Assembly: GCF_049337375.1 (NCBI RefSeq)
Contig: NZ_JBMPIV010000001.1
DNA: 64,000 nucleotides
Reading direction: 5' to 3' (one strand)
Source: Nannocystis pusilla
GTDB lineage: Bacteria; Myxococcota_A; Polyangia; Nannocystales; Nannocystaceae
The translations under genes were made by a program, and so were the position numbers. The notes beneath the pieces are model-generated. The model had not been told where the DNA came from. It did not search any database and saw only the letters and a program-made list of their open reading frames with translations. Positions 1 through 64,000 of this stretch are shown here, piece after piece (positions within the stretch are counted from its first letter, which is position 1; every line of letters starts with the position of its first letter).

Positions 1-442
1 ACACGTCCTCGCCGGCGTCGACGTGAAACCACAGGCTGTCGTCGGGCGCGCGCATGAGGCCGCGCAGGTGCGGTCCCCAACCGCCGTGCATCTCGACGTA
101 GGCGCGGTTGTCGTCGGTGACGAGCGTCAGGGCGACCTCCGGCGGTGGAAGGGTCTCGGTGGTGTTGGCGGCGGTCGTGCCCGTGGTCGTGGGGGTCGGT
201 TCGTCGCCGGTGGTCGAGGTGGAGATGGGCTCGCCGGTGGTGGTGGTGGTCGTCGTCGTGGCGACCTCGGTGGTCGCGAACGTGGTGGATGGATCGGCGG
301 CGGTGGTGCCGGAGGACGTGAGCGGAGGATTGTCGGTGGTGCCGGCGCCGTTCGCCGGACAACCAGCGAGCAGCAGCGCGGCTGCGAGGCGGAGCGATCG
401 AGGGACACGCAGGTGGCGGACGCCAGCCTCGGCGATGAGCAT
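1..442 (-). CDS. Partial lipoprotein (N-terminal 147 aa in window; rest lies beyond the window start) with Thr-rich linker
   Basis: Minus-strand frame from ATG at 442: MLIAEAGVRHLRVPRSLRLAAALLLAGC (lipobox) followed by T/S-rich low-complexity tract. GC3 is very high. The ORF runs off the window edge. Confidence 0.5.
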   Translation of the reverse strand, partial: MLIAEAGVRHLRVPRSLRLAAALLLAGCPANGAGTTDNPPLTSSGTTAADPSTTFATTEVATTTTTTTTGEPISTSTTGDEPTPTTTGTTAANTTETLPPPEVALTLVTDDNRAYVEMHGGWGPHLRGLMRAPDDSLWFHVDAGEDV

Positions 443-521
443 GGCGGCAGTGTGACGCGAGGTCGCGCGCGGGCTCAAGTCGCGGCCCGGCGCGAGGACG
501 CGCCGGGCGAGCGGCCGGCCC

Positions 522-1277
522 TCAGAAGCCGCAGCAGGTCGCTGCCTTGTCGACGATGGCGTCGCCCGCGTCGCAGACGCCCTCGGCCGCGCACTCGCCG
601 ACGGTCACGCCGTCCTCGAGGCAGGTGCAGGTCTGAGCGTCGCAGACCATCCGCTGCACCGGGCCGTCGGGGCACTCGAGCTGGACCTCGCACTCGTCGC
701 CGCCGCCGATCACGCTCTGGGCGCACTCGTCCCCGGCGCAGGCGTCGGTGACCGCGGCCTTCTGTTCGCTGCACATCGCGCTGTTCTCGTCGACGGACGC
801 CAGCAGGTCGTCGCAGCTCAAGCCGGTGAAGCAGGCGAGGACGTCGAGGTTGGCCTGCTTGCATTCGCCGGCGAGTCCCCACTGATTGTCGCTGCAGCCG
901 TCGATGCAGCCGGCGAGGTCGGGCTGGAAGCCGCACTCGCCCCAGCGCTCGCAGTAGGCCTGGCAGGCGTTCAGGGCGTCGGGATCGAGGCCGCCGGTGG
1001 TGGTGTCGGCGTCGGTGGTCGCGCCGGTGTCGGTCGACGGATCGCCGGTGGTCGCGTCGGTGGTGGTCTCGCCGTCGCTGACGCTGGTGGTGGGAATGGC
1101 CCCGGTGGTGGCCTCGCTGGAGCTGGTCGGCGACTCGTCGGTGGTCGCGGCGGTGTCGTCGGTGGTCGGCCCGTCCGCAGTCGCGGCGGTGGTGTCCCCG
1201 GGGCCGTCGCCGTCGTCGCCGCAGGCGCCGGTGAAGAGGAGCATCGCAAAGGTGGAGACGAAGATTCGTGCTGACAT
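522..1277 (-). CDS. Secreted lipoprotein with Thr/Asp-rich linker and Cys-rich (16 Cys) C-terminal domain
   Basis: Internal start MSARIFVSTFAMLLFTGAC (signal peptide plus lipobox) within ORF 522..1688. Linker TTAATADGPTTDDTAATTDE... C-terminal domain has many paired Cys. The upstream part of the listed ORF is Arg/Pro-rich junk. Confidence 0.65.
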   Translation of the reverse strand: MSARIFVSTFAMLLFTGACGDDGDGPGDTTAATADGPTTDDTAATTDESPTSSSEATTGAIPTTSVSDGETTTDATTGDPSTDTGATTDADTTTGGLDPDALNACQAYCERWGECGFQPDLAGCIDGCSDNQWGLAGECKQANLDVLACFTGLSCDDLLASVDENSAMCSEQKAAVTDACAGDECAQSVIGGGDECEVQLECPDGPVQRMVCDAQTCTCLEDGVTVGECAAEGVCDAGDAIVDKAATCCGF

Positions 1278-1679
1278 GATAATCCTACGGGGTGCTGCGA
1301 TTCGCGGGCCCGAAGCCGGCCGCGTCGCCGCGCCACGCCGGAGTAGCTGCGAGAGGCGCAGCGGCGGATCACGCCGGGGGCGAGGAGGGCCCGTCGCGTC
1401 CGCACGCGGGGGCGCGGACGACGGTGAAACCAATCGGTCGGGCGCCTCGGTGATGCGAAATGCCACAGGTCTCGTGGGTGCCCGGCCGGTGACCCTCACC
1501 TTTTGCGCACCGGGGGCAGCGGCGCGTTCGTGAGCGACGCCCGGGGACCGTCTGTCCGCGCTCGGCGAGGCATCACGCTGTCGCTCGTGCGACGGCGCGG
1601 ATGCATATGGATGAGAGAGCCACGCGCGGTCGGCTCGGACGAGGGGGGGTGCTGCGGCGCGCCCGAGCGGGCCTTGTGA

Positions 1680-1749
1680 CATGTCCATTCAGAAATGTCC
1701 ATGTGGTAATGTTGAATGAGACATGTCCTATCATGCATGTCTAAGAGAG
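1680..1749. repeat. Array of five 14-bp units with CATGTCC core (CATGTCCattcaga / aATGTCCatgtggt / aATGTTGaatgaga / CATGTCCtatcatg / CATGTCTaagagag)
   Basis: Direct reading of the sequence. Lies in the divergent intergenic region between the lipoprotein gene and the blaI-like gene. Member of the dispersed family described in findings. Confidence 0.6.
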
Positions 1750-1908
1750 CACGTCGGATCCGGGCGAGCCCATTAAAGGAGGCCGCGCGACGCTCGGCGC
1801 AAAATGCGCGATCGGCTGCTGACATGTACGAAAGTGCAGGTAGGAGCGGTATCGCGCGCCTGCTCTGGAAGGCCGCCAGGGGCCGTGAATTCTCGCTTGA
1901 CGGCTTAC

Positions 1909-1918
1909 TACACATGTA
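1909..1918. promoter_or_regulatory. Putative BlaI/CopY-type operator (TACAcaTGTA, TACAnnTGTA form), overlapped by palindrome GTAGTACTAC (1916..1925)
   Basis: TACAnnTGTA inverted half-sites sit 19 bp upstream of the blaI-like ATG. The BlaI/MecI/CopY family is known to bind TACA/TGTA boxes. Confidence 0.4.
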
Positions 1919-1936
1919 GTACTACGCTTGTCGTTC

Positions 1937-2338
1937 ATGGGTGAGGTACTCCAGCTCAGCGATCTGCAGCTCGGCCTGCTGCGGATCTTGTGGGACCGCG
2001 GGGAGGCGACGGCGCTCGAGGTGCATGCGGCTCTGGTCGAGCAAGATCGGGGGCTCGCGCCGACGACGGTGTCGACGATGCTGTCGCGATTGGAGAAGAA
2101 GGGGACCATCGCGCACCGCACGGAGGGCCGGCAGTTCATCTACCGGGCGCTCGTGTGCGAGGGGGACGTGAGGCGCTCGATGCTGGGCAGGCTCACCGAT
2201 TACTTCTTCGGCGGGGACGTGGCGGCGCTGGTCAGCCACCTCGTCGAAGGCCGCTGCGTCGAACCGGACGACGTCGCGCGCCTGCAACAACTAGTGGCCG
2301 AACGGTCCGGCGGAGCTGAGGAACACGACGATGTTTGA
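1937..2338 (+). CDS. BlaI/MecI/CopY-family transcriptional repressor (penicillinase-repressor family winged helix)
   Basis: Protein ...LSDLQLGLLRILWDRGEATALEVHAALVEQDRGLAPTTVSTMLSRLEKKGTIAHRTEGRQFIYRAL... is typical of this family. Its 3' end overlaps the start of the downstream M56 gene by 8 nt. The ORF track starts at TTG 1928; the first ATG is at 1937. Confidence 0.8.
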   Translation: MGEVLQLSDLQLGLLRILWDRGEATALEVHAALVEQDRGLAPTTVSTMLSRLEKKGTIAHRTEGRQFIYRALVCEGDVRRSMLGRLTDYFFGGDVAALVSHLVEGRCVEPDDVARLQQLVAERSGGAEEHDDV

Positions 2339-4502
2339 TCTTGCGATCGATCCTGCCGGCCTCGCCGGTCTCGCGGCGCCTGCCGCTCACACGACGGTGA
2401 GCTGGCTCGGCACCTACTTTGTCCACTCGACGGTGCTCATCGGCGGCGTGTGGATGTTCAGCCGCTTCCTGCCGCTCGACGCGCTGACCCGCAGCTTGCT
2501 GTGGAAGACATCGCTGGTCGGCGGGCTGTTCACGGCGACGCTGCAGACGGGGCTCGGCGTCGAGCCGATGTTCGGCCGCGTCACCGTGGCGGCCAGCAGC
2601 CCGGACCTGGGCGCGCCGACGACGGCCCCGGCGCCGCCGCCGGTGGTCGAGGAGGAGCCGGCGACGCTGCTGGTGCCGTTCACCCGCGCGTGCGTCGGCT
2701 GCGAGTCGCACGTGGTGGTGGTCAGCGACGACGACATCACGGCGGTGTTCGCCTCGCCGCCGCTGTTCGTCGACGCGCCGGGCTGGGCGGTCGCGCCGAC
2801 GCCGGCGCCGATGCCCGCGCCGACGACCGCGGCCGCGCCGATGCAGATCGCGACCGCGGGTCCGGTCGGGGGCGTGAGCGCGGCGGTGTGGGCGTTCGCG
2901 GGGCTGTTCGTGTTCGGCGCCGCGGCCTCGCTCGGCCGGCTGGGGATGACGTTCTCTCGCCTGCGCCGCGGGCTCCGCGGTCGTCGCCTGCTGGGCTCGG
3001 GCTCGCTGCGCGAGCGGCTGACGCGGCTTCTGGCCCACGCGCGGCTGCCCGGCCACAGCGTCACGCTGAGCGAGTCGGCGGACATCAGCTCGCCGGTCGC
3101 CCTCACCGGCCGCGAGATCGTGGTGCCGGAGCAGGTGCGCGAGCTGGCGCCGCGGCAGCAGGAGGCGATGCTGGCTCACGAGCTGGCCCACGTGCTGCGC
3201 CGCGATCCGGCGTGGCAGGTGCTGGCGGCGTTCGTCGAGTCGCTGCTGTTCTTCCAGCCGCTCAATCGGGTGGCCCGCCGCGGGATGCAGGAGGCGGCGG
3301 AGGAGCTGTGCGACGACTGGGCGGTCCGTCACACCGGCTCGGAGGTGCACCTGGCGCGCTGCCTGGCCGAGGTCGCGGCGTGGCCTGGTCATCGGGACAT
3401 GTCGGCGTTCGCCAGCCCGATGGCGGGCCACGCCTCGCAGCTGGTGCGCCGGGTGAAGCGGCTACTCGACGTGCAGCTGCGCGACCGCGGGCTGTGGGCG
3501 CGGCGCTGGCGGGTGGCGCTCGGCGCAGCGCTGCTGGCGATGGTGACGTTCGGCGCGCCCGGGCTGTCGATCGCGGCCGAGGCGCAAGGTGCCCCGGAGT
3601 GGCCGACGTTGCCCGACAACGGGCCGGCGCCGCAGCCGACGCTGTCGTTCGTCCACGTGCCCGAGACGCCGATCGTGGCCGTGCGGACGCCGCACCACCA
3701 CGCGGTGCACGGGCACGAGATCATCGTCGTCGAGCATGCGCAGGATCTGACCCGCAAGCAGAAACGACTGCTGCGCCGGGCCGAGCGGCACGCCCGCAAG
3801 GCGGCCAAGCTGCGGGCCAAGAGCGGGCTGTACGCGGTGCCGGCGACTCACGCGGTGTACGTGCCGGTGTCGCACGTGACGCCGCCGACGCCGCCGACGC
3901 CGCCGACGCCGCCGACGCCGCCGACGCCGCCCAGCTTCAAGGTCGTGGTCGCGCACGATCACGACGACTGCGACGACGACGATCACGACGTGATGGTCCG
4001 GCCGATCGCCGTGCCGCACGTGGCCGTCCACCCGCACGTGTTCCACGTGCCGGACATCGACGAGGAGGCGATCGCGGCGCAGGCCGAGGCGATCGCGGCC
4101 CAGGTCGAAGCCCAGCTCGAGGGCCTCGACGAGCAGATCGAGCGCGAGCTGGAGAGCATCGACTTCGACAAGATCGCGGCCGACGTGCAGCGCGGGGTCC
4201 AGGCGTCGCTCCGCGGCGTCGAGAGGGCGCGCGAGCAGGCGGACCGGGCGCGCGAGCGGGCGGACCGGGCGCGTGAGCAGGGCGAGCGGGCGCGCGAGCA
4301 GGGCGAGCGGGCGCGCGAGCGGGCCGAGCGGGCGCGCGAGCGGGCCGAGCGGCAGGCCGAGAAGGGCCGCCGCAAGGCCGACGCCTCGCGGGCCGCAGCC
4401 GCGGTCCGCAGCGCGGTCGACGAGGCCCTGCGCGACGGGGTGATCGACGCCGAGGAGCAGCGCAAGATCAGCGAGGCGGCCCGCCAGGCCCGCGTGAAGT
4501 GA
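2331..4502 (+). CDS. BlaR1/MecR1-like M56 family membrane metalloprotease / signal transducer with unusual C-terminal tail
   Basis: N-terminal TM helices and HEXXH zincin motif (HELAHVLRRD) in an M56-like context. A TM segment follows the protease domain. The tail carries a (PPT)x5 run, a His/Asp-rich segment (HDHDDCDDDDHD, HVAVHPHVFHVP) and six RARExx(D/E) heptads. Forms an operon with the upstream repressor. Confidence 0.8.
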   Translation: MFDLAIDPAGLAGLAAPAAHTTVSWLGTYFVHSTVLIGGVWMFSRFLPLDALTRSLLWKTSLVGGLFTATLQTGLGVEPMFGRVTVAASSPDLGAPTTAPAPPPVVEEEPATLLVPFTRACVGCESHVVVVSDDDITAVFASPPLFVDAPGWAVAPTPAPMPAPTTAAAPMQIATAGPVGGVSAAVWAFAGLFVFGAAASLGRLGMTFSRLRRGLRGRRLLGSGSLRERLTRLLAHARLPGHSVTLSESADISSPVALTGREIVVPEQVRELAPRQQEAMLAHELAHVLRRDPAWQVLAAFVESLLFFQPLNRVARRGMQEAAEELCDDWAVRHTGSEVHLARCLAEVAAWPGHRDMSAFASPMAGHASQLVRRVKRLLDVQLRDRGLWARRWRVALGAALLAMVTFGAPGLSIAAEAQGAPEWPTLPDNGPAPQPTLSFVHVPETPIVAVRTPHHHAVHGHEIIVVEHAQDLTRKQKRLLRRAERHARKAAKLRAKSGLYAVPATHAVYVPVSHVTPPTPPTPPTPPTPPTPPSFKVVVAHDHDDCDDDDHDVMVRPIAVPHVAVHPHVFHVPDIDEEAIAAQAEAIAAQVEAQLEGLDEQIERELESIDFDKIAADVQRGVQASLRGVERAREQADRARERADRAREQGERAREQGERARERAERARERAERQAEKGRRKADASRAAAAVRSAVDEALRDGVIDAEEQRKISEAARQARVK
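4224..4349 (+). repeat. Six tandem 21-bp repeats (cgggcgcgcgagc[ag]gg[cg][cg]ga[cg]) encoding RARE(Q/R)(A/G)(D/E) heptads in the BlaR1-like tail
   Basis: Direct reading. Units are near-identical at the DNA level, so the tract could vary by slippage. Confidence 0.7.
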
Positions 4503-4517
4503 GGCGATAGTTTCGCA

Positions 4518-4600
4518 GATGTCCGGGGGGACATGCTCGTGCGAGCATGTCCCCTTTTTCATGGCCCGATGGGCATGGCTTTTGGGCATTTCCGGCGCTC
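4518..4600. repeat. Array of about six 14-bp units with CATGTCC-like cores (gATGTCC, CATGCTC, CATGTCC, CATGGCC, CATGGCT, CATTTCC)
   Basis: Direct reading. Lies between the convergent BlaR1-like and YceI genes. The first three units form the terminator hairpin listed separately. Confidence 0.55.
4527..4559 (+). terminator. Rho-independent terminator (perfect 13-bp stem GGGGACATGCTCG/CGAGCATGTCCCC, 2-nt loop, then TTTTT)
   Basis: Hairpin plus T-run 25 bp after the BlaR1-like stop codon. Every base pair was checked. Confidence 0.6.
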
Positions 4601-4673
4601 GCGGCCTGCGGGGCGCGCGGCCAATGATGCGCGGCCGGGCGGGTCGGCGCGGAGACCGAGCGCGGTCGCGCGG

Positions 4674-5228
4674 TCAGGGGGCTGCCCAGGTGCAGGGGTC
4701 GGGCGTGGTCTCGCCGCCGGCGGTGGGATCGGCGGGCAGGTCGAGGGAGACGACGATGCGGTCCTGCAGCTTGATCGCGCCGGCCAGCGCCTTGTACGGG
4801 GCGATGCCCCACTGCGAGGGCACGAGCGTGAAGTCGGCGCGCAGGCGGTCGCCCTCGACGCGGACCGGGGCGCGCACCGGGGCTGTCCTTCCGAGCATGA
4901 CCAATCGGCCATCCAGGACGCCGCCGGGGGTGAGCGCGCCGGTGAAGCTGACCTCCGGGTGCTGCGCGGTCAGCAGGATCTCGTCGGTGATGTTGCGCTG
5001 GATCTTGGCCTTGTCGCCGGCGCCGAGGCCGTCGACGTCGACGCGCCCGTCCTTGCCGACGACGCCGTCGACCCTCAAGGTGGCCGGCCAGAAGCGACCG
5101 CTGAGCGCGGTGCCTTCGCGGCGGATCTCGAAGCGACCCAGCGACAGCCGAAGGTCGTGGGCGAGCCGCGCGAGCAGGCCGTCCTTGAAAGTGAAGACGT
5201 GGATCGTGCCTTTGTCCTGCGTAGTCAT
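4674..5228 (-). CDS. YceI-like family protein
   Basis: Internal start MTTQDKGTIHVFTFKDGLLARLAHDLRL... within ORF 4674..5702. Sequence is YceI-like throughout. The upstream part of the ORF is junk. Confidence 0.8.
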   Translation of the reverse strand: MTTQDKGTIHVFTFKDGLLARLAHDLRLSLGRFEIRREGTALSGRFWPATLRVDGVVGKDGRVDVDGLGAGDKAKIQRNITDEILLTAQHPEVSFTGALTPGGVLDGRLVMLGRTAPVRAPVRVEGDRLRADFTLVPSQWGIAPYKALAGAIKLQDRIVVSLDLPADPTAGGETTPDPCTWAAP

Positions 5229-5248
5229 GGGAATTCCCGGTCCATTGC

Positions 5249-5449
5249 CTATGTTGCCGGTCCGTCGCCAAACGGGCCGGCGGGCGTCGGGTCGAGGGCG
5301 GCCACCGCGAGGGCAGCCATTTCCATATCGTCGATGTGGATGTAGTAGCGCATCGTCGTTTCGAGCGTGCTGTGACGGGCTAGCTTCTGCAAGGCCAGCG
5401 GGGGCACACCGGCCTGCGCGGCGAGCGTCAGGGCGGTGTGTCGGTGCAT
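5249..5449 (-). pseudogene. C-terminal fragment (about 60 aa) of a tyrosine recombinase / phage integrase
   Basis: ...HRHTALTLAAQAGVPPLALQKLARHSTLETTMRYYIHI matches the conserved R...H-x-x-R...Y catalytic C-terminus of tyrosine recombinases. No upstream integrase body is present; the adjacent minus-strand ORF is unrelated. Confidence 0.55.
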
Positions 5450-5565
5450 GTGAGGGCCCTTGGGCGCAACACCCGCTGCTCGCTGGATGGCATGGACCCG
5501 AGTGGCAAGGGGGGACTCCCGAGCTGACTATTGACGACCAGCCGCCGGGCGACCAGGCGCGAGCC

Positions 5566-5760
5566 ATGGCGGCCAAGCCCGTCAACAAGCTGGCCGAGTG
5601 GGCCGACAGCTCGAACGGCGACAACCGCCTCGGCGGCCCGTTCGCGGGCCAGCCGAAGAAGGTCAGCATCCCGCAGGTCGACAGCAGGACCTCGAGCGCC
5701 ATCCAGGGCGTTGGCGTCGATGACGCGGGCTTCTCCTGGCCGCTCGCAAAGTCCGGCTAG
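5566..5760 (+). CDS. Small hypothetical protein (64 aa)
   Basis: MAAKPVNKLAEWADSSNGDNRLGGPFAGQPKKVSIPQVDSRTSSAIQGVGVDDAGFSWPLAKSG. Nearly every codon ends in G/C and the composition is not Arg-rich. Adjacent to the integrase remnant. Confidence 0.35.
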   Translation: MAAKPVNKLAEWADSSNGDNRLGGPFAGQPKKVSIPQVDSRTSSAIQGVGVDDAGFSWPLAKSG

Positions 5761-6602
5761 CCGAAGATCCGCGACCAGAGGCTTGTCTTCGGGCTCGGCG
5801 GCGCCGCCATGTCGACGAAGCCGGTCAGGCTGTCCTCCGGGCCGTTGGCGAAGAACTTCATCGCCTTGGCCAGGAGGTAGAGCTCGGCGGGCCCGGAGCG
5901 GACCGTGCATGCGAAGGCGAAGGGGACGACGCCGGCCTGGTCGCGGCGGATCCATCGCCCACCGGCGACCTTCCGCAGAGCCTCACCGGCGAAGGCGCCG
6001 AGGTCGAACACGGCCCGCCAGTAGGCCGGGTCGTCGGTGAGCGGGGGACGAGCCAGCTCCGTCTCGAGCTGCAACAGGTGGTCGCCCGTGAATTCCAGGT
6101 TGCGTTCGGCCGCGACTCTTTGCGCGATCCGGGACAGGGCGAGGTCGGCGAGGTCCTCGGGCGCGCGCAGGCCGTCGTGGGGGATGTGGCTCGACCCGTG
6201 GATCAGGTACCCGCCCGCCGAAGCGACGGCCTCTTGGACAGGATCCGGCGGCACCTCGGTGAAGACATAGTGGAGCCGGGGCCGACCCTCCGGCTTCATG
6301 CGCAGTGGGTTCAGCGTCCGGACCAGCGCGAACAGCGTCGAGTAGTCGAGGTCTTGCTCGATCTCGGAGGCCGGGCGCTCGTCCGTCTGGACGAAGCAGG
6401 TCTCGCCATCTTCTGCCAGGAAACTTCCGTGGGCCGTCTTCAGGGATCCGTACATGGGCTGCGCTCCCGGCCAAGCTACAGCGCCGGCGAGCCCGCGGTC
6501 CACGACGAAGCGGCGACTCGCCTCGTCGGTGAGCGGCGTGACACGATGGACGCCAGGCGGGACCGCCATGTTTCCGTCGACAGGCTCATGGTCGCGGGAC
6601 AA
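5757..6602 (-). CDS. Hypothetical protein (281 aa, no recognised domain)
   Basis: Long ORF with protein-like composition. The ORF-track start is TTG at 6602; the first ATG (MAVPPGVHRV...) is at 6569. Confidence 0.55.
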   Translation of the reverse strand: MSRDHEPVDGNMAVPPGVHRVTPLTDEASRRFVVDRGLAGAVAWPGAQPMYGSLKTAHGSFLAEDGETCFVQTDERPASEIEQDLDYSTLFALVRTLNPLRMKPEGRPRLHYVFTEVPPDPVQEAVASAGGYLIHGSSHIPHDGLRAPEDLADLALSRIAQRVAAERNLEFTGDHLLQLETELARPPLTDDPAYWRAVFDLGAFAGEALRKVAGGRWIRRDQAGVVPFAFACTVRSGPAELYLLAKAMKFFANGPEDSLTGFVDMAAPPSPKTSLWSRIFG

Positions 6603-6631
6603 CCGAGCGGCGGCGGGGGCGAGAGCTCATC

Positions 6632-6673
6632 GCTGTCCGAAAAGATATGTCTTTAAAAACATGGCCGAACGGG
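6632..6673. repeat. Three 14-bp units (gCTGTCCgaaaaga / tATGTCTttaaaaa / CATGGCCgaacggg)
   Basis: Direct reading. Lies in the divergent intergenic region upstream of the nitroreductase gene. Confidence 0.45.
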
Positions 6674-6911
6674 CAGAGAGAGGTGCGGCGGCGAGGCGGT
6701 CCGATGCGCTGTCCGTCCCATGCCGCGCCGGAGAGGTCGGGCCGGACGCGGTCGATTCTCACGAACTGCAGGCGCATGGGGCAGAAATCGTGTGGTCGAG
6801 GCTGGCCGCATTCAGCGCGCCGAGGGGCATCCGGCGGCTCGGCGGGGGCAGGTACGTGGATCCTGACGGCTCCGGCTTGACGGCGCGGGCGGGGCGCGAG
6901 ACAGCTACGGC

Positions 6912-7514
6912 ATGACGGACGCACGCCTGCTCGACCTCATGCTCGCCCGCCGCAGCGCCCCCGTGTTGAAGGAACCGGGCCCGACCCGCGCCGAGCTCGC
7001 GCGCATCCTCGCGGCCGCGGGTACGGTGCCCGACCACGGCTCGCTGCGGCCGTTCCGCTTCGTGGTGGCGGAGGGGGAAGGGCGGGCGGCCTTCGGCGAC
7101 GCGCTGGCCGAAACTGCGGCCGAACACCGCCCGGGGATGCCGGCGGCGGGGCTCGAGAAGATCCGCGCCAAGGCGTTCCGCTCGCCGACGCTCGTCGCCG
7201 TGATCGCCTCGCCGCGCAACGACAAGATCGAGCGCTGGGAGCAGCACGCGACCGCCGCCTGCGCCGGCTATGCGGTGGTCCTCGCCGCCCACGCGCTCGG
7301 CGTCGGCGCCAACTGGAAGAGCGTCCCGTTCACCCGCGGCGCGGCGCTGACCCGCGTCCTCGGCCTGAGCGCCGAGGAGGAGATGTTCGGGTGGATCCAC
7401 CTCGGTCGCGCCAGCGACGAGGCCGCCCCGGCCCCGCGTCCTCCGCTGGTCCTGGCCGAATTCGCCAGCGTGCTCGACGGCAGCGGCGCGCGCCGGGCCT
7501 TCGACGAGCGGTGA
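6912..7514 (+). CDS. Nitroreductase family protein
   Basis: Sequence LDLMLARRSAPVLKEPGPTRAELARILAAAGTVPDHGSLRPFRFVVAEGEGRAAF...WKS is typical of NAD(P)H nitroreductase-fold proteins. Confidence 0.8.
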   Translation: MTDARLLDLMLARRSAPVLKEPGPTRAELARILAAAGTVPDHGSLRPFRFVVAEGEGRAAFGDALAETAAEHRPGMPAAGLEKIRAKAFRSPTLVAVIASPRNDKIERWEQHATAACAGYAVVLAAHALGVGANWKSVPFTRGAALTRVLGLSAEEEMFGWIHLGRASDEAAPAPRPPLVLAEFASVLDGSGARRAFDER

Positions 7515-7672
7515 CGCCGAACGAGCGACCGCGGAGCCGTCGCTCCTCCGCCACGGGCTCGAGCTGACGGCCCTCCTCACGGTCTGAGTCCACGCGGTCG
7601 TGCGCGGGCCGCTCGCCGGTCGGCGGTGACGCGACGGCTCGCCCGGACCTCGGCCGTGCTCGACGCCGACGA

Positions 7673-8704
7673 CTACTGCGCCATCTGGATGCTCGAGATG
7701 TTGTCGTTGATGCCCGTGGTCATGAAACCGTCCGTCGGCAGCGAGTCGACCTTCGAGTGCGGCGGCAGCTGGAGGCTCCCCTGGGAGAACGAGGGGTGCC
7801 AGAAGGTGAGCAGCCGGCGCGCGCTGTTGTTGCGCATCGACGAGATGCTGTCGTTCTCGATGCCCATGCTCTCCGCGTTCGCGTACGACTCGTCGCCGGG
7901 CAGCACCACGCAGTCGCCGGTGCCGTGGGGGTTCTCGAACAGCGCGATCTCCCCCTCGCGCAGATCGTCGCACAGCTGCGAGCGGTTGGCCGGCTCGACC
8001 CGGATCGACGTGATCTTGTCGTTGAAGCCGCCGAGGCCCCCGGCCATCGTCCCGGGCGCGTAGGCGTTCCAGTCGCCGGCGAACACCGGGTCCTTGAAGA
8101 TCCGGGCCCGCACCGCGCTGCCGACCTTGATCGCGCTGATGGCGTCGTTACCGACCACCAAGTTGGCCGCGTAGGGATAGAAGCCCGCGACCAGCACGGC
8201 GCACTGGCCGGTGAAGTTGGGGTCGCGGTAGACGATGACCTCGTGCGGCAAAGGGTTGCGCGCGCAGTTGGTCGCGGCGGCGGTGAGGATCGAGTGCGGC
8301 CAGCCCTTCACCTCGGGCGGAGGCGGCGGCGGCGTCGGCTGGAACACGCCGCCCGTCGGGATGTTGACCGGGGGCTTGATGACATGGCCTGCGGGCGTCA
8401 TCGTCGGCGAGGTCGTCGGTGCCGTCGGCGTCACGCCCGGTTCCAGCGCGCCGCCCTGTTTCGGCACGTGGACGCCGGGCTTGTGGACCTTGCTCGCGGG
8501 CGCCGGCGCGGGCGTCGTCGGCGTGGCGCTCGGCGCCGGGGAGGGCGTCGTCGGCGTGACGCTCGGCTCCAGCGCGCCGCCCTCCTTCGGGGTGTGGACG
8601 CCGGGCTTGATGGGCTTGCCCGCGGACGCCGGCGAGGCGCCGACCAGGACAGCGGCGAGGAGGAGCAGCACGGAAGCAGCGCACCGATCGAACCGGACCA
8701 TCAT
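7673..8704 (-). CDS. Secreted beta/gamma-crystallin-fold protein (Protein S-like) with N-terminal Pro/Thr-rich tandem repeat
   Basis: Signal peptide MMVRFDRCAASVLLLLAAVLVGASPASA. Two copies of KPGVH.PK.GGALEP.VTPT. The C-terminal half has Greek-key signatures (VIVYRDPNFTGQCAVL...NDAISAIKV; IALFENPHGTGDCVVL...NDSISSMR; NDNISSIQM). Confidence 0.7.
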   Translation of the reverse strand: MMVRFDRCAASVLLLLAAVLVGASPASAGKPIKPGVHTPKEGGALEPSVTPTTPSPAPSATPTTPAPAPASKVHKPGVHVPKQGGALEPGVTPTAPTTSPTMTPAGHVIKPPVNIPTGGVFQPTPPPPPPEVKGWPHSILTAAATNCARNPLPHEVIVYRDPNFTGQCAVLVAGFYPYAANLVVGNDAISAIKVGSAVRARIFKDPVFAGDWNAYAPGTMAGGLGGFNDKITSIRVEPANRSQLCDDLREGEIALFENPHGTGDCVVLPGDESYANAESMGIENDSISSMRNNSARRLLTFWHPSFSQGSLQLPPHSKVDSLPTDGFMTTGINDNISSIQMAQ

Positions 8705-8993
8705 CGAATCTCCTGACGCGACTCGTCGAGACGCGGCGCGGCGCCGATCTCGACCGCCTCCAGGCTACCGCAAGCCGGGCGAGCGCCAATGCCCGCACAA
8801 TCGCGCAACGCCCCGCGAACGGGCTTTGGGGCCCCGTCGCGGCCGCGGACGCCCGACGTGAGCGCTCTCGGGGACCGGCCACCTCGCCGCCCGCAGGCGT
8901 CGGCACGGGCGCGCACGCGCCCGCGCGAGGTCGCCAGTGAATGATGGCAGAGGCCGCTCGCGGCGGTGCCGGTCGACGAGCGCACGCTGGATG

Positions 8994-9111
8994 GAAGATG
9001 TCCTGAAAGACATGCTTGCATCGATGACGACAACAGGGCCGCTCGCGCCGCTCATGCCGCGGCCAGCCTTCGCATGCTCGCATGGACATGTCTTGAAGGC
9101 CATGCGATGCC
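8994..9111. repeat. Two arrays of 14-bp CATGTCC-type units (8994..9021 gATGTCCtgaaaga/CATGCTTgcatcga; 9070..9111 CATGCTCgcatgga/CATGTCTtgaaggc/CATGCGAtgcctcg)
   Basis: Direct reading. Lies in the intergenic region between the crystallin-like and YdeI-like genes. Confidence 0.5.
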
Positions 9112-9126
9112 TCGGAGGGCGGAGGC

Positions 9127-9420
9127 TCACCCACCCGTTCGCTCGCGGTGCTTGCACCCAGGCCAGCAGCAGGGCCGGCGCTGGCCCTCTTCCAGCTCCT
9201 CTCGAGTCCTGCGAATGCGGCGCTCTCGCGTCTCCGCTTGCTTCGCGTCCTCGACCCAGCAGATGAACTCGTTGCGTGCCAGGGGGGTGATGTCCCTCCA
9301 GGCAGCAAGCGCCGTGGAGCTTGCGATCAGCGCCTCACGCAGGTCTTCAGGGAGTTTGTGCACCACCCCGCCGGGTACGCGCTTGCTGGTCACGGAGAAG
9401 AGTAGGAGCGCAAGGGCCAC
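9127..9420 (-). CDS. YdeI/OmpD-associated family protein (short form)
   Basis: ...LPEDLREALIASSTALAAWRDITPLARNEFICWVEDAKQAETRERRIRRTREELEEG matches the conserved C-terminal region of YdeI/OmpD-associated proteins. N-terminal extent is uncertain. Confidence 0.55.
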   Translation of the reverse strand: MALALLLFSVTSKRVPGGVVHKLPEDLREALIASSTALAAWRDITPLARNEFICWVEDAKQAETRERRIRRTREELEEGQRRPCCWPGCKHRERTGG

Positions 9421-9658
9421 CGGCGGTCAAGCCGTTCGCTGCCGCTTTGCACGTCCTCGCTTCGCATGGGCGCGGCCACGGAGCCGAGGCGACGAGCTGG
9501 ACTTCCGCGCGAGGCCGCAGGAGCAGCGACGACCGGCCCAGGCACACGCCAGGCCGGGCGGGCCTGATGACGCCGGCCACCGGACGCCGGCGCGAGTACC
9601 GGCGTACGGGGGCAGTGGTTCGTCAGACCATGTTCATCGCGCCCCGTGGATCACGCGA

Positions 9659-11839
9659 TCACTGCAGGCCGGCGGTCAGCGTGTAGTTCCCGGCGCCGGC
9701 GTACGACGCTACCGTATACGAGTAGTAGCCCGCGGTGCCGACGTAGGAGATCGACTCGCTCGACGTCGCATTCTCGGACTTGGCGACCTGGGCCCACGCG
9801 CTGCCGTTCCACTTGAAGAGGTACAGATCGAAGTCCGTCCCGTTCGGCCCGGTCAGGCAGGCCTTGTGCGTCTTGGTCGCGGTCGTCTGATAGTACGAGC
9901 CGTTCGGCTGGGCCTGCTGAGCCCCCGCGCCGGACAGGGTGCCCTGGTATTGCGTGCCGGAGCAGCTCCCGCCGCCGCCGCCACCGCCGCCGCCCGGGTC
10001 GCCAGGCACGCCGACGGCGGTCCACGCCGCGTGGACCGCAGCGACCTCCGCCGAGGCCGCTCCATGGATCACCGTGGCCGCCTGGGCCGTCGCGTTGCGG
10101 GCGTCCTGGAAGGTCGCGTTGGCCGGCAGATAGGTCGCCAGGGCGTCGTAGAAGATCTTGCTCGCCTTGGTGATCCCGATGCCCGCGACGTTGTTGGCCG
10201 TCTTGCCGCGCGGGTGGACCCCGCCGGTGACCAGCAGCTTGAACGCCAGGTTGGCGATGCCCGAGTTCAGGTGCACGCCGCCGTTGTCCTCGCTGCCCTG
10301 GTAGCGGGTCGGCCAATAGTCATACGACATCCCGTCCTTGATCGGGTCGTCCATGTAGCGCATCGCGTCCCCGGAAACGCTCGGCGTGAAAGACGCCTCG
10401 GCCAGCTTCCACGTCGCCGCCGAGACCACGCCGCCGGCGACGTGGGCCTGCAACGAGGCCGCCATGATGTCGGAGAAGGCCTCGTTGAGCGCGCCGGACT
10501 GGTTCTGGTAGACGAGGTTCGCCTCGTACTGGGTGACCGCGTGGGTCAGCTCGTGGGCGACGATGTCGAGGTCGCGCGCGAGCGACGAGAAGTACTGCCC
10601 GCTGCCGTCGCCGTAGACCATCTGTTGGCCGTTCCAGAACGCGTTGTCGAAGGCGACGCTGAAGTGCACCGTCGAGTGGATCGTCGCGCCGGCGCCGTTG
10701 AACGAGTCGCGGCCGAACCGATCCTTGTAGAAGTTGTAGGTCGTGCCCGCGTAGGTGAAGGCGTCCTTGGCCGAGAGGTCGGACGAGCTGCCCGGGTTGG
10801 CGATCTCGGAGCCGGGCAAGCTCTCGCCCTTCTTGGCGTCGTAGACCTTGCGCACCAGCGCCCGGTGGTGCTGCGGGTGGCGCGTCACGAGCTGTCCGGT
10901 CCGGGCGTCGGCGAACACGAGGTCGCGCTCGGGCCCGTCGGCGCTGGTGTAGGTCACCTCGGCCATCCACGCGAGCGCCACCGAATCCTCGGTGACCACA
11001 TAGACGAGGTCGGGTGCGTCGGTGCCGACCGCGTCGGCCGGGAGACCGGTCAACACCGTCGCCAGCGCCGTCTCGCCGTCGACCTCGGGCTCGCTCGCCA
11101 GATCCTCGTCGGCGATGAACCGCCCGCTCACCGCGTGCACGCGCCCGCTGACCCCGTCGGCGTGAACCGTCAGCTCGCCGCCGATGACCGGCAGGTCGTG
11201 CAGGTACTGCTGGAACTTCACGTGGACCTGGCCACGGTCGTCGCTCTTCACGCGCAGCGGCTCGAGGTCGGTCGCAGCGTGCATGCGGAACACCGGCGCG
11301 ACATCCTGCAGGAATGTCTGCGCCGCCGCCTGCGGCTCGCCCTTCGGCAGGAACCCGAGGTCGCCCGCGACCAGCGACGGCACCCCGTCGCCCGCGGTCA
11401 CGACCTGATCGATCCGCGGCAGTCGTGACAGCGCCGTCTCCTGCGCCACCATCAGCGTGGTCGGACGCACCTTCGCCGCGTCGGTGACCATCCCGGCGTC
11501 GACCAGGAAGCTGTCGCCCAGCTCGAGCCGCGCCGGGATCACGCCCCACGCCTCGCCGCGGCGCGCCAGCAGGTCGTGCAGCCGCGCGCGGCGGCCGTCT
11601 TCACCGACCACGACGACCCTGGTGAAGTCGATCGGCCCGGCCGCGAACGAGAACCGCACCGCCTCCACCCCCAGGTCGAGCTCGAGCACGCCTGCCGCCC
11701 CGAGCCCCTCGAGATCCTCGGCGGTGACGATGCGCTCCGCCGTGGCGACATCATCTCCCGCTGCACCACCTCCTTCGTAGCAGGCCGACAGCAGGAAACA
11801 CGAGACGATCGACGAGACGACTCCAGCGGTACGAAGCAT
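9659..11839 (-). CDS. M4 (thermolysin) family secreted metalloprotease lipoprotein with C-terminal pre-peptidase (PPC) domain
   Basis: Start MLRTAGVVSSIVSCFLLSAC (lipobox) 8 nt after GGAGGAGG. Contains VAHELTHAV (HEXXH), NEAFSD and the GGVH.NSGI motif. A Gly10 linker precedes a C-terminal domain with FDLYLFKWNGSAW that looks like PPC. Confidence 0.85.
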   Translation of the reverse strand: MLRTAGVVSSIVSCFLLSACYEGGGAAGDDVATAERIVTAEDLEGLGAAGVLELDLGVEAVRFSFAAGPIDFTRVVVVGEDGRRARLHDLLARRGEAWGVIPARLELGDSFLVDAGMVTDAAKVRPTTLMVAQETALSRLPRIDQVVTAGDGVPSLVAGDLGFLPKGEPQAAAQTFLQDVAPVFRMHAATDLEPLRVKSDDRGQVHVKFQQYLHDLPVIGGELTVHADGVSGRVHAVSGRFIADEDLASEPEVDGETALATVLTGLPADAVGTDAPDLVYVVTEDSVALAWMAEVTYTSADGPERDLVFADARTGQLVTRHPQHHRALVRKVYDAKKGESLPGSEIANPGSSSDLSAKDAFTYAGTTYNFYKDRFGRDSFNGAGATIHSTVHFSVAFDNAFWNGQQMVYGDGSGQYFSSLARDLDIVAHELTHAVTQYEANLVYQNQSGALNEAFSDIMAASLQAHVAGGVVSAATWKLAEASFTPSVSGDAMRYMDDPIKDGMSYDYWPTRYQGSEDNGGVHLNSGIANLAFKLLVTGGVHPRGKTANNVAGIGITKASKIFYDALATYLPANATFQDARNATAQAATVIHGAASAEVAAVHAAWTAVGVPGDPGGGGGGGGGSCSGTQYQGTLSGAGAQQAQPNGSYYQTTATKTHKACLTGPNGTDFDLYLFKWNGSAWAQVAKSENATSSESISYVGTAGYYSYTVASYAGAGNYTLTAGLQ

Positions 11840-11883
11840 GCACATTCCTCCTCCAGCGGGCATTCAGGGCCCATGCGAATGGC

Positions 11884-11925
11884 CCTGTCCCGTGGAACAT
11901 GTCCGAAGCACCCTTGCCCAGAGGC
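11884..11925. repeat. Three 14-bp units (cCTGTCCcgtggaa / CATGTCCgaagcac / cCTTGCCcagaggc) next to hairpin AGGGCC-n9-GGCCCT
   Basis: Direct reading. Lies 45 bp upstream of the M4 protease start. Confidence 0.4.
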
Positions 11926-13160
11926 AAGGACGGGGTCAGCACGACCCCTATGACAGCAGCACCATACCAGAGGTGACCTGTATCCACAATCTCCCGCGCC
12001 GACCACGACTCGGTGCAGGTCGCCCCGCGGGGCGACGCGTCTCGGAGCGCGTGGCGGCCCGCTGCGAGCCAAAACTTCTGCGAAGGCGCCGGCCCCCGAG
12101 ACGGCGCGCGCTCGCTCGGCCCCTCGCAGGGCCGGTGTGCGCTTGGCCGGGTGCTCGGCGAATGCGCAGGCCCGCAGTGGCCGTCGCGTGCCCGGGAGGC
12201 GCTCGGCGAATGTGGGGCGGGGCCACCACGAGCACGAACGGTCGGGGCTGCCGACCCCAGATGCGGGCTGAAGGCCGTAGGAGGCGGGCTCGGCCCTCGA
12301 TCCTTCACGTCGATGCGCGTCCATACTCTCGCCTCGCTCGCGCTCCTCTCTCTCTTCTCGGAGTGCTGGATGCGCGCTCGTACGACCCGAACGGTCTGGG
12401 CCATGCAGCCCGATGAACGTGCACGGGCCTTCTGCGGGGAGCGAGAACTGCTTCGATTCGGCGGCTCGTTCGCCCTCGCGGTGCGTCTGCCCCGTGAGTA
12501 GAGCGGCTCCACGTGGCCTCACGAGACATGCTCGGAGAGCCCGTTGTGGAGCACCCAGTGGCGATGGCCTTCACCTCGACGGAACACGCGTCAATCTGCA
12601 CGTCGTGAGGCGCGGCGAAGACGGTGGCGACTTGGTGCGTCTCGCACGAGAGCGATCCGGACATCAATCGTCGGGAGGATGATCGGGTCGGCGAGCTGCA
12701 GCGAATCGCGCGACCGATTGCGGGCGTACCTGCTTTTCGTCCGCGGTGGAGCGGCGACCTGAATCGCCCACGAATCGATTCGACCGGGGGTCGACCGATC
12801 GCTTCGATTCGCGTCACGCCGCCGATCCCAGTGAACCATCGCAGACGCGATCGTCGTCCGCGCGGGCGCGAACCTGCTCGCGGCATCCCGGGCAGGCACA
12901 GCGGGCGGGCGGTGGCTCCGATCGGCGGCGAACTCGTACACCGCGCCGCGGCCGCGGCGCCGTCGGGTGATCTTGACATAGAGGCGGGTCTCGTGGACAA
13001 CCGACTCCGATGATCGGAGGGCCGACCTTGCCATGAGGCAGGCGCTGTTCGCTCCTGCGTCATGGCACGGGAGACTCTCCACATATGAGTACGGGGATTC
13101 GTCGACAGGCGGCCCCCCGCAGCGAGAGCTCCCAAACACGGTCGCGCAAGGGAGGACCAG

Positions 13161-14336
13161 GTGCTGAGTTACGAGAAGATGTTCCAGTCCTCGGCAGGAC
13201 TTTTGGCCACCGTGGACGCGAGCGGCCACTTCCGCGCCCTGAATCCGACATGGGAGCGGATCCTCGGCTGGTCCCTCGACGAGCTGAGGAGCAAGCCGTT
13301 CATCGAGTTCGTCCATCCGAGCGACCGCGAGGCCACGCTCACCGAGGTGGCCAATCTCCTCCAGGGCAACCCGGTCGAGCGGTTCGACAACCGCTACCTG
13401 TGCAAGGACGGCTCGTACAGGTGGCTCGGCTGGGCCGCGCGGGTGGACGCAGGGGACGAGCCGTCGGAGCAGCTCATCCATGCGACGGCGATCGACGTGA
13501 CGCGAGACCGGGAGCGGCTGGCGCAGCTCGATCCCAGGCTGCAGGACGCCAAGGTCTACGAGAAGTTGTTCCGGGTCTCGGTGGGCCTCCTCGTCACCCT
13601 GGACGCGAACGGTTATTTCCGCCACGCCAACCCGGCGTGGGGGCGTCTCCTCGGCTGGAGCCCCGAGGAGATGACGGCGAGGCCGTTCATCGAGTTCGTC
13701 CATCCCGACGACCGCCCGGCGACGGTCGCGGAGGCCGCGGCCCTGTTCGAGGGCAAGATGACGATCCGCTTCGACAACCGCTATCAATGCAAGGACGGCA
13801 CCTACAAGTGGCTCGCCTGGACGGCCTACTTGGATCCGAACGAGGACGAGTCGACCCGGCTCGTGTACGGCACGGCCCATGACGTCACCTCGTACAAGGA
13901 GCTCCTCGGCGAGTTCGAGCGGACGCTCGCGCGGCTCCGCGACACGATGGAGGCGATGTCGACGCCGTTCATCCCGATCACCGAGCGGATCGTGGTCATG
14001 CCGCTCGTGGGCCAGATGGACGCGGACCGGATCCACCAGGTGATGACCGTCGCGCTCGAAGGCGTGCAGGCGACCCACGTCCAGGTGGTCATCCTCGACG
14101 TGACGGGATTGCGCGACCTCGACACTCGTGTGGCGCGCGCGCTGCTCGACACCGCCAAGGGGCTGCAGCTGCTCGGTGCGCAGACGATTTTGACCGGAAT
14201 CCGGCCGTCCGTCGCGCAGACGCTCGTCGGTCTCGGGCTCGACCTGGGCAGCATCGTCACCAAGGGGACCCTCCAGAGCGCGATCGCGTCGGCGCTGAAG
14301 AACGACCTGGTCTCGGGCAAGCCCGACCTCGTCTGA
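13161..14336 (+). CDS. PAS-PAS-STAS protein (RsbR-like anti-sigma-factor-antagonist-domain sensor)
   Basis: Two PAS-like blocks (FIEFVHPSDREAT...RFDNRYLCKDGSYRWL and FIEFVHPDDRPAT...RFDNRYQCKDGTYKWL). C-terminal STAS domain (TPFIPITERIVVMPLVGQMDADR...LLGAQTILTGIRPSVAQTL). GTG start is preceded by GGGAGGA. Confidence 0.8.
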   Translation: MLSYEKMFQSSAGLLATVDASGHFRALNPTWERILGWSLDELRSKPFIEFVHPSDREATLTEVANLLQGNPVERFDNRYLCKDGSYRWLGWAARVDAGDEPSEQLIHATAIDVTRDRERLAQLDPRLQDAKVYEKLFRVSVGLLVTLDANGYFRHANPAWGRLLGWSPEEMTARPFIEFVHPDDRPATVAEAAALFEGKMTIRFDNRYQCKDGTYKWLAWTAYLDPNEDESTRLVYGTAHDVTSYKELLGEFERTLARLRDTMEAMSTPFIPITERIVVMPLVGQMDADRIHQVMTVALEGVQATHVQVVILDVTGLRDLDTRVARALLDTAKGLQLLGAQTILTGIRPSVAQTLVGLGLDLGSIVTKGTLQSAIASALKNDLVSGKPDLV

Positions 14337-14407
14337 TCGCCCTGTACCGGCGATGTCCCGCGCTCGCGCGCGTTGACACGATCCGCGGAACGGGTGAAAC
14401 ATCGCGC

Positions 14408-14767
14408 ATGGTTTTGGTCCCCGAGACTCACCTGTTCTCCTGCGCCGGATGCGACGAGCTGGTACGCGCCGCCGAGCCGGTCTGTCCCCACTGCGGCCTG
14501 TCGCGGTCCCGCGCGGAGCGCACGGGCCCGTTGGTCGCGCTGGCCGCCGCTCTCGTGGTCTCCGCCTGTACCACCGGCCAGCCCGCATACGGCGGGCCTG
14601 ACACCGATTCGGAGGGTACGGAGGTGACGACGACGGACGCGACGACGACGGACGCGACGACGACGGACGCGGCGACGACGGACGCGACGACGACGGACGC
14701 TACGGGCACGACGGCACCGACGACGGGCACGGGCTCGGAGGCGACCACCGACGACACGACCGGGTAG
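14408..14767 (+). CDS. Small membrane protein: N-terminal Cys4 zinc-ribbon, one TM segment, then (TTTDA)x5 repeat tail
   Basis: CAGC...CPHC, hydrophobic PLVALAAALVVSAC, and five tandem 15-bp repeats (14627..14701). GC3 is consistent with coding. Same architecture class as the TerB-like protein at 20899..21558. Confidence 0.45.
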   Translation: MVLVPETHLFSCAGCDELVRAAEPVCPHCGLSRSRAERTGPLVALAAALVVSACTTGQPAYGGPDTDSEGTEVTTTDATTTDATTTDAATTDATTTDATGTTAPTTGTGSEATTDDTTG

Positions 14768-15461
14768 CTGCGCACGGCGTCGATCGACCTCGTGCTTGTC
14801 GGCTGCGCATTCGCGACGCCCTGGGCGAGACCGTTTGCGCCGCTCGCCCGCGTGAAATTTTCGCTCGGATTCACCGACCGCGAGGAGCGGGGTAGGTGGT
14901 GCGACTGCACGTCGAATGCAGCGTCGTACGCGGGACCGGCGGACGACGTCGGTCCGGTGATTCGAGCAATCGAGTCACCACGTCCTGAATGGACTGCCTC
15001 GCACCCTGATGATTGCCACCCCATGGATCGGCCTCGCTCGGGATGCCCCGGAGGAACTAGCGACGGCAGCGGCCGAGGACGACGTCTCCTCGCCCGTCGC
15101 TCGCGCTGCAGCCCACTGTCGACGCGATCCGCCGAGAGATGCGCGCTGCCGCGGGCCGTCATGCCACTGCAGAGGCCGTCGGAGGCCTCGCGCGTCGCCC
15201 ACGGTTGCGCATGGCGGCCTCGTCGGAGGCGCGCTCGGTTGCCATCTCGGGCGTCTGTTCAGCGCCCGTTTTGAGGTTTGGGCCGCCGTGGCGAGCTCAG
15301 AGGGATGGCGGAAATTGCGCCCTGCAGTCGCGCGCCGCTCGCAGCGAGGGTGGCGATTCCCTTCACGCGGTCGAAGGGCATCTCTGGCCGGTGAGTCTCC
15401 GCAAGGATCGTGATTCCCGGGCGTACCGCGGCTCCGGACTTCGGTGCGGTAATGGAGAGCC

Positions 15462-18400
15462 ATGGTGCTTGACTCGGATGTCTCCGCCGGCCGCTCGGGC
15501 AGGTTGCACGTGCTCGCCGGTGGCGGCGAGATGGGCGCGCGCATGCGGGAGATCGACTGGGCGAAGACGCCGCTCGGCCCCGTCGACGCCTGGCCGCAGA
15601 GCCTCAAGACCTGCGTCCGCATCATCCTGACCTCGCTCCAGCCGATGTTCGTCTGGTGGGGCGACGAGCTCATCAACCTGTACAACGACGCCTACAAGTC
15701 GATCGTCGGCGGCAAGCACCCGGAGGCGCTGGGACAGCCCGCCTCCGCCGTGTGGCGCGAGATCTGGGATCAGGTCGGGCCGCGCGCCGCGTCGGCGATG
15801 CGCCTCAACGAGGGCACGTACGACGAGGCGCTGCTGCTGATCATGGAGCGCTACGGCTACCCCGAGGAGACGTACTACACGTTCTCCTACAGCCCGGTGC
15901 CGAACGACCAGGGCGGGACCGGCGGGATCATCTGCGCCAACACCGACGATACGCAGCGGATCATCGGTGAGCGCCAGCTCGCCCTGCTGCGCGAGCTGGC
16001 CGCCCGCACGACCGAGGCGCGCACGTGGGAAGAGGTGTGCGTCCGCGGTGCGGCGTCGCTGCAGACCAACCCGAAGGACCTGCCGTTCGCGCTGATCTAC
16101 ATCGCCGACGCCGACCGGCGCCGCGTGCAGCTGGCGGGGGCAGCCGGGCTCCCGCGCGGCCACGCCGGCGCGCCGGAGGTCGTGTCGACGCTCGAGGACT
16201 CGGTGTGGCCGTTCGCCGAGGCGCTGCACGGGCACGAGCGCGTCATCGAGATACCGCCTGTCCTCGGGGACATCCCCACCGGCGCCTGGCCGCGACCGCC
16301 GACGCACGCCGTCGCCCTGCCGATCGCCCCGTCGGGGGAGACCGGTCGCGCCGGGGTCTTGCTCGTCGGGCTGAGCCCGTTCCGCAAGCTCGACGACAAC
16401 TACCGCGGCTTCTTGCAGCTGGTCGCCGGGCAGCTCGCGGCCAGCATCGCCAACGCGCAGGCCTACGAGGAGGAGCGGCGGCGGGCCGAGGCGCTGGCCG
16501 AGCTCGATCGCGCCAAGACGATCTTCTTCAGCAACGTCAGCCACGAGTTCCGCACGCCGCTGACGCTGATGCTCGGCCCGCTCGAGGACGCGCTCTCGGC
16601 GGCGAAGCGCCGGCTCGAGGGCGCCGACCTCGACACCGCGTACCGCAACGCCGTCCGCCTGCTCAAGCTCGTCAACGTGCTGCTCGACTTCTCGCGCATC
16701 GAGGCCGGGCGGATCCAGGCGTCGTACGAGCCGATCGATCTGTCGGCCCTGACGACCGACCTGGCGAGCGCCTTCCGCTCGGCCGTCGAGCGCGCCGGTC
16801 TCGTCTTCGACGTCGACTGTCCGCCGCTCTCCGAGCCGATCCACGTCGACCACGACATGTGGGAGAAGATCGTGCTCAACCTGCTGTCGAACGCGCTCAA
16901 GTTCACGTTCGAGGGCACGATCGCGGTCGCGCTGCGCCTGCGCGGCGACCTGGTCGAGCTGACCGTACGCGACACTGGCACCGGCATCCCGGAGCACGAG
17001 CTGCCGCACCTGTTCCGGCGCTTTCATCGGGTCCAGGGCGCGCGCTCACGGACCCACGAGGGCTCGGGGATCGGGCTCGCGCTGGTCCACGAGCTCGTGC
17101 GCCTGCACGAAGGGACGATCCACGTCACCAGCGAGGTCGGCGTCGGCACGACGTTCACGGTGGCGATCCCACGCGGCCACGCGCACCTGCCCGCGGAAAA
17201 GATCAACCTCCGCCGCACCCAGGTGTCGTCGGCCACCGGCGCGGCGCCGTACGTGCAGGAGGCGCTGCGCTGGCTGGCCGGCCCGCAGCAAGGCGACGAC
17301 GACCTCGCCGCGGACGCGCTGGGAGCCGCCTCCGATCCGGCGCTCGAAGCCGGACCGCCGGCGCGGATCCTGCTCGCCGACGACAACGCCGACATGCGCG
17401 ACTACGTCGGCCGCGTGCTGCAGCAGCGGTGGATCGTCGACGCCGTCCCCGACGGCGCCGTCGCGTTCGCGGCGGCGCTGGAGCACCCCCCCGACCTCGT
17501 CTTGACCGACGTCATGATGCCGAACCTCGACGGCTTCGGCCTGCTCCGCGCGCTGCGCGAGGACCCGCGCACGCGGCGGATCCCGGTGCTGATGCTGTCG
17601 GCGCGCGCAGGCGAGGAGTCGCGCGTCGAGGGCCTCGAGGCCGGCGCCGACGACTACCTCGTCAAGCCGTTCTCCGCGCGCGAGCTGGTCGCCCGCGTCG
17701 CTACTCACCTGCAGATCGCCCGCCTGCGCGCCGCCGCGGAGCGCGAGCGCGAGAAGCTGTACGACCTGTTCATGCAGGCGCCGGTGCCGATCGCCGTGTT
17801 CGTCGGTCCGGAGCACCGCTACGAGGTCGCCAACCCGCCGTACTGCGAGATGCTCGGGCGCCCGGAGCTGGTCGGCCAGACCGTGCGCGAGGCGTTCCCG
17901 GAGATCGGCGAGCACGCCATGATCACGTCGCTCGACGCCGTGGTGGCGACCGGCCGACCCGTGCACGTGTTCGAGCTCAACATCCCGGTCATGCGCCACG
18001 GCGTCATCCGGGACGCTTACTTCAACTACGTGGCGCAGCCGATCCGCGCCCCGAGCGACGCGGTCACCGGCGCCATGGTCGTCGCCTTCGAGGTCACCGA
18101 GCAGGTGCTCGCGCGTCAACGGGTCGAGCGGCTCTCCGAGGAGCTGGCGCTGTCGAACAAGGAGCTCGACCAGTTCGCCTACGTCGCCTCGCACGACCTC
18201 AAGGCGCCGCTGCGGGGGATCGCCAGCCTGTCGCAGTGGATCGAGGAGGCGCTCGCCGACAAGATCGACGAGGAGTCGCAGCGGCACATGCACCTGCTGC
18301 GCAGGCGCGTGCTCCGGCTCGAGACGCTGATCGACGGGATCCTCCACTACTCGCGCGCCGGCCGCATGCGCGTCGACGCGGTCAACGTCGACACCGGACA

Positions 18401-18824
18401 GTTGCTGGCCGAGGTGGTCGAACTGCTGAGCCCGCCGCCGTCCGCCCGGATCACGATCGCTCCCGGCATGCCGATGTTGACCGCCGAGCGCGTCCCGCTT
18501 CAGCAGGTGTTCCAGAACCTGATCAGCAACGCCCTGAAGCACGCGCGCCGCGACGATGTCCACATCGCAGTCTCCTGGCGCGACGCGGGCCAGTCGTACG
18601 AATTCACGTTCCGTGATGATGGGCCGGGAATTGCGCCTGAATTCCATGAGAGGATTTGGGGCCTGTTCCAGACGCTCGAGTCGCGTGACAAGTTCGAGGG
18701 CGCGGGCATCGGGCTGTCGGTGGTCAAGAAGATCGTCGAGAGCCGCGGAGGCAGCGTCGCCCTCGAGTCGCAAGCCGGCGCGGGCGCGACGTTCATCGTG
18801 CGCTGGCCCAAGCGCTCCGGCTGA
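15462..18824 (+). CDS. Large hybrid sensor histidine kinase with two complete kinase cores: PAS-GAF-HisKA-HATPase-REC-PAS-HisKA-HATPase
   Basis: First H-box SHEFRTPL and second H-box SHDLKAPL, each followed by N/G1/G2 ATPase motifs (first core ends GSGIGLALVHELVRLHEGTIHV; second QNLISNALKH...GAGIGLSVVKKIVE). Receiver LLADDNADMRDY...TDVMMP...DDYLVKPF sits between the cores. Start codon is uncertain; alternative in-frame ATGs encode MGARMREIDW and MREIDW. Confidence 0.85.
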   Translation: MVLDSDVSAGRSGRLHVLAGGGEMGARMREIDWAKTPLGPVDAWPQSLKTCVRIILTSLQPMFVWWGDELINLYNDAYKSIVGGKHPEALGQPASAVWREIWDQVGPRAASAMRLNEGTYDEALLLIMERYGYPEETYYTFSYSPVPNDQGGTGGIICANTDDTQRIIGERQLALLRELAARTTEARTWEEVCVRGAASLQTNPKDLPFALIYIADADRRRVQLAGAAGLPRGHAGAPEVVSTLEDSVWPFAEALHGHERVIEIPPVLGDIPTGAWPRPPTHAVALPIAPSGETGRAGVLLVGLSPFRKLDDNYRGFLQLVAGQLAASIANAQAYEEERRRAEALAELDRAKTIFFSNVSHEFRTPLTLMLGPLEDALSAAKRRLEGADLDTAYRNAVRLLKLVNVLLDFSRIEAGRIQASYEPIDLSALTTDLASAFRSAVERAGLVFDVDCPPLSEPIHVDHDMWEKIVLNLLSNALKFTFEGTIAVALRLRGDLVELTVRDTGTGIPEHELPHLFRRFHRVQGARSRTHEGSGIGLALVHELVRLHEGTIHVTSEVGVGTTFTVAIPRGHAHLPAEKINLRRTQVSSATGAAPYVQEALRWLAGPQQGDDDLAADALGAASDPALEAGPPARILLADDNADMRDYVGRVLQQRWIVDAVPDGAVAFAAALEHPPDLVLTDVMMPNLDGFGLLRALREDPRTRRIPVLMLSARAGEESRVEGLEAGADDYLVKPFSARELVARVATHLQIARLRAAAEREREKLYDLFMQAPVPIAVFVGPEHRYEVANPPYCEMLGRPELVGQTVREAFPEIGEHAMITSLDAVVATGRPVHVFELNIPVMRHGVIRDAYFNYVAQPIRAPSDAVTGAMVVAFEVTEQVLARQRVERLSEELALSNKELDQFAYVASHDLKAPLRGIASLSQWIEEALADKIDEESQRHMHLLRRRVLRLETLIDGILHYSRAGRMRVDAVNVDTGQLLAEVVELLSPPPSARITIAPGMPMLTAERVPLQQVFQNLISNALKHARRDDVHIAVSWRDAGQSYEFTFRDDGPGIAPEFHERIWGLFQTLESRDKFEGAGIGLSVVKKIVESRGGSVALESQAGAGATFIVRWPKRSG

Positions 18825-18914
18825 GAGCGGTCGCGGCGCGCCTTGCTTTCTTTGCCGGTCGCGCCGAAGCTGACCCTTCAGCCTCCTCCGCGACCGCCCC
18901 GAACACGAGCCCCG

Positions 18915-19328
18915 ATGGACACCCGCGAGCTGCACATCCTTCTGGTCGATGACGACGAGGTCGACGTCCTGACGGTCAAGCGCGCCTTCCAGCGCAACCG
19001 GCTGACCAACCCGATCCACGTCGCCAACAACGGGATCGAGGCGCTCGAGAAGCTGCGCGACGGCTCGCTGGGACCGCGCCGGCTGGTGCTGCTCGACATC
19101 AACATGCCGAAGATGAACGGCATCGAGTTCCTGCGGGCCCTCCGCGCCGACCCGGCGCTGCAGACCACGTCGGTCGTCGTGCTGACGACCTCGAACGAGG
19201 AGCGCGACAAGATCGACGCGTTCAAGCTCAACGTCGCCGGCTACCTGCTCAAGCCGGTCACGTTCGGCAACTTCATCGACGTGATGGCGACGCTCAACAA
19301 GTACTGGACCCTGGTCGAGATGCCGTGA
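18915..19328 (+). CDS. Single-domain response regulator (CheY-like receiver)
   Basis: MDTRELHILLVDDDEVDVLTVKRAF...VLLDINMPKMNGIEFLRAL...AGYLLKP. Start chosen at the internal ATG of ORF 18843..19328. Confidence 0.8.
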   Translation: MDTRELHILLVDDDEVDVLTVKRAFQRNRLTNPIHVANNGIEALEKLRDGSLGPRRLVLLDINMPKMNGIEFLRALRADPALQTTSVVVLTTSNEERDKIDAFKLNVAGYLLKPVTFGNFIDVMATLNKYWTLVEMP

Positions 19329-20827
19329 CCCCGCCTCACCCCGAGCAGGAGAACGTTTCGAGCCCGCGCCCCGGTGAGCCGGTGCGCGTGCTGGTGATCG
19401 ACGACGACGAGCTCGACCGCGAGCTGGTCCGTCGCGCCTTCGCCAAGTCCGGCCTCGAGGTCACCCTGATCGAGGAGGACGACCCGATCGCCGCGCTCGC
19501 CCGCCTGCGCCGTTCGCCGGTCGAGGTCGTGGTGCTCGACTATCAATTCCCGCGGCACGACGGGCTGGTGGTGCTCCGCGGGCTGCGGGAGCTCGACGTG
19601 TTCATGCCGGCGATCGTGCTCACCGGGCACGAGGACACCGCGCTGGCGGTCGAGCTGATGAAGAACGGGGCGGTCGACTACATCGCCAAGGGCGCGCTGA
19701 CGCCTCAGCGGCTCGGGCAGAGCGTCCGCCACGCGCTCCGCCTGCGCGCCTCGGAGCTGGCGACCCGCGCGGCGCAGGAGGCCCTGCGCGCGAGCGAGGA
19801 GTTCAGCCGGCGGATCCTCGAGTCGAGCCACGACGGCATCGTCGTGCTCGACCTCGAGGGGCGCATGCTGTCGGTGAGCCCCGGGGGACTGCGCATGCTC
19901 GGCGCCGTCGAGCCCGGCCAGCTCCGCGGCCACCCCTGGGTCGAGCTGTGGAGCAGCGCGCATCGCCAGGAGGTCGCCGAGGCGCTCGCCACGGCGCGAG
20001 ACGGCAAGGTCGGTCGGGTCGTGGGGCCCGGGCCGAAGCTCGACGGCGCGCCGGTGTGGTGGGACATCATCGTCTCGCCGGTGCTCGACGCGAGCGGCGA
20101 GCCGGAGCGGCTGGTCGCCACGGCGCGCGACGTCACCGAGCAGCGGCGGCAGGCGGAGTTCGAGCAACAGCTGATCGGGATCGTCAGCCACGACCTGCGC
20201 AACCCGCTGTCGGCGATGCTGTACGGGGCCACGTTGATGGCCGAGAGCCTGTCGCCCGACTCGCCGCTCGCCGACGTCGTGCAGCGGATCGTCCGCAGCG
20301 GTGAGCGGGCGGCGCGATTGATCCGCGACCTGCTCGACTTCACCCAGGTGCGCGCGAGCGGACGGCTCCCGATCGATCCGCAGCCGGTCGAGATCCACGA
20401 GGTGTGCCGGCAGGTCGTCGACGAGATGGCGCTCAACCATCCCGACCGCGTCATCGTCCACCAGCCGGAGGGCGACGGCGAAGGGCGCTGGGATCCCGAT
20501 CGGCTCGCCCAGGCGGTCGGCAACCTCGTCCGCAACGCGCTCAGCTACGGGCTCGCAGGTACGCCGGTCACCGTCCGCAGCGTCGGCCGCGGGGCGCGTG
20601 TGCGCGTGCTCGTGCACAACGACGGCCCGCCCATCCCGCCGGAGTCGATCCCGTCGCTGTTCCAGCCGTTCCGCCGCGGCGAGCAGCGCCTCGATCGCGA
20701 GCGCAGCATCGGCCTCGGCCTGTTCATCGTCCGCGAGATCGTCGACGCGCACGGCGGTGCCGTGACCGTGCAATCGGCCGCGGGCGAGGGGACGACCTTT
20801 CACATCGACCTGCCGCGCAGGCCGTAA
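19325..20827 (+). CDS. Hybrid response regulator / histidine kinase (REC-PAS-HisKA-HATPase)
   Basis: GTG start overlaps the upstream stop (GTGA), suggesting translational coupling. Receiver VLVIDDDELDRE...VVLDYQFP. H-box SHDLRNPL. ATPase block NLVRNALSYG...GLGLFIVREIVDAHGG. Confidence 0.85.
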   Translation: MTPPHPEQENVSSPRPGEPVRVLVIDDDELDRELVRRAFAKSGLEVTLIEEDDPIAALARLRRSPVEVVVLDYQFPRHDGLVVLRGLRELDVFMPAIVLTGHEDTALAVELMKNGAVDYIAKGALTPQRLGQSVRHALRLRASELATRAAQEALRASEEFSRRILESSHDGIVVLDLEGRMLSVSPGGLRMLGAVEPGQLRGHPWVELWSSAHRQEVAEALATARDGKVGRVVGPGPKLDGAPVWWDIIVSPVLDASGEPERLVATARDVTEQRRQAEFEQQLIGIVSHDLRNPLSAMLYGATLMAESLSPDSPLADVVQRIVRSGERAARLIRDLLDFTQVRASGRLPIDPQPVEIHEVCRQVVDEMALNHPDRVIVHQPEGDGEGRWDPDRLAQAVGNLVRNALSYGLAGTPVTVRSVGRGARVRVLVHNDGPPIPPESIPSLFQPFRRGEQRLDRERSIGLGLFIVREIVDAHGGAVTVQSAAGEGTTFHIDLPRRP

Positions 20828-20898
20828 GGAATGGCCGCACGTCATCGAGCGTGCGGTCGAAGACCTGGCGTCGATGCGACGCCGGGTCCGCGGGCATT

Positions 20899-21558
20899 TC
20901 AGGCGGCGACGAGCTGGGGGTCAAGGGCGAGGCGGGAATGTACGCACTGCAGCAGCGCGGCTTCGTCGGCAGAGACCTCGCCGTCGGCGCCGGCGATGGC
21001 CTCGAGGTAGCGGTAGACGGCGAGCTTTTGCGGCTCGTCCAGGACCTGCGCGAGAACGCCGGCGAGGCCGACCGGGTCCGGGAGGTCCTTCGGCCGCTGC
21101 AGCAGGCGCAACAGCGCGTCGGCCTCGAAGCCTTCGAACAGGGTGGCGCCGATCCGGATCGCCGCGCTCACCTCGTCGCGCTCGATCTTGCCGTCGGCGG
21201 CGATCATCGCCGCGGCGAGGCCGTATGCGATGTGCACGATGTCCACCCGGGCGTCGTCGGGCGGGAGCCCGGCCTCCGCGAGCGCCTTGCGGACGGCCGC
21301 CGGATCGGGGCTCAGGACGGCGCCGCGGAAGACCCCGTAAACCAGCAAGAACGGGTTGATGATCAGCGCGGTGATGCTGAACCATCCGACCACGGCGGAC
21401 AGGCCGACCTCCTTGAAGATCGACTTGCGCACGCAAGGACGGCAGCCGATGAACTTCTTGGTGCCGATCTGATATGCGATGAGAAACCCGCGGACATAGG
21501 GTAGGGTGGCTAGGGTGTCGAGCTCGCGCTCCTGGCACGTGGGGCATCGGTGGGGCAT
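20899..21558 (-). CDS. Membrane protein with N-terminal zinc-ribbon (CPTC...CRPC), TM helices and C-terminal TerB-like domain
   Basis: Internal start MPHRCPTCQERELDT, 5 nt after AGGAGG. The C-terminal part (IAADGKIERDEVSAAIRIGATL...DGEVSADEAALLQ) resembles tellurite-resistance TerB. The upstream part of ORF 20899..21765 is Arg-rich junk. Confidence 0.6.
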   Translation of the reverse strand: MPHRCPTCQERELDTLATLPYVRGFLIAYQIGTKKFIGCRPCVRKSIFKEVGLSAVVGWFSITALIINPFLLVYGVFRGAVLSPDPAAVRKALAEAGLPPDDARVDIVHIAYGLAAAMIAADGKIERDEVSAAIRIGATLFEGFEADALLRLLQRPKDLPDPVGLAGVLAQVLDEPQKLAVYRYLEAIAGADGEVSADEAALLQCVHSRLALDPQLVAA

Positions 21559-21922
21559 GTCATCCTCCTGTCTCTCGGACAGCGGCTCGCACTGTACCAG
21601 ACCGGACAAGAGCGCCGGCATGGCGGCCACCGGCGGACCTCCGTGCGGACGCCGTTCTGCTCGATCGAGGCGGAGCGCGCCGTCCGGCGGGGCCCTGCTG
21701 GCCCGAGCGGATCTTCGGCTCGCCGACGCAAATGGGTCCTTCTCGTGTCGGTCTCGCCGACGCACGCAGTCGATCGGCGACAGCCGCCGCAGCTGCCGTT
21801 ACCCATCGATGCGTGGTCGTTGGCGGCGCCGGTCGACGGGCGGGGGGTCCAGATGCGGGGCGCTTCAGCGCGAAGGCGTTCGCATCGAGTCGCGCACCGC
21901 GAATATCGAGCGAGGCAGGTCC

Positions 21923-22675
21923 TCAATAGACGTACTGCAGCAGCCCCGGCCAGCCGTCGAGATCGAAGTTGATCGGCGAGGGCGCGAACTGCTGCAGGGG
22001 CGTCAGATCGACGATGCGCTGCTCCGTGATGAACGCCTCGCATGCGTCGCCCATGGCGTCGTGGTGGACGCGGACCAGCAGGATGTCGGTGTCGAGCACG
22101 ATCCCGGCGAAGCACAGGGTGAATTCATGCATCGTGCACCCGCCGCTGTAGCCGACGTCGAGCACGAGCTCGTCGCCGACGACCTTCGCCGCGTCGATGG
22201 CGAACATGTCGCCCTCGCCGAGGTCGGTGCAGTTCGGCAGAGCCTGGCCACCGGTGTCGCCGGTGGTCGTGGAGCTGTCGCCGGTGGTCGCGGAGTCGTC
22301 GCCCGTGGTCGTGGAGCCGGTGTCTGCATCGGTCGACCCGGCGCTCGTGGCATCGGCGCTCGTCGCATCGGCGCTCGTCGAATCGGCGCTCGTCGAATCG
22401 GCGCTCGTCGACCCGCCGTTCGTCACGTCCGAGCCGGTGGTCGGATTGCAGCGGTTACACTGCCAGGTGCCCTCGGCCGAGCATTCGCAGGTCGAGCAGT
22501 CGCCCTCGCCGAATTTCGTGTCGCCGGGGGTGCACTCCGTCGCGTCGGTCGAGGCGCCCGTCGAATCGCCGGTGGAGCCGGTGTCGCTGCCGCCCTTGTT
22601 CGGGCCGCACGCGAGGGAGAGCAGCGCGGCGAAGGCAGCCGCAGAGAGCAGTCGAGAAGCGAGGTTCAAGTTCAT
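21923..22675 (-). CDS. Lipoprotein with Cys-rich N-domain, S/T/D-rich linker and globular C-domain
   Basis: Internal start MNLNLASRLLSAAAFAALLSLAC (lipobox) within ORF 21923..23074. Repeats STSADSTSADSTSADATSADATSAGSTDADTGSTTTGDDSATTGDSSTTTGDTGG. Confidence 0.6.
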   Translation of the reverse strand: MNLNLASRLLSAAAFAALLSLACGPNKGGSDTGSTGDSTGASTDATECTPGDTKFGEGDCSTCECSAEGTWQCNRCNPTTGSDVTNGGSTSADSTSADSTSADATSADATSAGSTDADTGSTTTGDDSATTGDSSTTTGDTGGQALPNCTDLGEGDMFAIDAAKVVGDELVLDVGYSGGCTMHEFTLCFAGIVLDTDILLVRVHHDAMGDACEAFITEQRIVDLTPLQQFAPSPINFDLDGWPGLLQYVY

Positions 22676-23509
22676 GCCGGGAGTATAGCCTCGGGTCGGT
22701 CTCCCGGCGCACGGCGCGGGGAGCCGGGGCCGCACGTGGAACAGGAACGGGTGCCGGGCTCGGCCGGCAGGCGAGCCGACGTGCGTGCTCTTCGGCGTGA
22801 CGCCCGTGCCGGCGCAAAACGATCGGGACCGCGACGGGGAGCCCGGTGAGGGGCGCAGCGTGTGGGGGCGGGCGCGCGCGTACGACCCGTCCGGTCGGCG
22901 AAGCGCGGGCTGACCGGAGCTCGCGGCTGCGCGAGCCCGAGAACGGGGCCGAACTCGCTGCGAACGGAGCACCGCCCACGCGCGGCCGAGTACGGCGATC
23001 ATCCGCGCGGCCCGGCGCGCTCCTCGATCGAATTGCGAGTTCGCCGATGCAGGGCCAGGGCTCCGTCGATTCATGGCGGCGTGCTCCGTGCATCGAAGAG
23101 ATCATTGTTCATAGGACTGGGTCTGCAGTCGCTCGGGCGGACATCGCTAGCCTGGCCCGGCAACTGCCGCGAAAGAGGGTCGCGACATCCGAGCGCAACG
23201 AGGGATATTACCGAGAGAGAAAGCAGCTCCGTTGCGGATCTTGCGCGCAGACATTTTTGGCACCCCGAGCTGCAGATGCGCGGGCGTCCGGCGTCGACGA
23301 GAGAGTTTCGTCGTCGCGCGCTCGCTTGCCGCGGCCGCGAACCCGTCTCAAGAGGCCCGTCCACCTTCATGCTCCACTCGGAAGGCGACAAGGCCGACGA
23401 CAAGCAGGACGCGGCCAAGGGCGACCGCACCGACGACAGGGTCTCGTCGGACGTCAATGAGTAGAGCTTCGGCGAGGGCGTCGGCTGGGAGCGCCTCGCC
23501 GGCGGCGAC

Positions 23510-25222
23510 TCACGGGACGTGGACGATGACGTCGCTGAAGTACTGACTGGAGAGCGACCTGTCCTTGCAGATCGTGCCGTCGATCAGGTGTTCGCCCTGG
23601 TCGAAGACGATCTGCACGTCGTGGGTGTCGGGGTAGACGACGATGCTCTCCGGCCCCGAGTCGCTCGGGAACGAGGTGATGCTCTGGACCAGCACCGGCG
23701 CCTGGCCGGCGACGCCGCTCCACTTGTAGAGGCGGTACGGCCCGGCAGCGCCGTCCTTCGGTCCGCCGAGGATCAGCATCGCCGCGTGCACCGGCGACCA
23801 CGCCATCCCGCGCACGCGCAGGCCGCCGAGGTCGAGCAGGATCGCCTCGCCGAACTGCGCGACGGCGCCACTTAGCACCGCGTCGGCGTTGAGCTGGGTG
23901 ACCAGGATCGCGTCGGTGCCTTGCAGCGGGTTGCGGAAGCCGATCACCAATTGCTTGGGGCGCTGCGCCGTGGGCAGCCAGGCGAGGCCCTCGATGTTGG
24001 CGCCGTTCACCTTGGGCGCGAGGTTGGCGTCGGTGGCCTTGCTCAGGTTGGCCGCGGTGGCGAGCGTAGCGATCACGCTCGCGTTCGGCGTCAGCCAGTT
24101 GCTGCTCTTGACCATGTCGTCGAGCAGCTTCGAGGTGTAGCCGGCGCCCGTCAGCGACACGTTCGGTGCGGTCCCGGCGACGTCGACGGCGAAGAAGCGG
24201 TAGCGCATGCGCTCGAGGTTGCCGCTCTTGTCGCGCCCGTGCGAGCTGACGACGTAGATCCGGTCGCCGATCCGCGCCGCGTCCTCGAGGTCGGCCTCGT
24301 CGGAGCTCGACAGGCCGATGCTGGCCGACACGTCGAGGGTCTTGGCGGCGTTGGCGTCGGCGCCGCGCCGGTAGACTCGCAGGCCCTGGTTCTCGTCGTT
24401 GCCGTCGAGGAAGTAGGCGCCGTCGAGGGCGACGCCGAACGAACCGTCGCAGCTCTGCCTGTAATTGCCGGGCGTCGGGTCGAGCACGACCTCGCCGCCG
24501 CCGTCACCGGTGGTGCCGCCCTCGTCGGCCTCGTGCCAGGTCACGCTCAGCTTGGGCCGCTTGGCCTTGGTGCCGTACTCGCTGGCGCGAAACTCGAGCC
24601 GATTGCTGGTACCCGCGCCGTCGAGGAAGAAGCCGCGGTTGCTGCCCGGGCTGGCCACCCACTGCTGCACGAGCGCGACCCCGGCGGCGTTGAGCGAGAA
24701 GGTGACGGGGCCGGTGTCGGCCGCGGAGAACGAGGCGAGCGCGACGGTCCCGCGGTCGTTCACGCCGTAGCCGCCCGCCGTCTGCCAGCTGCTGCCGGTG
24801 TTCCACGCCTTCCAGGTCGCGTTGGCCTCGTTCCACGCGCGCCTGGCCTCGTACAGCGAGAAGGTCTCCGGGCTCTTGTCGGAGATCTCGAGGGTGATGC
24901 TCACCGACTCGACGACCGCGGTGGTCGGGATCGCGGCGCTCAGGTCCCACGACAGCAGCGCCAGGACCTCGGTGTCCGCCTCCACCGAGAGGCTGGTGTC
25001 CGCGCCGTTCTTGGCGATGGGCGAGTCGCCGTCGAGCATGGTGTCGCGAGTGCCGGCGTAGCTGCTGGTCGGCGCCTGGCCGTCCTGGAAGCTGACGCTC
25101 ACCGGCCCGCCGGCGCGCGCGAACACGGCATCGTCGCCGCCGTCTTCGCAGCCGTGTGACATGAACGCGAGCGCGCCGCTCGCAACGAGGGACAGAACAG
25201 GAATGCAGCGAGTGTGATGCAT
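23510..25222 (-). CDS. Secreted protein with N-terminal CBM96/DNRLRE-like domain and C-terminal beta-propeller/phytase-like region
   Basis: Signal peptide MHHTRCIPVLSLVASGALAF. The motif YAGTRDTMLDGDSP...NGADTSLSVEADTEVLALLSWDLSAIP is DNRLRE-like. The C-terminal half (GDRIYVVSSHGRDKSGNLERMRYRFFAVD...ANIEGLAW) looks like a beta-propeller. Confidence 0.6.
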   Translation of the reverse strand: MHHTRCIPVLSLVASGALAFMSHGCEDGGDDAVFARAGGPVSVSFQDGQAPTSSYAGTRDTMLDGDSPIAKNGADTSLSVEADTEVLALLSWDLSAAIPTTAVVESVSITLEISDKSPETFSLYEARRAWNEANATWKAWNTGSSWQTAGGYGVNDRGTVALASFSAADTGPVTFSLNAAGVALVQQWVASPGSNRGFFLDGAGTSNRLEFRASEYGTKAKRPKLSVTWHEADEGGTTGDGGGEVVLDPTPGNYRQSCDGSFGVALDGAYFLDGNDENQGLRVYRRGADANAAKTLDVSASIGLSSSDEADLEDAARIGDRIYVVSSHGRDKSGNLERMRYRFFAVDVAGTAPNVSLTGAGYTSKLLDDMVKSSNWLTPNASVIATLATAANLSKATDANLAPKVNGANIEGLAWLPTAQRPKQLVIGFRNPLQGTDAILVTQLNADAVLSGAVAQFGEAILLDLGGLRVRGMAWSPVHAAMLILGGPKDGAAGPYRLYKWSGVAGQAPVLVQSITSFPSDSGPESIVVYPDTHDVQIVFDQGEHLIDGTICKDRSLSSQYFSDVIVHVP

Positions 25223-25913
25223 GGGATGACGCGACCATCGGGCCGGACAGGCCCGCGCCGCATCCTAGGGATTCTCGGGCATGAATGCGGTGACATGTCC
25301 GTCACGGCCCGGCGGCACCTCGTCACGACGGCGTGATCGTCTCGTCACGCGGACGCCGAGTCGGCGCCACGGGATCGTCGGTACGAATGCTGCGACGTCC
25401 GGGCCGATCACGACGATTCCGTCGCGAGCGCGCCGATCGATCGACCGGCTTCGGTCACGATGGCGGCCGTGCCGGCGCTCGACTCGAGCGGCGCCGGTGT
25501 TCGTCGCCCGGCGAGGCGCAGCCCGAGTTTCGCCGGAGAGGCCGCGCCGATGGCCGCGATGGCCGCGAAGATGCCCAATACCCAATGTCGCTCCGCGACT
25601 GCCACTCCGCCGGGCACGAACATCACCGGCAGCGAGCCGGCGAGCATCAGGCCGAGCGCGGGAGTGGAATGACTCTGCGAGCGCAGCGCCATCCGCATGC
25701 GAGAACACGCCGAAGTCCCGCGCTGGCTGACGGGTCTGCGCAGTCGACGCTCAGCCTCGGGGCGCTGTGTGCGCAATGGGCTCTTCGCGCGGACGGAGGC
25801 GACGTCTGCCGGCGCTGCGGGAACGATATCGACCCCCTTCCGCTCGCGGGCGCCTGCAGGGGCCGACGAGCGCGTGGTGCCTTGGGGCGCATTCAGGAAA
25901 ACATTTTCTGTCG

Positions 25914-26897
25914 ATGGGGTATCCTGGCCCCGGCATGGACGAGCCTTCGAGTGGCCCCGAGGACGCGTCGGCGACGGCGCTGGCGGATGATTGGTCCGTC
26001 CTCCTGGCAGTGACCGAGCAGTTGAACGCGGCGACGGCCCGCGAGGCCACCCTGCAGGCATTCCTCCTGCCGGCGCCGCGGCGCGACGAGGCCGAGATCG
26101 TGCTCTGCACCGTCGACCACGACGCCGACGACGAGCCGGAGTGGCTCTCGGTGGCGGTGGTCCGGCCTGCAGCGGTGCGGCCGGCGCGGTCCCACGTCGG
26201 CGACCGCTACCGCCTCCGTGACATGCCGTTCTCGCAAGTCTGGCTCGAGCAGCCGGGCGTGCCGGTGCTCGTCGGATCTGCCGCGACCGACCCGCGCATC
26301 GACCCGGCCCTGCGCGACCGCTGGGCGGCCGCCGGCATCAAGGCCGCGCTGCTGATCGCGCTGACCCTGCGCAGCCGCGTCGTCGGCGTGTTCTCGATCC
26401 AGTGGAGCTGCGAGGTGCCGCTCGGCCCGCGTGAGCAGCGGATCTACCAGATCCTCTCGCGCAACGCGGCGCTGTTGCTGGAGAACATGGTGATCGTCGA
26501 TCGCCTGCAGGCCGCGCTGGCCGAGCGGAGCACGCCGCTGATCCCGATCACCGACGACATCCTGGTCATGCCCCTGATCGGCACGCTCGACGAGACCCGC
26601 CGCGCGCGGATCCTCGAAGTGGCGCTGCAGGGGTCGTCGGCCGCGCGAGTCACGATCATCGACATCACCGGCGTCCCGTCGCTCGATGTCCGCGCCGCCG
26701 CGCTCCTCACCAGCACCGCCCAGGCGCTGCGGCTGCTCGGCGTGCTCCCGATCCTGAGCGGCGTGCGCCCCGAGGTCGCCCGGGACCTGATGGCCTTCGG
26801 CGATCCGCTGACGGGCATCGTGACCTGCGGGACGCTCCAGGCCGGCGTCGAATACGCTCTGCGGCAGCTCGGCAAGTCGTACTCGCGCGCGACCTAG
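25914..26897 (+). CDS. GAF-STAS protein (second RsbR-like sensor in window)
   Basis: GAF-like middle region. C-terminal STAS (TPLIPITDDILVMPLIGTLDETR...LLGVLPILSGVRPEVARDL) is a paralogue of the STAS at 13161..14336. Start is ambiguous: ATG 25914 or 25935. The ORF-track upstream extension is Arg-rich. Confidence 0.7.
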   Translation: MGYPGPGMDEPSSGPEDASATALADDWSVLLAVTEQLNAATAREATLQAFLLPAPRRDEAEIVLCTVDHDADDEPEWLSVAVVRPAAVRPARSHVGDRYRLRDMPFSQVWLEQPGVPVLVGSAATDPRIDPALRDRWAAAGIKAALLIALTLRSRVVGVFSIQWSCEVPLGPREQRIYQILSRNAALLLENMVIVDRLQAALAERSTPLIPITDDILVMPLIGTLDETRRARILEVALQGSSAARVTIIDITGVPSLDVRAAALLTSTAQALRLLGVLPILSGVRPEVARDLMAFGDPLTGIVTCGTLQAGVEYALRQLGKSYSRAT

Positions 26898-26936
26898 GCC
26901 TCGCACGGCGCGGTTCGGTCGCCGTGGTATAACGCG

Positions 26937-27716
26937 GTGATGACGATCCCGTCCGAGTCGGGCCGGCGCGCCGGGACGAACGTGCTCCGCGAATGGATGC
27001 CCGACCGGATCGTGCGATTCATGGTGTTGCAGCAATTGATCGACGCCGGTGAGGTCGAGCCGATCACCGCCGAGGCGGCGTACCCGGCGGTGCGCGGCGA
27101 GCCCTTCGACGCGTGGGCGGCGGACGGCCAGCGATTCAACGAGGACATCGCGGCGTACATCGACGACACGCCGGTCGACGCGGCGATGCTGGCGAAGGTG
27201 ACGCGCTTGCCCACGGACCCGACTGCGGACCTGGTGTTCGTGATCTGGCCGCATTTCGCCGGCGAGAGCGACGAGTTCGACGTCACCGACCTGTCCGGCC
27301 TCGATCGCTTGCCCGCGCTCGCGGAGCTGTTCGTCGCGGTGCACCGCCAGGTCGACCTCGCGGTCGTGGCGCGTTGCGCCGGCCTGACCGCGGCGTCGCT
27401 GGACTGCCGCGTGCCTCTCGACCTGTCCCCGCTGGCCGCGGTGCGCGGGCTGCGGACGCTGGAGCTGGTGCACGCCGAGAACGTCGCCGACCTCGCCTGG
27501 CTGCGCGCGCTGCCGGAGCTGGCCACGCTCCGTCTCCTCGGCGACCCCCAGGCGCTCGATCTGCGGCCCCTGCTCGACATGCCCGCGCTCGGCTCGTTCG
27601 CCCTGCTGCGCACGGCGTTCGCCGAGGGGACGAACCCGGCCGTGCTGACGTTCGGGGACAACGCGGCGGTCCTCGCCGCCCTGTTCGTCCGCGGCGTCGC
27701 GGTGGAAACGCGCTGA
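26937..27716 (+). CDS. Hypothetical protein with leucine-rich-repeat-like C-terminal half
   Basis: Protein-like composition with repeated L..L.L motifs (LRTLELVHAENVADLAWLRALPELATLRLLG, LDLRPLLDMPALGSFALL). Confidence 0.5.
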   Translation: MMTIPSESGRRAGTNVLREWMPDRIVRFMVLQQLIDAGEVEPITAEAAYPAVRGEPFDAWAADGQRFNEDIAAYIDDTPVDAAMLAKVTRLPTDPTADLVFVIWPHFAGESDEFDVTDLSGLDRLPALAELFVAVHRQVDLAVVARCAGLTAASLDCRVPLDLSPLAAVRGLRTLELVHAENVADLAWLRALPELATLRLLGDPQALDLRPLLDMPALGSFALLRTAFAEGTNPAVLTFGDNAAVLAALFVRGVAVETR

Positions 27717-27785
27717 GTCCGTCGGCCCGGCGGTCGCGTCGGTCCGCCCCGGTCGTGGCCGCCGGCGATTCCTTCGCCTTGACAA

Positions 27786-27807
27786 ATGGTTCATGCGGAT
27801 GAACCAT
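27786..27807. promoter_or_regulatory. Perfect 9-bp inverted repeat ATGGTTCAT-gcgg-ATGAACCAT next to a consensus TTGACA (27779..27784); candidate MarR operator/promoter
   Basis: Direct reading. The palindrome overlaps the first two in-frame ATGs of the MarR ORF, which argues for the downstream ATG at 27823 as the real start. Confidence 0.45.
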
Positions 27808-27822
27808 GTGTCGAAGCAAACC

Positions 27823-28296
27823 ATGAGCCGCAGCCCCGACGATCCGGTCAACGCCCGCCTGGGAGAGGTGCTCGAGGCGTTCATGAACCGGGTCGCCCAT
27901 CCCCGCGGGCGCGCGCTGGCGTTCTTGACCCAGTCGTCGGTCACCGTCGACCAGGCGATCCTCATGAATCACGCGCTGACCCGGCCCGGCAGCACCCCGA
28001 CCAGCCTGGCGGCGACGATGAACCTGTCGCTGCCCTCGATCAGCCAGATGCTCGAGCGGCTGGCGCGGCTCGGCATGCTCCGGCGCATCGAAGACCCGAC
28101 CGATCGCCGCCGCAAGACGATCGCGGTCACGCCGAAGGCCCGGCGGTTCCTCCGCGAGCTGCAGGCGGTCCGCTCGCAGGAGTTCTCGGCCGGCGCGGCG
28201 GCCCTGTCGCCCGCCACGCAGCAGCGGCTCGTCGCCGCGCTCGAACGAGCCCTGACCGAGCTCGACGCCGACCCGTCCGGAGGAGAACCGCGATGA
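27823..28296 (+). CDS. MarR family transcriptional regulator
   Basis: ...LTRPGSTPTSLAATMNLSLPSISQMLERLARLGMLRRIEDPTDRRRKTIAVTPKARRFL is a MarR-type winged helix-turn-helix. Its stop overlaps the downstream start (ATGA). Confidence 0.8.
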   Translation: MSRSPDDPVNARLGEVLEAFMNRVAHPRGRALAFLTQSSVTVDQAILMNHALTRPGSTPTSLAATMNLSLPSISQMLERLARLGMLRRIEDPTDRRRKTIAVTPKARRFLRELQAVRSQEFSAGAAALSPATQQRLVAALERALTELDADPSGGEPR

Positions 28297-28661
28297 TTCA
28301 GCTCGATCACCTGGCCGTCGAGGCGCGCGACGTCGCCGCCTCGGCGCGATTTTTGGCCGACCTCCTCGGCCTCGCGGAACCGGTGCCCGAGGGCGAGGAC
28401 GACGACATGCGCCGCATCGACCTCGACCACGGCGTGTTCGTCCTGTTCTCGCCGGCGAGCGAGCCGCGCTCCTCGCACGTCGCCTTCCGCGTCGACGTCG
28501 CTCGCTTCGGGGCGATCGTCGACCGCCTGCGCGCGCGGGGGGTCGTGTTCGGCAACGATCACGACGACACCCGCAATCACAGGACCGACGACCTCCTCGG
28601 CGGTGAAGGGCGCGTCTATTTCCACGACGCCGACGGCCACCTGTGGGAGGTGGCCTGCTGA
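28293..28661 (+). CDS. VOC/glyoxalase-bleomycin-resistance family protein
   Basis: MIQLDHLAVEARDVAASARFLADLLGL...HVAFRVDVARFGAIVDRLRARGVVF...GRVYFHDADGHLWEV. GGAGGA 8 nt upstream. Translationally coupled to MarR. Confidence 0.75.
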   Translation: MIQLDHLAVEARDVAASARFLADLLGLAEPVPEGEDDDMRRIDLDHGVFVLFSPASEPRSSHVAFRVDVARFGAIVDRLRARGVVFGNDHDDTRNHRTDDLLGGEGRVYFHDADGHLWEVAC

Positions 28662-28682
28662 GGCCGCGCCCTCGCGAGGCCG

Positions 28683-28716
28683 GGGACCTCTGCCGCGTGA
28701 CGCGTGGAGGTCCCCG
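28683..28716. terminator. Hairpin GGGGACCTC-n16-GAGGTCCCC between convergent genes (no T-run; possible bidirectional terminator)
   Basis: Direct reading only. Confidence 0.3.
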
Positions 28717-28722
28717 CGCGCC

Positions 28723-30261
28723 TCAAGGCGCGAGGGCGTCGAGCTCGATGCGGAGGGCGCGGACGACGATCTCGCCCGGGAGGGCGCCGTGCAGGCGCAG
28801 GCCGACCGCCAGCGAGTCGCCATACGCCTGCGCGTGCGTGGCGACGAGGGTGTCGCCGAACTCCGACCAGGCGTCGGACGTCGCCAGCCGGGGGATGGGC
28901 AGCGTGAGGACCTCGACCGGGTCGGCGCCGTCCATGGTCACGCGGAACACGTGCAGCGTCGAGGTGGTGGCGTCGCTGACCACCGAGGGCTGGCAGAAGC
29001 AGCCGAAGCGCTCCTCACATTCGAGGGTGTACTCGTAGGTGGTGTCGAGCTGGGTGGTGACCACGACGGCCCAGGCGAGGCCGTCCGGCGTGCGGGCGAG
29101 CGTGGCGGTGTGGTCCTCGAAACCGGTGGCCGTGGCAATGCACGACGCCGGGCACTTGTCGTCGTCGTCGGGCGACACCGAACCTTCGCACATGCTCTCG
29201 AGCAGGCCGAAGCCGGGGAGCTGGGCGGCGGCGCTGGTCTCGTCGTCGAGCGGCCAGGCGACCTCGAGGAGCGCGTCGTCCTGGATGAGCGCGGCGAACG
29301 GAGCCCCGACCGGCGGGGTCGGCTGCGCGCTCGGGACGAGGAAGTAGTGCTGCCCGCTCGACGAGTTGAAGTTCTTGCCGAGGCGCTGCAGGGCGCCGTC
29401 GACCTCGACGTCGAGCCAGTACAGGGTGTCTTCCTTGCGCATGTCGGCGGCGAGGAGGCGCCCCTGCGCGTCGCGCCCGAACTTGGGTGTGCCATAGCCG
29501 CCGGTCGGGAAGGCGACGGACGTGCTGGTCCATCCGCCCTGATCGTCGCGGACGAGCTCGCGGAAATCCTCGGGCCCCTCACCGAAGTGCCAGATGTGCG
29601 GCCGGCCGTCGGGGAGGACCTGGAACCCGGCCAGGGGCTCGCCGGCCATGCCCACGTGGGCGGTCTCCTCGGCCCAATCTCGAGCCTCGGCGACGTAGGC
29701 GATGTCGGCGTCGCCGGGGTCGAGCATGCCCTGGACCTCGGCCGCGACGTGCAGGTCGCCGCCGGGGCCGGCGGCGAGGTGAATCGTCGTCCGCGCGAAG
29801 CGAGCAGGCAGCGTGACTCGCTGGGCCGAGTCGGCCGTGACACGGAAGAGCATGCTGTCGGAGCTGCTCGAGGTGGCGACCCAGGTGACGTCGGGCGTGG
29901 GAGCGACGCGGACGCCAGGGCTGCCGAATTCGAAGTCGCCGCAGCGAAGCTCGACGTCGGCGGAGATCGGGCACGGGCCGGAGGGACAGACGGCAGCGGC
30001 GTGGTCGCCCGGGAAGACCTGGACGTCGCACGCGGGCAGCGGCGGATCGACGGTCGTGGTGGACGTCGTGGTCGGCTCGTCGAGCGTGGTCGTGGAGGTC
30101 GGGGTGAGGGTGGTGGTGGTCGTGGTCTCGCCGGGATCGGTGGTGCCGTCGGTGGTGGTCTGGGTGCCGCCGTCGGTGGTGGATTCGCTGGTCGAGGTCG
30201 AAGGACCACACGCGAGGGCCAGGGCGCTGGCGTTGGCGAGGAGCATAAGTAGGCTGCGCAT
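28723..30261 (-). CDS. Lipoprotein with long Thr-rich linker; no recognised domain
   Basis: MRSLLMLLANASALALAC (lipobox), then a linker of about 60 aa (TTDGGTQTTTDGTTDPGETTTTTTLTPTSTTT...). Globular remainder contains several Cys. Confidence 0.6.
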   Translation of the reverse strand: MRSLLMLLANASALALACGPSTSTSESTTDGGTQTTTDGTTDPGETTTTTTLTPTSTTTLDEPTTTSTTTVDPPLPACDVQVFPGDHAAAVCPSGPCPISADVELRCGDFEFGSPGVRVAPTPDVTWVATSSSSDSMLFRVTADSAQRVTLPARFARTTIHLAAGPGGDLHVAAEVQGMLDPGDADIAYVAEARDWAEETAHVGMAGEPLAGFQVLPDGRPHIWHFGEGPEDFRELVRDDQGGWTSTSVAFPTGGYGTPKFGRDAQGRLLAADMRKEDTLYWLDVEVDGALQRLGKNFNSSSGQHYFLVPSAQPTPPVGAPFAALIQDDALLEVAWPLDDETSAAAQLPGFGLLESMCEGSVSPDDDDKCPASCIATATGFEDHTATLARTPDGLAWAVVVTTQLDTTYEYTLECEERFGCFCQPSVVSDATTSTLHVFRVTMDGADPVEVLTLPIPRLATSDAWSEFGDTLVATHAQAYGDSLAVGLRLHGALPGEIVVRALRIELDALAP

Positions 30262-30530
30262 GCGCGGAGGCTAGCACGGACCCGGGCGCGGCGAGGCAAA
30301 GGATCGGCGGGTGATACTCGCTGTTGCTGATAGTCGCCCGGTGCAATGGGGGTACAGCATTGCATGCACCGCGGGTCCCTCGAGTGTGTTGCGCACGCTG
30401 CGCGTGATGCGTGGGGAGCGTTGCAGCCCCTCGCGACATCGCGCGGGGCGCTTGCTTCCATTTTTCAACGTGGTTCGAGTCGTCGACGGGATCGGGTATA
30501 AGTCCCGCCGCTGCTGGGGAGCGAAGACCG

Positions 30531-31991
<1,461 letters not shown>

Positions 31992-32113
31992 CGCCACGGG
32001 CAACGGTCGAGGCCGGTGGCGCGGTCGCCCGCGCCGCGAGGACCCGCACCCGTGGACCTTCAGCCGTGTCGCGCGGGCGGTGCACCCTGAGGGTCCCTCC
32101 GAGGAGAGACCCC

Positions 32114-32701
32114 ATGCGTGGACTCAAAACGCTCGTGTGTGCCCTCGCGCTCGCTGCCTGCGAAGGCGGCGATGGTGGAGCCGACAGCAACAACGGCCAG
32201 GTCAGCGCCGAGCTCGAGGGCTACTGCATCGCCACGTTCACGGGGAGCCACGAGTTCCTCAACCTCGGCGGCGACGTCGCGCTCCGCGTCGAGGAGGGGC
32301 AGCGCTACTTGCTGACCGGCCTGCCGGACTCGCCGGCGATCGTGTACCAGCACAGAGATGGGGCGTTCGACCTCGAGCTCGACGTGGCCACCGCGCCGAT
32401 CGAGGCGCCGTGCCTGGCCGAAGGCGCGGCGCTGACGGGGGAGTACGTCGCGTTCGCCGAGCTCGAGTTGTATTCGGACCAGGCCCTGCAAGACCTGGTG
32501 TGCACGATCGAGAAGTTCGCGAGCGGCAGCGGGATGGGCTTCGGCTACGGCTACGTCGCGGACAACGTCTACGAGGTCATCCCTGGCGGCGCTTTCTGCG
32601 ACGGCCTGAAGTCGGGCTACGTGCGGGCGACGCGGATCATGATCGGCGACATGGGCCACGTCGGGGTGCCGGTCCGGCAACTCTTCAAGCTCGAGGAGTG
32701 A
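32114..32701 (+). CDS. Small lipoprotein (195 aa)
   Basis: MRGLKTLVCALALAAC 6 nt after GAGGAGAG. In frame at the end of the otherwise spurious ORF 30311..32701. Confidence 0.55.
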   Translation: MRGLKTLVCALALAACEGGDGGADSNNGQVSAELEGYCIATFTGSHEFLNLGGDVALRVEEGQRYLLTGLPDSPAIVYQHRDGAFDLELDVATAPIEAPCLAEGAALTGEYVAFAELELYSDQALQDLVCTIEKFASGSGMGFGYGYVADNVYEVIPGGAFCDGLKSGYVRATRIMIGDMGHVGVPVRQLFKLEE

Positions 32702-32735
32702 GCCAGGCAGAGGCGGAAGCGCCGAGCGGACCTCG

Positions 32736-33176
32736 GTGAGCTCTCGATGTCGCGGCTGGGGGTCGCTGGCGAACAGCGTGATGCCGTCCCTGGTGGCGGC
32801 GCGGATCCGGCTGAACAATATGGACGGCAGAGATCCGGATCTGGCGACGTTCGGCCGGATCGCCGCGCTGTTCGAGCGCGACGACTTCGAGCTCGAGCAC
32901 CTCACGCTCTCGGGCGTGGCGTTCGCCCGCGACGACTTCGCGGCGCTGCTCGCCTCGCCGGTGACGACCCGCCTGAAGCTGCTCGACCTCGGCCGCGGCT
33001 GCACGGTCGAGGGCGGCGCCGAGACGGTGCTGAAGCTCCGCGAACGGCTCCCGGACGTGCTCGTCGTGCCGCCGATGGGCGTCGAGGCGGCCGCGCTCGT
33101 CGCCGGCGGGCTGCGGTCCTGCGCGCGCCACGAGCTCCATGCGACGATCGGCCCGGCGGTCCCCAGTCGCTGGTAG
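32736..33176 (+). CDS. Hypothetical protein (possibly LRR-like)
   Basis: High GC3. Sequence ...LEHLTLSGVAFARDDFAALLASPVTTRLKLLDLGRGCTVEGGAETVLKLRERLPDV. Start is uncertain. Confidence 0.4.
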   Translation: MSSRCRGWGSLANSVMPSLVAARIRLNNMDGRDPDLATFGRIAALFERDDFELEHLTLSGVAFARDDFAALLASPVTTRLKLLDLGRGCTVEGGAETVLKLRERLPDVLVVPPMGVEAAALVAGGLRSCARHELHATIGPAVPSRW

Positions 33177-33466
33177 CTCACCGCGGCGCAGCAGGCCGGT
33201 GGATGCCGTCCGGCGAGCAATCACGGTGACGAGGCGGGCTCGTCGACCCGCGCGAGGGGAGGTCGATGCGCGCGGGTCGTCGGCGAGCGGTCAGCGGCGC
33301 GCGCTGGGACAGTTGCAGCGGTGCGAACGCGCCTCGCACCGTTGCGACGACGCGGCGACTCGCGACGCGTACACTCGCCGCATACGCTCGTAGGTGCGAC
33401 TGTGAGCATTGCTCACGGTGCGCACGAGCCGACGCCGATCCATCGATCAGGCACGAGGAACCAACC

Positions 33467-33682
33467 ATGAAGAAGCTTGCATTCATTCTGTCCTTCGCAG
33501 CCGGCATCATCATCGCCAACACCGCGCTCGCGGCCCAGCCCACCAAGGCCTGCACCGCCAGCAACGAGGGCGAGACCGTGACCACGTGGAACAAGGCGCA
33601 CACGCGCTCGGAGACGTATCTCTGCAGCTCGGGCTGGCAGCTCATCCGCGTGTGCGCCAACGGCATCTGCGAAGACTATTGA
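33467..33682 (+). CDS. Small secreted 4-Cys peptide (71-aa precursor, about 49-aa mature)
   Basis: MKKLAFILSFAAGIIIANTALA / AQPTKACTASNEGETVTTWNKAHTRSETYLCSSGWQLIRVCANGICEDY. The N-terminal codons are unusually AT-rich for this genome (aag ctt gca ttc att). Confidence 0.5.
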   Translation: MKKLAFILSFAAGIIIANTALAAQPTKACTASNEGETVTTWNKAHTRSETYLCSSGWQLIRVCANGICEDY

Positions 33683-33699
33683 GGCGATCGTCCCTGCGC

Positions 33700-34647
33700 T
33701 CATTTGGATTCGACCCGTCCGAGCGGGTCGGCGGCGCCGGTCAGCGCATTCCGGGCGTCCTGCCACGCCCGGTCTCCGGGATAGAGCTGGGTGCGGAGGT
33801 AGGCCGCCGAGAGGCGCTGGACGACGGCGACGCGGTCGGGGTTCTCGTCGGTGGTCTCGGCGGCGTCGTAGCCCGAGACGCCGCCGAGGCCGTGCCCGGC
33901 GTCGAACAGGGTGAGCAGGGACTTGGGGCCAGGCGCGAGGACGTAGGGATCGGCGTGCCAGGCGGGGCCTGCGGTCGTCAGGTGGGGCGACCCGTCCTTG
34001 TCGCCGGCGACGACGAGCGCGGGCGTCGTCATCGTGGAGAAGTCGATGGTCGAGAAGAAGGGGTAGTGCTCGGCTGCGTACTGGCTGAGGGCGTCACCTC
34101 GGCCGGGCGCGGCGAGCAGCACGCCTGCCCCGATCCGCGGCTCCGCGAGGCTCACCTCGCTGCCGTCGCGCGGATCTCGGAGCCGCGCGCCGAGCAGCAC
34201 GCTCGCGGTGTGCCCGCCCATCGAGTGGCCGAGGACGGCGACCTTGCTGCGATCCACGCGCCCGGCGATCGCAGGCGCGGCGCGCTCAAGCGCGTCGAGC
34301 TGGTCGAGGATCCGCCTCATGTCCTCGACGCGCGCGCGCCAGAAGAGCGGCGCATCCGGGTGATCGGAGCCGCGGAAGGGCAGGGTCTTCGAGTCGAGGT
34401 GGGTGGGCTGAATCACGACGAAGCCGTGAGCCGCGAAGTAGTGGGCGAGGGGCGCGTAGCCGTTCAGGGAGGAGAGATGGTTGGAGGGGCCGTGGCCGTG
34501 CGAGAGCAGGAGGATGGGCAGTTCGCCGCCGGTCACGGGCGCCGAGACGCGCAGCTGGAGGTCCACTGCGCGGCCGGGGGCCGGGAGCACGATGGGGCTG
34601 ATCGAGAGGACTTGGGTGGGGCGCGCTGCGGGAGTGGGCTCGGTCAT
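33700..34647 (-). CDS. Alpha/beta hydrolase (dienelactone-hydrolase / chlorophyllase-like)
   Basis: Nucleophile elbow GHSMGG, plus HGHG and DKD motifs in the expected order. Confidence 0.75.
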   Translation of the reverse strand: MTEPTPAARPTQVLSISPIVLPAPGRAVDLQLRVSAPVTGGELPILLLSHGHGPSNHLSSLNGYAPLAHYFAAHGFVVIQPTHLDSKTLPFRGSDHPDAPLFWRARVEDMRRILDQLDALERAAPAIAGRVDRSKVAVLGHSMGGHTASVLLGARLRDPRDGSEVSLAEPRIGAGVLLAAPGRGDALSQYAAEHYPFFSTIDFSTMTTPALVVAGDKDGSPHLTTAGPAWHADPYVLAPGPKSLLTLFDAGHGLGGVSGYDAAETTDENPDRVAVVQRLSAAYLRTQLYPGDRAWQDARNALTGAADPLGRVESK

Positions 34648-34670
34648 GGTGCGGAGTTCCTTCGGCCACC

Positions 34671-35555
34671 TTGGTAGCTCCGGCCCGCGATGCCCGATTG
34701 GAAGGACCGGACATTTCCGGATCGAGCACTCCGCGCCGGCTTGAACGATCGCCGTCGGCGCGCGACAGTACGGGGGTGCTGCACGCTTTGGGCGCCACCG
34801 CCGCGACCTCTCCGCTCTCGCGCTTCATCGAGGACGTGTTCTTGCTCGTGCCGGTCGCCGGGCGCGCTCGCTACGAACGGCTGCCCGACGGAAGGACGAC
34901 GGTCGTGTTCCGCGTGATCGAGGAGGGCCGCAGCGGCGATGTGTGCGTCGTCGGCCCGCGCATGCGGGCGCTGGTCAAGGACGCCGGCGGCGTCGCGCGG
35001 GCGATCATCCTGCAGTTCAAGCCCGGCTGGTCGACGGCGCTCCTCGGCGTGGCAGCGAACGCGCTGACGGATCGGGTCGTGCCGCTGGAAGACATCTGGG
35101 GCCGCCCGGGCAGCGAGCTCTGCGATGCGCTGCTGGCGACGCGGAGCCTGCCGGAGGTGCTCGAGCGGGTGTCCCGCGCGATCGCGCTGCGCTCGCGCGA
35201 CAGCTTCGAGACGTCCTCGGCACGTCTGGCGCGCCGCGCGGTCCACTTGTTCGAGGGCGGCGAGGCCCGGGTGGAGCGCGTGGCGGAGCAGCTCGGCGTC
35301 ACGGCGCGGCATCTTCGTCGCAGCTTCACGGAGTGCGTCGGCATCGGCCCGAAGGACTTCGCGCGGACCGTCCGCCTGCGACGCGCGGTGCGGATGGCGG
35401 CGACGTCGAGGGACTGGGCGCGCATCGCCGCGGACGCGGGCTATTACGACCAGGCGCACCTCATCACCGACTTCCGCGAGCTCGTCGGGCTGACGCCGGG
35501 CACCTTCTTGAAGCGTGCCGGCTCCGCGGCGGCGGAGGTCGAGCTCCGCGATTGA
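34671..35555 (+). CDS. AraC family transcriptional regulator
   Basis: C-terminal AraC-type double helix-turn-helix (VAEQLGVTARHLRRSFTECVGIGPKDFARTVRLRRAVRMAATSRDWARIAADAGYYDQAHLITDFREL). Divergent from the hydrolase gene. N-terminal start is uncertain (TTG 34671 or a downstream GTG). Confidence 0.7.
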   Translation: MVAPARDARLEGPDISGSSTPRRLERSPSARDSTGVLHALGATAATSPLSRFIEDVFLLVPVAGRARYERLPDGRTTVVFRVIEEGRSGDVCVVGPRMRALVKDAGGVARAIILQFKPGWSTALLGVAANALTDRVVPLEDIWGRPGSELCDALLATRSLPEVLERVSRAIALRSRDSFETSSARLARRAVHLFEGGEARVERVAEQLGVTARHLRRSFTECVGIGPKDFARTVRLRRAVRMAATSRDWARIAADAGYYDQAHLITDFRELVGLTPGTFLKRAGSAAAEVELRD

Positions 35556-35570
35556 GCGCCGACGCGGCCG

Positions 35571-37253
35571 TCAGGCTTGCCAGATCCGGAGGCCGAAGGC
35601 GTCGGCGGCGACGCAGAGCACGCCGTCGACCGAGAGGGCGAGCCCCTCGGCGTCGATGGTGATGCGCGGGCGCTCGGGGTCCCGTCCGAGGTCGACGCGC
35701 TCGAGGAGCGTGCCCCGCTTCGCGTCGTGGAGGCTCACGGTGCTCGTCACGGTCTTGCTGCCCGGATCGTACACGCGTTCGCTGACGACGAGGCGCGCGC
35801 CGTCGGGCGAGAACGCGAGGTGGAAGCCGGCGTCGGGCGTCTCGTCCGGGTGAATGGCACCGCCCTGGAGCTCGTGGAGGACGCGACCGGACTCGAGCTC
35901 GACGATGCGCACGAGCGTTCGCTTGCCGAGCGAGCCGAGAGCCACGAGCGCGCCGTCAGCGGTGGCAGCGAACGCCGAGGCGCCGGCCCAGCTCGTCACG
36001 ACGGCGCCCGTCGCGAGATCGAAGAGCTTCACCGCGGACGGGCCGGTGAGCGTCATGGTGCCCGCGTCGTAAGCCTGGACGTGGGCGAGCAACCGGTCGC
36101 CGGCGGCGCCGAGCCGGCGCACGTTCTTCACGCGGGGCACCGTCTTCAGCGTCTGCTGCGTGGCGAGATCGAGGACGTGCAGGGTGTCGGCGGTGTCGGC
36201 GACGACGACCCGGCTGCCCACGCAGGCCAGGGCCGTGAGCGTGCGGCCCGGTCGCCACGGTTCGCGCTGGAGCGGCTTGCCCGTCACGCTGGAGCGCAGG
36301 ACGAGCCGATCGGCGGGCTCGCTCCCCCGCGTGTGCTCGAGCACCGCGACGGTCTGGCCGTCGGCGGACAGGTCCATCGCCTGCGCGTGCTTCTGCTTCC
36401 ACAGCCGCTCGCGTCGGCCCACGTCGTGGACGAAGAGCTCGTAGTTGGCGCCCCAGACGGCGAGGCGCTGGCCGTCGGGGCTGAACGCGACGCGGCGCGG
36501 GTACTCCTCCTCCAGGACCACGGGCGGCTGCTTCAGCGGCGGGAAGGACGGGCGGACGGCCGGCTGCTCGCTGGCGGCGGCTTGCACCTGCGGGCGCACG
36601 GGGCCGGGCGCCTTCTTCTTCGGCAGGCGCGCGAGGAGGGGGGCCCACTCTTCCGCCGGGACGTCCTCGAAGGCGCGCTCGAGCTCCGCGCGCAGATCGA
36701 TGTTGAGGCTCGCCTCGGCCTTCTTGTCGAGGAAGGCGAAGTACCAGCGCCACGTGCCGAACTTCGAGAACCACGCGACGAAGTCGGCGAAGGTGAGGCC
36801 CTTCAGCGGGTACGCCGCGTCGGCGCGGTGCACGAGGTAGATCGTCGGCTCCTCGGCGAAGTAGTCGATGGCGAGCTCGTTCGACTCGCCGGCGACGCCG
36901 GCAAGCAGCTTGAGCCGCATGCGGAGGTTGAGCTGGTCGATCGACTTCTTGTCGTAGTAATCCCCGTGCTCGTTGAAGAACTGCTCGTAGAAGGGGAGGT
37001 CCGCCCACTCGAGCTCGTCCACGTCGGCCTTCTTGACGACGCGGTGCTCGCGGAACGACCCCTTCTTGAGCCCGCCGAACATCTCGGCGAGGCCGACGAG
37101 GACGGCCTCTTCGCCGTTCCAGGACAGCTTCAGGCCGTCGCTCTTCGCGTAGAAGCGGGCGACGTCGCGAGGCAGACCGCCCGGGAGGACGGCGGCGATC
37201 GCCGGCTTGAGCTTCGCCAGCTTGCTCGGGGGGGACTTGAGGCGGCGTTCCAT
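35571..37253 (-). CDS. WD40/beta-propeller repeat protein with about 220-aa N-terminal domain (possibly SMI1/KNR4-SUKH-like)
   Basis: C-terminal repeats (VAFSPDGQRLAVWG, LSADGQTVAV, LAFSPDGARLVVS). The N-terminal GGLPRDVARFYAKSDGLKLSWNGEEAVLVG is weakly SUKH-like; this part of the call is low-confidence. Confidence 0.7.
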   Translation of the reverse strand: MERRLKSPPSKLAKLKPAIAAVLPGGLPRDVARFYAKSDGLKLSWNGEEAVLVGLAEMFGGLKKGSFREHRVVKKADVDELEWADLPFYEQFFNEHGDYYDKKSIDQLNLRMRLKLLAGVAGESNELAIDYFAEEPTIYLVHRADAAYPLKGLTFADFVAWFSKFGTWRWYFAFLDKKAEASLNIDLRAELERAFEDVPAEEWAPLLARLPKKKAPGPVRPQVQAAASEQPAVRPSFPPLKQPPVVLEEEYPRRVAFSPDGQRLAVWGANYELFVHDVGRRERLWKQKHAQAMDLSADGQTVAVLEHTRGSEPADRLVLRSSVTGKPLQREPWRPGRTLTALACVGSRVVVADTADTLHVLDLATQQTLKTVPRVKNVRRLGAAGDRLLAHVQAYDAGTMTLTGPSAVKLFDLATGAVVTSWAGASAFAATADGALVALGSLGKRTLVRIVELESGRVLHELQGGAIHPDETPDAGFHLAFSPDGARLVVSERVYDPGSKTVTSTVSLHDAKRGTLLERVDLGRDPERPRITIDAEGLALSVDGVLCVAADAFGLRIWQA

Positions 37254-37458
37254 GCCGGAGCGAAGACACCACGAACCAGGCGTCGCGGTGAAGCGGAGAT
37301 CCCCGGATGCTCAGGACGCGAGGCTGGCCTGGCTTGTCCGGCACCCAGCGAGGCGGGCCTGTCAACGGGTGCGAGCGAGAGTCTAACACCGTGGCTCCGG
37401 CGCCTCATGCCCTCGATCTCGCCTTCTTGGGCAGGAGCCTCGGGTGCCTGGGCGACCT

Positions 37459-39285
37459 TCAGAATGGGACCGGACCCACCGATGCGGGCGTCTCGTCGTC
37501 ACCGACGTTATTCGTGTTGCCGTATCCGAGCTGGCCGTTCGCATTCAGGCCCCAGCAGCGCAGCGTGTCGTCGATGAGCAGCGCGCACGTCGCTCGTCCC
37601 AGGTGCGACCAGAGCCGTTTGGCATCGCCACCGAGGTCTACGTCCTGCGGCGGCGACTGGTCGTTTGCAAGGACGTCGTTGGTGCTCGCGTAGCCGAGCG
37701 AACCGTGCGCGCCACGCCCCCAGCACTTGACCCTGCCCGTGGCCATGCGCGCGCACGAATGGTTGGCACCGGCGACGACTTCAACGGCAGGACCTCCGAG
37801 GGGGACATCCTTCGGCGGCATGTCGCCGAGATCGTCGCCGACGTTGCTCGAGTTACCAGTCCCGAGCTTGCCATACGGGCCATGGCCCCAACAGCGGACC
37901 TGGCCATTCTGCATCAGGGCGCAAGCGTGCGCGTAGCCGGCGCTGAACTGCATCGCCACCCCGCCGAGGTCGATCGGCGTCGGGGGCATCTCGCCGACCT
38001 GATCGCCGAGCGCTTGAACGTGCCCCAGACCGAGCTGACCGAAATCGTTGTTACCCCAGCACTGCACCTTCCCTTGCTGCGATCGGACGCACGATGCGAA
38101 TGCCGCGAGGGAGAGCTGCTGCACGTCGATGACTCCGGGGACGTCGAGAAAATTCGGGGCCGAGAGAGTGTTGGCGTCGCCGTAGCCGAGCGCCCCCTGG
38201 TTGCCGCGTCCCCAGCACCTCACCTGGCCGCTCGTCGTGAGGACGCAGGTGTGCCACTCCCCGACGGAGACGTCCACGACGTCGGTACCGACGACGACAG
38301 AGGGAGACGGTAACTCGTCCATGTTGTCGCCGAGCGTCGCGGTGTTTCCGTAGCCGAGTTGTCCGAAATGGTTGCGTCCCCAGCACCGCAGATCGCCGGA
38401 CTCGAGTACCGCACAGGTGTGATCGATTCCGGCCGCCATGCGGACGACAGGGTCCCCGACGGGCACCGGCGGGCCGGGCACCTCGCCGGGTTGATCCCCC
38501 TGATCTTCGCTGTCACCCCGGCCGAGCTGCCCGAATCCATTGTAGCCCCAGCAATGCAACTTTCCGCCCGACAGCAGGATACACGTGTGATCGTGGCCCA
38601 TCGCCACGTCGAGCACCTGTTTGGCGATGCAACCGGTCGAGCACGCGTCGCTGTCTTGAGCGTTGCCGTCGTCGCACTGCTCGCCGGCGACTGTGTTGAG
38701 CACCCCGTCGCCACACTGCGCGGTGGTGCAATCGGCGTTGCACTTCGTCGACTCTCCGCCGTCGTCGCAATCCTCGCCGATCGCCCGCTGGGGCGTGCCG
38801 TCGCCGCAAAAGGTCACGATGCACAGGTTGTTGCACGCGTCGTCGTCGACGCTGTTCTCGTCGTCGCACTCCTCTGCGGGGCCGAGGATTCCGTCGCCGC
38901 ACACGGCCAGGGTGCACTTGTTGGTGCACGCGTCGCCGTCCACTCCGTTCATGTCGTCGCACTCTTCCGGCGGTTCGGGATTGCCGTTTCCGCAGACTCC
39001 GGCGGCGGTGGCCGCTGTCGTCTCGGCCTCGCCCGACGAGGGCGCTGCCGTGGTAGAAGTCTCCAGCGTCGCGCTCTGGGTGGTGCTGCTTGTCGTATCC
39101 GCAGTATCGGACTCTGACGCTGCTGTCGTGGGGCTCGTCGACTCGGTCGCCGCTGAAACGTCGGAATTAGAAGTGGCCAACGTCTCGCTAGCCGACTCCC
39201 GGCCGTCTTCGCAGCCTGCAAGAAGCACGCTCAAGAGCGAGAGGGTGCGGAGAGCGGGAACGGGCGCAATTGCGTCGTGTGTCAT
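37459..39285 (-). CDS. Lipoprotein with Myxococcus-type cysteine-rich repeats followed by RCC1 (beta-propeller) repeats
   Basis: MTHDAIAPVPALRTLSLLSVLLAGC. Four CxxxxDG...C...C modules (EECDDMNGVDGDACTNKC, EECDDENSVDDDACNNLC, EDCDDGGESTKCNADC, EQCDDGNAQDSDACSTGC). At least six HTC.L..G...CWG.N.FGQLG.G RCC1 blades. Confidence 0.8.
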   Translation of the reverse strand: MTHDAIAPVPALRTLSLLSVLLAGCEDGRESASETLATSNSDVSAATESTSPTTAASESDTADTTSSTTQSATLETSTTAAPSSGEAETTAATAAGVCGNGNPEPPEECDDMNGVDGDACTNKCTLAVCGDGILGPAEECDDENSVDDDACNNLCIVTFCGDGTPQRAIGEDCDDGGESTKCNADCTTAQCGDGVLNTVAGEQCDDGNAQDSDACSTGCIAKQVLDVAMGHDHTCILLSGGKLHCWGYNGFGQLGRGDSEDQGDQPGEVPGPPVPVGDPVVRMAAGIDHTCAVLESGDLRCWGRNHFGQLGYGNTATLGDNMDELPSPSVVVGTDVVDVSVGEWHTCVLTTSGQVRCWGRGNQGALGYGDANTLSAPNFLDVPGVIDVQQLSLAAFASCVRSQQGKVQCWGNNDFGQLGLGHVQALGDQVGEMPPTPIDLGGVAMQFSAGYAHACALMQNGQVRCWGHGPYGKLGTGNSSNVGDDLGDMPPKDVPLGGPAVEVVAGANHSCARMATGRVKCWGRGAHGSLGYASTNDVLANDQSPPQDVDLGGDAKRLWSHLGRATCALLIDDTLRCWGLNANGQLGYGNTNNVGDDETPASVGPVPF

Positions 39286-40022
39286 CGAAATACTCCATTT
39301 GGCGGCAGGCCTCAGAGCCGGTCGACCGGCAACGGCTGTTCAACAGGTAGTGTCCGAGCACCGAGTTCCCGTTCCGGGACGCCGAGAAATTGCGACGGGG
39401 AAGAATGGCGAGGTTTCGATCGGCAGCACTCCGTCAGGATGAGAGCGGCTGCTGTCGCGGACATATCGAGCGCGCCCTCGGACTCGGCCAGCTTGCTCGT
39501 GTCGCGCAGTCGGGCCGGCTCGAGGAGGCCCACGCCGTTGTGGACGGGGTCCAAAAGTGCGGCGCGCGAGGTTGGCCGGCGCGATGCAGCGCACCGCAGC
39601 GGGATGACCCGATAAGGGGTCCCGAGATGCTGATATGTAGCCTCGCAATCGTCCTGACGCTGCTCTCGACACCTCACGGCGACGCGGCGCTCACGAGCTT
39701 CGCAAGCCCGAGGTCGGTCGCGCGGCCGAGCAGGCTCGCCGAGGCGTGGAGAGCGGCCGCAAACTGCGCCGGCGGGCTCGTCGGGGCGGTCCGTCGCGCA
39801 GCGATCGGGCGCGCGGGCGGGATGACGCCGCGGCCGCGCCAGGTCGGCGCCGTCGATCATGGTTCCCCAGTGGTGCGTCTCCTCCGTCTCGCTCCGCTGT
39901 TGCTGCTGTGCGCGTGCCCTCTCACCGTGCGCATCGAGGAGCACGCGGCGGCCGAACCGGCAGCCGCGGCGCCCGCCCGCGAGGCCTGCGAGAACGCGAT
40001 CCCGGGCGCGTGCGCCACGGAG

Positions 40023-40382
40023 ATGGTGCTGGCGTCCGTCGTCCAGTACATGACGTTCTTCGCCGAGCTGTGCGGGGCTCTGGTGATCGCGGTCGCGGTG
40101 CTGCGGGCGCTGGCCCGCTTCATACCGCACCTGCCGCGCCGCGCCTCGGCGCACGACACCTATCAGGACCAGATCCGGCTGCAGCTCGGCAAGTCGCTGG
40201 CGCTGGCGCTCGAGTTCGAGCTGGCGGCCGACATCCTCAAGACCGCCGTGGTGCCGTCGCTGGCGGTGATCGGCCAGTTGGCGGCGATCGTGGTCCTGCG
40301 GACGCTGCTGAACTACTTCCTCGAGCGCGAGCTCCGGCAGGCAGAGAGCCGCGGAGCGGGGACGGTCGAGCGGCCGGGGTGA
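40023..40382 (+). CDS. DUF1622-family small membrane protein
   Basis: ...AVLRALARFIPHLPRRA...DQIRLQLGKSLALALEFELAADILKTAVVPS...VVLRTLLNYFLEREL. The ORF continues upstream in frame (39390) and includes a segment LLRLAPLLLLCAC, so an N-terminal extension is possible. Confidence 0.6.
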   Translation: MVLASVVQYMTFFAELCGALVIAVAVLRALARFIPHLPRRASAHDTYQDQIRLQLGKSLALALEFELAADILKTAVVPSLAVIGQLAAIVVLRTLLNYFLERELRQAESRGAGTVERPG

Positions 40383-40413
40383 AGTTCGCTGGCGTCGGAC
40401 GAGCGGCCGGGAA

Positions 40414-42642
40414 TCACAGCAGCTTGTCGAGGGTGATCGGGAGCTCGCGGATCCGCCGGCCGGTCGCGTGAAACACGGCGTTGGCGATCGCGGCCGCGAC
40501 GCCGACGATGCCGATCTCGCCGAGGCCCTTGACGCCGAGCGGGTTGACGACGTCGTCGCGCTCCTCGACGAACACGACGTCGATCGCGGGCACGTCGGCG
40601 TGGACGGGCACGTGGTACTCGCCGAGGTTGTGATTGACGAAGCGGCCGAGGCCGTGGTCGAGCATGCTGTGCTCCGCGAGCGCCATGCCGATGCCCCACA
40701 CCACGCCGCCGAGGATCTGGCTGCGCGCGGTCTTGGGGTTCAAGATCCGCCCGCCTGCGACCGCGCTGACGACTCGCCTCACGGTCACGGTGCCGAGCGC
40801 CTCGTCGACGGCGACCTCGACGAACACCGCCGAGTGGGCGTTGCTGGTGTAGCGTGATTGGCGGGCGAGGTCGGGGATCGCGGTGGCCTGCTCGGCGATG
40901 CTGCCGAGGCCGGCGTGGCGCATGATCGCGGCGATCGGCACGGCCGGGGCGACGCCGCTGCGCAGGCGCAGGCCGCGGTCGACGAACTCGACGTCCTCGA
41001 GCGTGCGTCCGCCGAAGGGCGAGTCGGGCAGGGCCTGCGCCAGCTTCAAGAGGGTGTGCTGCAGCGCTCGACACACCGCGAGCACGGCGGAGCCGACCGA
41101 GGAGGCGGTGGCCGAGCCGCCCTGGATCATCGCCGGCGGCAACGCGGTGTCGCCGAGCTCGAAGCGGACCGCGGCGAGCGGCAAGCCGAGCTGCTCGGCG
41201 GCGATCTGGGACATGATCGTGTAGGTGCCAGGGCCGATCTCGCCGCTGGCGCTGGCGACGTGCAGCCGGCCGTCGGCGGTCAGCAGCGCCTTGGCCTGCG
41301 AGGGGGCCTGCTGCGCCTCCCAGATGCCGGTGGCCATGCCCCAGCCGATCTGCAGCGCGCCCTCCCGCATCGATCGCGCGGCGAGGGAGCGCCGGTGCCA
41401 GCCGAACCGCGCCGCGCCCTCGCGGTAGCAGTCGCGCAGGGCCTTGCTCGAGAACGGGCGCCGGTGATCTTGATCCTCCTCGGCGTAGTTCTTGAGCCGC
41501 AGCGCCAGCGGGTCGATGTCCAGGGCGTCGGCCAGCTCGTCGATCGCCGACTCGAGCGCCCACAGGCCGGTGACGGCCCCCGGGGCGCGGGCGTCGATCG
41601 GGGTGTAGAGATCGAGCGCGGCCACGCCGTACTCGAGCCGCGTGTTCGGGCACTCGTAGAGCACGCCGGACCAGGGCACCACGTTCTCGCAGTAATCCTC
41701 GAAGCGCGAGGTGTTGCCGACGGCCTCGTGGATTAGCGCGCACAGCCGGCCGTCCCGCTCGGCGCCGAGGGCCACGCGCTGGCGCGTCCACGGCCGGTAG
41801 CCGATGGTGAACATCTGCTGGCGGCTCAGCACCACCCGGACCGAGCGCCGCAGCTCGCGGGCCGCCAGGACCGCGAGGAACAATTGATATTGCGGACGCA
41901 GGCCCGAGCCGAAGCCGCCGCCGACGAACGGGGTGACGACGCGGACCTGGTCGCTCGCCAGGCCGAACACCTTGCACACGTAGTCGCGGCTGTTGCTCAC
42001 GCCCTGGGTCTTGTCGTGGATCGTCAGGCTGCCGTCGGCCTCGACGATCACGGTGGTGGCGTGCGGCTCCATCGGGTTGTGGTGCAGCGGCGGGTGCTCG
42101 TAGGTCGCCTCGACGCGCACGGGGGCGGCCGCGAGGGCCTCGTCGGCGCGCCCGCGCGGCTTCGGCGGCGGGGTGTAGCCCTTCTTGCCGCGGGCCGGCT
42201 CGTGCGCCTCGGCCTCGACCTCGGCGAGGCGAGTCTCGTGCGGCGCGGCCTCGTAGTCGACCTTGACGAGGCCCGCGGCCTCGCGCGCGAGCTCGAAGCT
42301 CTCGGCGATCACGAGCGCGACGGGCTGGCCGCTGAACTGGATCTCGGCGTCGTGCAGCGGGCGCAGCGGGGAGCCGCCGGGGGCGACCATGTCGCGCCAG
42401 CTGCGGTCGCGCCAGGCCAGCCGCGGGGTGTTCTCGTGGGTGTATACCTGCAGCACGCCGGGCAGCGCGAGCGCCTCGGCGGCGTCGATGCGCATGATCT
42501 TGCCGCGGGCGATCGCGCTGCCGACGACAAAACCGTGGACGAGGTCGGGGGCCGTGAACTCGCCGGCGTAGCGGGCCTGGCCAGTGACCTTGGCCCGGCC
42601 GTCGACGCGATCGTGGGGTGCGCCGGTCTTTCCCGTGGTCAT
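40414..42642 (-). CDS. Xanthine dehydrogenase / aldehyde oxidase family molybdopterin-binding large subunit
   Basis: Internal start [29 protein letters not shown] (classic N-terminus) within ORF 40414..43167. The sequence is XDH/CoxL/PaoC-like throughout. The ATG overlaps the stop of the FAD subunit (ATGA). Confidence 0.85.
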
Positions 42643-43634
42643 GCGCGTGGCCCTCCGGCGACCGCCTGCTGCAGCGCGCGGACCACCGCGCGGCGGACGA
42701 GGGCGATCTTGAAGTCGTTGTGGCCGCAGCCGCGAGCGTCGCGCACGAGGTGCTCGCCGACGGCGGCGAACAGGGCGTCGTCGGGCCTCTGGCCGCGCAG
42801 CAGCGCCTCGGCGGTGGGGTCGCGCCACGGCTTGTGCGCGACGCCGCCGAGCGCGAGGCGGGCCTCGCCGATCGTGCCGTCGACCATCCGCAGGCCGACG
42901 GCCACCGACACCAGGGCGAACGCGTAAGAGTGACGATCGCGGACCTTGAGGTAGGTCGAGTGGGCGGCGAAGCCCTCGCGCGGCAGCGCGACGGCGGTGA
43001 CGAGCTCGCCCGGCTGCAAGGTGCTGTCGCGCTCGGGCGCGTCGCCGGGCAGGCGGTGGAACTCGGCGAATGCGATCGCGCGCGGGCCGGCGGGGCCGGT
43101 GACGTGCACCGTGGCCGCGAGCGCGGCCAGGGCGACGCACATGTCCGAAGGGTGGACCGCGATGCAATGCTCGCTGGCGCCGAGGATCGCGTGGATCCGG
43201 TTGACGCCGTCACGCGCCGGACAGCCGCTGCCGGGCGCGCGCTTGTTGCAGGGCAGGGCGGCGTCGTAGAAGTAATAGCAGCGGGTGCGCTGCAGCAGGT
43301 TGCCGCCGGTGCTGGCCATGTTGCGCAGCTGCGGCGAGGCGCCGGCGAGGATCGCCTGTGACAGCAGCGGATAGCGAGACACGACCTCGGGGTGGTAGGC
43401 GACCTCGCTGTTGCTGACGAGCGCGCCGATCTCGAGGCCGCCGTCCGCCGACGGCTTCACGGCGCGCAGCGGCAGGCGAGTGATGTCGATGAGCCGGCTC
43501 GGCGCGGCGATCCGCTCCTTCATGAGGTCGACGAGGTTGGTCCCGCCGGCGATGAATTGGGCCGCATCGTCACCGGCGGCCGCGTGCACGGCCTCGGCGA
43601 CGTCGCTCGCGCGGGTGTAGCCGAACCGGTTCAC
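42639..43634 (-). CDS. Xanthine dehydrogenase family FAD-binding medium subunit
   Basis: GTG start [39 protein letters not shown]... (CO-dehydrogenase flavoprotein fold). The start overlaps the 2Fe-2S subunit stop (GTGA). Confidence 0.8.
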
Positions 43635-44125
43635 GCGTCCCTCCGCGGCCGCATGGCCTGGCCGATCGCGGCGACGATGTTGGGGTAGGCGCCGCAGCGG
43701 CACAGGTTGCCGCTCATGAGCTCGCGGATCTGATCTTCGCTGCGCGCGTGGCCCTCGGCGAGCAGACCGACGGCCGAGCAGATCTGGCCCGGCGTGCAGT
43801 AGCCGCACTGGAACGCGTCGTTCTCGATGAACGCCTGCTGCAGCGGGTGCAGGGCGTCGCCCTCGGCCAGGCCCTCGATCGTGGTGACGCTGGCGCCGTC
43901 GCGCATCACCGCGAGGCTGAGGCAGCTGTTGATGCGGACGCCGTCGACGAGCACGGTGCAGGCGCCGCACTGGCCGTGGTCGCAGCCCTTCTTGCTGCCG
44001 GTGAGGCCGAGGCGCTCGCGCAGCAGGTCGAGCAGGGTGGTCCAGGGCGCGACCTGAAGGCGCAGCGTGGACCCGTTCACCTTCAAGGTGATGGCGCAGG
44101 TGTCGTCGCCCATGCCGGGCAGCAT
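43631..44125 (-). CDS. Xanthine dehydrogenase family [2Fe-2S] iron-sulfur small subunit
   Basis: ...[14 protein letters not shown]...[11 protein letters not shown]...CGYCTPGQI...CRCGAY: both ferredoxin-type Cys clusters are present. Start is MLPGMG (44125) or MGDDT (44113). Confidence 0.8.
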
Positions 44126-44382
44126 GGGCGCGTCGGTCGAGCGGGCGAGCGGTCGCGGCCTGGCGCGCCCGCGAGGCGTTCGCCGACCGTCGACGCCGGT
44201 GCTCGGCGCAAGACCCGCTCGGCGGAGCGGCTCGCGAGGGACCGCCGGCGGGCGCGAAGCCGACCGCGCCGCACACCGTCGCTGCGGCTCGTCGAGTTGT
44301 TCCGGCTGCTGGCCCTGGGCCGCGGCCATGCGACGCTGCTCGATGGTTGTCGGGCCGCGGAGGTCGGGCTAGCGTCTCGTCG

Positions 44383-44757
44383 ATGAAGTCCCTCGCCGAT
44401 TACGAGCAGAAGTTCGACCGGCTCCACGAGGATTGTCCCGTCCGCGCCGCGCTCGACGTCATCCGCGGGCGCTGGAAGCCCTCGATCTTCTACGAGCTCA
44501 AGGACGGCCCGCGGCGCTTCTCGCAGCTGCAGGCGGCGCTCGCCGGCATCACCGCGCAGGCGCTGACCGTGCAGCTGCGCCAGCTCGAGGCCGACGGCGT
44601 GGTCGTCCGCACCGTACACGCGGAGGAGAGCCCGCTGCGCGTCGAGTACGCGCTGAGCGAGTCGGGCAAGACGCTGTCGGGCGTGCTGGACCAGCTCGAG
44701 GTGTGGGGCGCGGCCTATATGGAGCGCCGCGGGGCGACGCGATCGCGGGTCGCCTGA
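44383..44757 (+). CDS. HxlR family transcriptional regulator
   Basis: [57 protein letters not shown] matches the HxlR-type winged helix. Confidence 0.75.
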
Positions 44758-44833
44758 GTCGCTCACTTTTTGGTGAGCAGCTCAACAATTTGCGACGAGG
44801 CGCGCGGCGGGGGGCGTCGCTACATTCCTCGCC

Positions 44834-45493
44834 ATGCACAAGCTCCTCGTCGTCGATGCCAGCGGGCGCGTCACTCGCTCGATCACCCGTCGTCTCACCC
44901 GTCGCTTCGCCGAGGCCTGGCGCGCGCGCGAGCCCGGCGGCGCGGTGCTTCACCGAGACGTGGGGCTGGAGCCGCCGCCGCCGGTCGACGAGCCATGGAT
45001 CGCGGCCGCGTTCGGCGACCCCGAGACGCGCTCCGAGGCCGGACGCGCGGCCCTGCGGACCAGCGACGCGCTGATCGACGAGCTCGACGCCGCCGACGCG
45101 GTGGTGATCGGCGCGCCCATGTACAACTTCGGGATGCCGGCGCAGCTCAAGGCGTACTTCGACCAGGTGATCCGCGTGGGCCGGACCTTCGGCTTCGACG
45201 CGACCGCGGCCGAGCCCTACCAGCCGCTGCTGCGCGCGCGACCGGTGGTCGTGATCGTCTCGCTCGGCGACGGGGCCTTGAACCCGGGCGGCGCCCTGGC
45301 GCACCTCAACTTCCTCGAGCCGCACCTGACGACCTGTCTCGGCTTCATCGGTCTGACCGATGTCACGTTCGTCCGCGTCGGCTTCGACGAGTTTCAGGAC
45401 GGCCGCTTCCGGGCCTCGATCGCCGCCGCCGAGGCCGAGGTCGACGAGCTCGCCGCGCGCCTCGCCGGTCCGCTCACTCGCCTGGCGTCGTGA
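44834..45493 (+). CDS. azoR: FMN-dependent NADH-azoreductase family (flavodoxin-like fold)
   Basis: MHKLLVVDASGRVTRSITRRLTRRF...VIGAPMYNFGMPAQLKAYFDQVIRVGRTF matches AzoR/ACP-phosphodiesterase-type NAD(P)H quinone oxidoreductases. Adjacent HxlR regulator. Confidence 0.75.
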   Translation: MHKLLVVDASGRVTRSITRRLTRRFAEAWRAREPGGAVLHRDVGLEPPPPVDEPWIAAAFGDPETRSEAGRAALRTSDALIDELDAADAVVIGAPMYNFGMPAQLKAYFDQVIRVGRTFGFDATAAEPYQPLLRARPVVVIVSLGDGALNPGGALAHLNFLEPHLTTCLGFIGLTDVTFVRVGFDEFQDGRFRASIAAAEAEVDELAARLAGPLTRLAS

Positions 45494-45585
45494 GCGGCGG
45501 GCGGTGACTCCGGCGTCGACTCGCCGGGCGCTCCGCGGTCGATGGCGCCGCCGAACTGCGGTAGGATCGGCCCGCGGAGGAGCAC

Positions 45586-46668
45586 ATGCGCGTGAGGATG
45601 GCAGCGAGACTGACGATCGCCGCGGCGATCGTCGCGGCTCCGGGGACGACGCGGGCGTGGAACGAGAGCGGGCACCGGATCGTCGCCCGCATCGCCTGGG
45701 ACGAGCTGACGCGGGCGCAGCAGGTGTTCGCGTCGGAGCTGCTGGTCCGTCACCCGCGCTTCGCGGAGGACTTCGCGGCCCGCATGCCGCCGGAGATCGC
45801 GGCGCGCCCGGCCGACGACGCCGAGCGGCAGCAGTGGGTGTTCATGCACGCGGCGATCTGGCCTGACCTGCTGAAAGGCGCGAACAGGCAGCTGAACGAG
45901 GCGATCGCGGCGCTGCCGGCCGGCGCGGAGAAGACCGAGCTCGAGCGCCGCCTCGCCGACGTCAAGCGCCACGACAACCCGACGTGGCACTACGACAACA
46001 AGCCGATCCACATCGACCCGTACGCGCTGCCGGCGATCGCCCCGCCCGCGACGCGACCGCTCGGGGTCCAGCAGGCGCTGCCGAACGCGCTGCGCGAGCT
46101 CGACGATCGCAGCCTGCCGGTCGAGCGCCGGGCGGTCGCTCTGGCGTGGGTGCTCCACCTGGTCGGCGACTCGCACCAGCCGCTGCACACGGTGGCGCTG
46201 TTCTCGTCGCGGCACCTGCCGCAGGGCGACCTCGGCGGCAACGCCTTGATCGTCCGGCTGCCCGGGCCGGCCGGCGCGACGCCGACCCGGCTGCACGCGG
46301 TGTGGGACGACATGCTCGGCGACGATCCGAAGACGGAGCGGGCGGCCAAGAGCCGGATCGTCGCCGCCAACCCGCGGCGGAGCCTGAAGCCGGAGCTGGC
46401 GGCCTCGGACGGCGCGGCGGGGGTCGAGGCGATGGTCAATCTGTGGCTCGACGAGAGCTACCGCGCCGCCGACACCAGCGTGTACGACGGTCGCCTGCGC
46501 GAGGCGTTGCTGGCCCCGCTCGCGGCCGGCGCGACCTCGCCGTTCCCGATCGCGCTCGACCGCCGCTACCTGCAAGCGGCCCGCGCGGTGGCGATGCGCC
46601 GCGCGGCCCTGGCCGGGTATCGCCTCGCCGATTGCATCGGCAGGGCGGAGAGTCGGACCCGCCCGTGA
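45586..46668 (+). CDS. Secreted S1/P1 family nuclease
   Basis: Signal peptide, then WNESGHRIVARIA (mature N-terminal Trp plus zinc-binding His), HLVGDSHQPLH, and other His/Asp ligands. Confidence 0.8.
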   Translation: MRVRMAARLTIAAAIVAAPGTTRAWNESGHRIVARIAWDELTRAQQVFASELLVRHPRFAEDFAARMPPEIAARPADDAERQQWVFMHAAIWPDLLKGANRQLNEAIAALPAGAEKTELERRLADVKRHDNPTWHYDNKPIHIDPYALPAIAPPATRPLGVQQALPNALRELDDRSLPVERRAVALAWVLHLVGDSHQPLHTVALFSSRHLPQGDLGGNALIVRLPGPAGATPTRLHAVWDDMLGDDPKTERAAKSRIVAANPRRSLKPELAASDGAAGVEAMVNLWLDESYRAADTSVYDGRLREALLAPLAAGATSPFPIALDRRYLQAARAVAMRRAALAGYRLADCIGRAESRTRP

Positions 46669-46712
46669 CCCCGCGCGACCGGCCGCGAGAGCCGCTGGGG
46701 TTATTGTAATGA

Positions 46713-46958
46713 CATGTCCCTGGAGGCATGTCATGCGAATCCGCCGTGTTCGGCGTCGTGAGCGGAGCTCCGGCGGTGAAAGTCCCAAGGGACAGGATCG
46801 AACGAGCAGGCCTTGCGTGCGCCCCGCGGAGCTCGCCGCGTGGCCACGCCGATCTTTGTCCTGAAGGACATGTCGTGGAGTTCATGTCACCGGCCGTCGT
46901 CGGCGCGGCGGCGGCCTTGCTGCTCTTTCGGTCATGCCCGATGGGGCATGTCCCGGAG
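46713..46958. repeat. Three arrays of 14-bp CATGTCC-type units in the 290-bp convergent intergenic region (46713..46740, 46856..46897, 46931..46958)
   Basis: Direct reading: CATGTCCctggagg/CATGTCAtgcgaat; tTTGTCCtgaagga/CATGTCGtggagtt/CATGTCAccggccg; CATGCCCgatgggg/CATGTCCcggaggt. Confidence 0.5.
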
Positions 46959-46959
46959 G

Positions 46960-47436
46960 TCACCCTTCAAGCCGGCGCCTCGCCGGCCAGCAGCGCGGGT
47001 CCCATTCGACCTCCGGCTGCAGCGCCCGCAGGTGCGCCAGGGTCCGGGTCGTGAGCACGTGGACCGGGGCGAAGTCCTGGTGGCGGCCGGGCGCGGCGAA
47101 GCGGCCGGGGCCGTCGGCGGCGGCCTGCAAGCGCACACGGCGGCCGAGCAGCGACGACAGCGCGGGCTCGACGTCCGCGCCCTCGACGACCTCGCCGTCG
47201 GGCAGCGTCACGCGCAGCGGCAGCGGGGCGTCGCGGTCGGCGAGCAGCGCCGCCCGGCAGGCGCGCAGGGCGGGGTGCGTCGGCCCGCGCTTGTTGGCGA
47301 TCCTCTCGCCGGTGTCGAGGTCGACCGCCACGTACTTGCGATCGCCGTCGCAGCCCGCGTGATCGACGTGGGTCTCGGGCAGCGACTCGCCCAGCATCGC
47401 CTTGACGGGGTAGCGCCAGATCGCCAGGACGCCCAT
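46960..47436 (-). CDS. MOSC domain-containing protein
   Basis: Internal start MGVLAIWRYPVKAMLGESLPETHVDHAGCDGDRKYVAVDLDTGERI (MOSC beta-barrel N-terminus) in ORF 46960..47766. Upstream ORF extension is junk. Confidence 0.65.
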   Translation of the reverse strand: MGVLAIWRYPVKAMLGESLPETHVDHAGCDGDRKYVAVDLDTGERIANKRGPTHPALRACRAALLADRDAPLPLRVTLPDGEVVEGADVEPALSSLLGRRVRLQAAADGPGRFAAPGRHQDFAPVHVLTTRTLAHLRALQPEVEWDPRCWPARRRLEG

Positions 47437-47482
47437 GGTCTTCTCCCGGGCGCCAGGGTAGCGCGGCGCCCGGGACGGAGGG

Positions 47483-47510
47483 GATGTCCGAAAGGACATC
47501 TGGTGACAGG
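47483..47510. repeat. Two 14-bp units (gATGTCCgaaagga / CATCTGGtgacagg) upstream of the MOSC gene
   Basis: Direct reading. Confidence 0.4.
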
Positions 47511-47764
47511 ACCGGCGCAGCGGCGGGCGGGCGCCGCGGGGCCGCCGCGGCGCGCGAAATGACGCCGACCGCCGATGCGGACGCGGTCGGCGCGGCGCCG
47601 GGCTGATTGGCAGCATTTGCGCGGCACCTCGGTGTCCGCAATCGGGGCACGGGCCGTCTTCAGGCGAGGGATCCCGCCGTGCGGTGAATCGGGCGCAGGT
47701 GCGTTCATCGGGCCTGCTCCGAGCCTGCGGCGGCGGTCGCCGCGCCCACCCTCGCGGGGCGGTC

Positions 47765-50221
<2,457 letters not shown>

Positions 50222-50267
50222 ATCGCACTCCGGGCAATCACCGTTGCGAGCGCTCCGCGCCTGGCCT

Positions 50268-51440
50268 ATGACCGGACTGCTCATGCGTCGCGTGATTCGT
50301 CATTCATCGTTGTTGGCAGCCCTGGCCGTCGCTACTCCGGCCTGTTTCCTCGAAGACCTGCTGGACGGCGATTCGAGCCCCGTGCAGCACGACACCATCT
50401 CGCTGTCCACCGGCATCGACGTGGCCTACCGCGAGCTCGGCGACCCTGACGGCGACGTGGTCATCTTCCTCCACGGCTACACCGATACCTCGCGCTCGTT
50501 CTTGCCGACGGCGCTGGCGCTGCACCAGCTCGACGACGATTATCACCTGTACGTCCTCGACCAGCGCGGCCACGGCGGCTCGTCGATGCCGCCCGCGGCC
50601 GACTGCGCCGCCGCCCCGGCGCAGTGCTTCGAGCCGGCCGACCTGGCCGACGACGTGATCGCGTTCATGGACGCCAAGGGCATCACCCGCGCCTCGATCG
50701 TCGGCCACTCGATGGGCAGCTTCGTCGCCCTGGAGCTCGGCCTGTCGCACCCGCAGCGGGTCGACAAGCTGGTGCTGATCGGCACCGCCGCGAGCGTGGT
50801 CGGCAACGTGGTGCTGCAGGACTACATCCTCGCTGAGCCGGTCGAGGGCTCGTGGAAGGCCGGCTTCGAGGCCCAGGGCCTGCAATTCCCCGAGGACGTG
50901 TACGAGCTCGATCCGCTCGACGCGAACGCCGACGCGCAGGCGTGGATCGAGGGCGCGTGGGTGGTCGACCCGGCGGCCGACCCCGACTACCTGGCCTCGA
51001 TCGTGCCCGAGACCGCGGCGACGCGGATGGGCACGTGGATCGGCGTGGCCCGGGCGCTGCTGCAGACCGACAACACCGAGCGCCTGCAGGACCTGAGCGT
51101 GCCGACGCTGATCCTGTGGGCCACCCAGGACGGCTTCTTCTACGACGACCCCGACCAGCAGGCGCTGCGCGCCGCGCTCGACGTGGCCGTCGACGCCTGC
51201 AAGCTCGAGTACTGGTTCAAGCAGTACGGCAAGCGGCCGCTCGGCCCCGACGGGGTGCAGGTCGACGACCTCGGCCACAACACGCAGTGGGCCGCCCCGG
51301 AGGAGGTCGCCCGCGACCTCAAGGCGTACCTCGGCACCGGGAAGCCGACGACCGACTGGTATTATTCGGCCGACGGCGATCCGCAGCACATCGTCACCAA
51401 GAAGAAGGCGGCGCCGCTGATCCACGGCAAGTGCGAGTGA
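50268..51440 (+). CDS. Alpha/beta hydrolase fold protein (probable lipoprotein)
   Basis: MTGLLMRRVIRHSSLLAALAVATPAC. Nucleophile elbow GHSMGS. HGYTDTS and DLGHN in the expected order. Alternative start at 50283. Confidence 0.7.
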   Translation: MTGLLMRRVIRHSSLLAALAVATPACFLEDLLDGDSSPVQHDTISLSTGIDVAYRELGDPDGDVVIFLHGYTDTSRSFLPTALALHQLDDDYHLYVLDQRGHGGSSMPPAADCAAAPAQCFEPADLADDVIAFMDAKGITRASIVGHSMGSFVALELGLSHPQRVDKLVLIGTAASVVGNVVLQDYILAEPVEGSWKAGFEAQGLQFPEDVYELDPLDANADAQAWIEGAWVVDPAADPDYLASIVPETAATRMGTWIGVARALLQTDNTERLQDLSVPTLILWATQDGFFYDDPDQQALRAALDVAVDACKLEYWFKQYGKRPLGPDGVQVDDLGHNTQWAAPEEVARDLKAYLGTGKPTTDWYYSADGDPQHIVTKKKAAPLIHGKCE

Positions 51441-51581
51441 CGGGCCGCTCGCGGCCAGCGAGGTCGGCGGTCCCGCGAATGCGACTCGCTGCTGCGATTG
51501 GTCGACGCGGTTCGCCCGGGGGCGCCGAACCTCCGACGACCGCGCTTGACAGGCGGTCGCCGCAGATCTTTACGTGAGGCG

Positions 51582-52856
51582 ATGCTCACCGCTTCCCGGG
51601 TCCCGCTGGCCGTCCTCCTCGTGCTCGTCGCCTGCGGCGGCGAGAGCAGCTCCACGGAGACGGGGACGGCCGCGACGTCGACGGAGCCCGCGACGACGAC
51701 CGGCACGACGAGCGACGCGACGACCTCCACCACCGAGGCCGCGCCGACGACCACGGGCACCAGCGGCGACGAGAGCACCACCGGCGCGCCGCTCGAAGGC
51801 TACGCCGATCCGGCGCTGTGGCTGTGTCACCCGGACAAGCCGGTCGACTCGGACGCCTGCCTCTCGGCCGACCTGACCGCGACCGAGCTCCTGCCCGACG
51901 GCGGGACCGCGATCGTCGAGCACACGATCGCCGCCGCGCCGGCGTTCGACTGCTTCTACGTCTACCCGACCGTCGACATCCGCCTGCAACCGGGCCAGAC
52001 CGAGAGCTTCGACGACCTCGATCAGGAGCTCGACCCGCTGCTCAACCAGGCGGCTCGCTTCACCTCGATGTGCCGGATGTTCGCGCCGCTGTACCACCAG
52101 GTGACGATCGGCACCTACGGCAGCGGCGAGGCCGAGACGCTGCTGACCGCGGCCTACCAGGACGTGCTCGCCGCGTTCGAGAGCTACCTCGAGCACCACG
52201 CCGACGGCCGGCCGCTCTTGATCCTCGGCCACTCGCAGGGCACGTACATGACGACGCGGCTGCTCCAGGAGGTCGTCGAGCCCGATCCGGCCCTGCGCGA
52301 GCGGCTGCTGGCGGCGTTCCTGCTCGGCGGCTCGTTCAGCGTGCCGTTCGGCGCGGCGGCCGGCGGCACGCTCTCGACCATCCCGCTGTGCGACAGCGCC
52401 GAGCAGCTCGGCTGCGTCGTCGCCTACCGCACCTACGCGGCCGAGCTGCCGCCCGAAGGCGGCTCGAACGCGCCCGACATCCCCGGCAACGACGTCGCGT
52501 GCGCCAACCCGGCCGCGCCCGGAGGCGGCTCGGCGCGCGCCCGCGGGGCGTTCTTCCCCAACTTCACCCACCAGGAGGCGGTGTTCCCGAAGATCGACTT
52601 CGGCGCGGTCATCGACACGCCCTTCGTGGTGATGCGCGATTTCTACGACCTGTCGTGCCAGACCGACGGCGACGGCCAGCACTTCCTCGCGGTCGCGCCC
52701 GCGCCCGACGACGGCGACGTGCGCACCGACCCGATCGACGTCACGGCGCCGCTGTTCGCCCCGGCCTTCCTCGGCCTGCACGTGCTCGACTACAACTTCG
52801 CGCTGCAGGACCTGCTCGACGCCGCCGCGGCCAAGGCGGCCGCCGCGGGGCTGTGA
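51582..52856 (+). CDS. Lipoprotein with Thr-rich linker and DUF3089-like (lipase-like alpha/beta) domain
   Basis: Internal start MLTASRVPLAVLLVLVAC. Linker TETGTAATSTEPATTTGTTSDATTSTTEAAPTTTGTSGDESTTG. LILGHSQGT motif. Confidence 0.7.
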   Translation: MLTASRVPLAVLLVLVACGGESSSTETGTAATSTEPATTTGTTSDATTSTTEAAPTTTGTSGDESTTGAPLEGYADPALWLCHPDKPVDSDACLSADLTATELLPDGGTAIVEHTIAAAPAFDCFYVYPTVDIRLQPGQTESFDDLDQELDPLLNQAARFTSMCRMFAPLYHQVTIGTYGSGEAETLLTAAYQDVLAAFESYLEHHADGRPLLILGHSQGTYMTTRLLQEVVEPDPALRERLLAAFLLGGSFSVPFGAAAGGTLSTIPLCDSAEQLGCVVAYRTYAAELPPEGGSNAPDIPGNDVACANPAAPGGGSARARGAFFPNFTHQEAVFPKIDFGAVIDTPFVVMRDFYDLSCQTDGDGQHFLAVAPAPDDGDVRTDPIDVTAPLFAPAFLGLHVLDYNFALQDLLDAAAAKAAAAGL

Positions 52857-52875
52857 ACCCGAGGACATGTCCCGA

Positions 52876-52959
52876 GGGGAAGGTCCGAAGGGGCATGTCC
52901 TCGGCGGCATGTAGCGAGGAACATGCCCTGAAGGCCATGAGGATCAGTCGAGCGGCCGC
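52876..52959. repeat. Array of six 14-bp units (CATGTCCcgagggg / aAGGTCCgaagggg / CATGTCCtcggcgg / CATGTAGcgaggaa / CATGCCCtgaaggc / CATGAGGatcagtc)
   Basis: Direct reading. Lies between convergent genes and overlaps the 3' end of the GNAT ORF by about 15 nt. Confidence 0.6.
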
Positions 52960-53387
52960 GTCATGAGCACCCGGGGCGGGGCGGTGAAGCCGGAGCGGCG
53001 GTAGAGCTCGAGGGCGGGCGTGTTGTCGGTGCGGACCATCAGGTGGACCGCGCGGGCCCCGTGGGCGCGGGCGGAGGCGAGGGCGGCGTCGAGGAACAGG
53101 CGCCCGCGGCCGGCGCCGCGGACCTCGGCCCGCAGATACAGCTCGGTGAGGAAAGCGTCGCGGCCGCCCCACTCGAGGTCGAAGCCCCAGGTGAGCACGA
53201 AGTAGCCGAGCGGCGCGTCGCCCTCGAGGCCGAGGACCACGGTGCCGAGCCCGGGCGAGCCGATCAGCGTCCGCAGCGGCGCCTCGCCGGGGCCGCGGCG
53301 CCACGGGATGTGCTCCAGGCGGTTGAAGTCCTCCATCATGTCGAGGATCGCGGGGACATCGGAGCTCGTGGCCGGGCGAAAGTGCAT
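52944..53387 (-). CDS. GNAT family N-acetyltransferase
   Basis: ...FLTELYLRAEVRGAGRGRLFLDAALASARAHGARAVHLMVRTDNTPALELYRRSGF is the acetyl-CoA-binding motif A region. Confidence 0.75.
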   Translation of the reverse strand: MHFRPATSSDVPAILDMMEDFNRLEHIPWRRGPGEAPLRTLIGSPGLGTVVLGLEGDAPLGYFVLTWGFDLEWGGRDAFLTELYLRAEVRGAGRGRLFLDAALASARAHGARAVHLMVRTDNTPALELYRRSGFTAPPRVLMTRPLD

Positions 53388-53479
53388 CGTGCCGGCACTA
53401 TAGGGCCCACCGCGGAGCTTGCGCGCGGGCGGCCGGTTTCACGCGTCCCGGGGCCCCCAGGGCCGGCGGGCGCCGATCC

Positions 53480-55349
<1,870 letters not shown>

Positions 55350-55363
<14 letters not shown>

Positions 55364-57740
55364 GCGCCGGACCGCGCGGGCGCTGCGGACCCTGCTGCCG
55401 GTCTTGCTGTCGGCTTCGGCCTGCGCCCCGCGCGGGCCGACGACCGCGGAGCCGGGTGCCCCGAAGGACATGTCCTCGGAGACATCCGGTGCGGCGGCGG
55501 TGGCGGCCTGCGACAAGCAGGCGAGCGCGGTCCAGGACGGGCTGGTGCGCCTGGCGGATCGCTACCTGTGGGAGGAGATCGAGCTGCTCGTCCAGGCCCA
55601 CGCGGCGACCCGCGGCCGGCCCGACGCGGCTCGCTGCGCCGAGGCGACCCGCGCGGCGCTGACGACCGTGACGCTGCGCTGGGCCGAGCAGGGGGCCGAG
55701 TCGGGCGGGTCGCAGAGCCACGCGCTGGCCCGCCAGGCCTACGCGGCGCTGCGCCAGCACTTCCCCGCCGAGGCCGAGGCGCCGCTGCTGCACCACGCGA
55801 TGGGCAAGCTCGAGTGGGCCCGCGCCGAGCGGCTGACGCTCGAGATCGGCGAGCGCACCCTGACCGACGAGGCGCTGCGCGAGGCCCACGCCCACCACCG
55901 CGCCGCCCTGGCCGGCGGGCTGCCGACCGAGCAGGCCGCCCGCTCGGCCCGCGCCCAGCTCGACGCGGTCCGCCGCGTGCGCGAGGGAGAGCCTGCTCGA
56001 TGGGTCATGTCTGAACAGACATGTCTGCCGGATCCGCGGGGCCGCTGCATCGACCCGGTCCCGCGCGTCGCCCCCGGCGAGCTGACCGCCGGCGACCGCG
56101 AGTGGCTGGCCGCCTACGACGCCTTCCTCGCCGAGCCCGGGCTGCAGGGCACGCCCGAGGCCGGGCAGGTCGCGGTCGAGCGGGCCGAATTGCTGATGCG
56201 GTACCGCCGCTGGGACGAGGCCGAGACGAGCCTGCGCGCCGTCACGGGGCCGGCGCGCGAGCAGGCGCGGGCGCTGCTGGTCGGCCTGCTGCTGGCGCGC
56301 TGGATGGAGGCCGCCAGCGCCGGCGATCGCTCGGCCGCCCGCGTCGCCCTGGTCACCGCGGCCGTCGAGGTCGAGGCCGCCGGCGGGCCGCAGGTGGCCC
56401 AGGTGGCGGCGCTGCGGCGCGCGGCGCTGTGGGCCCAGGCCGAGGAGTCGGAGGCGGTCGGCGACGACGCTCGCTGCGGCGCGGCCTTCGAGGCGCTCTA
56501 CGCCGACCTCGGCGCCGACATCCACGCGGCGGCCGAGGCGGCCGACGGCGCCGGTCGCTGCTACGAGCGCGCCGGCCTGACGCAGAAGGCGATCGACTGG
56601 CTCGAGCGCATGGCCGACGTCCACCGCGAGGACCCGCGGGCCCCCGACGCGGTGCTGCGGCTGGCCCGCTTGCACGAGCGGATCTTGAACGACGAGCAGG
56701 CCCGCGACCGCTACCTCGATCTGGTGGCCCGCGCCCCGCGACACCGCGCCGCCGCGACCGCCCGCCGCCGCTCGCTGATCTTGAGCCTGCGCGCCGGGAC
56801 ATTGCCCGAAGGACAGCTGGACGCGCTGATCCGCGGCCGCCCGGAGGAGCGCACGCTGGCGGCGGCGATCCAGTTCCGCGCGGTGTTCCGCCCCGGCGTC
56901 ACGCCCGAGGCGGCCGAGAAGTACATCGAGCGGTTCGGCAAGGAGGGCGGGCCGCGGCGGCTGGCGATCGCCCACGCGCGCGCGGCCGAGGCGTGGCTGC
57001 GGGCGTCCTGCCCGGTCCCCGGGGCCGAGGGCCTGTGCGTCGAATTCGGCCGCGACCGCACGCCGGCGCGGGTGGTCGCCCGCCTGCCCAAGCCGCACGC
57101 CAAGGGCCGCGAGCACCTCGACCGCGCGCAGAAGTTGTTGCCCGAGGTCAGCGGCGGCGAGGTCGACAAGCTCGAGGCGCCGATCGCCGTCGACGCCGAC
57201 GAGGCGCGCGCCGCCAGCCGCCAGGTCGCGCTATTGCAGGGCGACCTCGACGCCGAGTCGGCGCTCACCAGCCAGCCGCCGAAGAGCCTCGACCCGGCCC
57301 GCTCGCGCGCGTGGCTCGAGGTCCGCAAGGCCGAGGTCGAGCGCATGAGCGCGGTCTACGAGACCGCCACCGCGGTCGGGACCGGCGGCCGCGATCAGTC
57401 GGCGGCGCTGGTCGAGACCCGCAAGGCGCAGGTGTACGAGTCCGACCTGGCCCTGCTCGACGAGGTGGCCGCCGCAGTCGAGGCCGCCGGCGACGCCGGC
57501 CTGGCTCAGCAGATGCGCGAGCTGGCGGCTCAGCGCCGCGAGGCGGTGTTCACCGCCTACGCCCGCTGCCTCGACCACGTGGCCGCGTGGGGCCACGACG
57601 CCGGGGGCCAGAGCGCCCTGTGCCGCGCCGGCCTGGGCCGCCTGGTCGGTCGCTACGAGGAGCCGCTGGAGTACGCGCCCGATCACGACGGGCGGGTGAT
57701 CGTCGGCGCGGCGGCCCGAGCGTCGGGCCCTCCGCGGTGA
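55350..57740 (+). CDS. Large alpha-helical (TPR-like) lipoprotein downstream of the kinase
   Basis: MARRERRTARALRTLLPVLLSASAC (lipobox). Overlaps the kinase stop by 14 nt. Helical, Ala/Arg/Glu-rich repeats. Contains two in-frame CATGTCC-type repeat copies (55469..55496, 56005..56032). Confidence 0.6.
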
Positions 57741-57828
57741 AGCGCTCCCGAATTGGGCGCGCGCTCGCCGTGAAGCGGGGGACCGAGCCTTTGAAAGGAA
57801 GTGGTCGCCGCCGGCGCGTGGGCGAGGT

Positions 57829-57988
57829 TACGAGCTCGTTGCGCGAGGCGAGGGGACCGAGCCGCCGCGGGCGGGCGGCCATGACGCCGGGCCCGCCGCG
57901 GTGAAGCCTACGAGCTCGTTGCGCGAGGCGAGGGGACCGAGCCGCCGCGGGCGGGCGGCCATGACGCCGGGCTCGCCGCGGTGAAGTC
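57829..57988. repeat. Two tandem copies of an 80-bp unit (tacgagctcgttgcgcgaggcgaggggaccgagccgccgcgggcgggcggccatgacgccgggc[c/t]cgccgcggtgaag..)
   Basis: Direct reading. Copies differ at one or two positions. Lies immediately 3' of the TPR-like gene. Confidence 0.7.
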
Positions 57989-58008
57989 CCGGGAGCAGAG
58001 CGCGAGGT

Positions 58009-58092
58009 CACGAGGCATGCTCCAAAGAACATGTCTCATCGAGCATATCGTATCCGAAATGGCGATTGATACATGTCCCGCGGGACATGCCC
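58009..58092. repeat. Array of six 14-bp units (CATGCTCcaaagaa / CATGTCTcatcgag / CATATCGtatccga / aATGGCGattgata / CATGTCCcgcggga / CATGCCCgaagtgc)
   Basis: Direct reading. Lies between convergent genes. Confidence 0.55.
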
Positions 58093-58104
58093 GAAGTGCC
58101 AGCC

Positions 58105-59217
58105 TCAGTCGCCGAGCTCGCGCAGCAGGATCCGCGCGCGCAGGCGGCGGCGCTCGTCGGCGCCGAGGCTGTCGACGTAGGCACGCAGGAGCGCGCGGGC
58201 CTCGGCGCGGGCGGCCGGGTCGGCGGCGTCGGCCAGCAGGATGCCGAGGTTGAAGGTCAGCTCCGGCGGCAGCTTGGCGGGCGTCGCGGTGTCGAGCCCG
58301 AGCTCGGCGAGCGCGCTGCGATAGGCGGCCTCGGCCGGCTCGCGCTCGCGGCGGCGGGCGTGGCTGACCCCGAGGCCAAGGAACGCGGCGTAGCGCAGGC
58401 GCGGCGAGGGGGCGGCCGAGGCCAGTCGGTACAGCCGCACCGCCTCGTCGAGGTTGCCCGCCGCGAGCTCGGCGGCGGCCCAGGCGAGCGCCGCGGCGTG
58501 GTCGTCGGGTACCAGCTCGAGCGCGCGGGCGAAGCGACGCCGACCGTCGACCGGATCGGCCGAGCGGAAGGCGATCCGCCCGCACGCGGCCGCCAGCACC
58601 GCCGCGCCCTCGCGGTCGCGCAGGCGGGCGAGCAGCGGGTCGGCGCGGTCGCGGCAGATCGGCGCGGCCCGCTCGCGCGGATCGGCGTCGTGCAGCGCGG
58701 TGAAGCGCAGCGCCAGGCTCAGCGCGTAGGGGTCGTCGGCGGTGACCGCCAGCGCGGCCGCGACGTCGCGCGCCAGCGCGGCCGCGTCGATCGGCCCGTC
58801 GCGCTTGCCCGGGTCCTCGGGCCGCCGCGCCCTGGCGTCGAGGTACGCCGAGACGTCGCGGGTGAGGCGGTAGACGGCGCGCGCCCCGGCCGTCAGCGGC
58901 AGCTCGCCCACCGCCGCGTCGATGTCGCCGACCCGCCCCGACTCGTGGGCCAGCACCGCCAGGGCGTAGGCCCGCGCGGTCGAGCCCGGATCGCGGCGCA
59001 GCAGGGCGAAACGGATCGCCAGCGCGCCCGCGTCGTCGCCGCAGCGGAGCAGGACGTCGGCCCGGGCGAGCGCGCGGGAGCTGTCCCCGGGGACAGGCGC
59101 CGGGGCGCACGGATCGACCGCGGCCGGGGCCGGCGGCGGGGCCGGCGGCGCCTTGTCCGGCGCCGTCTGACGCGCGCAGGCGAGCAGGAGCGCGCAGAGG
59201 AGCAGGGCGCGGGGCAC
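58105..59217 (-). CDS. TPR-repeat lipoprotein
   Basis: MPRALLLCALLLAC (lipobox). Ala/Leu/Arg-rich helical repeats (AYALAVLAHESGRVGDIDAA..., AVRLYRLASAAPSPRLRYAAFLGLGVSHARR...). Confidence 0.6.
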   Translation of the reverse strand: MPRALLLCALLLACARQTAPDKAPPAPPPAPAAVDPCAPAPVPGDSSRALARADVLLRCGDDAGALAIRFALLRRDPGSTARAYALAVLAHESGRVGDIDAAVGELPLTAGARAVYRLTRDVSAYLDARARRPEDPGKRDGPIDAAALARDVAAALAVTADDPYALSLALRFTALHDADPRERAAPICRDRADPLLARLRDREGAAVLAAACGRIAFRSADPVDGRRRFARALELVPDDHAAALAWAAAELAAGNLDEAVRLYRLASAAPSPRLRYAAFLGLGVSHARRREREPAEAAYRSALAELGLDTATPAKLPPELTFNLGILLADAADPAARAEARALLRAYVDSLGADERRRLRARILLRELGD

Positions 59218-59378
59218 GGGGCGGCGAGGATATCAGTGTGGCGCGAAGTTCTCCACGAAGCGGAGTCGTCGGGGCAGGTCGCGGACCCGCAGGTCGTCGG
59301 CGCCGCAGAACCATGCTTCGCCGCTCACGAGGCCGCAGCTTGACGACGAGGGGGTCCAGCGGAGCACCGCCCAGCCTG

Positions 59379-59690
59379 CTACGAGCGATCGCGGTCCAGA
59401 CGGTCCAGGTCCACGTCCGAGCGTCGTGCCGAGAGGGCATGGCGCTCCCGCCACTCTTGCGTGCACCGCCAGCACCCGAGGCGGTCGAGCTCGTGGTGCC
59501 GCCGCATCACGGTCTCGTCGCGCGCGCCGGTCGCCAGCGCCCGCTCGAACAGGGCCTCGCGCTCGCGGCAGATCCACACCAGGAAGAGAAGCTCCGCCTC
59601 GATCAGCTCGATCGGGCGGTCCTCCTCACGCGCGGCGACGACGTGTGCGCAGGCGCCGAGCGTCCCGCCTTGCCCGTTGCCGATCGGCAA
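59379..59690 (-). CDS. Hypothetical protein (about 100 aa; contains HHELDRLGCWRC motif)
   Basis: GC3 is about 90% in this frame and composition is protein-like. ORF-track start is TTG. No recognised domain. Confidence 0.35.
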   Translation of the reverse strand: MPIGNGQGGTLGACAHVVAAREEDRPIELIEAELLFLVWICREREALFERALATGARDETVMRRHHELDRLGCWRCTQEWRERHALSARRSDVDLDRLDRDRS

Positions 59691-59812
59691 CGAATCGAGC
59701 CCATGGCTGCGACCTTGCCCCGTCCAGCTCGCCCGGTCCAGCCCCCTCGTGGCGCGAGTGGGAGCCGCAGGCCGACCGCGCCGCGAGCCCTCGCCACGTC
59801 TGTCGGAACGAC

Positions 59813-59840
59813 AATGTCCTTTTGGACATGTGATGATATT
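59813..59840. repeat. Two 14-bp units (aATGTCCttttgga / CATGTGAtgatatt)
   Basis: Direct reading. Confidence 0.4.
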
Positions 59841-59967
59841 GCCTTCGATTCGCCGCTCCCCGCGCCGGCGGCCGCCCCGCCGTGAGCAGAGGCCGATCTG
59901 CGGCGAATGTCGACACCCTGAATAGGCGGACCCGACGCGCGTCCGTGCGCACCGAGGTTTTTAAAAA

Positions 59968-60465
59968 ATGCACAAGATCATCCTGACCCTGCTGGCGCTC
60001 CTCTTCAGCGTGACCGGTTGCAGCTTCACGCTCTCGTCGCACGGCGGTTGGGGGTCGGACGGCCCCGCGCCGCTGATGGCCGGCCGCGGCTACGGCTGGG
60101 CCTCCGCGAGCGACCCGGGCCTGCACGGCCGCGGCAAGCCGGCCCGCCGCGTCGACGCCGGCGAGCGCCCCGCGACCAAGCCGGCCGGCGCGGCGCCCAC
60201 CAAGGCGAAGCAGCCGGCGATCACGTGGGCGGGGGAGGTGCCGCAGAAGTCGACGAAGCCGGCGATCGCGTGGGCGGGGGAGGTGCCGCAGAAGGCGAAG
60301 AAGCCGGCGATCACGTGGGCGGGGGAGGTGCCGCAGAAGGCGAAGCAGCCGGCGATCACGTGGGCCGGGAAGGTGCCGCCGAAGCGGGCCAAGCGGCCGA
60401 GAAAGCCCGCCGACGAGCAGCCGGCGATCACGTGGGCCGGCACCGTCCCGCCGCGTCCGCAATGA
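59968..60465 (+). CDS. Lipoprotein with five tandem 15-aa repeats (KPAITWAGEVPQKAK)
   Basis: MHKIILTLLALLFSVTGC (lipobox), preceded by an AT-rich tract (tttttaaaaaatg). The five repeats are encoded by 45-bp DNA repeats at about 60205..60438. Confidence 0.65.
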   Translation: MHKIILTLLALLFSVTGCSFTLSSHGGWGSDGPAPLMAGRGYGWASASDPGLHGRGKPARRVDAGERPATKPAGAAPTKAKQPAITWAGEVPQKSTKPAIAWAGEVPQKAKKPAITWAGEVPQKAKQPAITWAGKVPPKRAKRPRKPADEQPAITWAGTVPPRPQ

Positions 60466-60512
60466 GGTCGAGCAGGCGCGGCGCTCGAGACGCACGCCGA
60501 ACCTGCTCACAC

Positions 60513-60543
60513 GGCCATGTCCATGAGGACATGGCCGTTTTTT
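60513..60543 (+). terminator. Rho-independent terminator (GGCCATGTCC-atga-GGACATGGCC then GTTTTTT), built from two CATGTCC-type units
   Basis: Perfect 10-bp stem, 4-nt loop and T-run, 48 bp after the repeat-lipoprotein stop. Confidence 0.6.
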
Positions 60544-60637
60544 CGTGCACCGACTCCCGGGCGCCGCGGATGCCCCGTGCGTCGCAAAAACTGTCTCCGC
60601 GAGGCGGCGGCCCGCGCTCACCACATGGCGCAACGGA

Positions 60638-60660
60638 CATGTCCTTGAGGACCGCCGGAG
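60638..60660. repeat. GGACATGTCC palindrome / one to two 14-bp units (CATGTCCttgagga...)
   Basis: Direct reading. Confidence 0.35.
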
Positions 60661-60910
60661 GGCGCGCTCGTCCGCTTGAATGGGTCGGCCAGGTCGCCCA
60701 TCCTGCGGCCGCAAAGACCCCTCGCGCGTCACGATCGGCTCATGTTGGCCTCTGCGCCGTCAGGGCGTGAAGGCCTCGCAGGTCGCGTCGACGGCGGTCG
60801 TCAGCGCCTCGGCGAAGGCGTCGTCGAGCGGGTCGTCGGCCTTCTCGCACATCGAGCGGTAGATGCCGCGCGCGCCGAACATCCCGGCGACCTCGCGCAG
60901 CGCCGCGGCG

Positions 60911-61813
60911 TCACGGCCCGGTCGGTTGCGGATCCCAGGCCGCGAGGGCCCGGTAGAAGACCTCGGGATCGAGCAGCGGCGGCAGGCCGGCGACCTGGCC
61001 GTCGCCGAGCTCGATCGCGGTCCAACCTCCGGCCGCTCGCTCGGCGAGGTCGAGGCTGAAGAAGCGGCTCGGCACGCGGCGGGCGAGGTCGGCGAACCCG
61101 GGCGGCGCGACCTCGTCGGCGATCTCCCACGCCGGCGCCTCGACGAGCGGGCGCCCGTCGGCGATGAACCGCCGCCATTCGCGGGGCAGGGGCATCCCGC
61201 TCCTCGGGTGGTTCCCGAGCGGCACCAGCGGCTCGTAGGCCCGGAGGACCAGGCCGCCGACGAGGTCGTCGCCCTGTCGCTCGAGGAAGTTGCCCACCAC
61301 GCGACGGACCTCGGCGACGTCGTCGGCCGCGCGGATGAAGCACGCGTCGTTCCACTCGTGCTTGCGCGACTTGACGTAGTCCTTGACGACGAGCGCGCGC
61401 CCGCCGAAGCGCGCCAGTGCGGCCTCGATCCGTGACCAGTGCAGGCCGTCCTCGCGCGGCAGCACCACGGTCTCCGGCGTGTCGTCCCCGAGGTGCGGCA
61501 GCGCGGCGGGCAGCAGGTGCGCGCTGCGATAGGCCGCGGGGTCGTTGACGAGCTGCAGGCCGCGCGCGCCGAGGCCGGCGTGCAGCGCGTCGTAGGCCGC
61601 CAGCGGCAACATCCAGCCGCGGTAGACCGCGACCTCGACGGCCTCGCTCGCCCGGACCCGACGCAGCGCAGCGCCGACGTCTCCCGCGACCAGGGCCTCG
61701 AAGTCGACGCACGACCACGCGACGCCGACCGCGTCGGCGGCCGCGACCTCGGGCGCGAACGCGCGATCGGGGCGGCGCTCGAGCAGCGGGTCGGTGCAGA
61801 ACAGTACGCGCAT
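60911..61813 (-). CDS. ATP-grasp domain-containing protein (possibly frameshifted near the 3' end)
   Basis: ...RALVVKDYVKSRKHEWNDACFIRAADDVAEV...GGLVLRAYEPLVPL... is ATP-grasp-like. A second frame with very high GC3 continues from about 60905 to a stop at 60760 (see findings). Confidence 0.65.
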   Translation of the reverse strand: MRVLFCTDPLLERRPDRAFAPEVAAADAVGVAWSCVDFEALVAGDVGAALRRVRASEAVEVAVYRGWMLPLAAYDALHAGLGARGLQLVNDPAAYRSAHLLPAALPHLGDDTPETVVLPREDGLHWSRIEAALARFGGRALVVKDYVKSRKHEWNDACFIRAADDVAEVRRVVGNFLERQGDDLVGGLVLRAYEPLVPLGNHPRSGMPLPREWRRFIADGRPLVEAPAWEIADEVAPPGFADLARRVPSRFFSLDLAERAAGGWTAIELGDGQVAGLPPLLDPEVFYRALAAWDPQPTGP

Positions 61814-61912
61814 GCGGGCATCCTAGCGGGCGTCGGCGCGCGCGGCAGGACCTACCGCTGCGGGCCCGTGCGCGACATCGGCCGGCAACAGCCAGTACAC
61901 CGCTCTGTTACG

Positions 61913-64000
61913 ATGGCGCGTCCGGGGGGTGGAAGGGGTTTGATCGCCAACTTGGTCTCGGCGCTGACGGGTAACGCGGCGCTGTTCACGTTCACCGCCT
62001 CCGCGGGCGATCTCGAAGTAATCCGCTTCGCCGGCTTCGAGGCGGTCTCGTCGCTGTTCGAGCTGCGCATCGAGCTCGCGGGCCCGGAGATCGACCTCGC
62101 GGCATTGGTCGACAAGCCGGCGCTGCTGACGATCGGCGGCGTCGAGTCGCCGCGCCAGATCCACGGCCTCGTGTGCGGCGCCGAGTACAGCGGCGAGCTG
62201 CGCCAGCACCACGTCTACGAGGTGACCTTCGTGCCGCGGGTGTGGCGGCTGACGCGGCGCCAGGACAGCCGGATCTTCCAGCGCAAGACGACGCAGACGA
62301 TCGTCGGCGAGGTGCTCGAGAAGGCCGGGATCCCGCGCGACTGGTTCCGCTTCGACCTGTTCTCCTCGTACAACCCGCGCGACTACTGCGTGCAGTACCG
62401 CGAGTCGGACTGGGACTTCGTCAGCCGGCTGCTCGAGGAGGACGGCATCTACTACTACTTCGAGCACAGCGCCGAGAAGCACGTGCTCGTGATGAGCGAC
62501 AAGCCCGGCGCGCCGGCGATCGCGGGCCCGCAGGAGGTGTGGTGGGCCCCGCCGCACGGGTTCGTGCGCGGGCAGGAGCACATCACCCGCTTCCGCCTGC
62601 TCGAGGGCGTGCGCACCGGCAAGTCCGCGCTGCGCGACCACAACCTCCACAAGCCCGACCAGCAGATGGACGCCAGCGAGTCGGCACCGTTGGCCACCGA
62701 CCTCGAGGTCTACGACTTCCCCGGCGAGTACCAGGAGAGCGGCGGGCGCACCTCGGATCAGGGCGCCGGCCTGGCGAAGATCCGGCTCGAGGCGATGCAG
62801 TACGACCGCCGCCGCGGCCTCGGCGAGAGCGACTGCCCGCGGCTCGTGCCCGGCTACTCGTTCACGCAGGCCGGCCACCAGCGCGGCGACCTCGACGGCG
62901 ACTACAAGCTGCTGCGCGTCGAGCACAAGGGCGAGCAGTCGCAGGTGCTCGAGCAGGACGCCGGCACCGAGTTCTCCTACAACAACAGCTTCGTGTGCAT
63001 CGAGGCCAGGACGCCGTACCGGCCGCCGCGCGTGACCCCGCGGCCGACGGTGCGAGGCGTGCAGACGGCCACCGTGGTCGGCCCGCCCAACGAGGAGATC
63101 TACGTCGACGAGCACGCGCGGGTGAAGGTGCAGTTCCACTGGGACCGCAGCGACAAGTTCAGCGAGGACTCGTCGTGCTGGGTCCGCGTCAGCCAGCTGT
63201 GGGCCGGCAACTCGTGGGGCGCGATGTTCATCCCGCGGATCGGCCACGAGGTGCTGGTCGACTTCATCGAGGGCGACCCCGACAGACCGGTGATCGTCGG
63301 CCGGATCTACCACGGCCTCAACCTGCCGCCGTACCCGCTGCCGGAGCAGAAGACCAAGAGCACCATCAAGTCGGACACCTACCAGGGGGCCGGCTACAAC
63401 GAGCTGCGCTTCGAAGACCAGAAGGGGATCGAGCAGATCTTCATGCACGCGCAGCGCAACATGGACATCCGCGTCCTGCACGACCGGATGGAGAGCGTGC
63501 TGCACAACCGCCACCTGACCGTCGGCAGCAACGACGGCGGGGCCAAGATCGGCGACTACTACGAGAACATCTGGCGCGACCACCACTGGCGCATCGATCG
63601 CAACCGCAACGAGCACGTCGGCGGCGACCTGCGGATCCGCGTCGGCGGCATCGACGGCGTCGGCCACGTCGACACCATCATCGAGGGCAACCGCCGCGAG
63701 CTGGTGATGCAGAGCCAGAGCCTCGAGGTCAAGGCCGACCTCAAGATCAAGATCGGCGGCGGCCACCACGAGCAGGTCCTGGGCGACGTCCACCGCAAGG
63801 TCACGGGCCTGTTGTCGGTGGAGGCGCTCAAGGAGGTCCACTACAAGTCGTCCAAGGTCGTGATCGAGGCCTCGCAGGGGCTGACCATCCGCGGCCCCGG
63901 CGGCTTCATCACCATTCATTCAGGCGGCATCGACATCGTCGGCACGCTGGTCAAGATCAACAGCGGCGGCTCGGCGCTCACCGGCACGGCCGCCGGCCCG
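61913..64000 (+). CDS. vgrG: Type VI secretion system tip protein VgrG (partial; runs off the window end)
   Basis: MARPGGGRGLIANLVSALTGNAALFTFTASAGDLEVIRFAGFEAVSSLFELRIELA...LLTIGG is the VgrG N-terminus (gp27-like). WAGNSWGAMFIPRIGHEVLVDFIEGDPDRPVIVGRIYHG is the gp5 OB-fold signature. The frame was verified codon by codon from ATG 61913. Confidence 0.85.
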   Translation, partial: MARPGGGRGLIANLVSALTGNAALFTFTASAGDLEVIRFAGFEAVSSLFELRIELAGPEIDLAALVDKPALLTIGGVESPRQIHGLVCGAEYSGELRQHHVYEVTFVPRVWRLTRRQDSRIFQRKTTQTIVGEVLEKAGIPRDWFRFDLFSSYNPRDYCVQYRESDWDFVSRLLEEDGIYYYFEHSAEKHVLVMSDKPGAPAIAGPQEVWWAPPHGFVRGQEHITRFRLLEGVRTGKSALRDHNLHKPDQQMDASESAPLATDLEVYDFPGEYQESGGRTSDQGAGLAKIRLEAMQYDRRRGLGESDCPRLVPGYSFTQAGHQRGDLDGDYKLLRVEHKGEQSQVLEQDAGTEFSYNNSFVCIEARTPYRPPRVTPRPTVRGVQTATVVGPPNEEIYVDEHARVKVQFHWDRSDKFSEDSSCWVRVSQLWAGNSWGAMFIPRIGHEVLVDFIEGDPDRPVIVGRIYHGLNLPPYPLPEQKTKSTIKSDTYQGAGYNELRFEDQKGIEQIFMHAQRNMDIRVLHDRMESVLHNRHLTVGSNDGGAKIGDYYENIWRDHHWRIDRNRNEHVGGDLRIRVGGIDGVGHVDTIIEGNRRELVMQSQSLEVKADLKIKIGGGHHEQVLGDVHRKVTGLLSVEALKEVHYKSSKVVIEASQGLTIRGPGGFITIHSGGIDIVGTLVKINSGGSALTGTAAGP

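Follow-up and report, generated by a model that had tools for sequence, protein, structure and literature searches.

A short palindromic sequence recurs throughout a 64,000-nt stretch of the genome of Nannocystis pusilla, a soil myxobacterium (hereafter the window), raising the questions of what the repeated unit is, how it arose, and what keeps it in the genome. The first-pass annotation of these letters described tandem CATGTCC arrays and suggested a REP/BIME-like hairpin family, an array of sites for an abundant DNA- or RNA-binding protein, or a decayed mobile element.

Unit and phasing of the repeat

CATGTCC occurred 27 times in the window, compared with 6.25 ± 2.35 (maximum 12) in dinucleotide-preserving shuffles. 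Pairs of CATG at a lag of 14 nt numbered 18, against 0.6 on average and at most 3 in Markov simulations, and harmonics were seen at lags of 28, 42, and 56 nt (7, 6, and 6 pairs), with 0–4 pairs at the remaining lags. The full 18-mer with up to four mismatches was present 75 times (21.7 ± 4.5 expected). Both the word and its 14-bp spacing therefore exceeded the shuffle or Markov expectation in the window, confirming, at a level far beyond chance, the dispersed and strictly phased family that had been described.

Each unit spans 18 bp and is palindromic, CATGTCC-N4-GGACATG (fuller consensus in Nannocystis, CATGTCC-YNNR-GGACATG), with a spacer of strictly 4 nt and half-sites one helical turn apart. 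The CATG joining adjacent palindromes is self-complementary, and because adjoining units have it in common, they advance by 14 bp and the arrays form 14-bp-step lattices. Exactly 4 nt 3' of ATGTCC, GGACAT with at most one mismatch was found in 298 of 592 cases, with no more than five at each non-periodic offset. A scan of spacers from 0 to 12 nt at up to two mismatches yielded 307 sites for N4 and 0–9 for each alternative length. Positions 8 and 11 of the unit showed a symmetric Y/R preference without covariation. TCC and GGA tended to be intact together when separated by the 4-nt spacer (odds ratio 5.5) and hardly so when separated by CATG (1.4), which identifies the N4-centred inverted repeat as the evolutionary unit, rather than the decamer GGACATGTCC that was initially proposed.

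Genomic context of the sites

All 17 loci of the first-pass annotation contain in-register units (Table 1). Those at 8997, 11884, 46713, 47483, and 59813 are single units, not arrays, and the array listed from 52876 truly starts at 52852/52862. Loci at 16257, 46779, 54632–54663, and 59080 were absent from the earlier list, as were further weak units at 4882–4913 and 25280–25311. The 35-kb stretch from 12 to 46.7 kb is nearly free of sites, holding 1 of the 20 good sites of the window. In ILAH1, the orthologue of the 58016..58089 array keeps the register with more CATG cores intact (four scored 18-mers, each with CATG at both ends), and in the window two cores have decayed, to CATA and AATG.

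Table 1. Members of the palindrome family and associated terminator-like structures in the window.
Position	Feature	Context	Remarks
1680..1753	array, 5 in-register units (2, 3, 4, 3, 4 mismatches)	divergent gap, hypothetical gene (-) / BlaI-like repressor gene (+)	
4518..4577	array, 4 units	convergent gap, BlaR1/M56 gene (+, stop 4502) / YceI gene (-)	
4526-4554	terminator-like 13-bp stem, then T5	inside the 4518..4577 array	
6632..6677	degenerate array, 3 units, 4 mismatches each	divergent gap	weak family member
8997..9014	single unit GATGTCCTGAAAGACATG, 2 mismatches	long non-coding stretch 8705-9658	
9073..9104	two units (2 and 2 mismatches) and a third CATG at 9101	non-coding stretch 8705-9658, downstream of M4 peptidase gene (-)	
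11884..11915	one unit and a half unit	21 nt upstream of M4 peptidase gene (-) ORF start	
16257..16274	single unit CCTGTCCTCGGGGACATC	within hybrid histidine-kinase gene	
46713-46730, 46779-46796, 46855-46886, 46933-46964	four unit groups, span 46713..46964	filling convergent gap, S1/P1 nuclease gene (+) / truncated MOSC gene (-)	arrays in equivalent gap of ILAH1 and N. punicea, not alignable
47483..47500	isolated unit GATGTCCGAAAGGACATC	~45 nt upstream of MOSC start codon	kept in three species; loop GAAA to GAAG
52852..52939	array, 6 units	convergent gap, DUF3089 stop codon 52856 to GNAT stop codon 52944	orthologous array in ILAH1 and N. punicea
54632..54663	two weak units	within Ser/Thr kinase gene	unit 54646 conserved in ILAH1 (L001 position 13069)
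55455..55486	two units	between Ser/Thr kinase gene and next gene; inside the next ORF's 5' end if its longer start 55350 is real	conserved in ILAH1
55992..56023	two units	inside ORF 55500-57740	unit CATGTCTGAACAGACATG identical in ILAH1
58016..58089	array over 6 register positions, perfect unit at 58072	convergent gap	orthologous array in ILAH1
59813..59830	single unit AATGTCCTTTTGGACATG, 1 mismatch	divergent gap	
60502..60544	perfect unit at 60516	downstream of gene 59968-60465 (+)	identical in ILAH1
60511-60538	terminator-like 12-bp stem, then T6	encloses unit 60516	
60624..60655	two units (2 and 3 mismatches)	convergent gap shared with 60502..60544	conserved in ILAH1

Densities and occupancies were counted with independent gene calls on five unbiased loci. 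Convergent intergenic DNA had 7.2 sites per kb, compared with 1.0 in tandem and 0.7 in divergent intergenic DNA and 0.13 in coding DNA, which bears out an enrichment between genes. The family occupied 11 of 15 convergent, 4 of 36 tandem, and 3 of 16 divergent gaps; the divergent promoter regions stressed in the first-pass annotation are thus a minor location. Coding sites were still at least 20-fold above chance, and deep within coding sequences 69 sites had the N4 spacer, against 0–3 for each alternative length. The median site started 23 nt past one stop codon and ended 17 nt before the opposite one. Convergent gaps with the family had a median length of 189 nt, compared with 36 nt for those without it, and the latter contained unique GC-rich hairpins (z-scores −3 to −4.4). 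These results showed that the word accumulates where DNA is free of promoter or coding constraint, chiefly in convergent gaps.

Distribution in Nannocystis and turnover of units

A scan across 185,579 species genomes yielded 65 stretches, of which 48 came from Nannocystis, 14 from Mesorhizobium, where the palindrome was a different one, and 3 were singletons of other phyla. The family was present in all sampled Nannocystis genomes and absent from Enhygromyxa, Plesiocystis, and Nannocystaceae ST9, with 0 sites in 85 kb of outgroup DNA. Its occurrence in independent assemblies of at least seven named Nannocystis species and several MAGs ruled out an assembly artefact. Extrapolation gave roughly 5,000 sites per genome, so that each Nannocystis genome is estimated to hold several thousand copies. 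No description of the Nannocystis family was found in a literature search, in agreement with the earlier remark that the element was not a recognised one. Given its intergenic stacking together with in-gene build-up by point mutation, the family can be placed beside REP elements, DNA-uptake sequences, and HIP1 as an apparently undescribed relative.

The origin of intragenic units was traced in two genes, encoding a Mur ligase and a multihaem cytochrome. The Mur ligase protein alignment was gap-free across 14 homologues, and the underlying DNA formed a series from ST9 (no motif) through the ERZ MAG (a TCC-N4-GG skeleton) and N. pusilla to RBIL2 and N. bainbridge, which had four to five CATG at exact 14-bp spacing; the CATG cores were created by the replacements P>M, G>C, and L>M. 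The cytochrome array involved A>V and L>M without any indel, and its synonymous changes, from GGC/GGG/CAC to GGA/GGA/CAT, ran against a GC3 bias of 93%. The substitutions that created CATG were of several kinds (C>A, G>T, and C>T). As read from these alignments, the two genes showed that the word was written in place by point substitutions, also inside conserved genes and against codon bias.

Intergenic arrays have a second route of growth, slippage in 14-bp steps, as indicated by 11 of 182 neighbouring pairs with identical loops (2.1 expected), and their units turn over fast. Between the window and ILAH1, loops were 62% identical, compared with 89% for other intergenic DNA, indicating rapid turnover. 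The arms (86%) were no better conserved than the remaining intergenic DNA, and only CATG (95%) was better conserved. One loop was inverted, from TGAA at window position 46855 to TTCA at L001 position 4859.

Hairpins, mutation, and a putative DNA reader

Most arrays folded well as RNA (z-scores −2 to −4.5), and both terminators claimed in the first-pass annotation held; canonical terminators were otherwise rare in the window. T-runs adjoined only 2–6 of 61 convergent arrays, so most arrays are not canonical terminators. Mismatches on the sense strand comprised 85 G·U and 75 A·C, showing no G·U excess, and loops showed neither a strand bias relative to transcription nor a tetraloop preference. 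When both arms departed from the consensus, they were complementary in 13 of 66 units (7.4 expected, p ~0.02). This covariation between arms is weak, and it speaks for intrastrand pairing, in a hairpin or during templated repair, and against half-sites being read independently.

Taken together, in-place writing, location, and geometry suggest that a directional, sequence-specific force is needed. We favour, with a probability of about 40%, a lineage-specific word written by a sequence-specific, probably dimeric DNA reader and tolerated in promoter-free gaps, where it probably serves as transcript-end hairpins. The most economical candidate would be a dimeric protein, confined to this lineage, that recognises the palindrome in duplex DNA and could stack at 14-bp steps, three of which (42 bp) equal four helical turns. 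The earlier suggestion that the arrays bind an abundant protein is favoured by the sequence specificity and by the strict spacing of 4 nt, although the content of the window suggests no such reader. Adjacent half-sites overlap by 4 bp, and two helix-turn-helix dimers would probably clash there, which makes full occupancy of an array doubtful. Candidate roles for the putative reader include uptake or self-recognition, a nucleoid protein, and an RNA polymerase roadblock, and arrays in convergent gaps would most probably also supply the inverted repeats for transcript-end hairpins that work in both directions.

The location could be explained by an RNA-level function alone, given the folding and the two textbook terminators. 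A REP-like element of this kind, providing transcript-end hairpins as bidirectional terminators without U-tracts, as 3' stabilisers, or as both, would owe its uniform sequence only to common descent and 14-bp slippage, with no DNA reader. We consider it unlikely, though the strongest of the rivals: the occupancy of convergent gaps, the closeness to stop codons, the weak compensatory covariation, and the generic hairpins of array-free convergent gaps all fit, and REPs share the location bias and act in 3'UTRs as terminators and stabilisers (PMC3733652; bioRxiv 10.64898/2026.03.23.713779). The REP/BIME-like proposal of the first-pass annotation thus agrees with the location, but the tests for an RNA role were negative or weak. 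A hairpin requires neither one stem sequence nor an exact 4-nt loop, yet other spacers are virtually absent; tandem gaps also contain 3' ends, yet their density is 7-fold below that of convergent gaps; and arrays were built inside genes at a codon and amino-acid cost, for which common descent is insufficient. A specific version of the reader hypothesis, improbable as it stands, is a drive resembling that of DUS/USS, in which a receptor for DNA uptake or another form of self-recognition would bind the word preferentially, and word-bearing alleles, favoured in transformation, would accumulate in place wherever tolerated. Natural transformation has been reported in Myxococcus xanthus, and the genus-specific, highly abundant word, present in coding and non-coding DNA and formed in place within variable segments of proteins, amino-acid changes included, would suit such a drive. 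However, known uptake sequences are asymmetric 9–12-mers without a fixed-spacer dyad or 14-bp arrays, unlike the Nannocystis word, and DUS occur at fairly regular intervals, about one per kb, in contrast to the nearly empty 35-kb stretch of the window. In Neisseria, closely spaced inverted DUS pairs act as terminators (PMC2397512), a direct analogue of the array location and of the hairpins proposed here for convergent gaps, and HIP1 was lately tied to transformation efficiency (bioRxiv 10.1101/2024.09.10.611283).

Less probable again is a mutational by-product with neither reader nor function, in which template switching at quasi-palindromes perfects and extends inverted repeats with minimal loops of 4 nt, slippage multiplies the 14-bp units, and selection merely clears arrays from constrained DNA. 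Template switching alters several bases simultaneously without indels, and this process would account for the indel-free intragenic arrays, the excess of symmetric arm variants, the inverted loop, the identical adjacent loops, the rapid loop turnover, and a location pattern that follows a constraint gradient. It is not sequence-specific, however, and would be expected to yield palindromes of every sequence in every genus, whereas a single word is enriched in one genus by orders of magnitude over composition; the several substitutions that create CATG are also unlike a single VSP-type repair bias. Operator arrays of one global transcription factor, such as a PadR-type winged-helix dimer, are very improbable, even though ATGTCC-N4-GGACAT literally matches the canonical PadR inverted motif ATGT-N8-ACAT (PMC3506622) and isolated units lie in promoter regions (the conserved one at 47483, and also 59813, 1680, and 11884). 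Promoter-containing divergent gaps had the lowest intergenic density and promoter-free convergent gaps the highest, arrays also occur inside genes, and the extrapolated number of sites is far beyond any regulon. The least credible reading is a decayed miniature mobile element, similar to a MITE or REPIN, whose movement would have depended on a transposase or RAYT. The two intragenic arrays arose by substitution, and their proteins align to those of outgroups without indels; the unit is only 14–18 bp, and we found no GTAG or CGTC tags, no target duplications, no terminal inverted repeats besides the unit, and no transposase or Y1_Tnp domain among 40 window ORFs scanned against Pfam. In-place substitution together with slippage argues that the family, although dispersed, palindromic, and mainly intergenic, is not a decayed transposon, and the greater length of occupied convergent gaps, which looks as though DNA had been added, is explained by 14-bp slippage.

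An 18-bp palindrome on a 14-bp lattice

The first-pass annotation had described a dispersed, 14-bp-phased CATGTCC family at 17 loci, and our analysis confirmed that such a family is real. The window contained 27 copies of CATGTCC, compared to 6.25 ± 2.35 in dinucleotide-preserving shuffles, and 18 CATG-CATG pairs at a lag of 14 (simulations: mean 0.6, maximum 3), with harmonics at lags 28, 42, and 56 and 0–4 pairs at the remaining lags. In-register units were present at all 17 loci, although the locus at 6632 was weak and five loci were single units, and four further loci had been missed. Tandem repeat finding with TRF picked up one array alone and was blind to the others because the spacers are variable.

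In register, each unit read CATGTCC-N4-GGACATG, a palindrome of 18 bp whose arms measure 7 bp. CATG is its own reverse complement, so that a unit's right arm also opens the following unit, and this overlap results in the 14-bp step. A distance of 14 bp separated neighbouring units in 182 of 227 cases, and arrays had up to 6–7 units. In a pooled set of 459 kb of Nannocystis DNA, which includes 48 loci chosen for a perfect double unit, 298 of 592 ATGTCC hexamers had GGACAT (≤1 mismatch) exactly 4 nt downstream, while no non-periodic offset yielded more than five. With up to two mismatches, the N4 form was found at 307 sites, while spacers of any other length between 0 and 12 gave 0–9 sites each. 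Spacer positions 1 and 4 showed a symmetric Y/R preference without covariation. The intactness of TCC and GGA was coupled across the N4 spacer (odds ratio 5.5) and hardly across CATG (odds ratio 1.4), so the unit is the N4-centred dyad, and the decamer GGACATGTCC that had been stressed previously was rejected as the unit.

To determine the taxonomic range, one genome per species (185,579 species) was scanned for the perfect double unit. The scan recovered 65 stretches, of which 48 were from Nannocystis (punicea, bainbridge, pusilla, exedens, radixulma, RBIL2, and MAGs), 14 from Mesorhizobium, and three were singletons from other phyla. The Mesorhizobium matches were rejected as family members, since they represent another element, which consists of one perfect palindrome of 44 bp. 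Densities were taken from unbiased loci only, because the pooled set was partly selected for perfect double units. In unbiased 21-kb loci, each Nannocystis genome had 7–15 good sites and 5–17 CATG pairs at lag 14; the more distant MAG ERZ1066117 had fewer sites, and none were found in 85 kb from Enhygromyxa salina, Plesiocystis pacifica, and Nannocystaceae ST9. The sharp boundary between every Nannocystis sampled and these outgroups therefore makes phylogenetic profiling for a reader gene possible. The density in unbiased Nannocystis loci (~0.43 sites per kb, ≤2 mismatches) would extrapolate to ~5,000 sites per genome. A link to phages was rejected, as the double unit was absent from viral contigs; the single unit had 103 scattered one-off matches there, which represent background. 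No earlier description of the family was found in the literature consulted, the window had no Rfam match at gathering thresholds, and no tRNA or tmRNA was found in it.

Location, origin, and turnover of the units

Using the collection's own gene calls for five unbiased loci (104 kb in total), we found 7.2 sites per kb in convergent intergenic regions (11 of 15 gaps occupied), 1.0 in tandem intergenic regions (4 of 36), 0.7 in divergent intergenic regions (3 of 16), and 0.13 in coding DNA, where gap occupancy is not applicable. The arrays had been placed in both convergent 3' regions and divergent regions by the first-pass annotation; the former setting was borne out, whereas the latter had the lowest intergenic density. 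In total, 34 of 46 sites were intergenic according to independent gene calls. The density order was unchanged on a larger set with our GC3-based gene caller, which is crude (starts are trimmed and ORFs are possibly fused). The median length was 189 nt for occupied convergent gaps and 36 nt for unoccupied ones, and the median distance between an array and the flanking stop codons was 23 nt at its start and 17 nt at its end. Family-free convergent gaps in the window had unique GC-rich hairpins (z-scores of −3 to −4.4), and all of those with such hairpins fell in 12–46.7 kb.

Deep within genes, 69 N4 sites were identified compared to 0–3 for spacer controls (≥20-fold), and the intermediates of their creation are visible inside conserved genes. 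In the Mur ligase of RBIL2 and N. bainbridge, five units were in exact 14-bp register across 'VMSRGPCLKEHDLEAMSVRTS', and the protein alignment with 13 homologues was gap-free at the array. The DNA formed a series from Nannocystaceae ST9, in which the motif is absent, through the ERZ MAG and N. pusilla to RBIL2 and N. bainbridge. The ERZ MAG had the TCC-N4-GG skeleton with CCGT, CAGG, CATG, and CCTG, and CATG was created via P>M, G>C, and L>M replacements. An array in a multihaem cytochrome, located between two haem motifs, involved A>V, L>M, and the synonymous changes GGC/GGG/CAC > GGA/GGA/CAT without any indel, and these changes oppose the genome-wide GC3 of ~93%. As 14 is not divisible by 3, successive intragenic units run through all three reading frames. 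Since the intragenic arrays are indel-free and their DNA changes stepwise, the arrays of these two genes were written in place by substitution and not inserted. VSP-type biased repair was rejected as the sole cause, as CATG was made by several substitution types. Such arrays bear on how strong a DNA-level force can be against codon bias and protein sequence.

In intergenic arrays, neighbouring spacers were identical in 11 of 182 pairs compared to 2.1 expected, which is evidence that these arrays also lengthen by 14-bp slippage. The window is syntenic with a Nannocystis sp. ILAH1 locus from 43.6 to 64 kb (95% nucleotide identity), and its DUF3089 protein is 89% identical to the ILAH1 and N. punicea counterparts. 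Orthologous arrays of the window and ILAH1 kept their position and register, with identities of 95% for CATG, 86% for arms, 62% for spacers, and 89% for other intergenic DNA; the units turn over rapidly. Arm conservation says little about selection in this comparison, because turnover mixes orthologous and paralogous units. An inverted spacer, TGAA in one unit and TTCA in its orthologue, is the mark that hairpin-mediated loop inversion or template switching leaves. One locus carried one unit per copy of a longer repeat, and therefore units can be multiplied within such repeats.

Coordinates of arrays, repeats, and neighbouring features in the window and in other scanned loci
Sequence	Position	Feature	Remarks
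Window	1–20000, 44001–64000	Standard signals	No sigma-70 consensus promoter matches; hairpin-plus-T-run terminators at or below shuffle expectation
Window	1680–1753	Array	In promoter region of the BlaI-like repressor gene (1928–2338) and the BlaR1/M56-like gene; the former lies immediately upstream of the latter
Window	4220–4367	21-bp repeat, 6.3 copies (63-bp period also scored)	C-terminal part of BlaR1/M56-like protein; alanine-zipper-like region
Window	4526–4559	Hairpin then T-run	Made of family units
Window	12000–46700	Site-poor stretch (35 kb, 54% of window)	1 of 20 good sites of the window; many intergenic regions; GC3 like rest of window; convergent gaps short, 15–71 nt
Window	16257, 46779, 54632, 59080	Loci absent from the first-pass list	
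Window; ILAH1 locus L001	46855; 4859	Orthologous units	Spacer reverse-complemented, TGAA vs TTCA
Window	46960–47436 (−)	Truncated MOSC gene	MOSC_N part alone left; in place of the 3' third found in ILAH1 and N. punicea, non-coding DNA with arrays
Window	52866–52900	Array picked up by TRF	
Window	57829–57986	80-bp tandem duplication, copies 98% identical	Downstream of gene end 57740, upstream of array 58016; ILAH1 short of ~73 nt, consistent with a single copy
Window	60202–60384	45-bp tandem repeat, 4.1 copies, 92% matches	In ORF 59968–60465 (hypothetical protein, no Pfam match); encodes 15-residue protein repeats
Window	60511–60544	Hairpin then T-run	Made of family units
N. punicea locus L002	4560–4760	About four tandem copies of a ~50-bp unit, CGGATTGCATCGGCCGCGCGGAGAGCCGCTCGCGGCCCTGAATCGCCTGG	By arrays downstream of S1/P1 nuclease gene; repeat absent from window
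N. pusilla locus L129	3498–3810	HD-domain ORF reading through three array groups	C-terminal tail repeats 'DMS' (GAC ATG TCC)
Scanned locus L137	2382–2557	Tandem repeat, period ~43–44 bp (CCTGTCCGCCAGGACATG)	One family unit per copy
Mesorhizobium locus L109	4300–4365	44-bp perfect palindrome, CCCCCCTCTGTCCTGCCGGACATGTCCGGCAGGACAGAGGGGGG	Common to at least 14 species; separate intergenic hairpin element fitting the search pattern by chance
Mesorhizobium locus L148	5780–5900	Same palindrome	Two copies 67 bp apart

Comparison with known repeat families

There are few very abundant lineage-specific words of the kind of REP, DUS/USS, and HIP1, and each has raised questions of molecular drive versus function. 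The Nannocystis word is unusually tractable owing to its crisp grammar of a fixed 4-nt spacer and a 14-bp lattice. We know of no described counterpart to a fixed 4-nt spacer combined with an overlapping 14-bp lattice.

In location and, probably, in 3'-end use, the word is most similar to REP/BIME elements (PMC3733652; bioRxiv 10.64898/2026.03.23.713779), which are also short palindromes of very high copy number, clustered and mostly extragenic, mainly between convergent ORFs and sometimes intragenic (PMC3733652). Like REP and REPIN sequences, it is a short and mostly extragenic palindrome with hundreds or more copies, located in convergent and unidirectional gaps and rarely in divergent ones, and use as 3'-end hairpins is probably common to both. 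However, its tandem gaps were much less occupied than in published REP families, and REP elements are 20–40 bp long with linkers, whereas the Nannocystis unit has 18 bp, a spacer that is always 4 nt, and an overlapping 14-bp lattice. The GTAG/CGTC tag of REP was also lacking: at the flanks of 181 arrays, GTAG was found once (4.9 expected) and CGTC 23 times (31 expected). The stems had no G·U excess, and the two arrays that could be tested had arisen through substitution in place rather than insertion. No Y1_Tnp or any other transposase domain was found by Pfam in the 40 ORFs of the window that were scanned, and no RAYT was seen in the window.

In mode of spread and persistence, the Nannocystis word comes closest to DUS/USS and HIP1 (PMC2397512; PMC5861425). 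DUS of Neisseria and USS of Pasteurellaceae are lineage-specific words that are repeated thousands of times, both inside and outside coding DNA, and affect protein sequence in genes, and the Nannocystis word is likewise lineage-specific and strongly over-represented in both types of DNA. Closely spaced inverted DUS pairs in Neisseria double as terminators (PMC2397512), and the arrays resemble the inverted DUS pairs that form terminator stems in their location at gene ends and their hairpin potential. Unlike DUS/USS, the word is dyad-symmetric with a fixed spacer, occurs in phased arrays, and is unevenly spaced along the chromosome, as the single good site in 12–46.7 kb illustrates. To our knowledge, there is no link between the word and competence.

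HIP1 (GCGATCGC) of cyanobacteria is a lineage-specific palindrome that is 15- to 300-fold over-represented and maintained in place, both inside ORFs and in the DNA separating them; its role is not settled (PMC5861425). Over-representation of at least 15-fold and in-place maintenance were also found for the Nannocystis word. However, HIP1 is an 8-mer across coding DNA with no convergent-gap preference and no tandem phasing, whereas the Nannocystis word is not spread through ORFs, its density being 0.13 per kb in coding DNA and 7.2 per kb between convergent genes. HIP1 has a connection to orphan methyltransferases; the window encodes no methyltransferase. The ACATGT/CATG core is a typical methylase or restriction site.

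MetJ metboxes (8 bp) and omega-protein heptads (7 bp) form head-to-tail arrays of 2–6 short symmetric boxes with a fixed, non-helical period, which are bound cooperatively by stacked dimers. Tandem symmetric boxes of fixed period are also seen in the Nannocystis arrays, but MetJ and omega arrays are known from a handful of promoters or centromere-like sites on each replicon, whereas the Nannocystis word would occur in thousands of copies, at gene ends. The TRIT motif of Mycobacterium tuberculosis, a lineage-specific conserved terminator hairpin, is similar in providing sequence-conserved hairpins 3' of genes in a GC-rich genome with few U-tract terminators. As far as we know, TRIT forms no phased arrays, has no strict 4-nt loop rule, and has not been reported inside genes. 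The Nannocystis word belongs to none of the REP, DUS/USS, and HIP1 families: it lacks the tag and the insertion of REP, the asymmetry and even spacing of DUS, and the coding distribution of HIP1.

A proposed duplex reader, hairpins, and rival explanations

A directional, sequence-specific force has to exist, because unspecific palindrome-templated mutation or slippage would give palindromes of all sequences in all genera, and we therefore regard a mutational by-product as improbable, even with slippage evident in intergenic arrays. Our preferred explanation, to which we assign a probability of about 0.4, is that a lineage-specific reader of the DNA duplex drives the word into the chromosome, that sites accumulate where constraint is lowest, and that those in convergent gaps would double as inverted repeats of transcript-end hairpins. 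The grammar of the word, its taxonomic limit, its location, its in-place origin, and the slippage are shown by the sequences; we infer this reader, its nature, and any role of the arrays in termination. A dimer reading half-sites one helical turn apart depends on both a fixed sequence and a four-base spacer, whereas a hairpin could have other stem sequences and loops of other lengths. A purely RNA-level, REP-like role seems unlikely, although the arrays as RNA had folding z-scores of −2 to −4.5 and, in units with both arms non-consensus, the arms were complementary in 13 of 66 cases compared to 7.4 expected (p about 0.02). On the sense strand, G·U was not in excess of A·C (85 vs 75), loops had no strand bias relative to transcription and no GNRA or UUCG tetraloop preference, and the loop length was invariant at 4 nt. 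Most arrays do not have the form of an intrinsic (Rho-independent) terminator, since T- or A-runs were next to only 2–6 of 61 convergent arrays; T-tract enrichment at arrays was marginal. Terminators with a hairpin and a T-run were rare in the window, and the two convincing ones, both made of family units, agree with the array-coincident terminators noticed in the first-pass annotation.

The remaining alternatives are less probable than an RNA-level role. An uptake drive of the DUS kind is quite unlikely: the spread through coding and non-coding DNA resembles that of DUS, but the symmetry, phasing, and uneven spacing of the word do not. Global PadR-type operators are very improbable. ATGTCC-N4-GGACAT fits the PadR box ATGT-N8-ACAT letter for letter (PMC3506622), but PadR operators are few per genome and lie at promoters, whereas among intergenic regions the word was sparsest in divergent gaps and densest in convergent ones, which have no promoters. 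The idea of a decayed miniature mobile element, proposed from the sequence at first, was not borne out, and a decayed MITE or REPIN is the least probable origin of all. Transposition conflicts with the absence of indels in the intragenic arrays and with the missing GTAG/CGTC tags, the flanks carried no repeats beyond partial units, and the arrays, whose in-place origin was shown for two genes, do not fit a MITE with its terminal inverted repeats, target-site duplication, and insertion polymorphism.

A bolder form of the duplex-reader explanation, which is possible but doubtful, is that the arrays are docking lattices. A dimeric DNA-binding protein peculiar to Nannocystis would stack on them in 14-bp steps, and its activity would drive its own word in through substitutions in place, at the expense of codon bias and protein sequence. 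Such a protein may recognise self-DNA during uptake, or act as a roadblock or topological barrier where polymerases converge. If true, docking lattices would amount to a new type of protein-DNA code, written periodically and genome-wide, and separate from REP, which is transposed, from DUS, which is asymmetric and lacks phasing, and from HIP1, which also lacks phasing and is mostly coding.

The arrays also bear on how transcripts end between converging genes in GC-rich myxobacteria, which are almost without U-tract terminators; standard signals of the E. coli type are nearly uninformative in this Nannocystis genome. Motif scans would be confused by the arrays, since GGACATGTCC matches a p53 half-site perfectly and ATGT-N8-ACAT corresponds to a PadR box. 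The arrays are expected to affect 3'-end gene calling, cloning, and assembly in Nannocystis natural-product producers, and those without in-frame stops may extend or blur annotated gene ends. In the HD-domain ORF of N. pusilla, GC3 declines along the C-terminal tail.

Follow-up and report, generated by a model that had tools for sequence, protein, structure and literature searches.

Gene 1 of a three-gene signalling cluster in the soil myxobacterium Nannocystis pusilla encodes a soluble histidine kinase in which two kinase cores and a receiver are all complete, with catalytic residues conserved family-wide. The cluster was analysed within a 64,000-nucleotide stretch of DNA (the window). Sequence comparison shows gene 1 to be a chimera whose two units differ in history: the first kinase of an older module of three genes appears to have gained a whole kinase-receiver unit. 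The original prediction had described the architecture of the cluster; it missed this older conserved module, which comprises the second core (T2) and genes 2 and 3, with its joined kinase-receiver front end. It also missed that the architecture class was known from TodS. The features, all on the + strand, are as follows.

15462..18824, +: gene 1, soluble 1120-aa double histidine kinase, PAS-like/GAF-T1-R1-PAS-T2 (ORF, Pfam)
15543..16391, +: N-terminal sensor, PAS-like (aa 28-165) plus GAF (aa 185-310) (weak Pfam, AF2, Foldseek)
16395..17174, +: kinase core 1 (T1), signalling helix and DHp (aa 312-414), catalytic domain (aa 422-571)
16542-16544, +: T1 phospho-acceptor H361, H-box SHEFRTPL, type HE..T
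17175..17357, +: flexible T1-R1 tether, aa 572-632 (AF2 and length variation)
17358..17675, +: internal receiver R1, aa 633-738 (Response_reg, 93.6 bits)
17508-17510, +: R1 phospho-acceptor D683
17676..18095, +: helical linker (aa 739-771) and PAS (aa 772-878; PAS_4, 35.0 bits)
18096..18815, +: kinase core 2 (T2), helix and DHp (aa 879-965), catalytic domain (aa 974-1118)
18192-18194, +: T2 phospho-acceptor H911, H-box SHDLKAPL, type HD..A
18825..18914, +: gene 1-gene 2 spacer, 90 bp intergenic
18915..19328, +: gene 2, 137-aa stand-alone receiver R2 with D12, D13, D61, T91, and K113 (Response_reg, 72.5 bits)
19325..20827, +: gene 3, 500-aa REC-PAS-HisKA-HATPase kinase; GTG start in a GTGA overlap with the gene 2 stop; R3 at aa 19-135 (D72), PAS at aa 156-275, T3 with H289 (Pfam)

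Two kinase cores and a receiver in one protein

The gene 1 protein matched the Nannocystis pusilla "ATP-binding protein" P0001 with 100% identity and contained no TM segment. Separated segments of gene 1 were run against Pfam and the scores compared with the gathering cut-offs. HisKA and HATPase_c of both cores (48.1 and 102.5 bits for T1, 36.1 and 91.7 bits for T2), the internal REC, and the PAS_4 before core 2 all exceeded them. The predicted order PAS-GAF-HisKA-HATPase-REC-PAS-HisKA-HATPase was recovered in this way, with the N-terminal PAS-GAF seen in Pfam only below cut-off (GAF_2, 23.6 against 28.6; PAS_4, 21.2 against 23.1). Both H-boxes were intact, and each core carried its own ATPase motifs, as had been proposed. 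Of 120 homologs, at least 115 kept the H, N, G1, F, and G2 residues in each of the two cores, as well as DD/D/S/K in R1. For T1, these five elements and the E/T pair at H+1/H+4 were invariant in 120/120, and those of T2, like D640/D641/D683/S713/K735 of R1, were invariant or nearly so. A degenerate second core, the objection raised along with the original prediction, was not what these homologs showed.

Although weak in Pfam, the PAS-GAF assignment of the sensor finds support in the AlphaFold model and in Foldseek matches. With a deep alignment, AF2 modelled the sensor at a pLDDT of ~81-97; the GAF half superposed on 3ci6 (TM 0.65-0.71), and the top Foldseek matches were PAS-GAF bidomains. Searched with phmmer against every PDB chain, residues 26-343 had no match at E<=1. 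Foldseek comparison with phytochrome PAS-GAF gave TM 0.34-0.40, rmsd 14-18 A, and 10-16% identity, suggesting generic bidomain similarity only, and Pfam found no PHY or phytochrome-type PAS_2 match in gene 1, which lacks a PAS-GAF-PHY photosensory module. H86 and C158 were among the invariant sensor residues, the motif EETYYTFSYSP was nearly all invariant, and the distance from the GAF to H361 was 27 aa in 91/91 homologs.

That the 1120-aa ORF is an artefact, with two kinase genes joined by a sequencing frameshift, misassembly, or lost stop codon, is scarcely conceivable, and no evidence was found to support it. Comparative data refuted a fusion artefact: a gene 1 protein of 1119-1135 aa was uninterrupted in N. 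bainbridge, N. exedens, N. punicea, and many complete Sorangium genomes. The three genes had an in-frame GC3 of 0.94-0.97 (0.95 over gene 1 as a whole), and the two halves of gene 1 had 0.94-0.96 in a single frame, so a hidden frameshift is absent, and the junction is a conserved helical linker, not a spacer. In draft MAGs, a few homologous loci were split into adjacent ORFs (L057, L062, and L085), showing that such errors run the opposite way.

A dual-core family and the mixed ancestry of gene 1

At least 591 genome matches to the gene 1 family were confirmed across phyla. A second complete kinase core lay downstream of R1 in 120/120 best protein homologs and in most of 80 genome loci, and was also confirmed in Azospirillum and Deinococcus. 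It follows R1 across Myxococcota, Cyanobacteria, Acidobacteriota, Deinococcota, and Alphaproteobacteria, while the core subtype changes. By homology, the front part of gene 1 (sensor, T1, R1, and PAS) belongs to a large cross-phylum family in which two cores are the norm. The claim that tandem-kinase hybrids are uncommon holds in general, since 51 of 4650 hybrid kinases carried two transmitters in a 2010 census (PMC3018481), but not for this family. Double kinases as a class are already known (TodS; the TRT/TRTR, or transmitter-receiver-transmitter, census) but little studied.

Among the relatives is an unnamed TRTR family (PAS-like/GAF-HK-REC-(PAS)n-HK-REC) from Cyanobacteria, Acidobacteriota, Myxococcota, and others, whose sensor, T1, R1, and following PAS are homologous to those of gene 1. 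Identity was 55-61% over 98% of the length and 63-79% across phyla in the sensor, and the conserved motifs WPQSLKT..., NLYNDAYK, and EETYYTFSYSP, followed by T1 and R1, were all present in gene 1. Whitworth 2015 (PMC4603909) lists myxobacterial TRTR/TRTTRT singletons that probably belong to this family. The second core differs: the TRTR majority has an HE..T core plus REC, whereas Nannocystis and Sorangium have a bacteriophytochrome-type HD..A core with no fused terminal receiver, and the second core of gene 1 accordingly has neither the HE..T form nor a fused C-terminal receiver.

The best PDB matches of T2 were bacteriophytochrome kinase modules (111 bits against 9ys3/8uph and 86.5 bits against 8avv), pointing to a bacteriophytochrome-type core. 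For gene 2, the best matches were 5te9, 6xvu, the RR part of 8avv, RcpA/B, and Rcp1 (85-101 bits against 5te9, 6xvu, and 8avv), which suggests a receiver of the phytochrome-response-regulator type. The relatives of T2 are bacteriophytochrome kinases and those of gene 2 their cognate single-domain regulators, both halves of the 8avv fusion being matched; T2 and gene 2 thus look like a matched pair of phytochrome-associated subtypes.

A three-gene module, [PAS/GAF sensor kinase]-[single receiver]-[REC-PAS-kinase], was found in Pyxidicoccus trucidator, Polyangium aurulentum, and metagenome contigs, with counterparts of T2, gene 2, and gene 3 in the same order and with overlapping or abutting junctions. 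The cluster in the window shares this order and a tight arrangement. Against four such modules (L008, L009, L092, and L093), T2 scored 252-285 bits with the single-core kinases, R2 212-248 bits, and T3 186-303 bits. In contrast, T2 scored a median of only ~60 bits against the second core of the TRTR majority, and gene 2 scored 17 bits against the TRTR terminal REC. The first kinase of the module elsewhere is single-core with only a PAS/GAF input, whereas gene 1 has a full sensor-HisKA-HATPase-REC unit ahead of PAS-T2, and it is this match of T2 and genes 2 and 3 to a module headed by a single-core kinase that identifies gene 1 as a chimera.

Both junctions were as predicted. The stand-alone receiver begins 90 bp downstream, as read directly from the gene 1 stop to ATG 18915, and gene 3 begins with GTG 19325 overlapping the receiver stop. 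The mechanical ORF of gene 2 extends up to TTG 18843; orthologs were called at 137 aa, which fits the ATG start. The 90-bp spacer contained no terminator-like or sigma-70-like site, and the aligned junction (spacer plus ~50 flanking coding bases) showed 85% mean column identity among four Nannocystis species. The three genes stay together with differing flanks in N. bainbridge, N. exedens, and N. punicea, and gene 3 orthologs occupy the equivalent position in other genomes. Only these three genes are conserved together, and they encode no HTH domain and no output regulator. Among family members, genes 2 and 3 lie downstream only in Nannocystis; Sorangium encodes this TRT protein with neither gene beside it, so T2 need not depend on adjacent partners.

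Linker geometry and the route of the signal

The domains of gene 1 are connected in two different ways. The tether between T1 and R1 is disordered and length-variable: AF2 gave it a pLDDT of 40-64 and mostly coil, and the T1-to-R1 distance ranged over 88-162 aa among the 91 homologs in which linker lengths were measured. Continuous helices link R1, PAS, and T2, and their lengths either stay fixed or step by 7 (or 3/4/7) residues. One unbroken helix (pLDDT ~80) ran from REC alpha5 into the PAS, and the helices at 739-771 and 879-930 were continuous. K735-to-P774 was 40 aa in 86/91 homologs (37, 44, or 47 in the remainder), and the distance from the PAS to H911 was 20, 27, 34, 41, or 48 aa. The full-length model (monomer, mean pLDDT 80.9, pTM 0.40) has unreliable inter-domain geometry, and its use was restricted to secondary structure and linker lengths.

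Our preferred reading, held tentatively, is that the proteins form a kinase cascade of three tiers and not one phosphorelay: phospho-R1 would switch T2 allosterically, and T2 would then phosphorylate the receiver of gene 2 and/or gene 3. All directions of phosphoryl flow here are ones that we infer. The sensor would detect a ligand or cofactor state and set T1 autophosphorylation on H361, and T1 would phosphorylate D683 of R1 via the flexible tether. Phospho-R1 would keep its phosphoryl group and act through the coiled-coil linkers and PAS, raising or lowering ATP-dependent autophosphorylation of T2 on H911; the linker analysis favours such a switch, one of the roles originally suggested for the internal receiver. 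Autokinase activity needs an acidic H+1 residue and phosphatase activity needs T/N/E at H+4, and Agp1, with Ala at H+4, is a net kinase (PMC8292422). T2 has D/A and T3 D/N at these positions. Like Agp1, T2 would have a kinase-biased H-box (HD..A) and would phosphorylate R2 and/or R3 of gene 3. Phospho-R3 may gate T3 likewise, with T3 signalling to a response regulator encoded elsewhere, and R2 may serve as an adaptor or competing sink in the manner of LhfD from the Lhf system of R. palustris, a precedent for a kinase acting on a single REC and a downstream REC-HK (PMC6879726).

Gene 3 offers a parallel to the second half of gene 1. Its REC-PAS-kinase domains are arranged like those of the C-terminal half (full-length identity 25%, E 2e-19), and here the arrangement exists alone with the receiver as input. 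The G1 box of T3 is a variant, N-x-G-x-P-I, with Asn replacing Asp; T3 is assumed to be active as a kinase because it is conserved family-wide, as checked in 98 homologs, and because a Pseudomonas bacteriophytochrome carries a similar box.

The main rival to the cascade is a TodS-like four-step relay within gene 1, from T1 to D683 of R1, then to H911 with the T2 DHp acting as an HPt, and finally to R2 or R3. We regard this as unlikely, though it has real precedents. TodS, the sole biochemically dissected protein with the domain order of gene 1 (sensor-HK1-REC-PAS-HK2), uses a His1-Asp1-His2-Asp2 relay through a second core that is still an autokinase (PMC4321377, PMC3018481). In the M. xanthus Red system a receiver gives phosphoryl groups to T2, and Williams and Whitworth argue that TRTR relays are about as common as TRPR relays (PMC3018481). 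The three-gene cluster, moreover, encodes no HPt domain. On the other side, a 33-residue helix, the PAS, and 32 helical residues separate R1 from H911, with lengths fixed or heptad-stepped family-wide. Such a pattern is what marks mechanical coupling, and straight helices would place the R1 active site far from H911. Every ATP-binding residue of T2 was invariant in the 120 homologs, which argues for T2 using ATP itself; because the TodS second core relays while remaining autokinase-competent, however, this conservation is compatible with a relay too. Gene 3 and a large family of stand-alone REC-PAS-kinases have no upstream kinase fused to them, so their receiver is an input and not a relay station. 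The linker analysis leans, without deciding, against His1-Asp1-His2-Asp2 flow through T2.

The chimeric origin of gene 1 also bears on whether the polypeptide carries two insulated pathways, with T1-R1 a hybrid kinase in which R1 is a phosphate sink or the partner of an unlinked HPt, and PAS-T2 receiving its own signal and serving R2/R3. The two units have different histories, the PAS before T2 could bind its own ligand, and the extra domains of TodS have been proposed to integrate further signals (PMC4861429, PMC4321377). Nevertheless, this arrangement seems improbable. Insulation needs no conserved register, whereas the few R1-to-PAS linkers that depart from 40 residues are off by 3, 4, or 7, and the constant presence of a second core after R1, in all best homologs and in five phyla or classes despite the change of subtype, argues for functional coupling.

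Comparison with known double-kinase and REC-kinase systems

A close architectural counterpart is TodS/TodT of Pseudomonas putida (with TmoS and StyS; "double sensor kinase", TRT-R phosphorelay). TodS is likewise a soluble cytoplasmic sensor-HK1-receiver-PAS-HK2 chain with both cores complete and a receiver gene directly downstream; the likeness lies in domain order, not in direct sequence comparison. The N-terminal sensors are unrelated. PAS1 of TodS is an aromatic-hydrocarbon-binding domain with structures in the PDB (PMC4861429), yet the gene 1 sensor matched no PDB sequence at the threshold given above, and unlike TodS it contains a GAF. The partners also differ, since TodT is of the DNA-binding regulator type, whereas here a receiver-only gene is followed by a third kinase. 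Finally, linker periodicity in gene 1 suggests allosteric coupling, whereas TodS shows a His-Asp-His-Asp relay.

In the Lhf system of Rhodopseudomonas palustris (BphP2/BphP3-LhfD-LhfE-LhfA), a bacteriophytochrome-type kinase, a phosphate-accepting single-domain receiver, and a downstream REC-kinase are encoded side by side (PMC6879726). The likeness of gene 2 to LhfD and of gene 3 to LhfE is architectural. The Lhf kinases are true phytochromes and their cluster includes the output regulator LhfA (REC-HTH), whereas the Nannocystis cluster has neither a photosensory module nor an output regulator.

RedCDEF of Myxococcus xanthus (T1-R1R2-T2-R3) is a myxobacterial cluster of alternating transmitters and receivers in which a receiver signals to a second transmitter (PMC3018481). 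Its components are separate proteins and RedE (T2) is apparently unable to autophosphorylate, whereas T2 of gene 1 keeps every catalytic residue.

Layout of the three-gene locus

The locus had been predicted from its sequence to encode a three-gene phosphorelay operon headed by a kinase with two cores, and ORF, Pfam, and codon usage analyses confirmed the gene and domain layout. In gene 1, a PAS-like/GAF sensor is followed by a kinase core (transmitter, T1), a receiver (R1), a PAS domain, and a second core (T2). The features of the cluster and its surroundings are as follows.

13161..14336, + strand: PAS-PAS-STAS protein of 391 aa, upstream of gene 1 on the same strand
14408-14767, + strand: low-complexity Thr/Asp/Ser/Ala repeat ORF (TTDATTTDA...; STSADSTSAD... 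for the pair)
15462..18824, + strand: gene 1, ORF of 1120 aa
15543-16391: sensor (gene 1 aa 28-310), PAS-like 28-165 and GAF 185-310 in the full-length AlphaFold model
18915..19328, + strand: gene 2, ORF for the stand-alone receiver R2, conserved ATG start at 18915, 90 bp past the gene 1 stop
19325..20827, + strand: gene 3, ORF for R3-PAS-T3 (REC-PAS-kinase, RT), GTG start at 19325 overlapping the gene 2 stop (GTGA)
21923-23074, - strand: second low-complexity Thr/Asp/Ser/Ala repeat ORF of the pair

Pfam was run on the whole gene 1 protein and on five separate segments, and gathering cut-offs were applied. Core 1 (HisKA 48.1, HATPase_c 102.5 bits), the internal receiver (Response_reg 93.6 bits), the PAS domain before core 2 (PAS_4 35.0 bits), and core 2 (HisKA 36.1, HATPase_c 91.7 bits) all scored above these cut-offs. 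The in-frame GC3 was 0.94-0.97 throughout the three genes, both halves of gene 1 included, in a window of approximately 70% G+C. No hydrophobic segments were detected in any of the three proteins.

The gene 1 product matched an "ATP-binding protein" of Nannocystis pusilla at 100% identity. Its full-length relatives include proteins from N. bainbridge (91%) and from numerous Sorangium genomes (72-79%), together with hundreds of sequences from metagenomes and MAGs (about 55-60%). When the best 120 homologs were aligned, the phospho-acceptor His, N-box Asn, G1 D-x-G-x-G, F-box Phe, and G2 glycines of both cores, as well as the DD/D/S/K residues of the internal receiver, were invariant or nearly so. 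Thus, the relatives in other genomes and the in-frame codon usage ruled out gene 1 as a fusion artefact, and the Pfam scores and retained catalytic residues ruled out a degenerate core 2, the two objections that the original prediction had raised against itself. Gene 1 is real and correctly called, and a more precise label than "ATP-binding protein" is possible; the practical gain for genome annotation is modest.

A promoter/terminator consensus scan at the cluster found nothing, so we infer co-transcription of genes 1-3 only from their spacing and conservation. N. bainbridge, N. exedens, and N. punicea also have the three genes side by side, with different genes on the flanks. The gene 1-gene 2 spacer (18825-18914), aligned with approximately 50 flanking coding bases across four Nannocystis species (including the equivalents at homologous loci L002, L007, and L010), showed 85% mean column identity, and the conserved stretches in this alignment include GCTTGCTTTCTT and CCGAAGCTG. 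No terminator-like hairpin was found in the spacer, which could contain an internal promoter or translational element.

The PAS-PAS-STAS gene was rejected as a cluster member because other Nannocystis species do not carry it next to the cluster; its product showed a weak YtvA-family resemblance (94.7 bits, well under the 250-bit cut-off). The repeat ORF at 14408-14767 carries an N-terminal C-x2-C...C-x2-C motif, and both repeat ORFs may encode secreted proteins or lipoproteins or be spurious in high-GC DNA.

In Sorangium, the equivalent transmitter-receiver-transmitter (TRT) protein stands alone. Genes 2 and 3 are not universal partners of the dual-core kinase, since the homologs in Sorangium, Hyalangium, MAGs, and cyanobacteria occur as singletons. 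The Sorangium proteins (L001, L012-L017, L077) share their 72-79% identity with Nannocystis TRT despite belonging to a different myxobacterial suborder, and their loci lack the downstream R2-RT genes. Two histories would explain this: Sorangium lost or relocated its R2-RT pair, or one lineage acquired the TRT gene from the other.

The gene 1 family and its sensor

When the gene 1 domains were mapped onto the best 120 homologs, two kinase cores were present in all 120. The sensor-T-R-PAS-T-R layout (TRTR) accounted for 87 and the query layout, sensor-T-R-PAS-T, for 16 (Nannocystis and Sorangium); the rest were variants, including cyanobacterial many-PAS forms and tandem duplications. A genome scan with two sensor peptides as queries and one genome per species gave at least 591 confirmed matches, which spanned Myxococcota, Cyanobacteria, Acidobacteriota, Planctomycetota, and others, with sensor identities of 66-95% among the matches listed. 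TRTR was found at 51 of the 80 loci retrieved and query-type TRT at nine, and the apparent single-core loci were mostly contig-end cuts or splits into adjacent ORFs. Double kinases made up approximately 1% of hybrid kinases in a 2010 census (two transmitters in 51 of 4650), with TodS/TodT as the dissected TRT-R example (PMC3018481), and TRTR and TRTTRT singletons are already on record for myxobacteria (PMC4603909). The dual-core class is thus already known and rare overall, yet it is the norm in the large, apparently uncharacterised family of gene 1.

Tandem duplications of the whole unit gave three or four cores, carried by a single polypeptide or spread over neighboring genes (e.g., sensor-T-R-T-sensor-T-R-T), as in proteins from Corallococcus (P0042, 1584 aa, partial) and Hyalangium (P0097, 1734 aa) and at loci L083 and L089; these proteins resemble the TRTTRT protein of Whitworth 2015.

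Dual-core homologs were present on replicons of Deinococcus (TRT) and Azospirillum (TRT, then two receivers). Plasmid tblastn searches matched Deinococcus, Azospirillum, Cupriavidus, and Natrinema homologs, and no TodS/StyS sequence was among the matches. A sensor-T1-R1 homolog with 48.5% identity was located on the haloarchaeal replicon NZ_CP100757.1 (Natrinema gelatinilyticum; match H20), and others on Deinococcus plasmids (H3/H14), with flanking IS6 transposases in L091. The archaeal and IS-flanked homologs hint at horizontal spread of the sensor-T1-R1 family.

The sensor matched no Pfam family above threshold (PAS 21.2, GAF 23.6 bits) and no sequence in the PDB. In a first, sensor-only AF2 model, the PAS half had a pLDDT of 40-55; this was remedied by the deeper alignment (91 sequences) of the full-length AlphaFold model, whose mean pLDDT was 80.9. 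Foldseek matches of the sensor-only model were PAS-GAF bidomains and GAF domains. A phytochrome-like photosensor was unsupported, as the similarity was generic only (10-16% identity) and no PHY domain was present. Sensor identity between Myxococcota, Cyanobacteria, Acidobacteriota, and others was 63-79% (loci L010-L089), which is unusually high for an input domain; many residues are invariant, including H86 and C158, and EETYYTFSYSP is almost wholly so. This conservation across phyla suggests that the sensor may bind a cofactor or a universal small ligand. At least 591 representative genomes encode this domain, which has neither a named family nor a solved structure. Its signal, once found, would annotate many proteins.

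Origin of gene 1

The best solved relatives of core 2 were bacteriophytochrome kinase modules (111 bits), and those of gene 2 were single-domain regulators that partner such kinases; core 2 matched one half of the DrBphP-regulator fusion 8avv and gene 2 the other. Gene 3 homologs were placed in context at four loci outside Nannocystis: Pyxidicoccus trucidator (L009), Polyangium aurulentum (L093), and metagenome contigs L008 and L092. At all four, a gene 2 ortholog (212-248 bits) precedes the REC-PAS-kinase, and upstream lies a sensor kinase that has PAS/GAF domains only before a core matching core 2 at 252-285 bits. In contrast, second cores from the TRTR majority matched core 2 at a median of only approximately 60 bits, and the terminal receivers of these proteins matched gene 2 at 17 bits. 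Because core 2 and gene 2 match the single-core modules strongly and their TRTR counterparts poorly, gene 1 is a chimera of a TRTR-family sensor-T1-R1-PAS and the first kinase of an older T2-R2-(R3-PAS-T3) module, joined in the PAS-to-DHp helix. The T2-R2-RT module offers a natural experiment, as it carries a kinase-receiver front end in Nannocystis and lacks one elsewhere.

A split-off TRTR terminal receiver as the source of gene 2 was rejected (17 bits versus 212-248 bits to the module receiver). On L092 (1122-7464), PAS-GAF-GAF-PAS-T2, R2, and RT are preceded, at a distance of 25 bp, by a separate HisKA-HATPase-REC hybrid kinase, and this TR / T / R / RT order is an unfused parallel of TRT / R / RT in Nannocystis; the core of the hybrid kinase shows only generic similarity to T1 (93 bits).

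Linkers, H-boxes, and proposed signaling through the locus

The AF2 model was monomeric (pTM 0.40), and the linkers of gene 1 were read from its secondary structure and confidence profile alone.

GAF to H361 (phospho-acceptor His of T1): one helix, 312-379; 27 aa in 91/91 homologs
T1 to R1 (G538-D641): low-confidence coil, 572-632; 88-162 aa in 91 homologs
R1 alpha5 into PAS (K735-P774): one helix, 739-771; 40 aa in 86/91 homologs, 37, 44, or 47 in the rest
PAS to H911 (phospho-acceptor His of T2; R885-H911): one helix, 879-930; 20, 27, 34, 41, or 48 aa in 91 homologs

The predicted structure and the alignment give a consistent linker picture. Heptad-stepped, register-preserving linkers would be expected for coiled-coil signal transmission, and a loose T1-R1 tether if the receiver has to dock on its kinase. 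The REC-PAS-kinase layout of gene 3 recurs in the C-terminal half of gene 1 and is represented by a large stand-alone family, in which the receiver is an input domain.

As a rule, kinase activity needs an acidic residue at H+1, and phosphatase activity needs T/N/E at H+4; with Ala at H+4, Agp1 is a net kinase (PMC8292422). The H+1/H+4 residues are E/T in T1 and D/N in T3, so both look bifunctional, whereas T2, with D/A in all members whose core 2 is like T2, looks kinase-biased. T3 has a family-wide variant G1 box, N-x-G-x-P/A-I, in which all 98 homologs carry the Asn. One of the best PDB matches of T3, a bacteriophytochrome structure from Pseudomonas, has a similar box, and the N-P-G-T-P-I of E. 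coli CusS is comparable; T3 is probably active.

The linker register and tether, the input receiver of the REC-PAS-kinase layout, and the H-box residues favor reading the locus as a kinase cascade, to which we give nearly an even chance. The sensor would control T1, which would phosphorylate R1 at D683, and phospho-R1 would allosterically switch T2 autophosphorylation. T2 would then phosphorylate R2 and/or R3, phospho-R3 would gate T3, and an unlinked regulator would receive the T3 signal. We propose more tentatively that gene 1 and its cross-phylum family are single-polypeptide cascades, in which R1 phosphorylation gates core 2 through heptad-register coiled coils without a relay, and that the third tier in Nannocystis, gene 3, works alike. 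If so, three bacterial kinases would form one His-Asp cascade, with an ultra-conserved sensor driving it, and amplification or thresholding would be possible.

The main rival comes from TodS of Pseudomonas putida, a double sensor kinase of the same kind as gene 1 by domain layout and published description, in which phosphoryl transfer runs His-Asp-His-Asp by way of the second core. Such a relay seems less likely than the cascade for gene 1; the second core of TodS keeps autokinase activity despite relaying, so the sequence data are compatible with it. The linker periodicity supplies a concrete, testable alternative to the relay model. TodS is the sole double kinase dissected so far. Within the proposed cascade, R2 may act as a sink or competitor parallel to LhfD of the Rhodopseudomonas palustris Lhf system, which plays this role for bacteriophytochromes with the REC-kinase LhfE downstream (PMC6879726).
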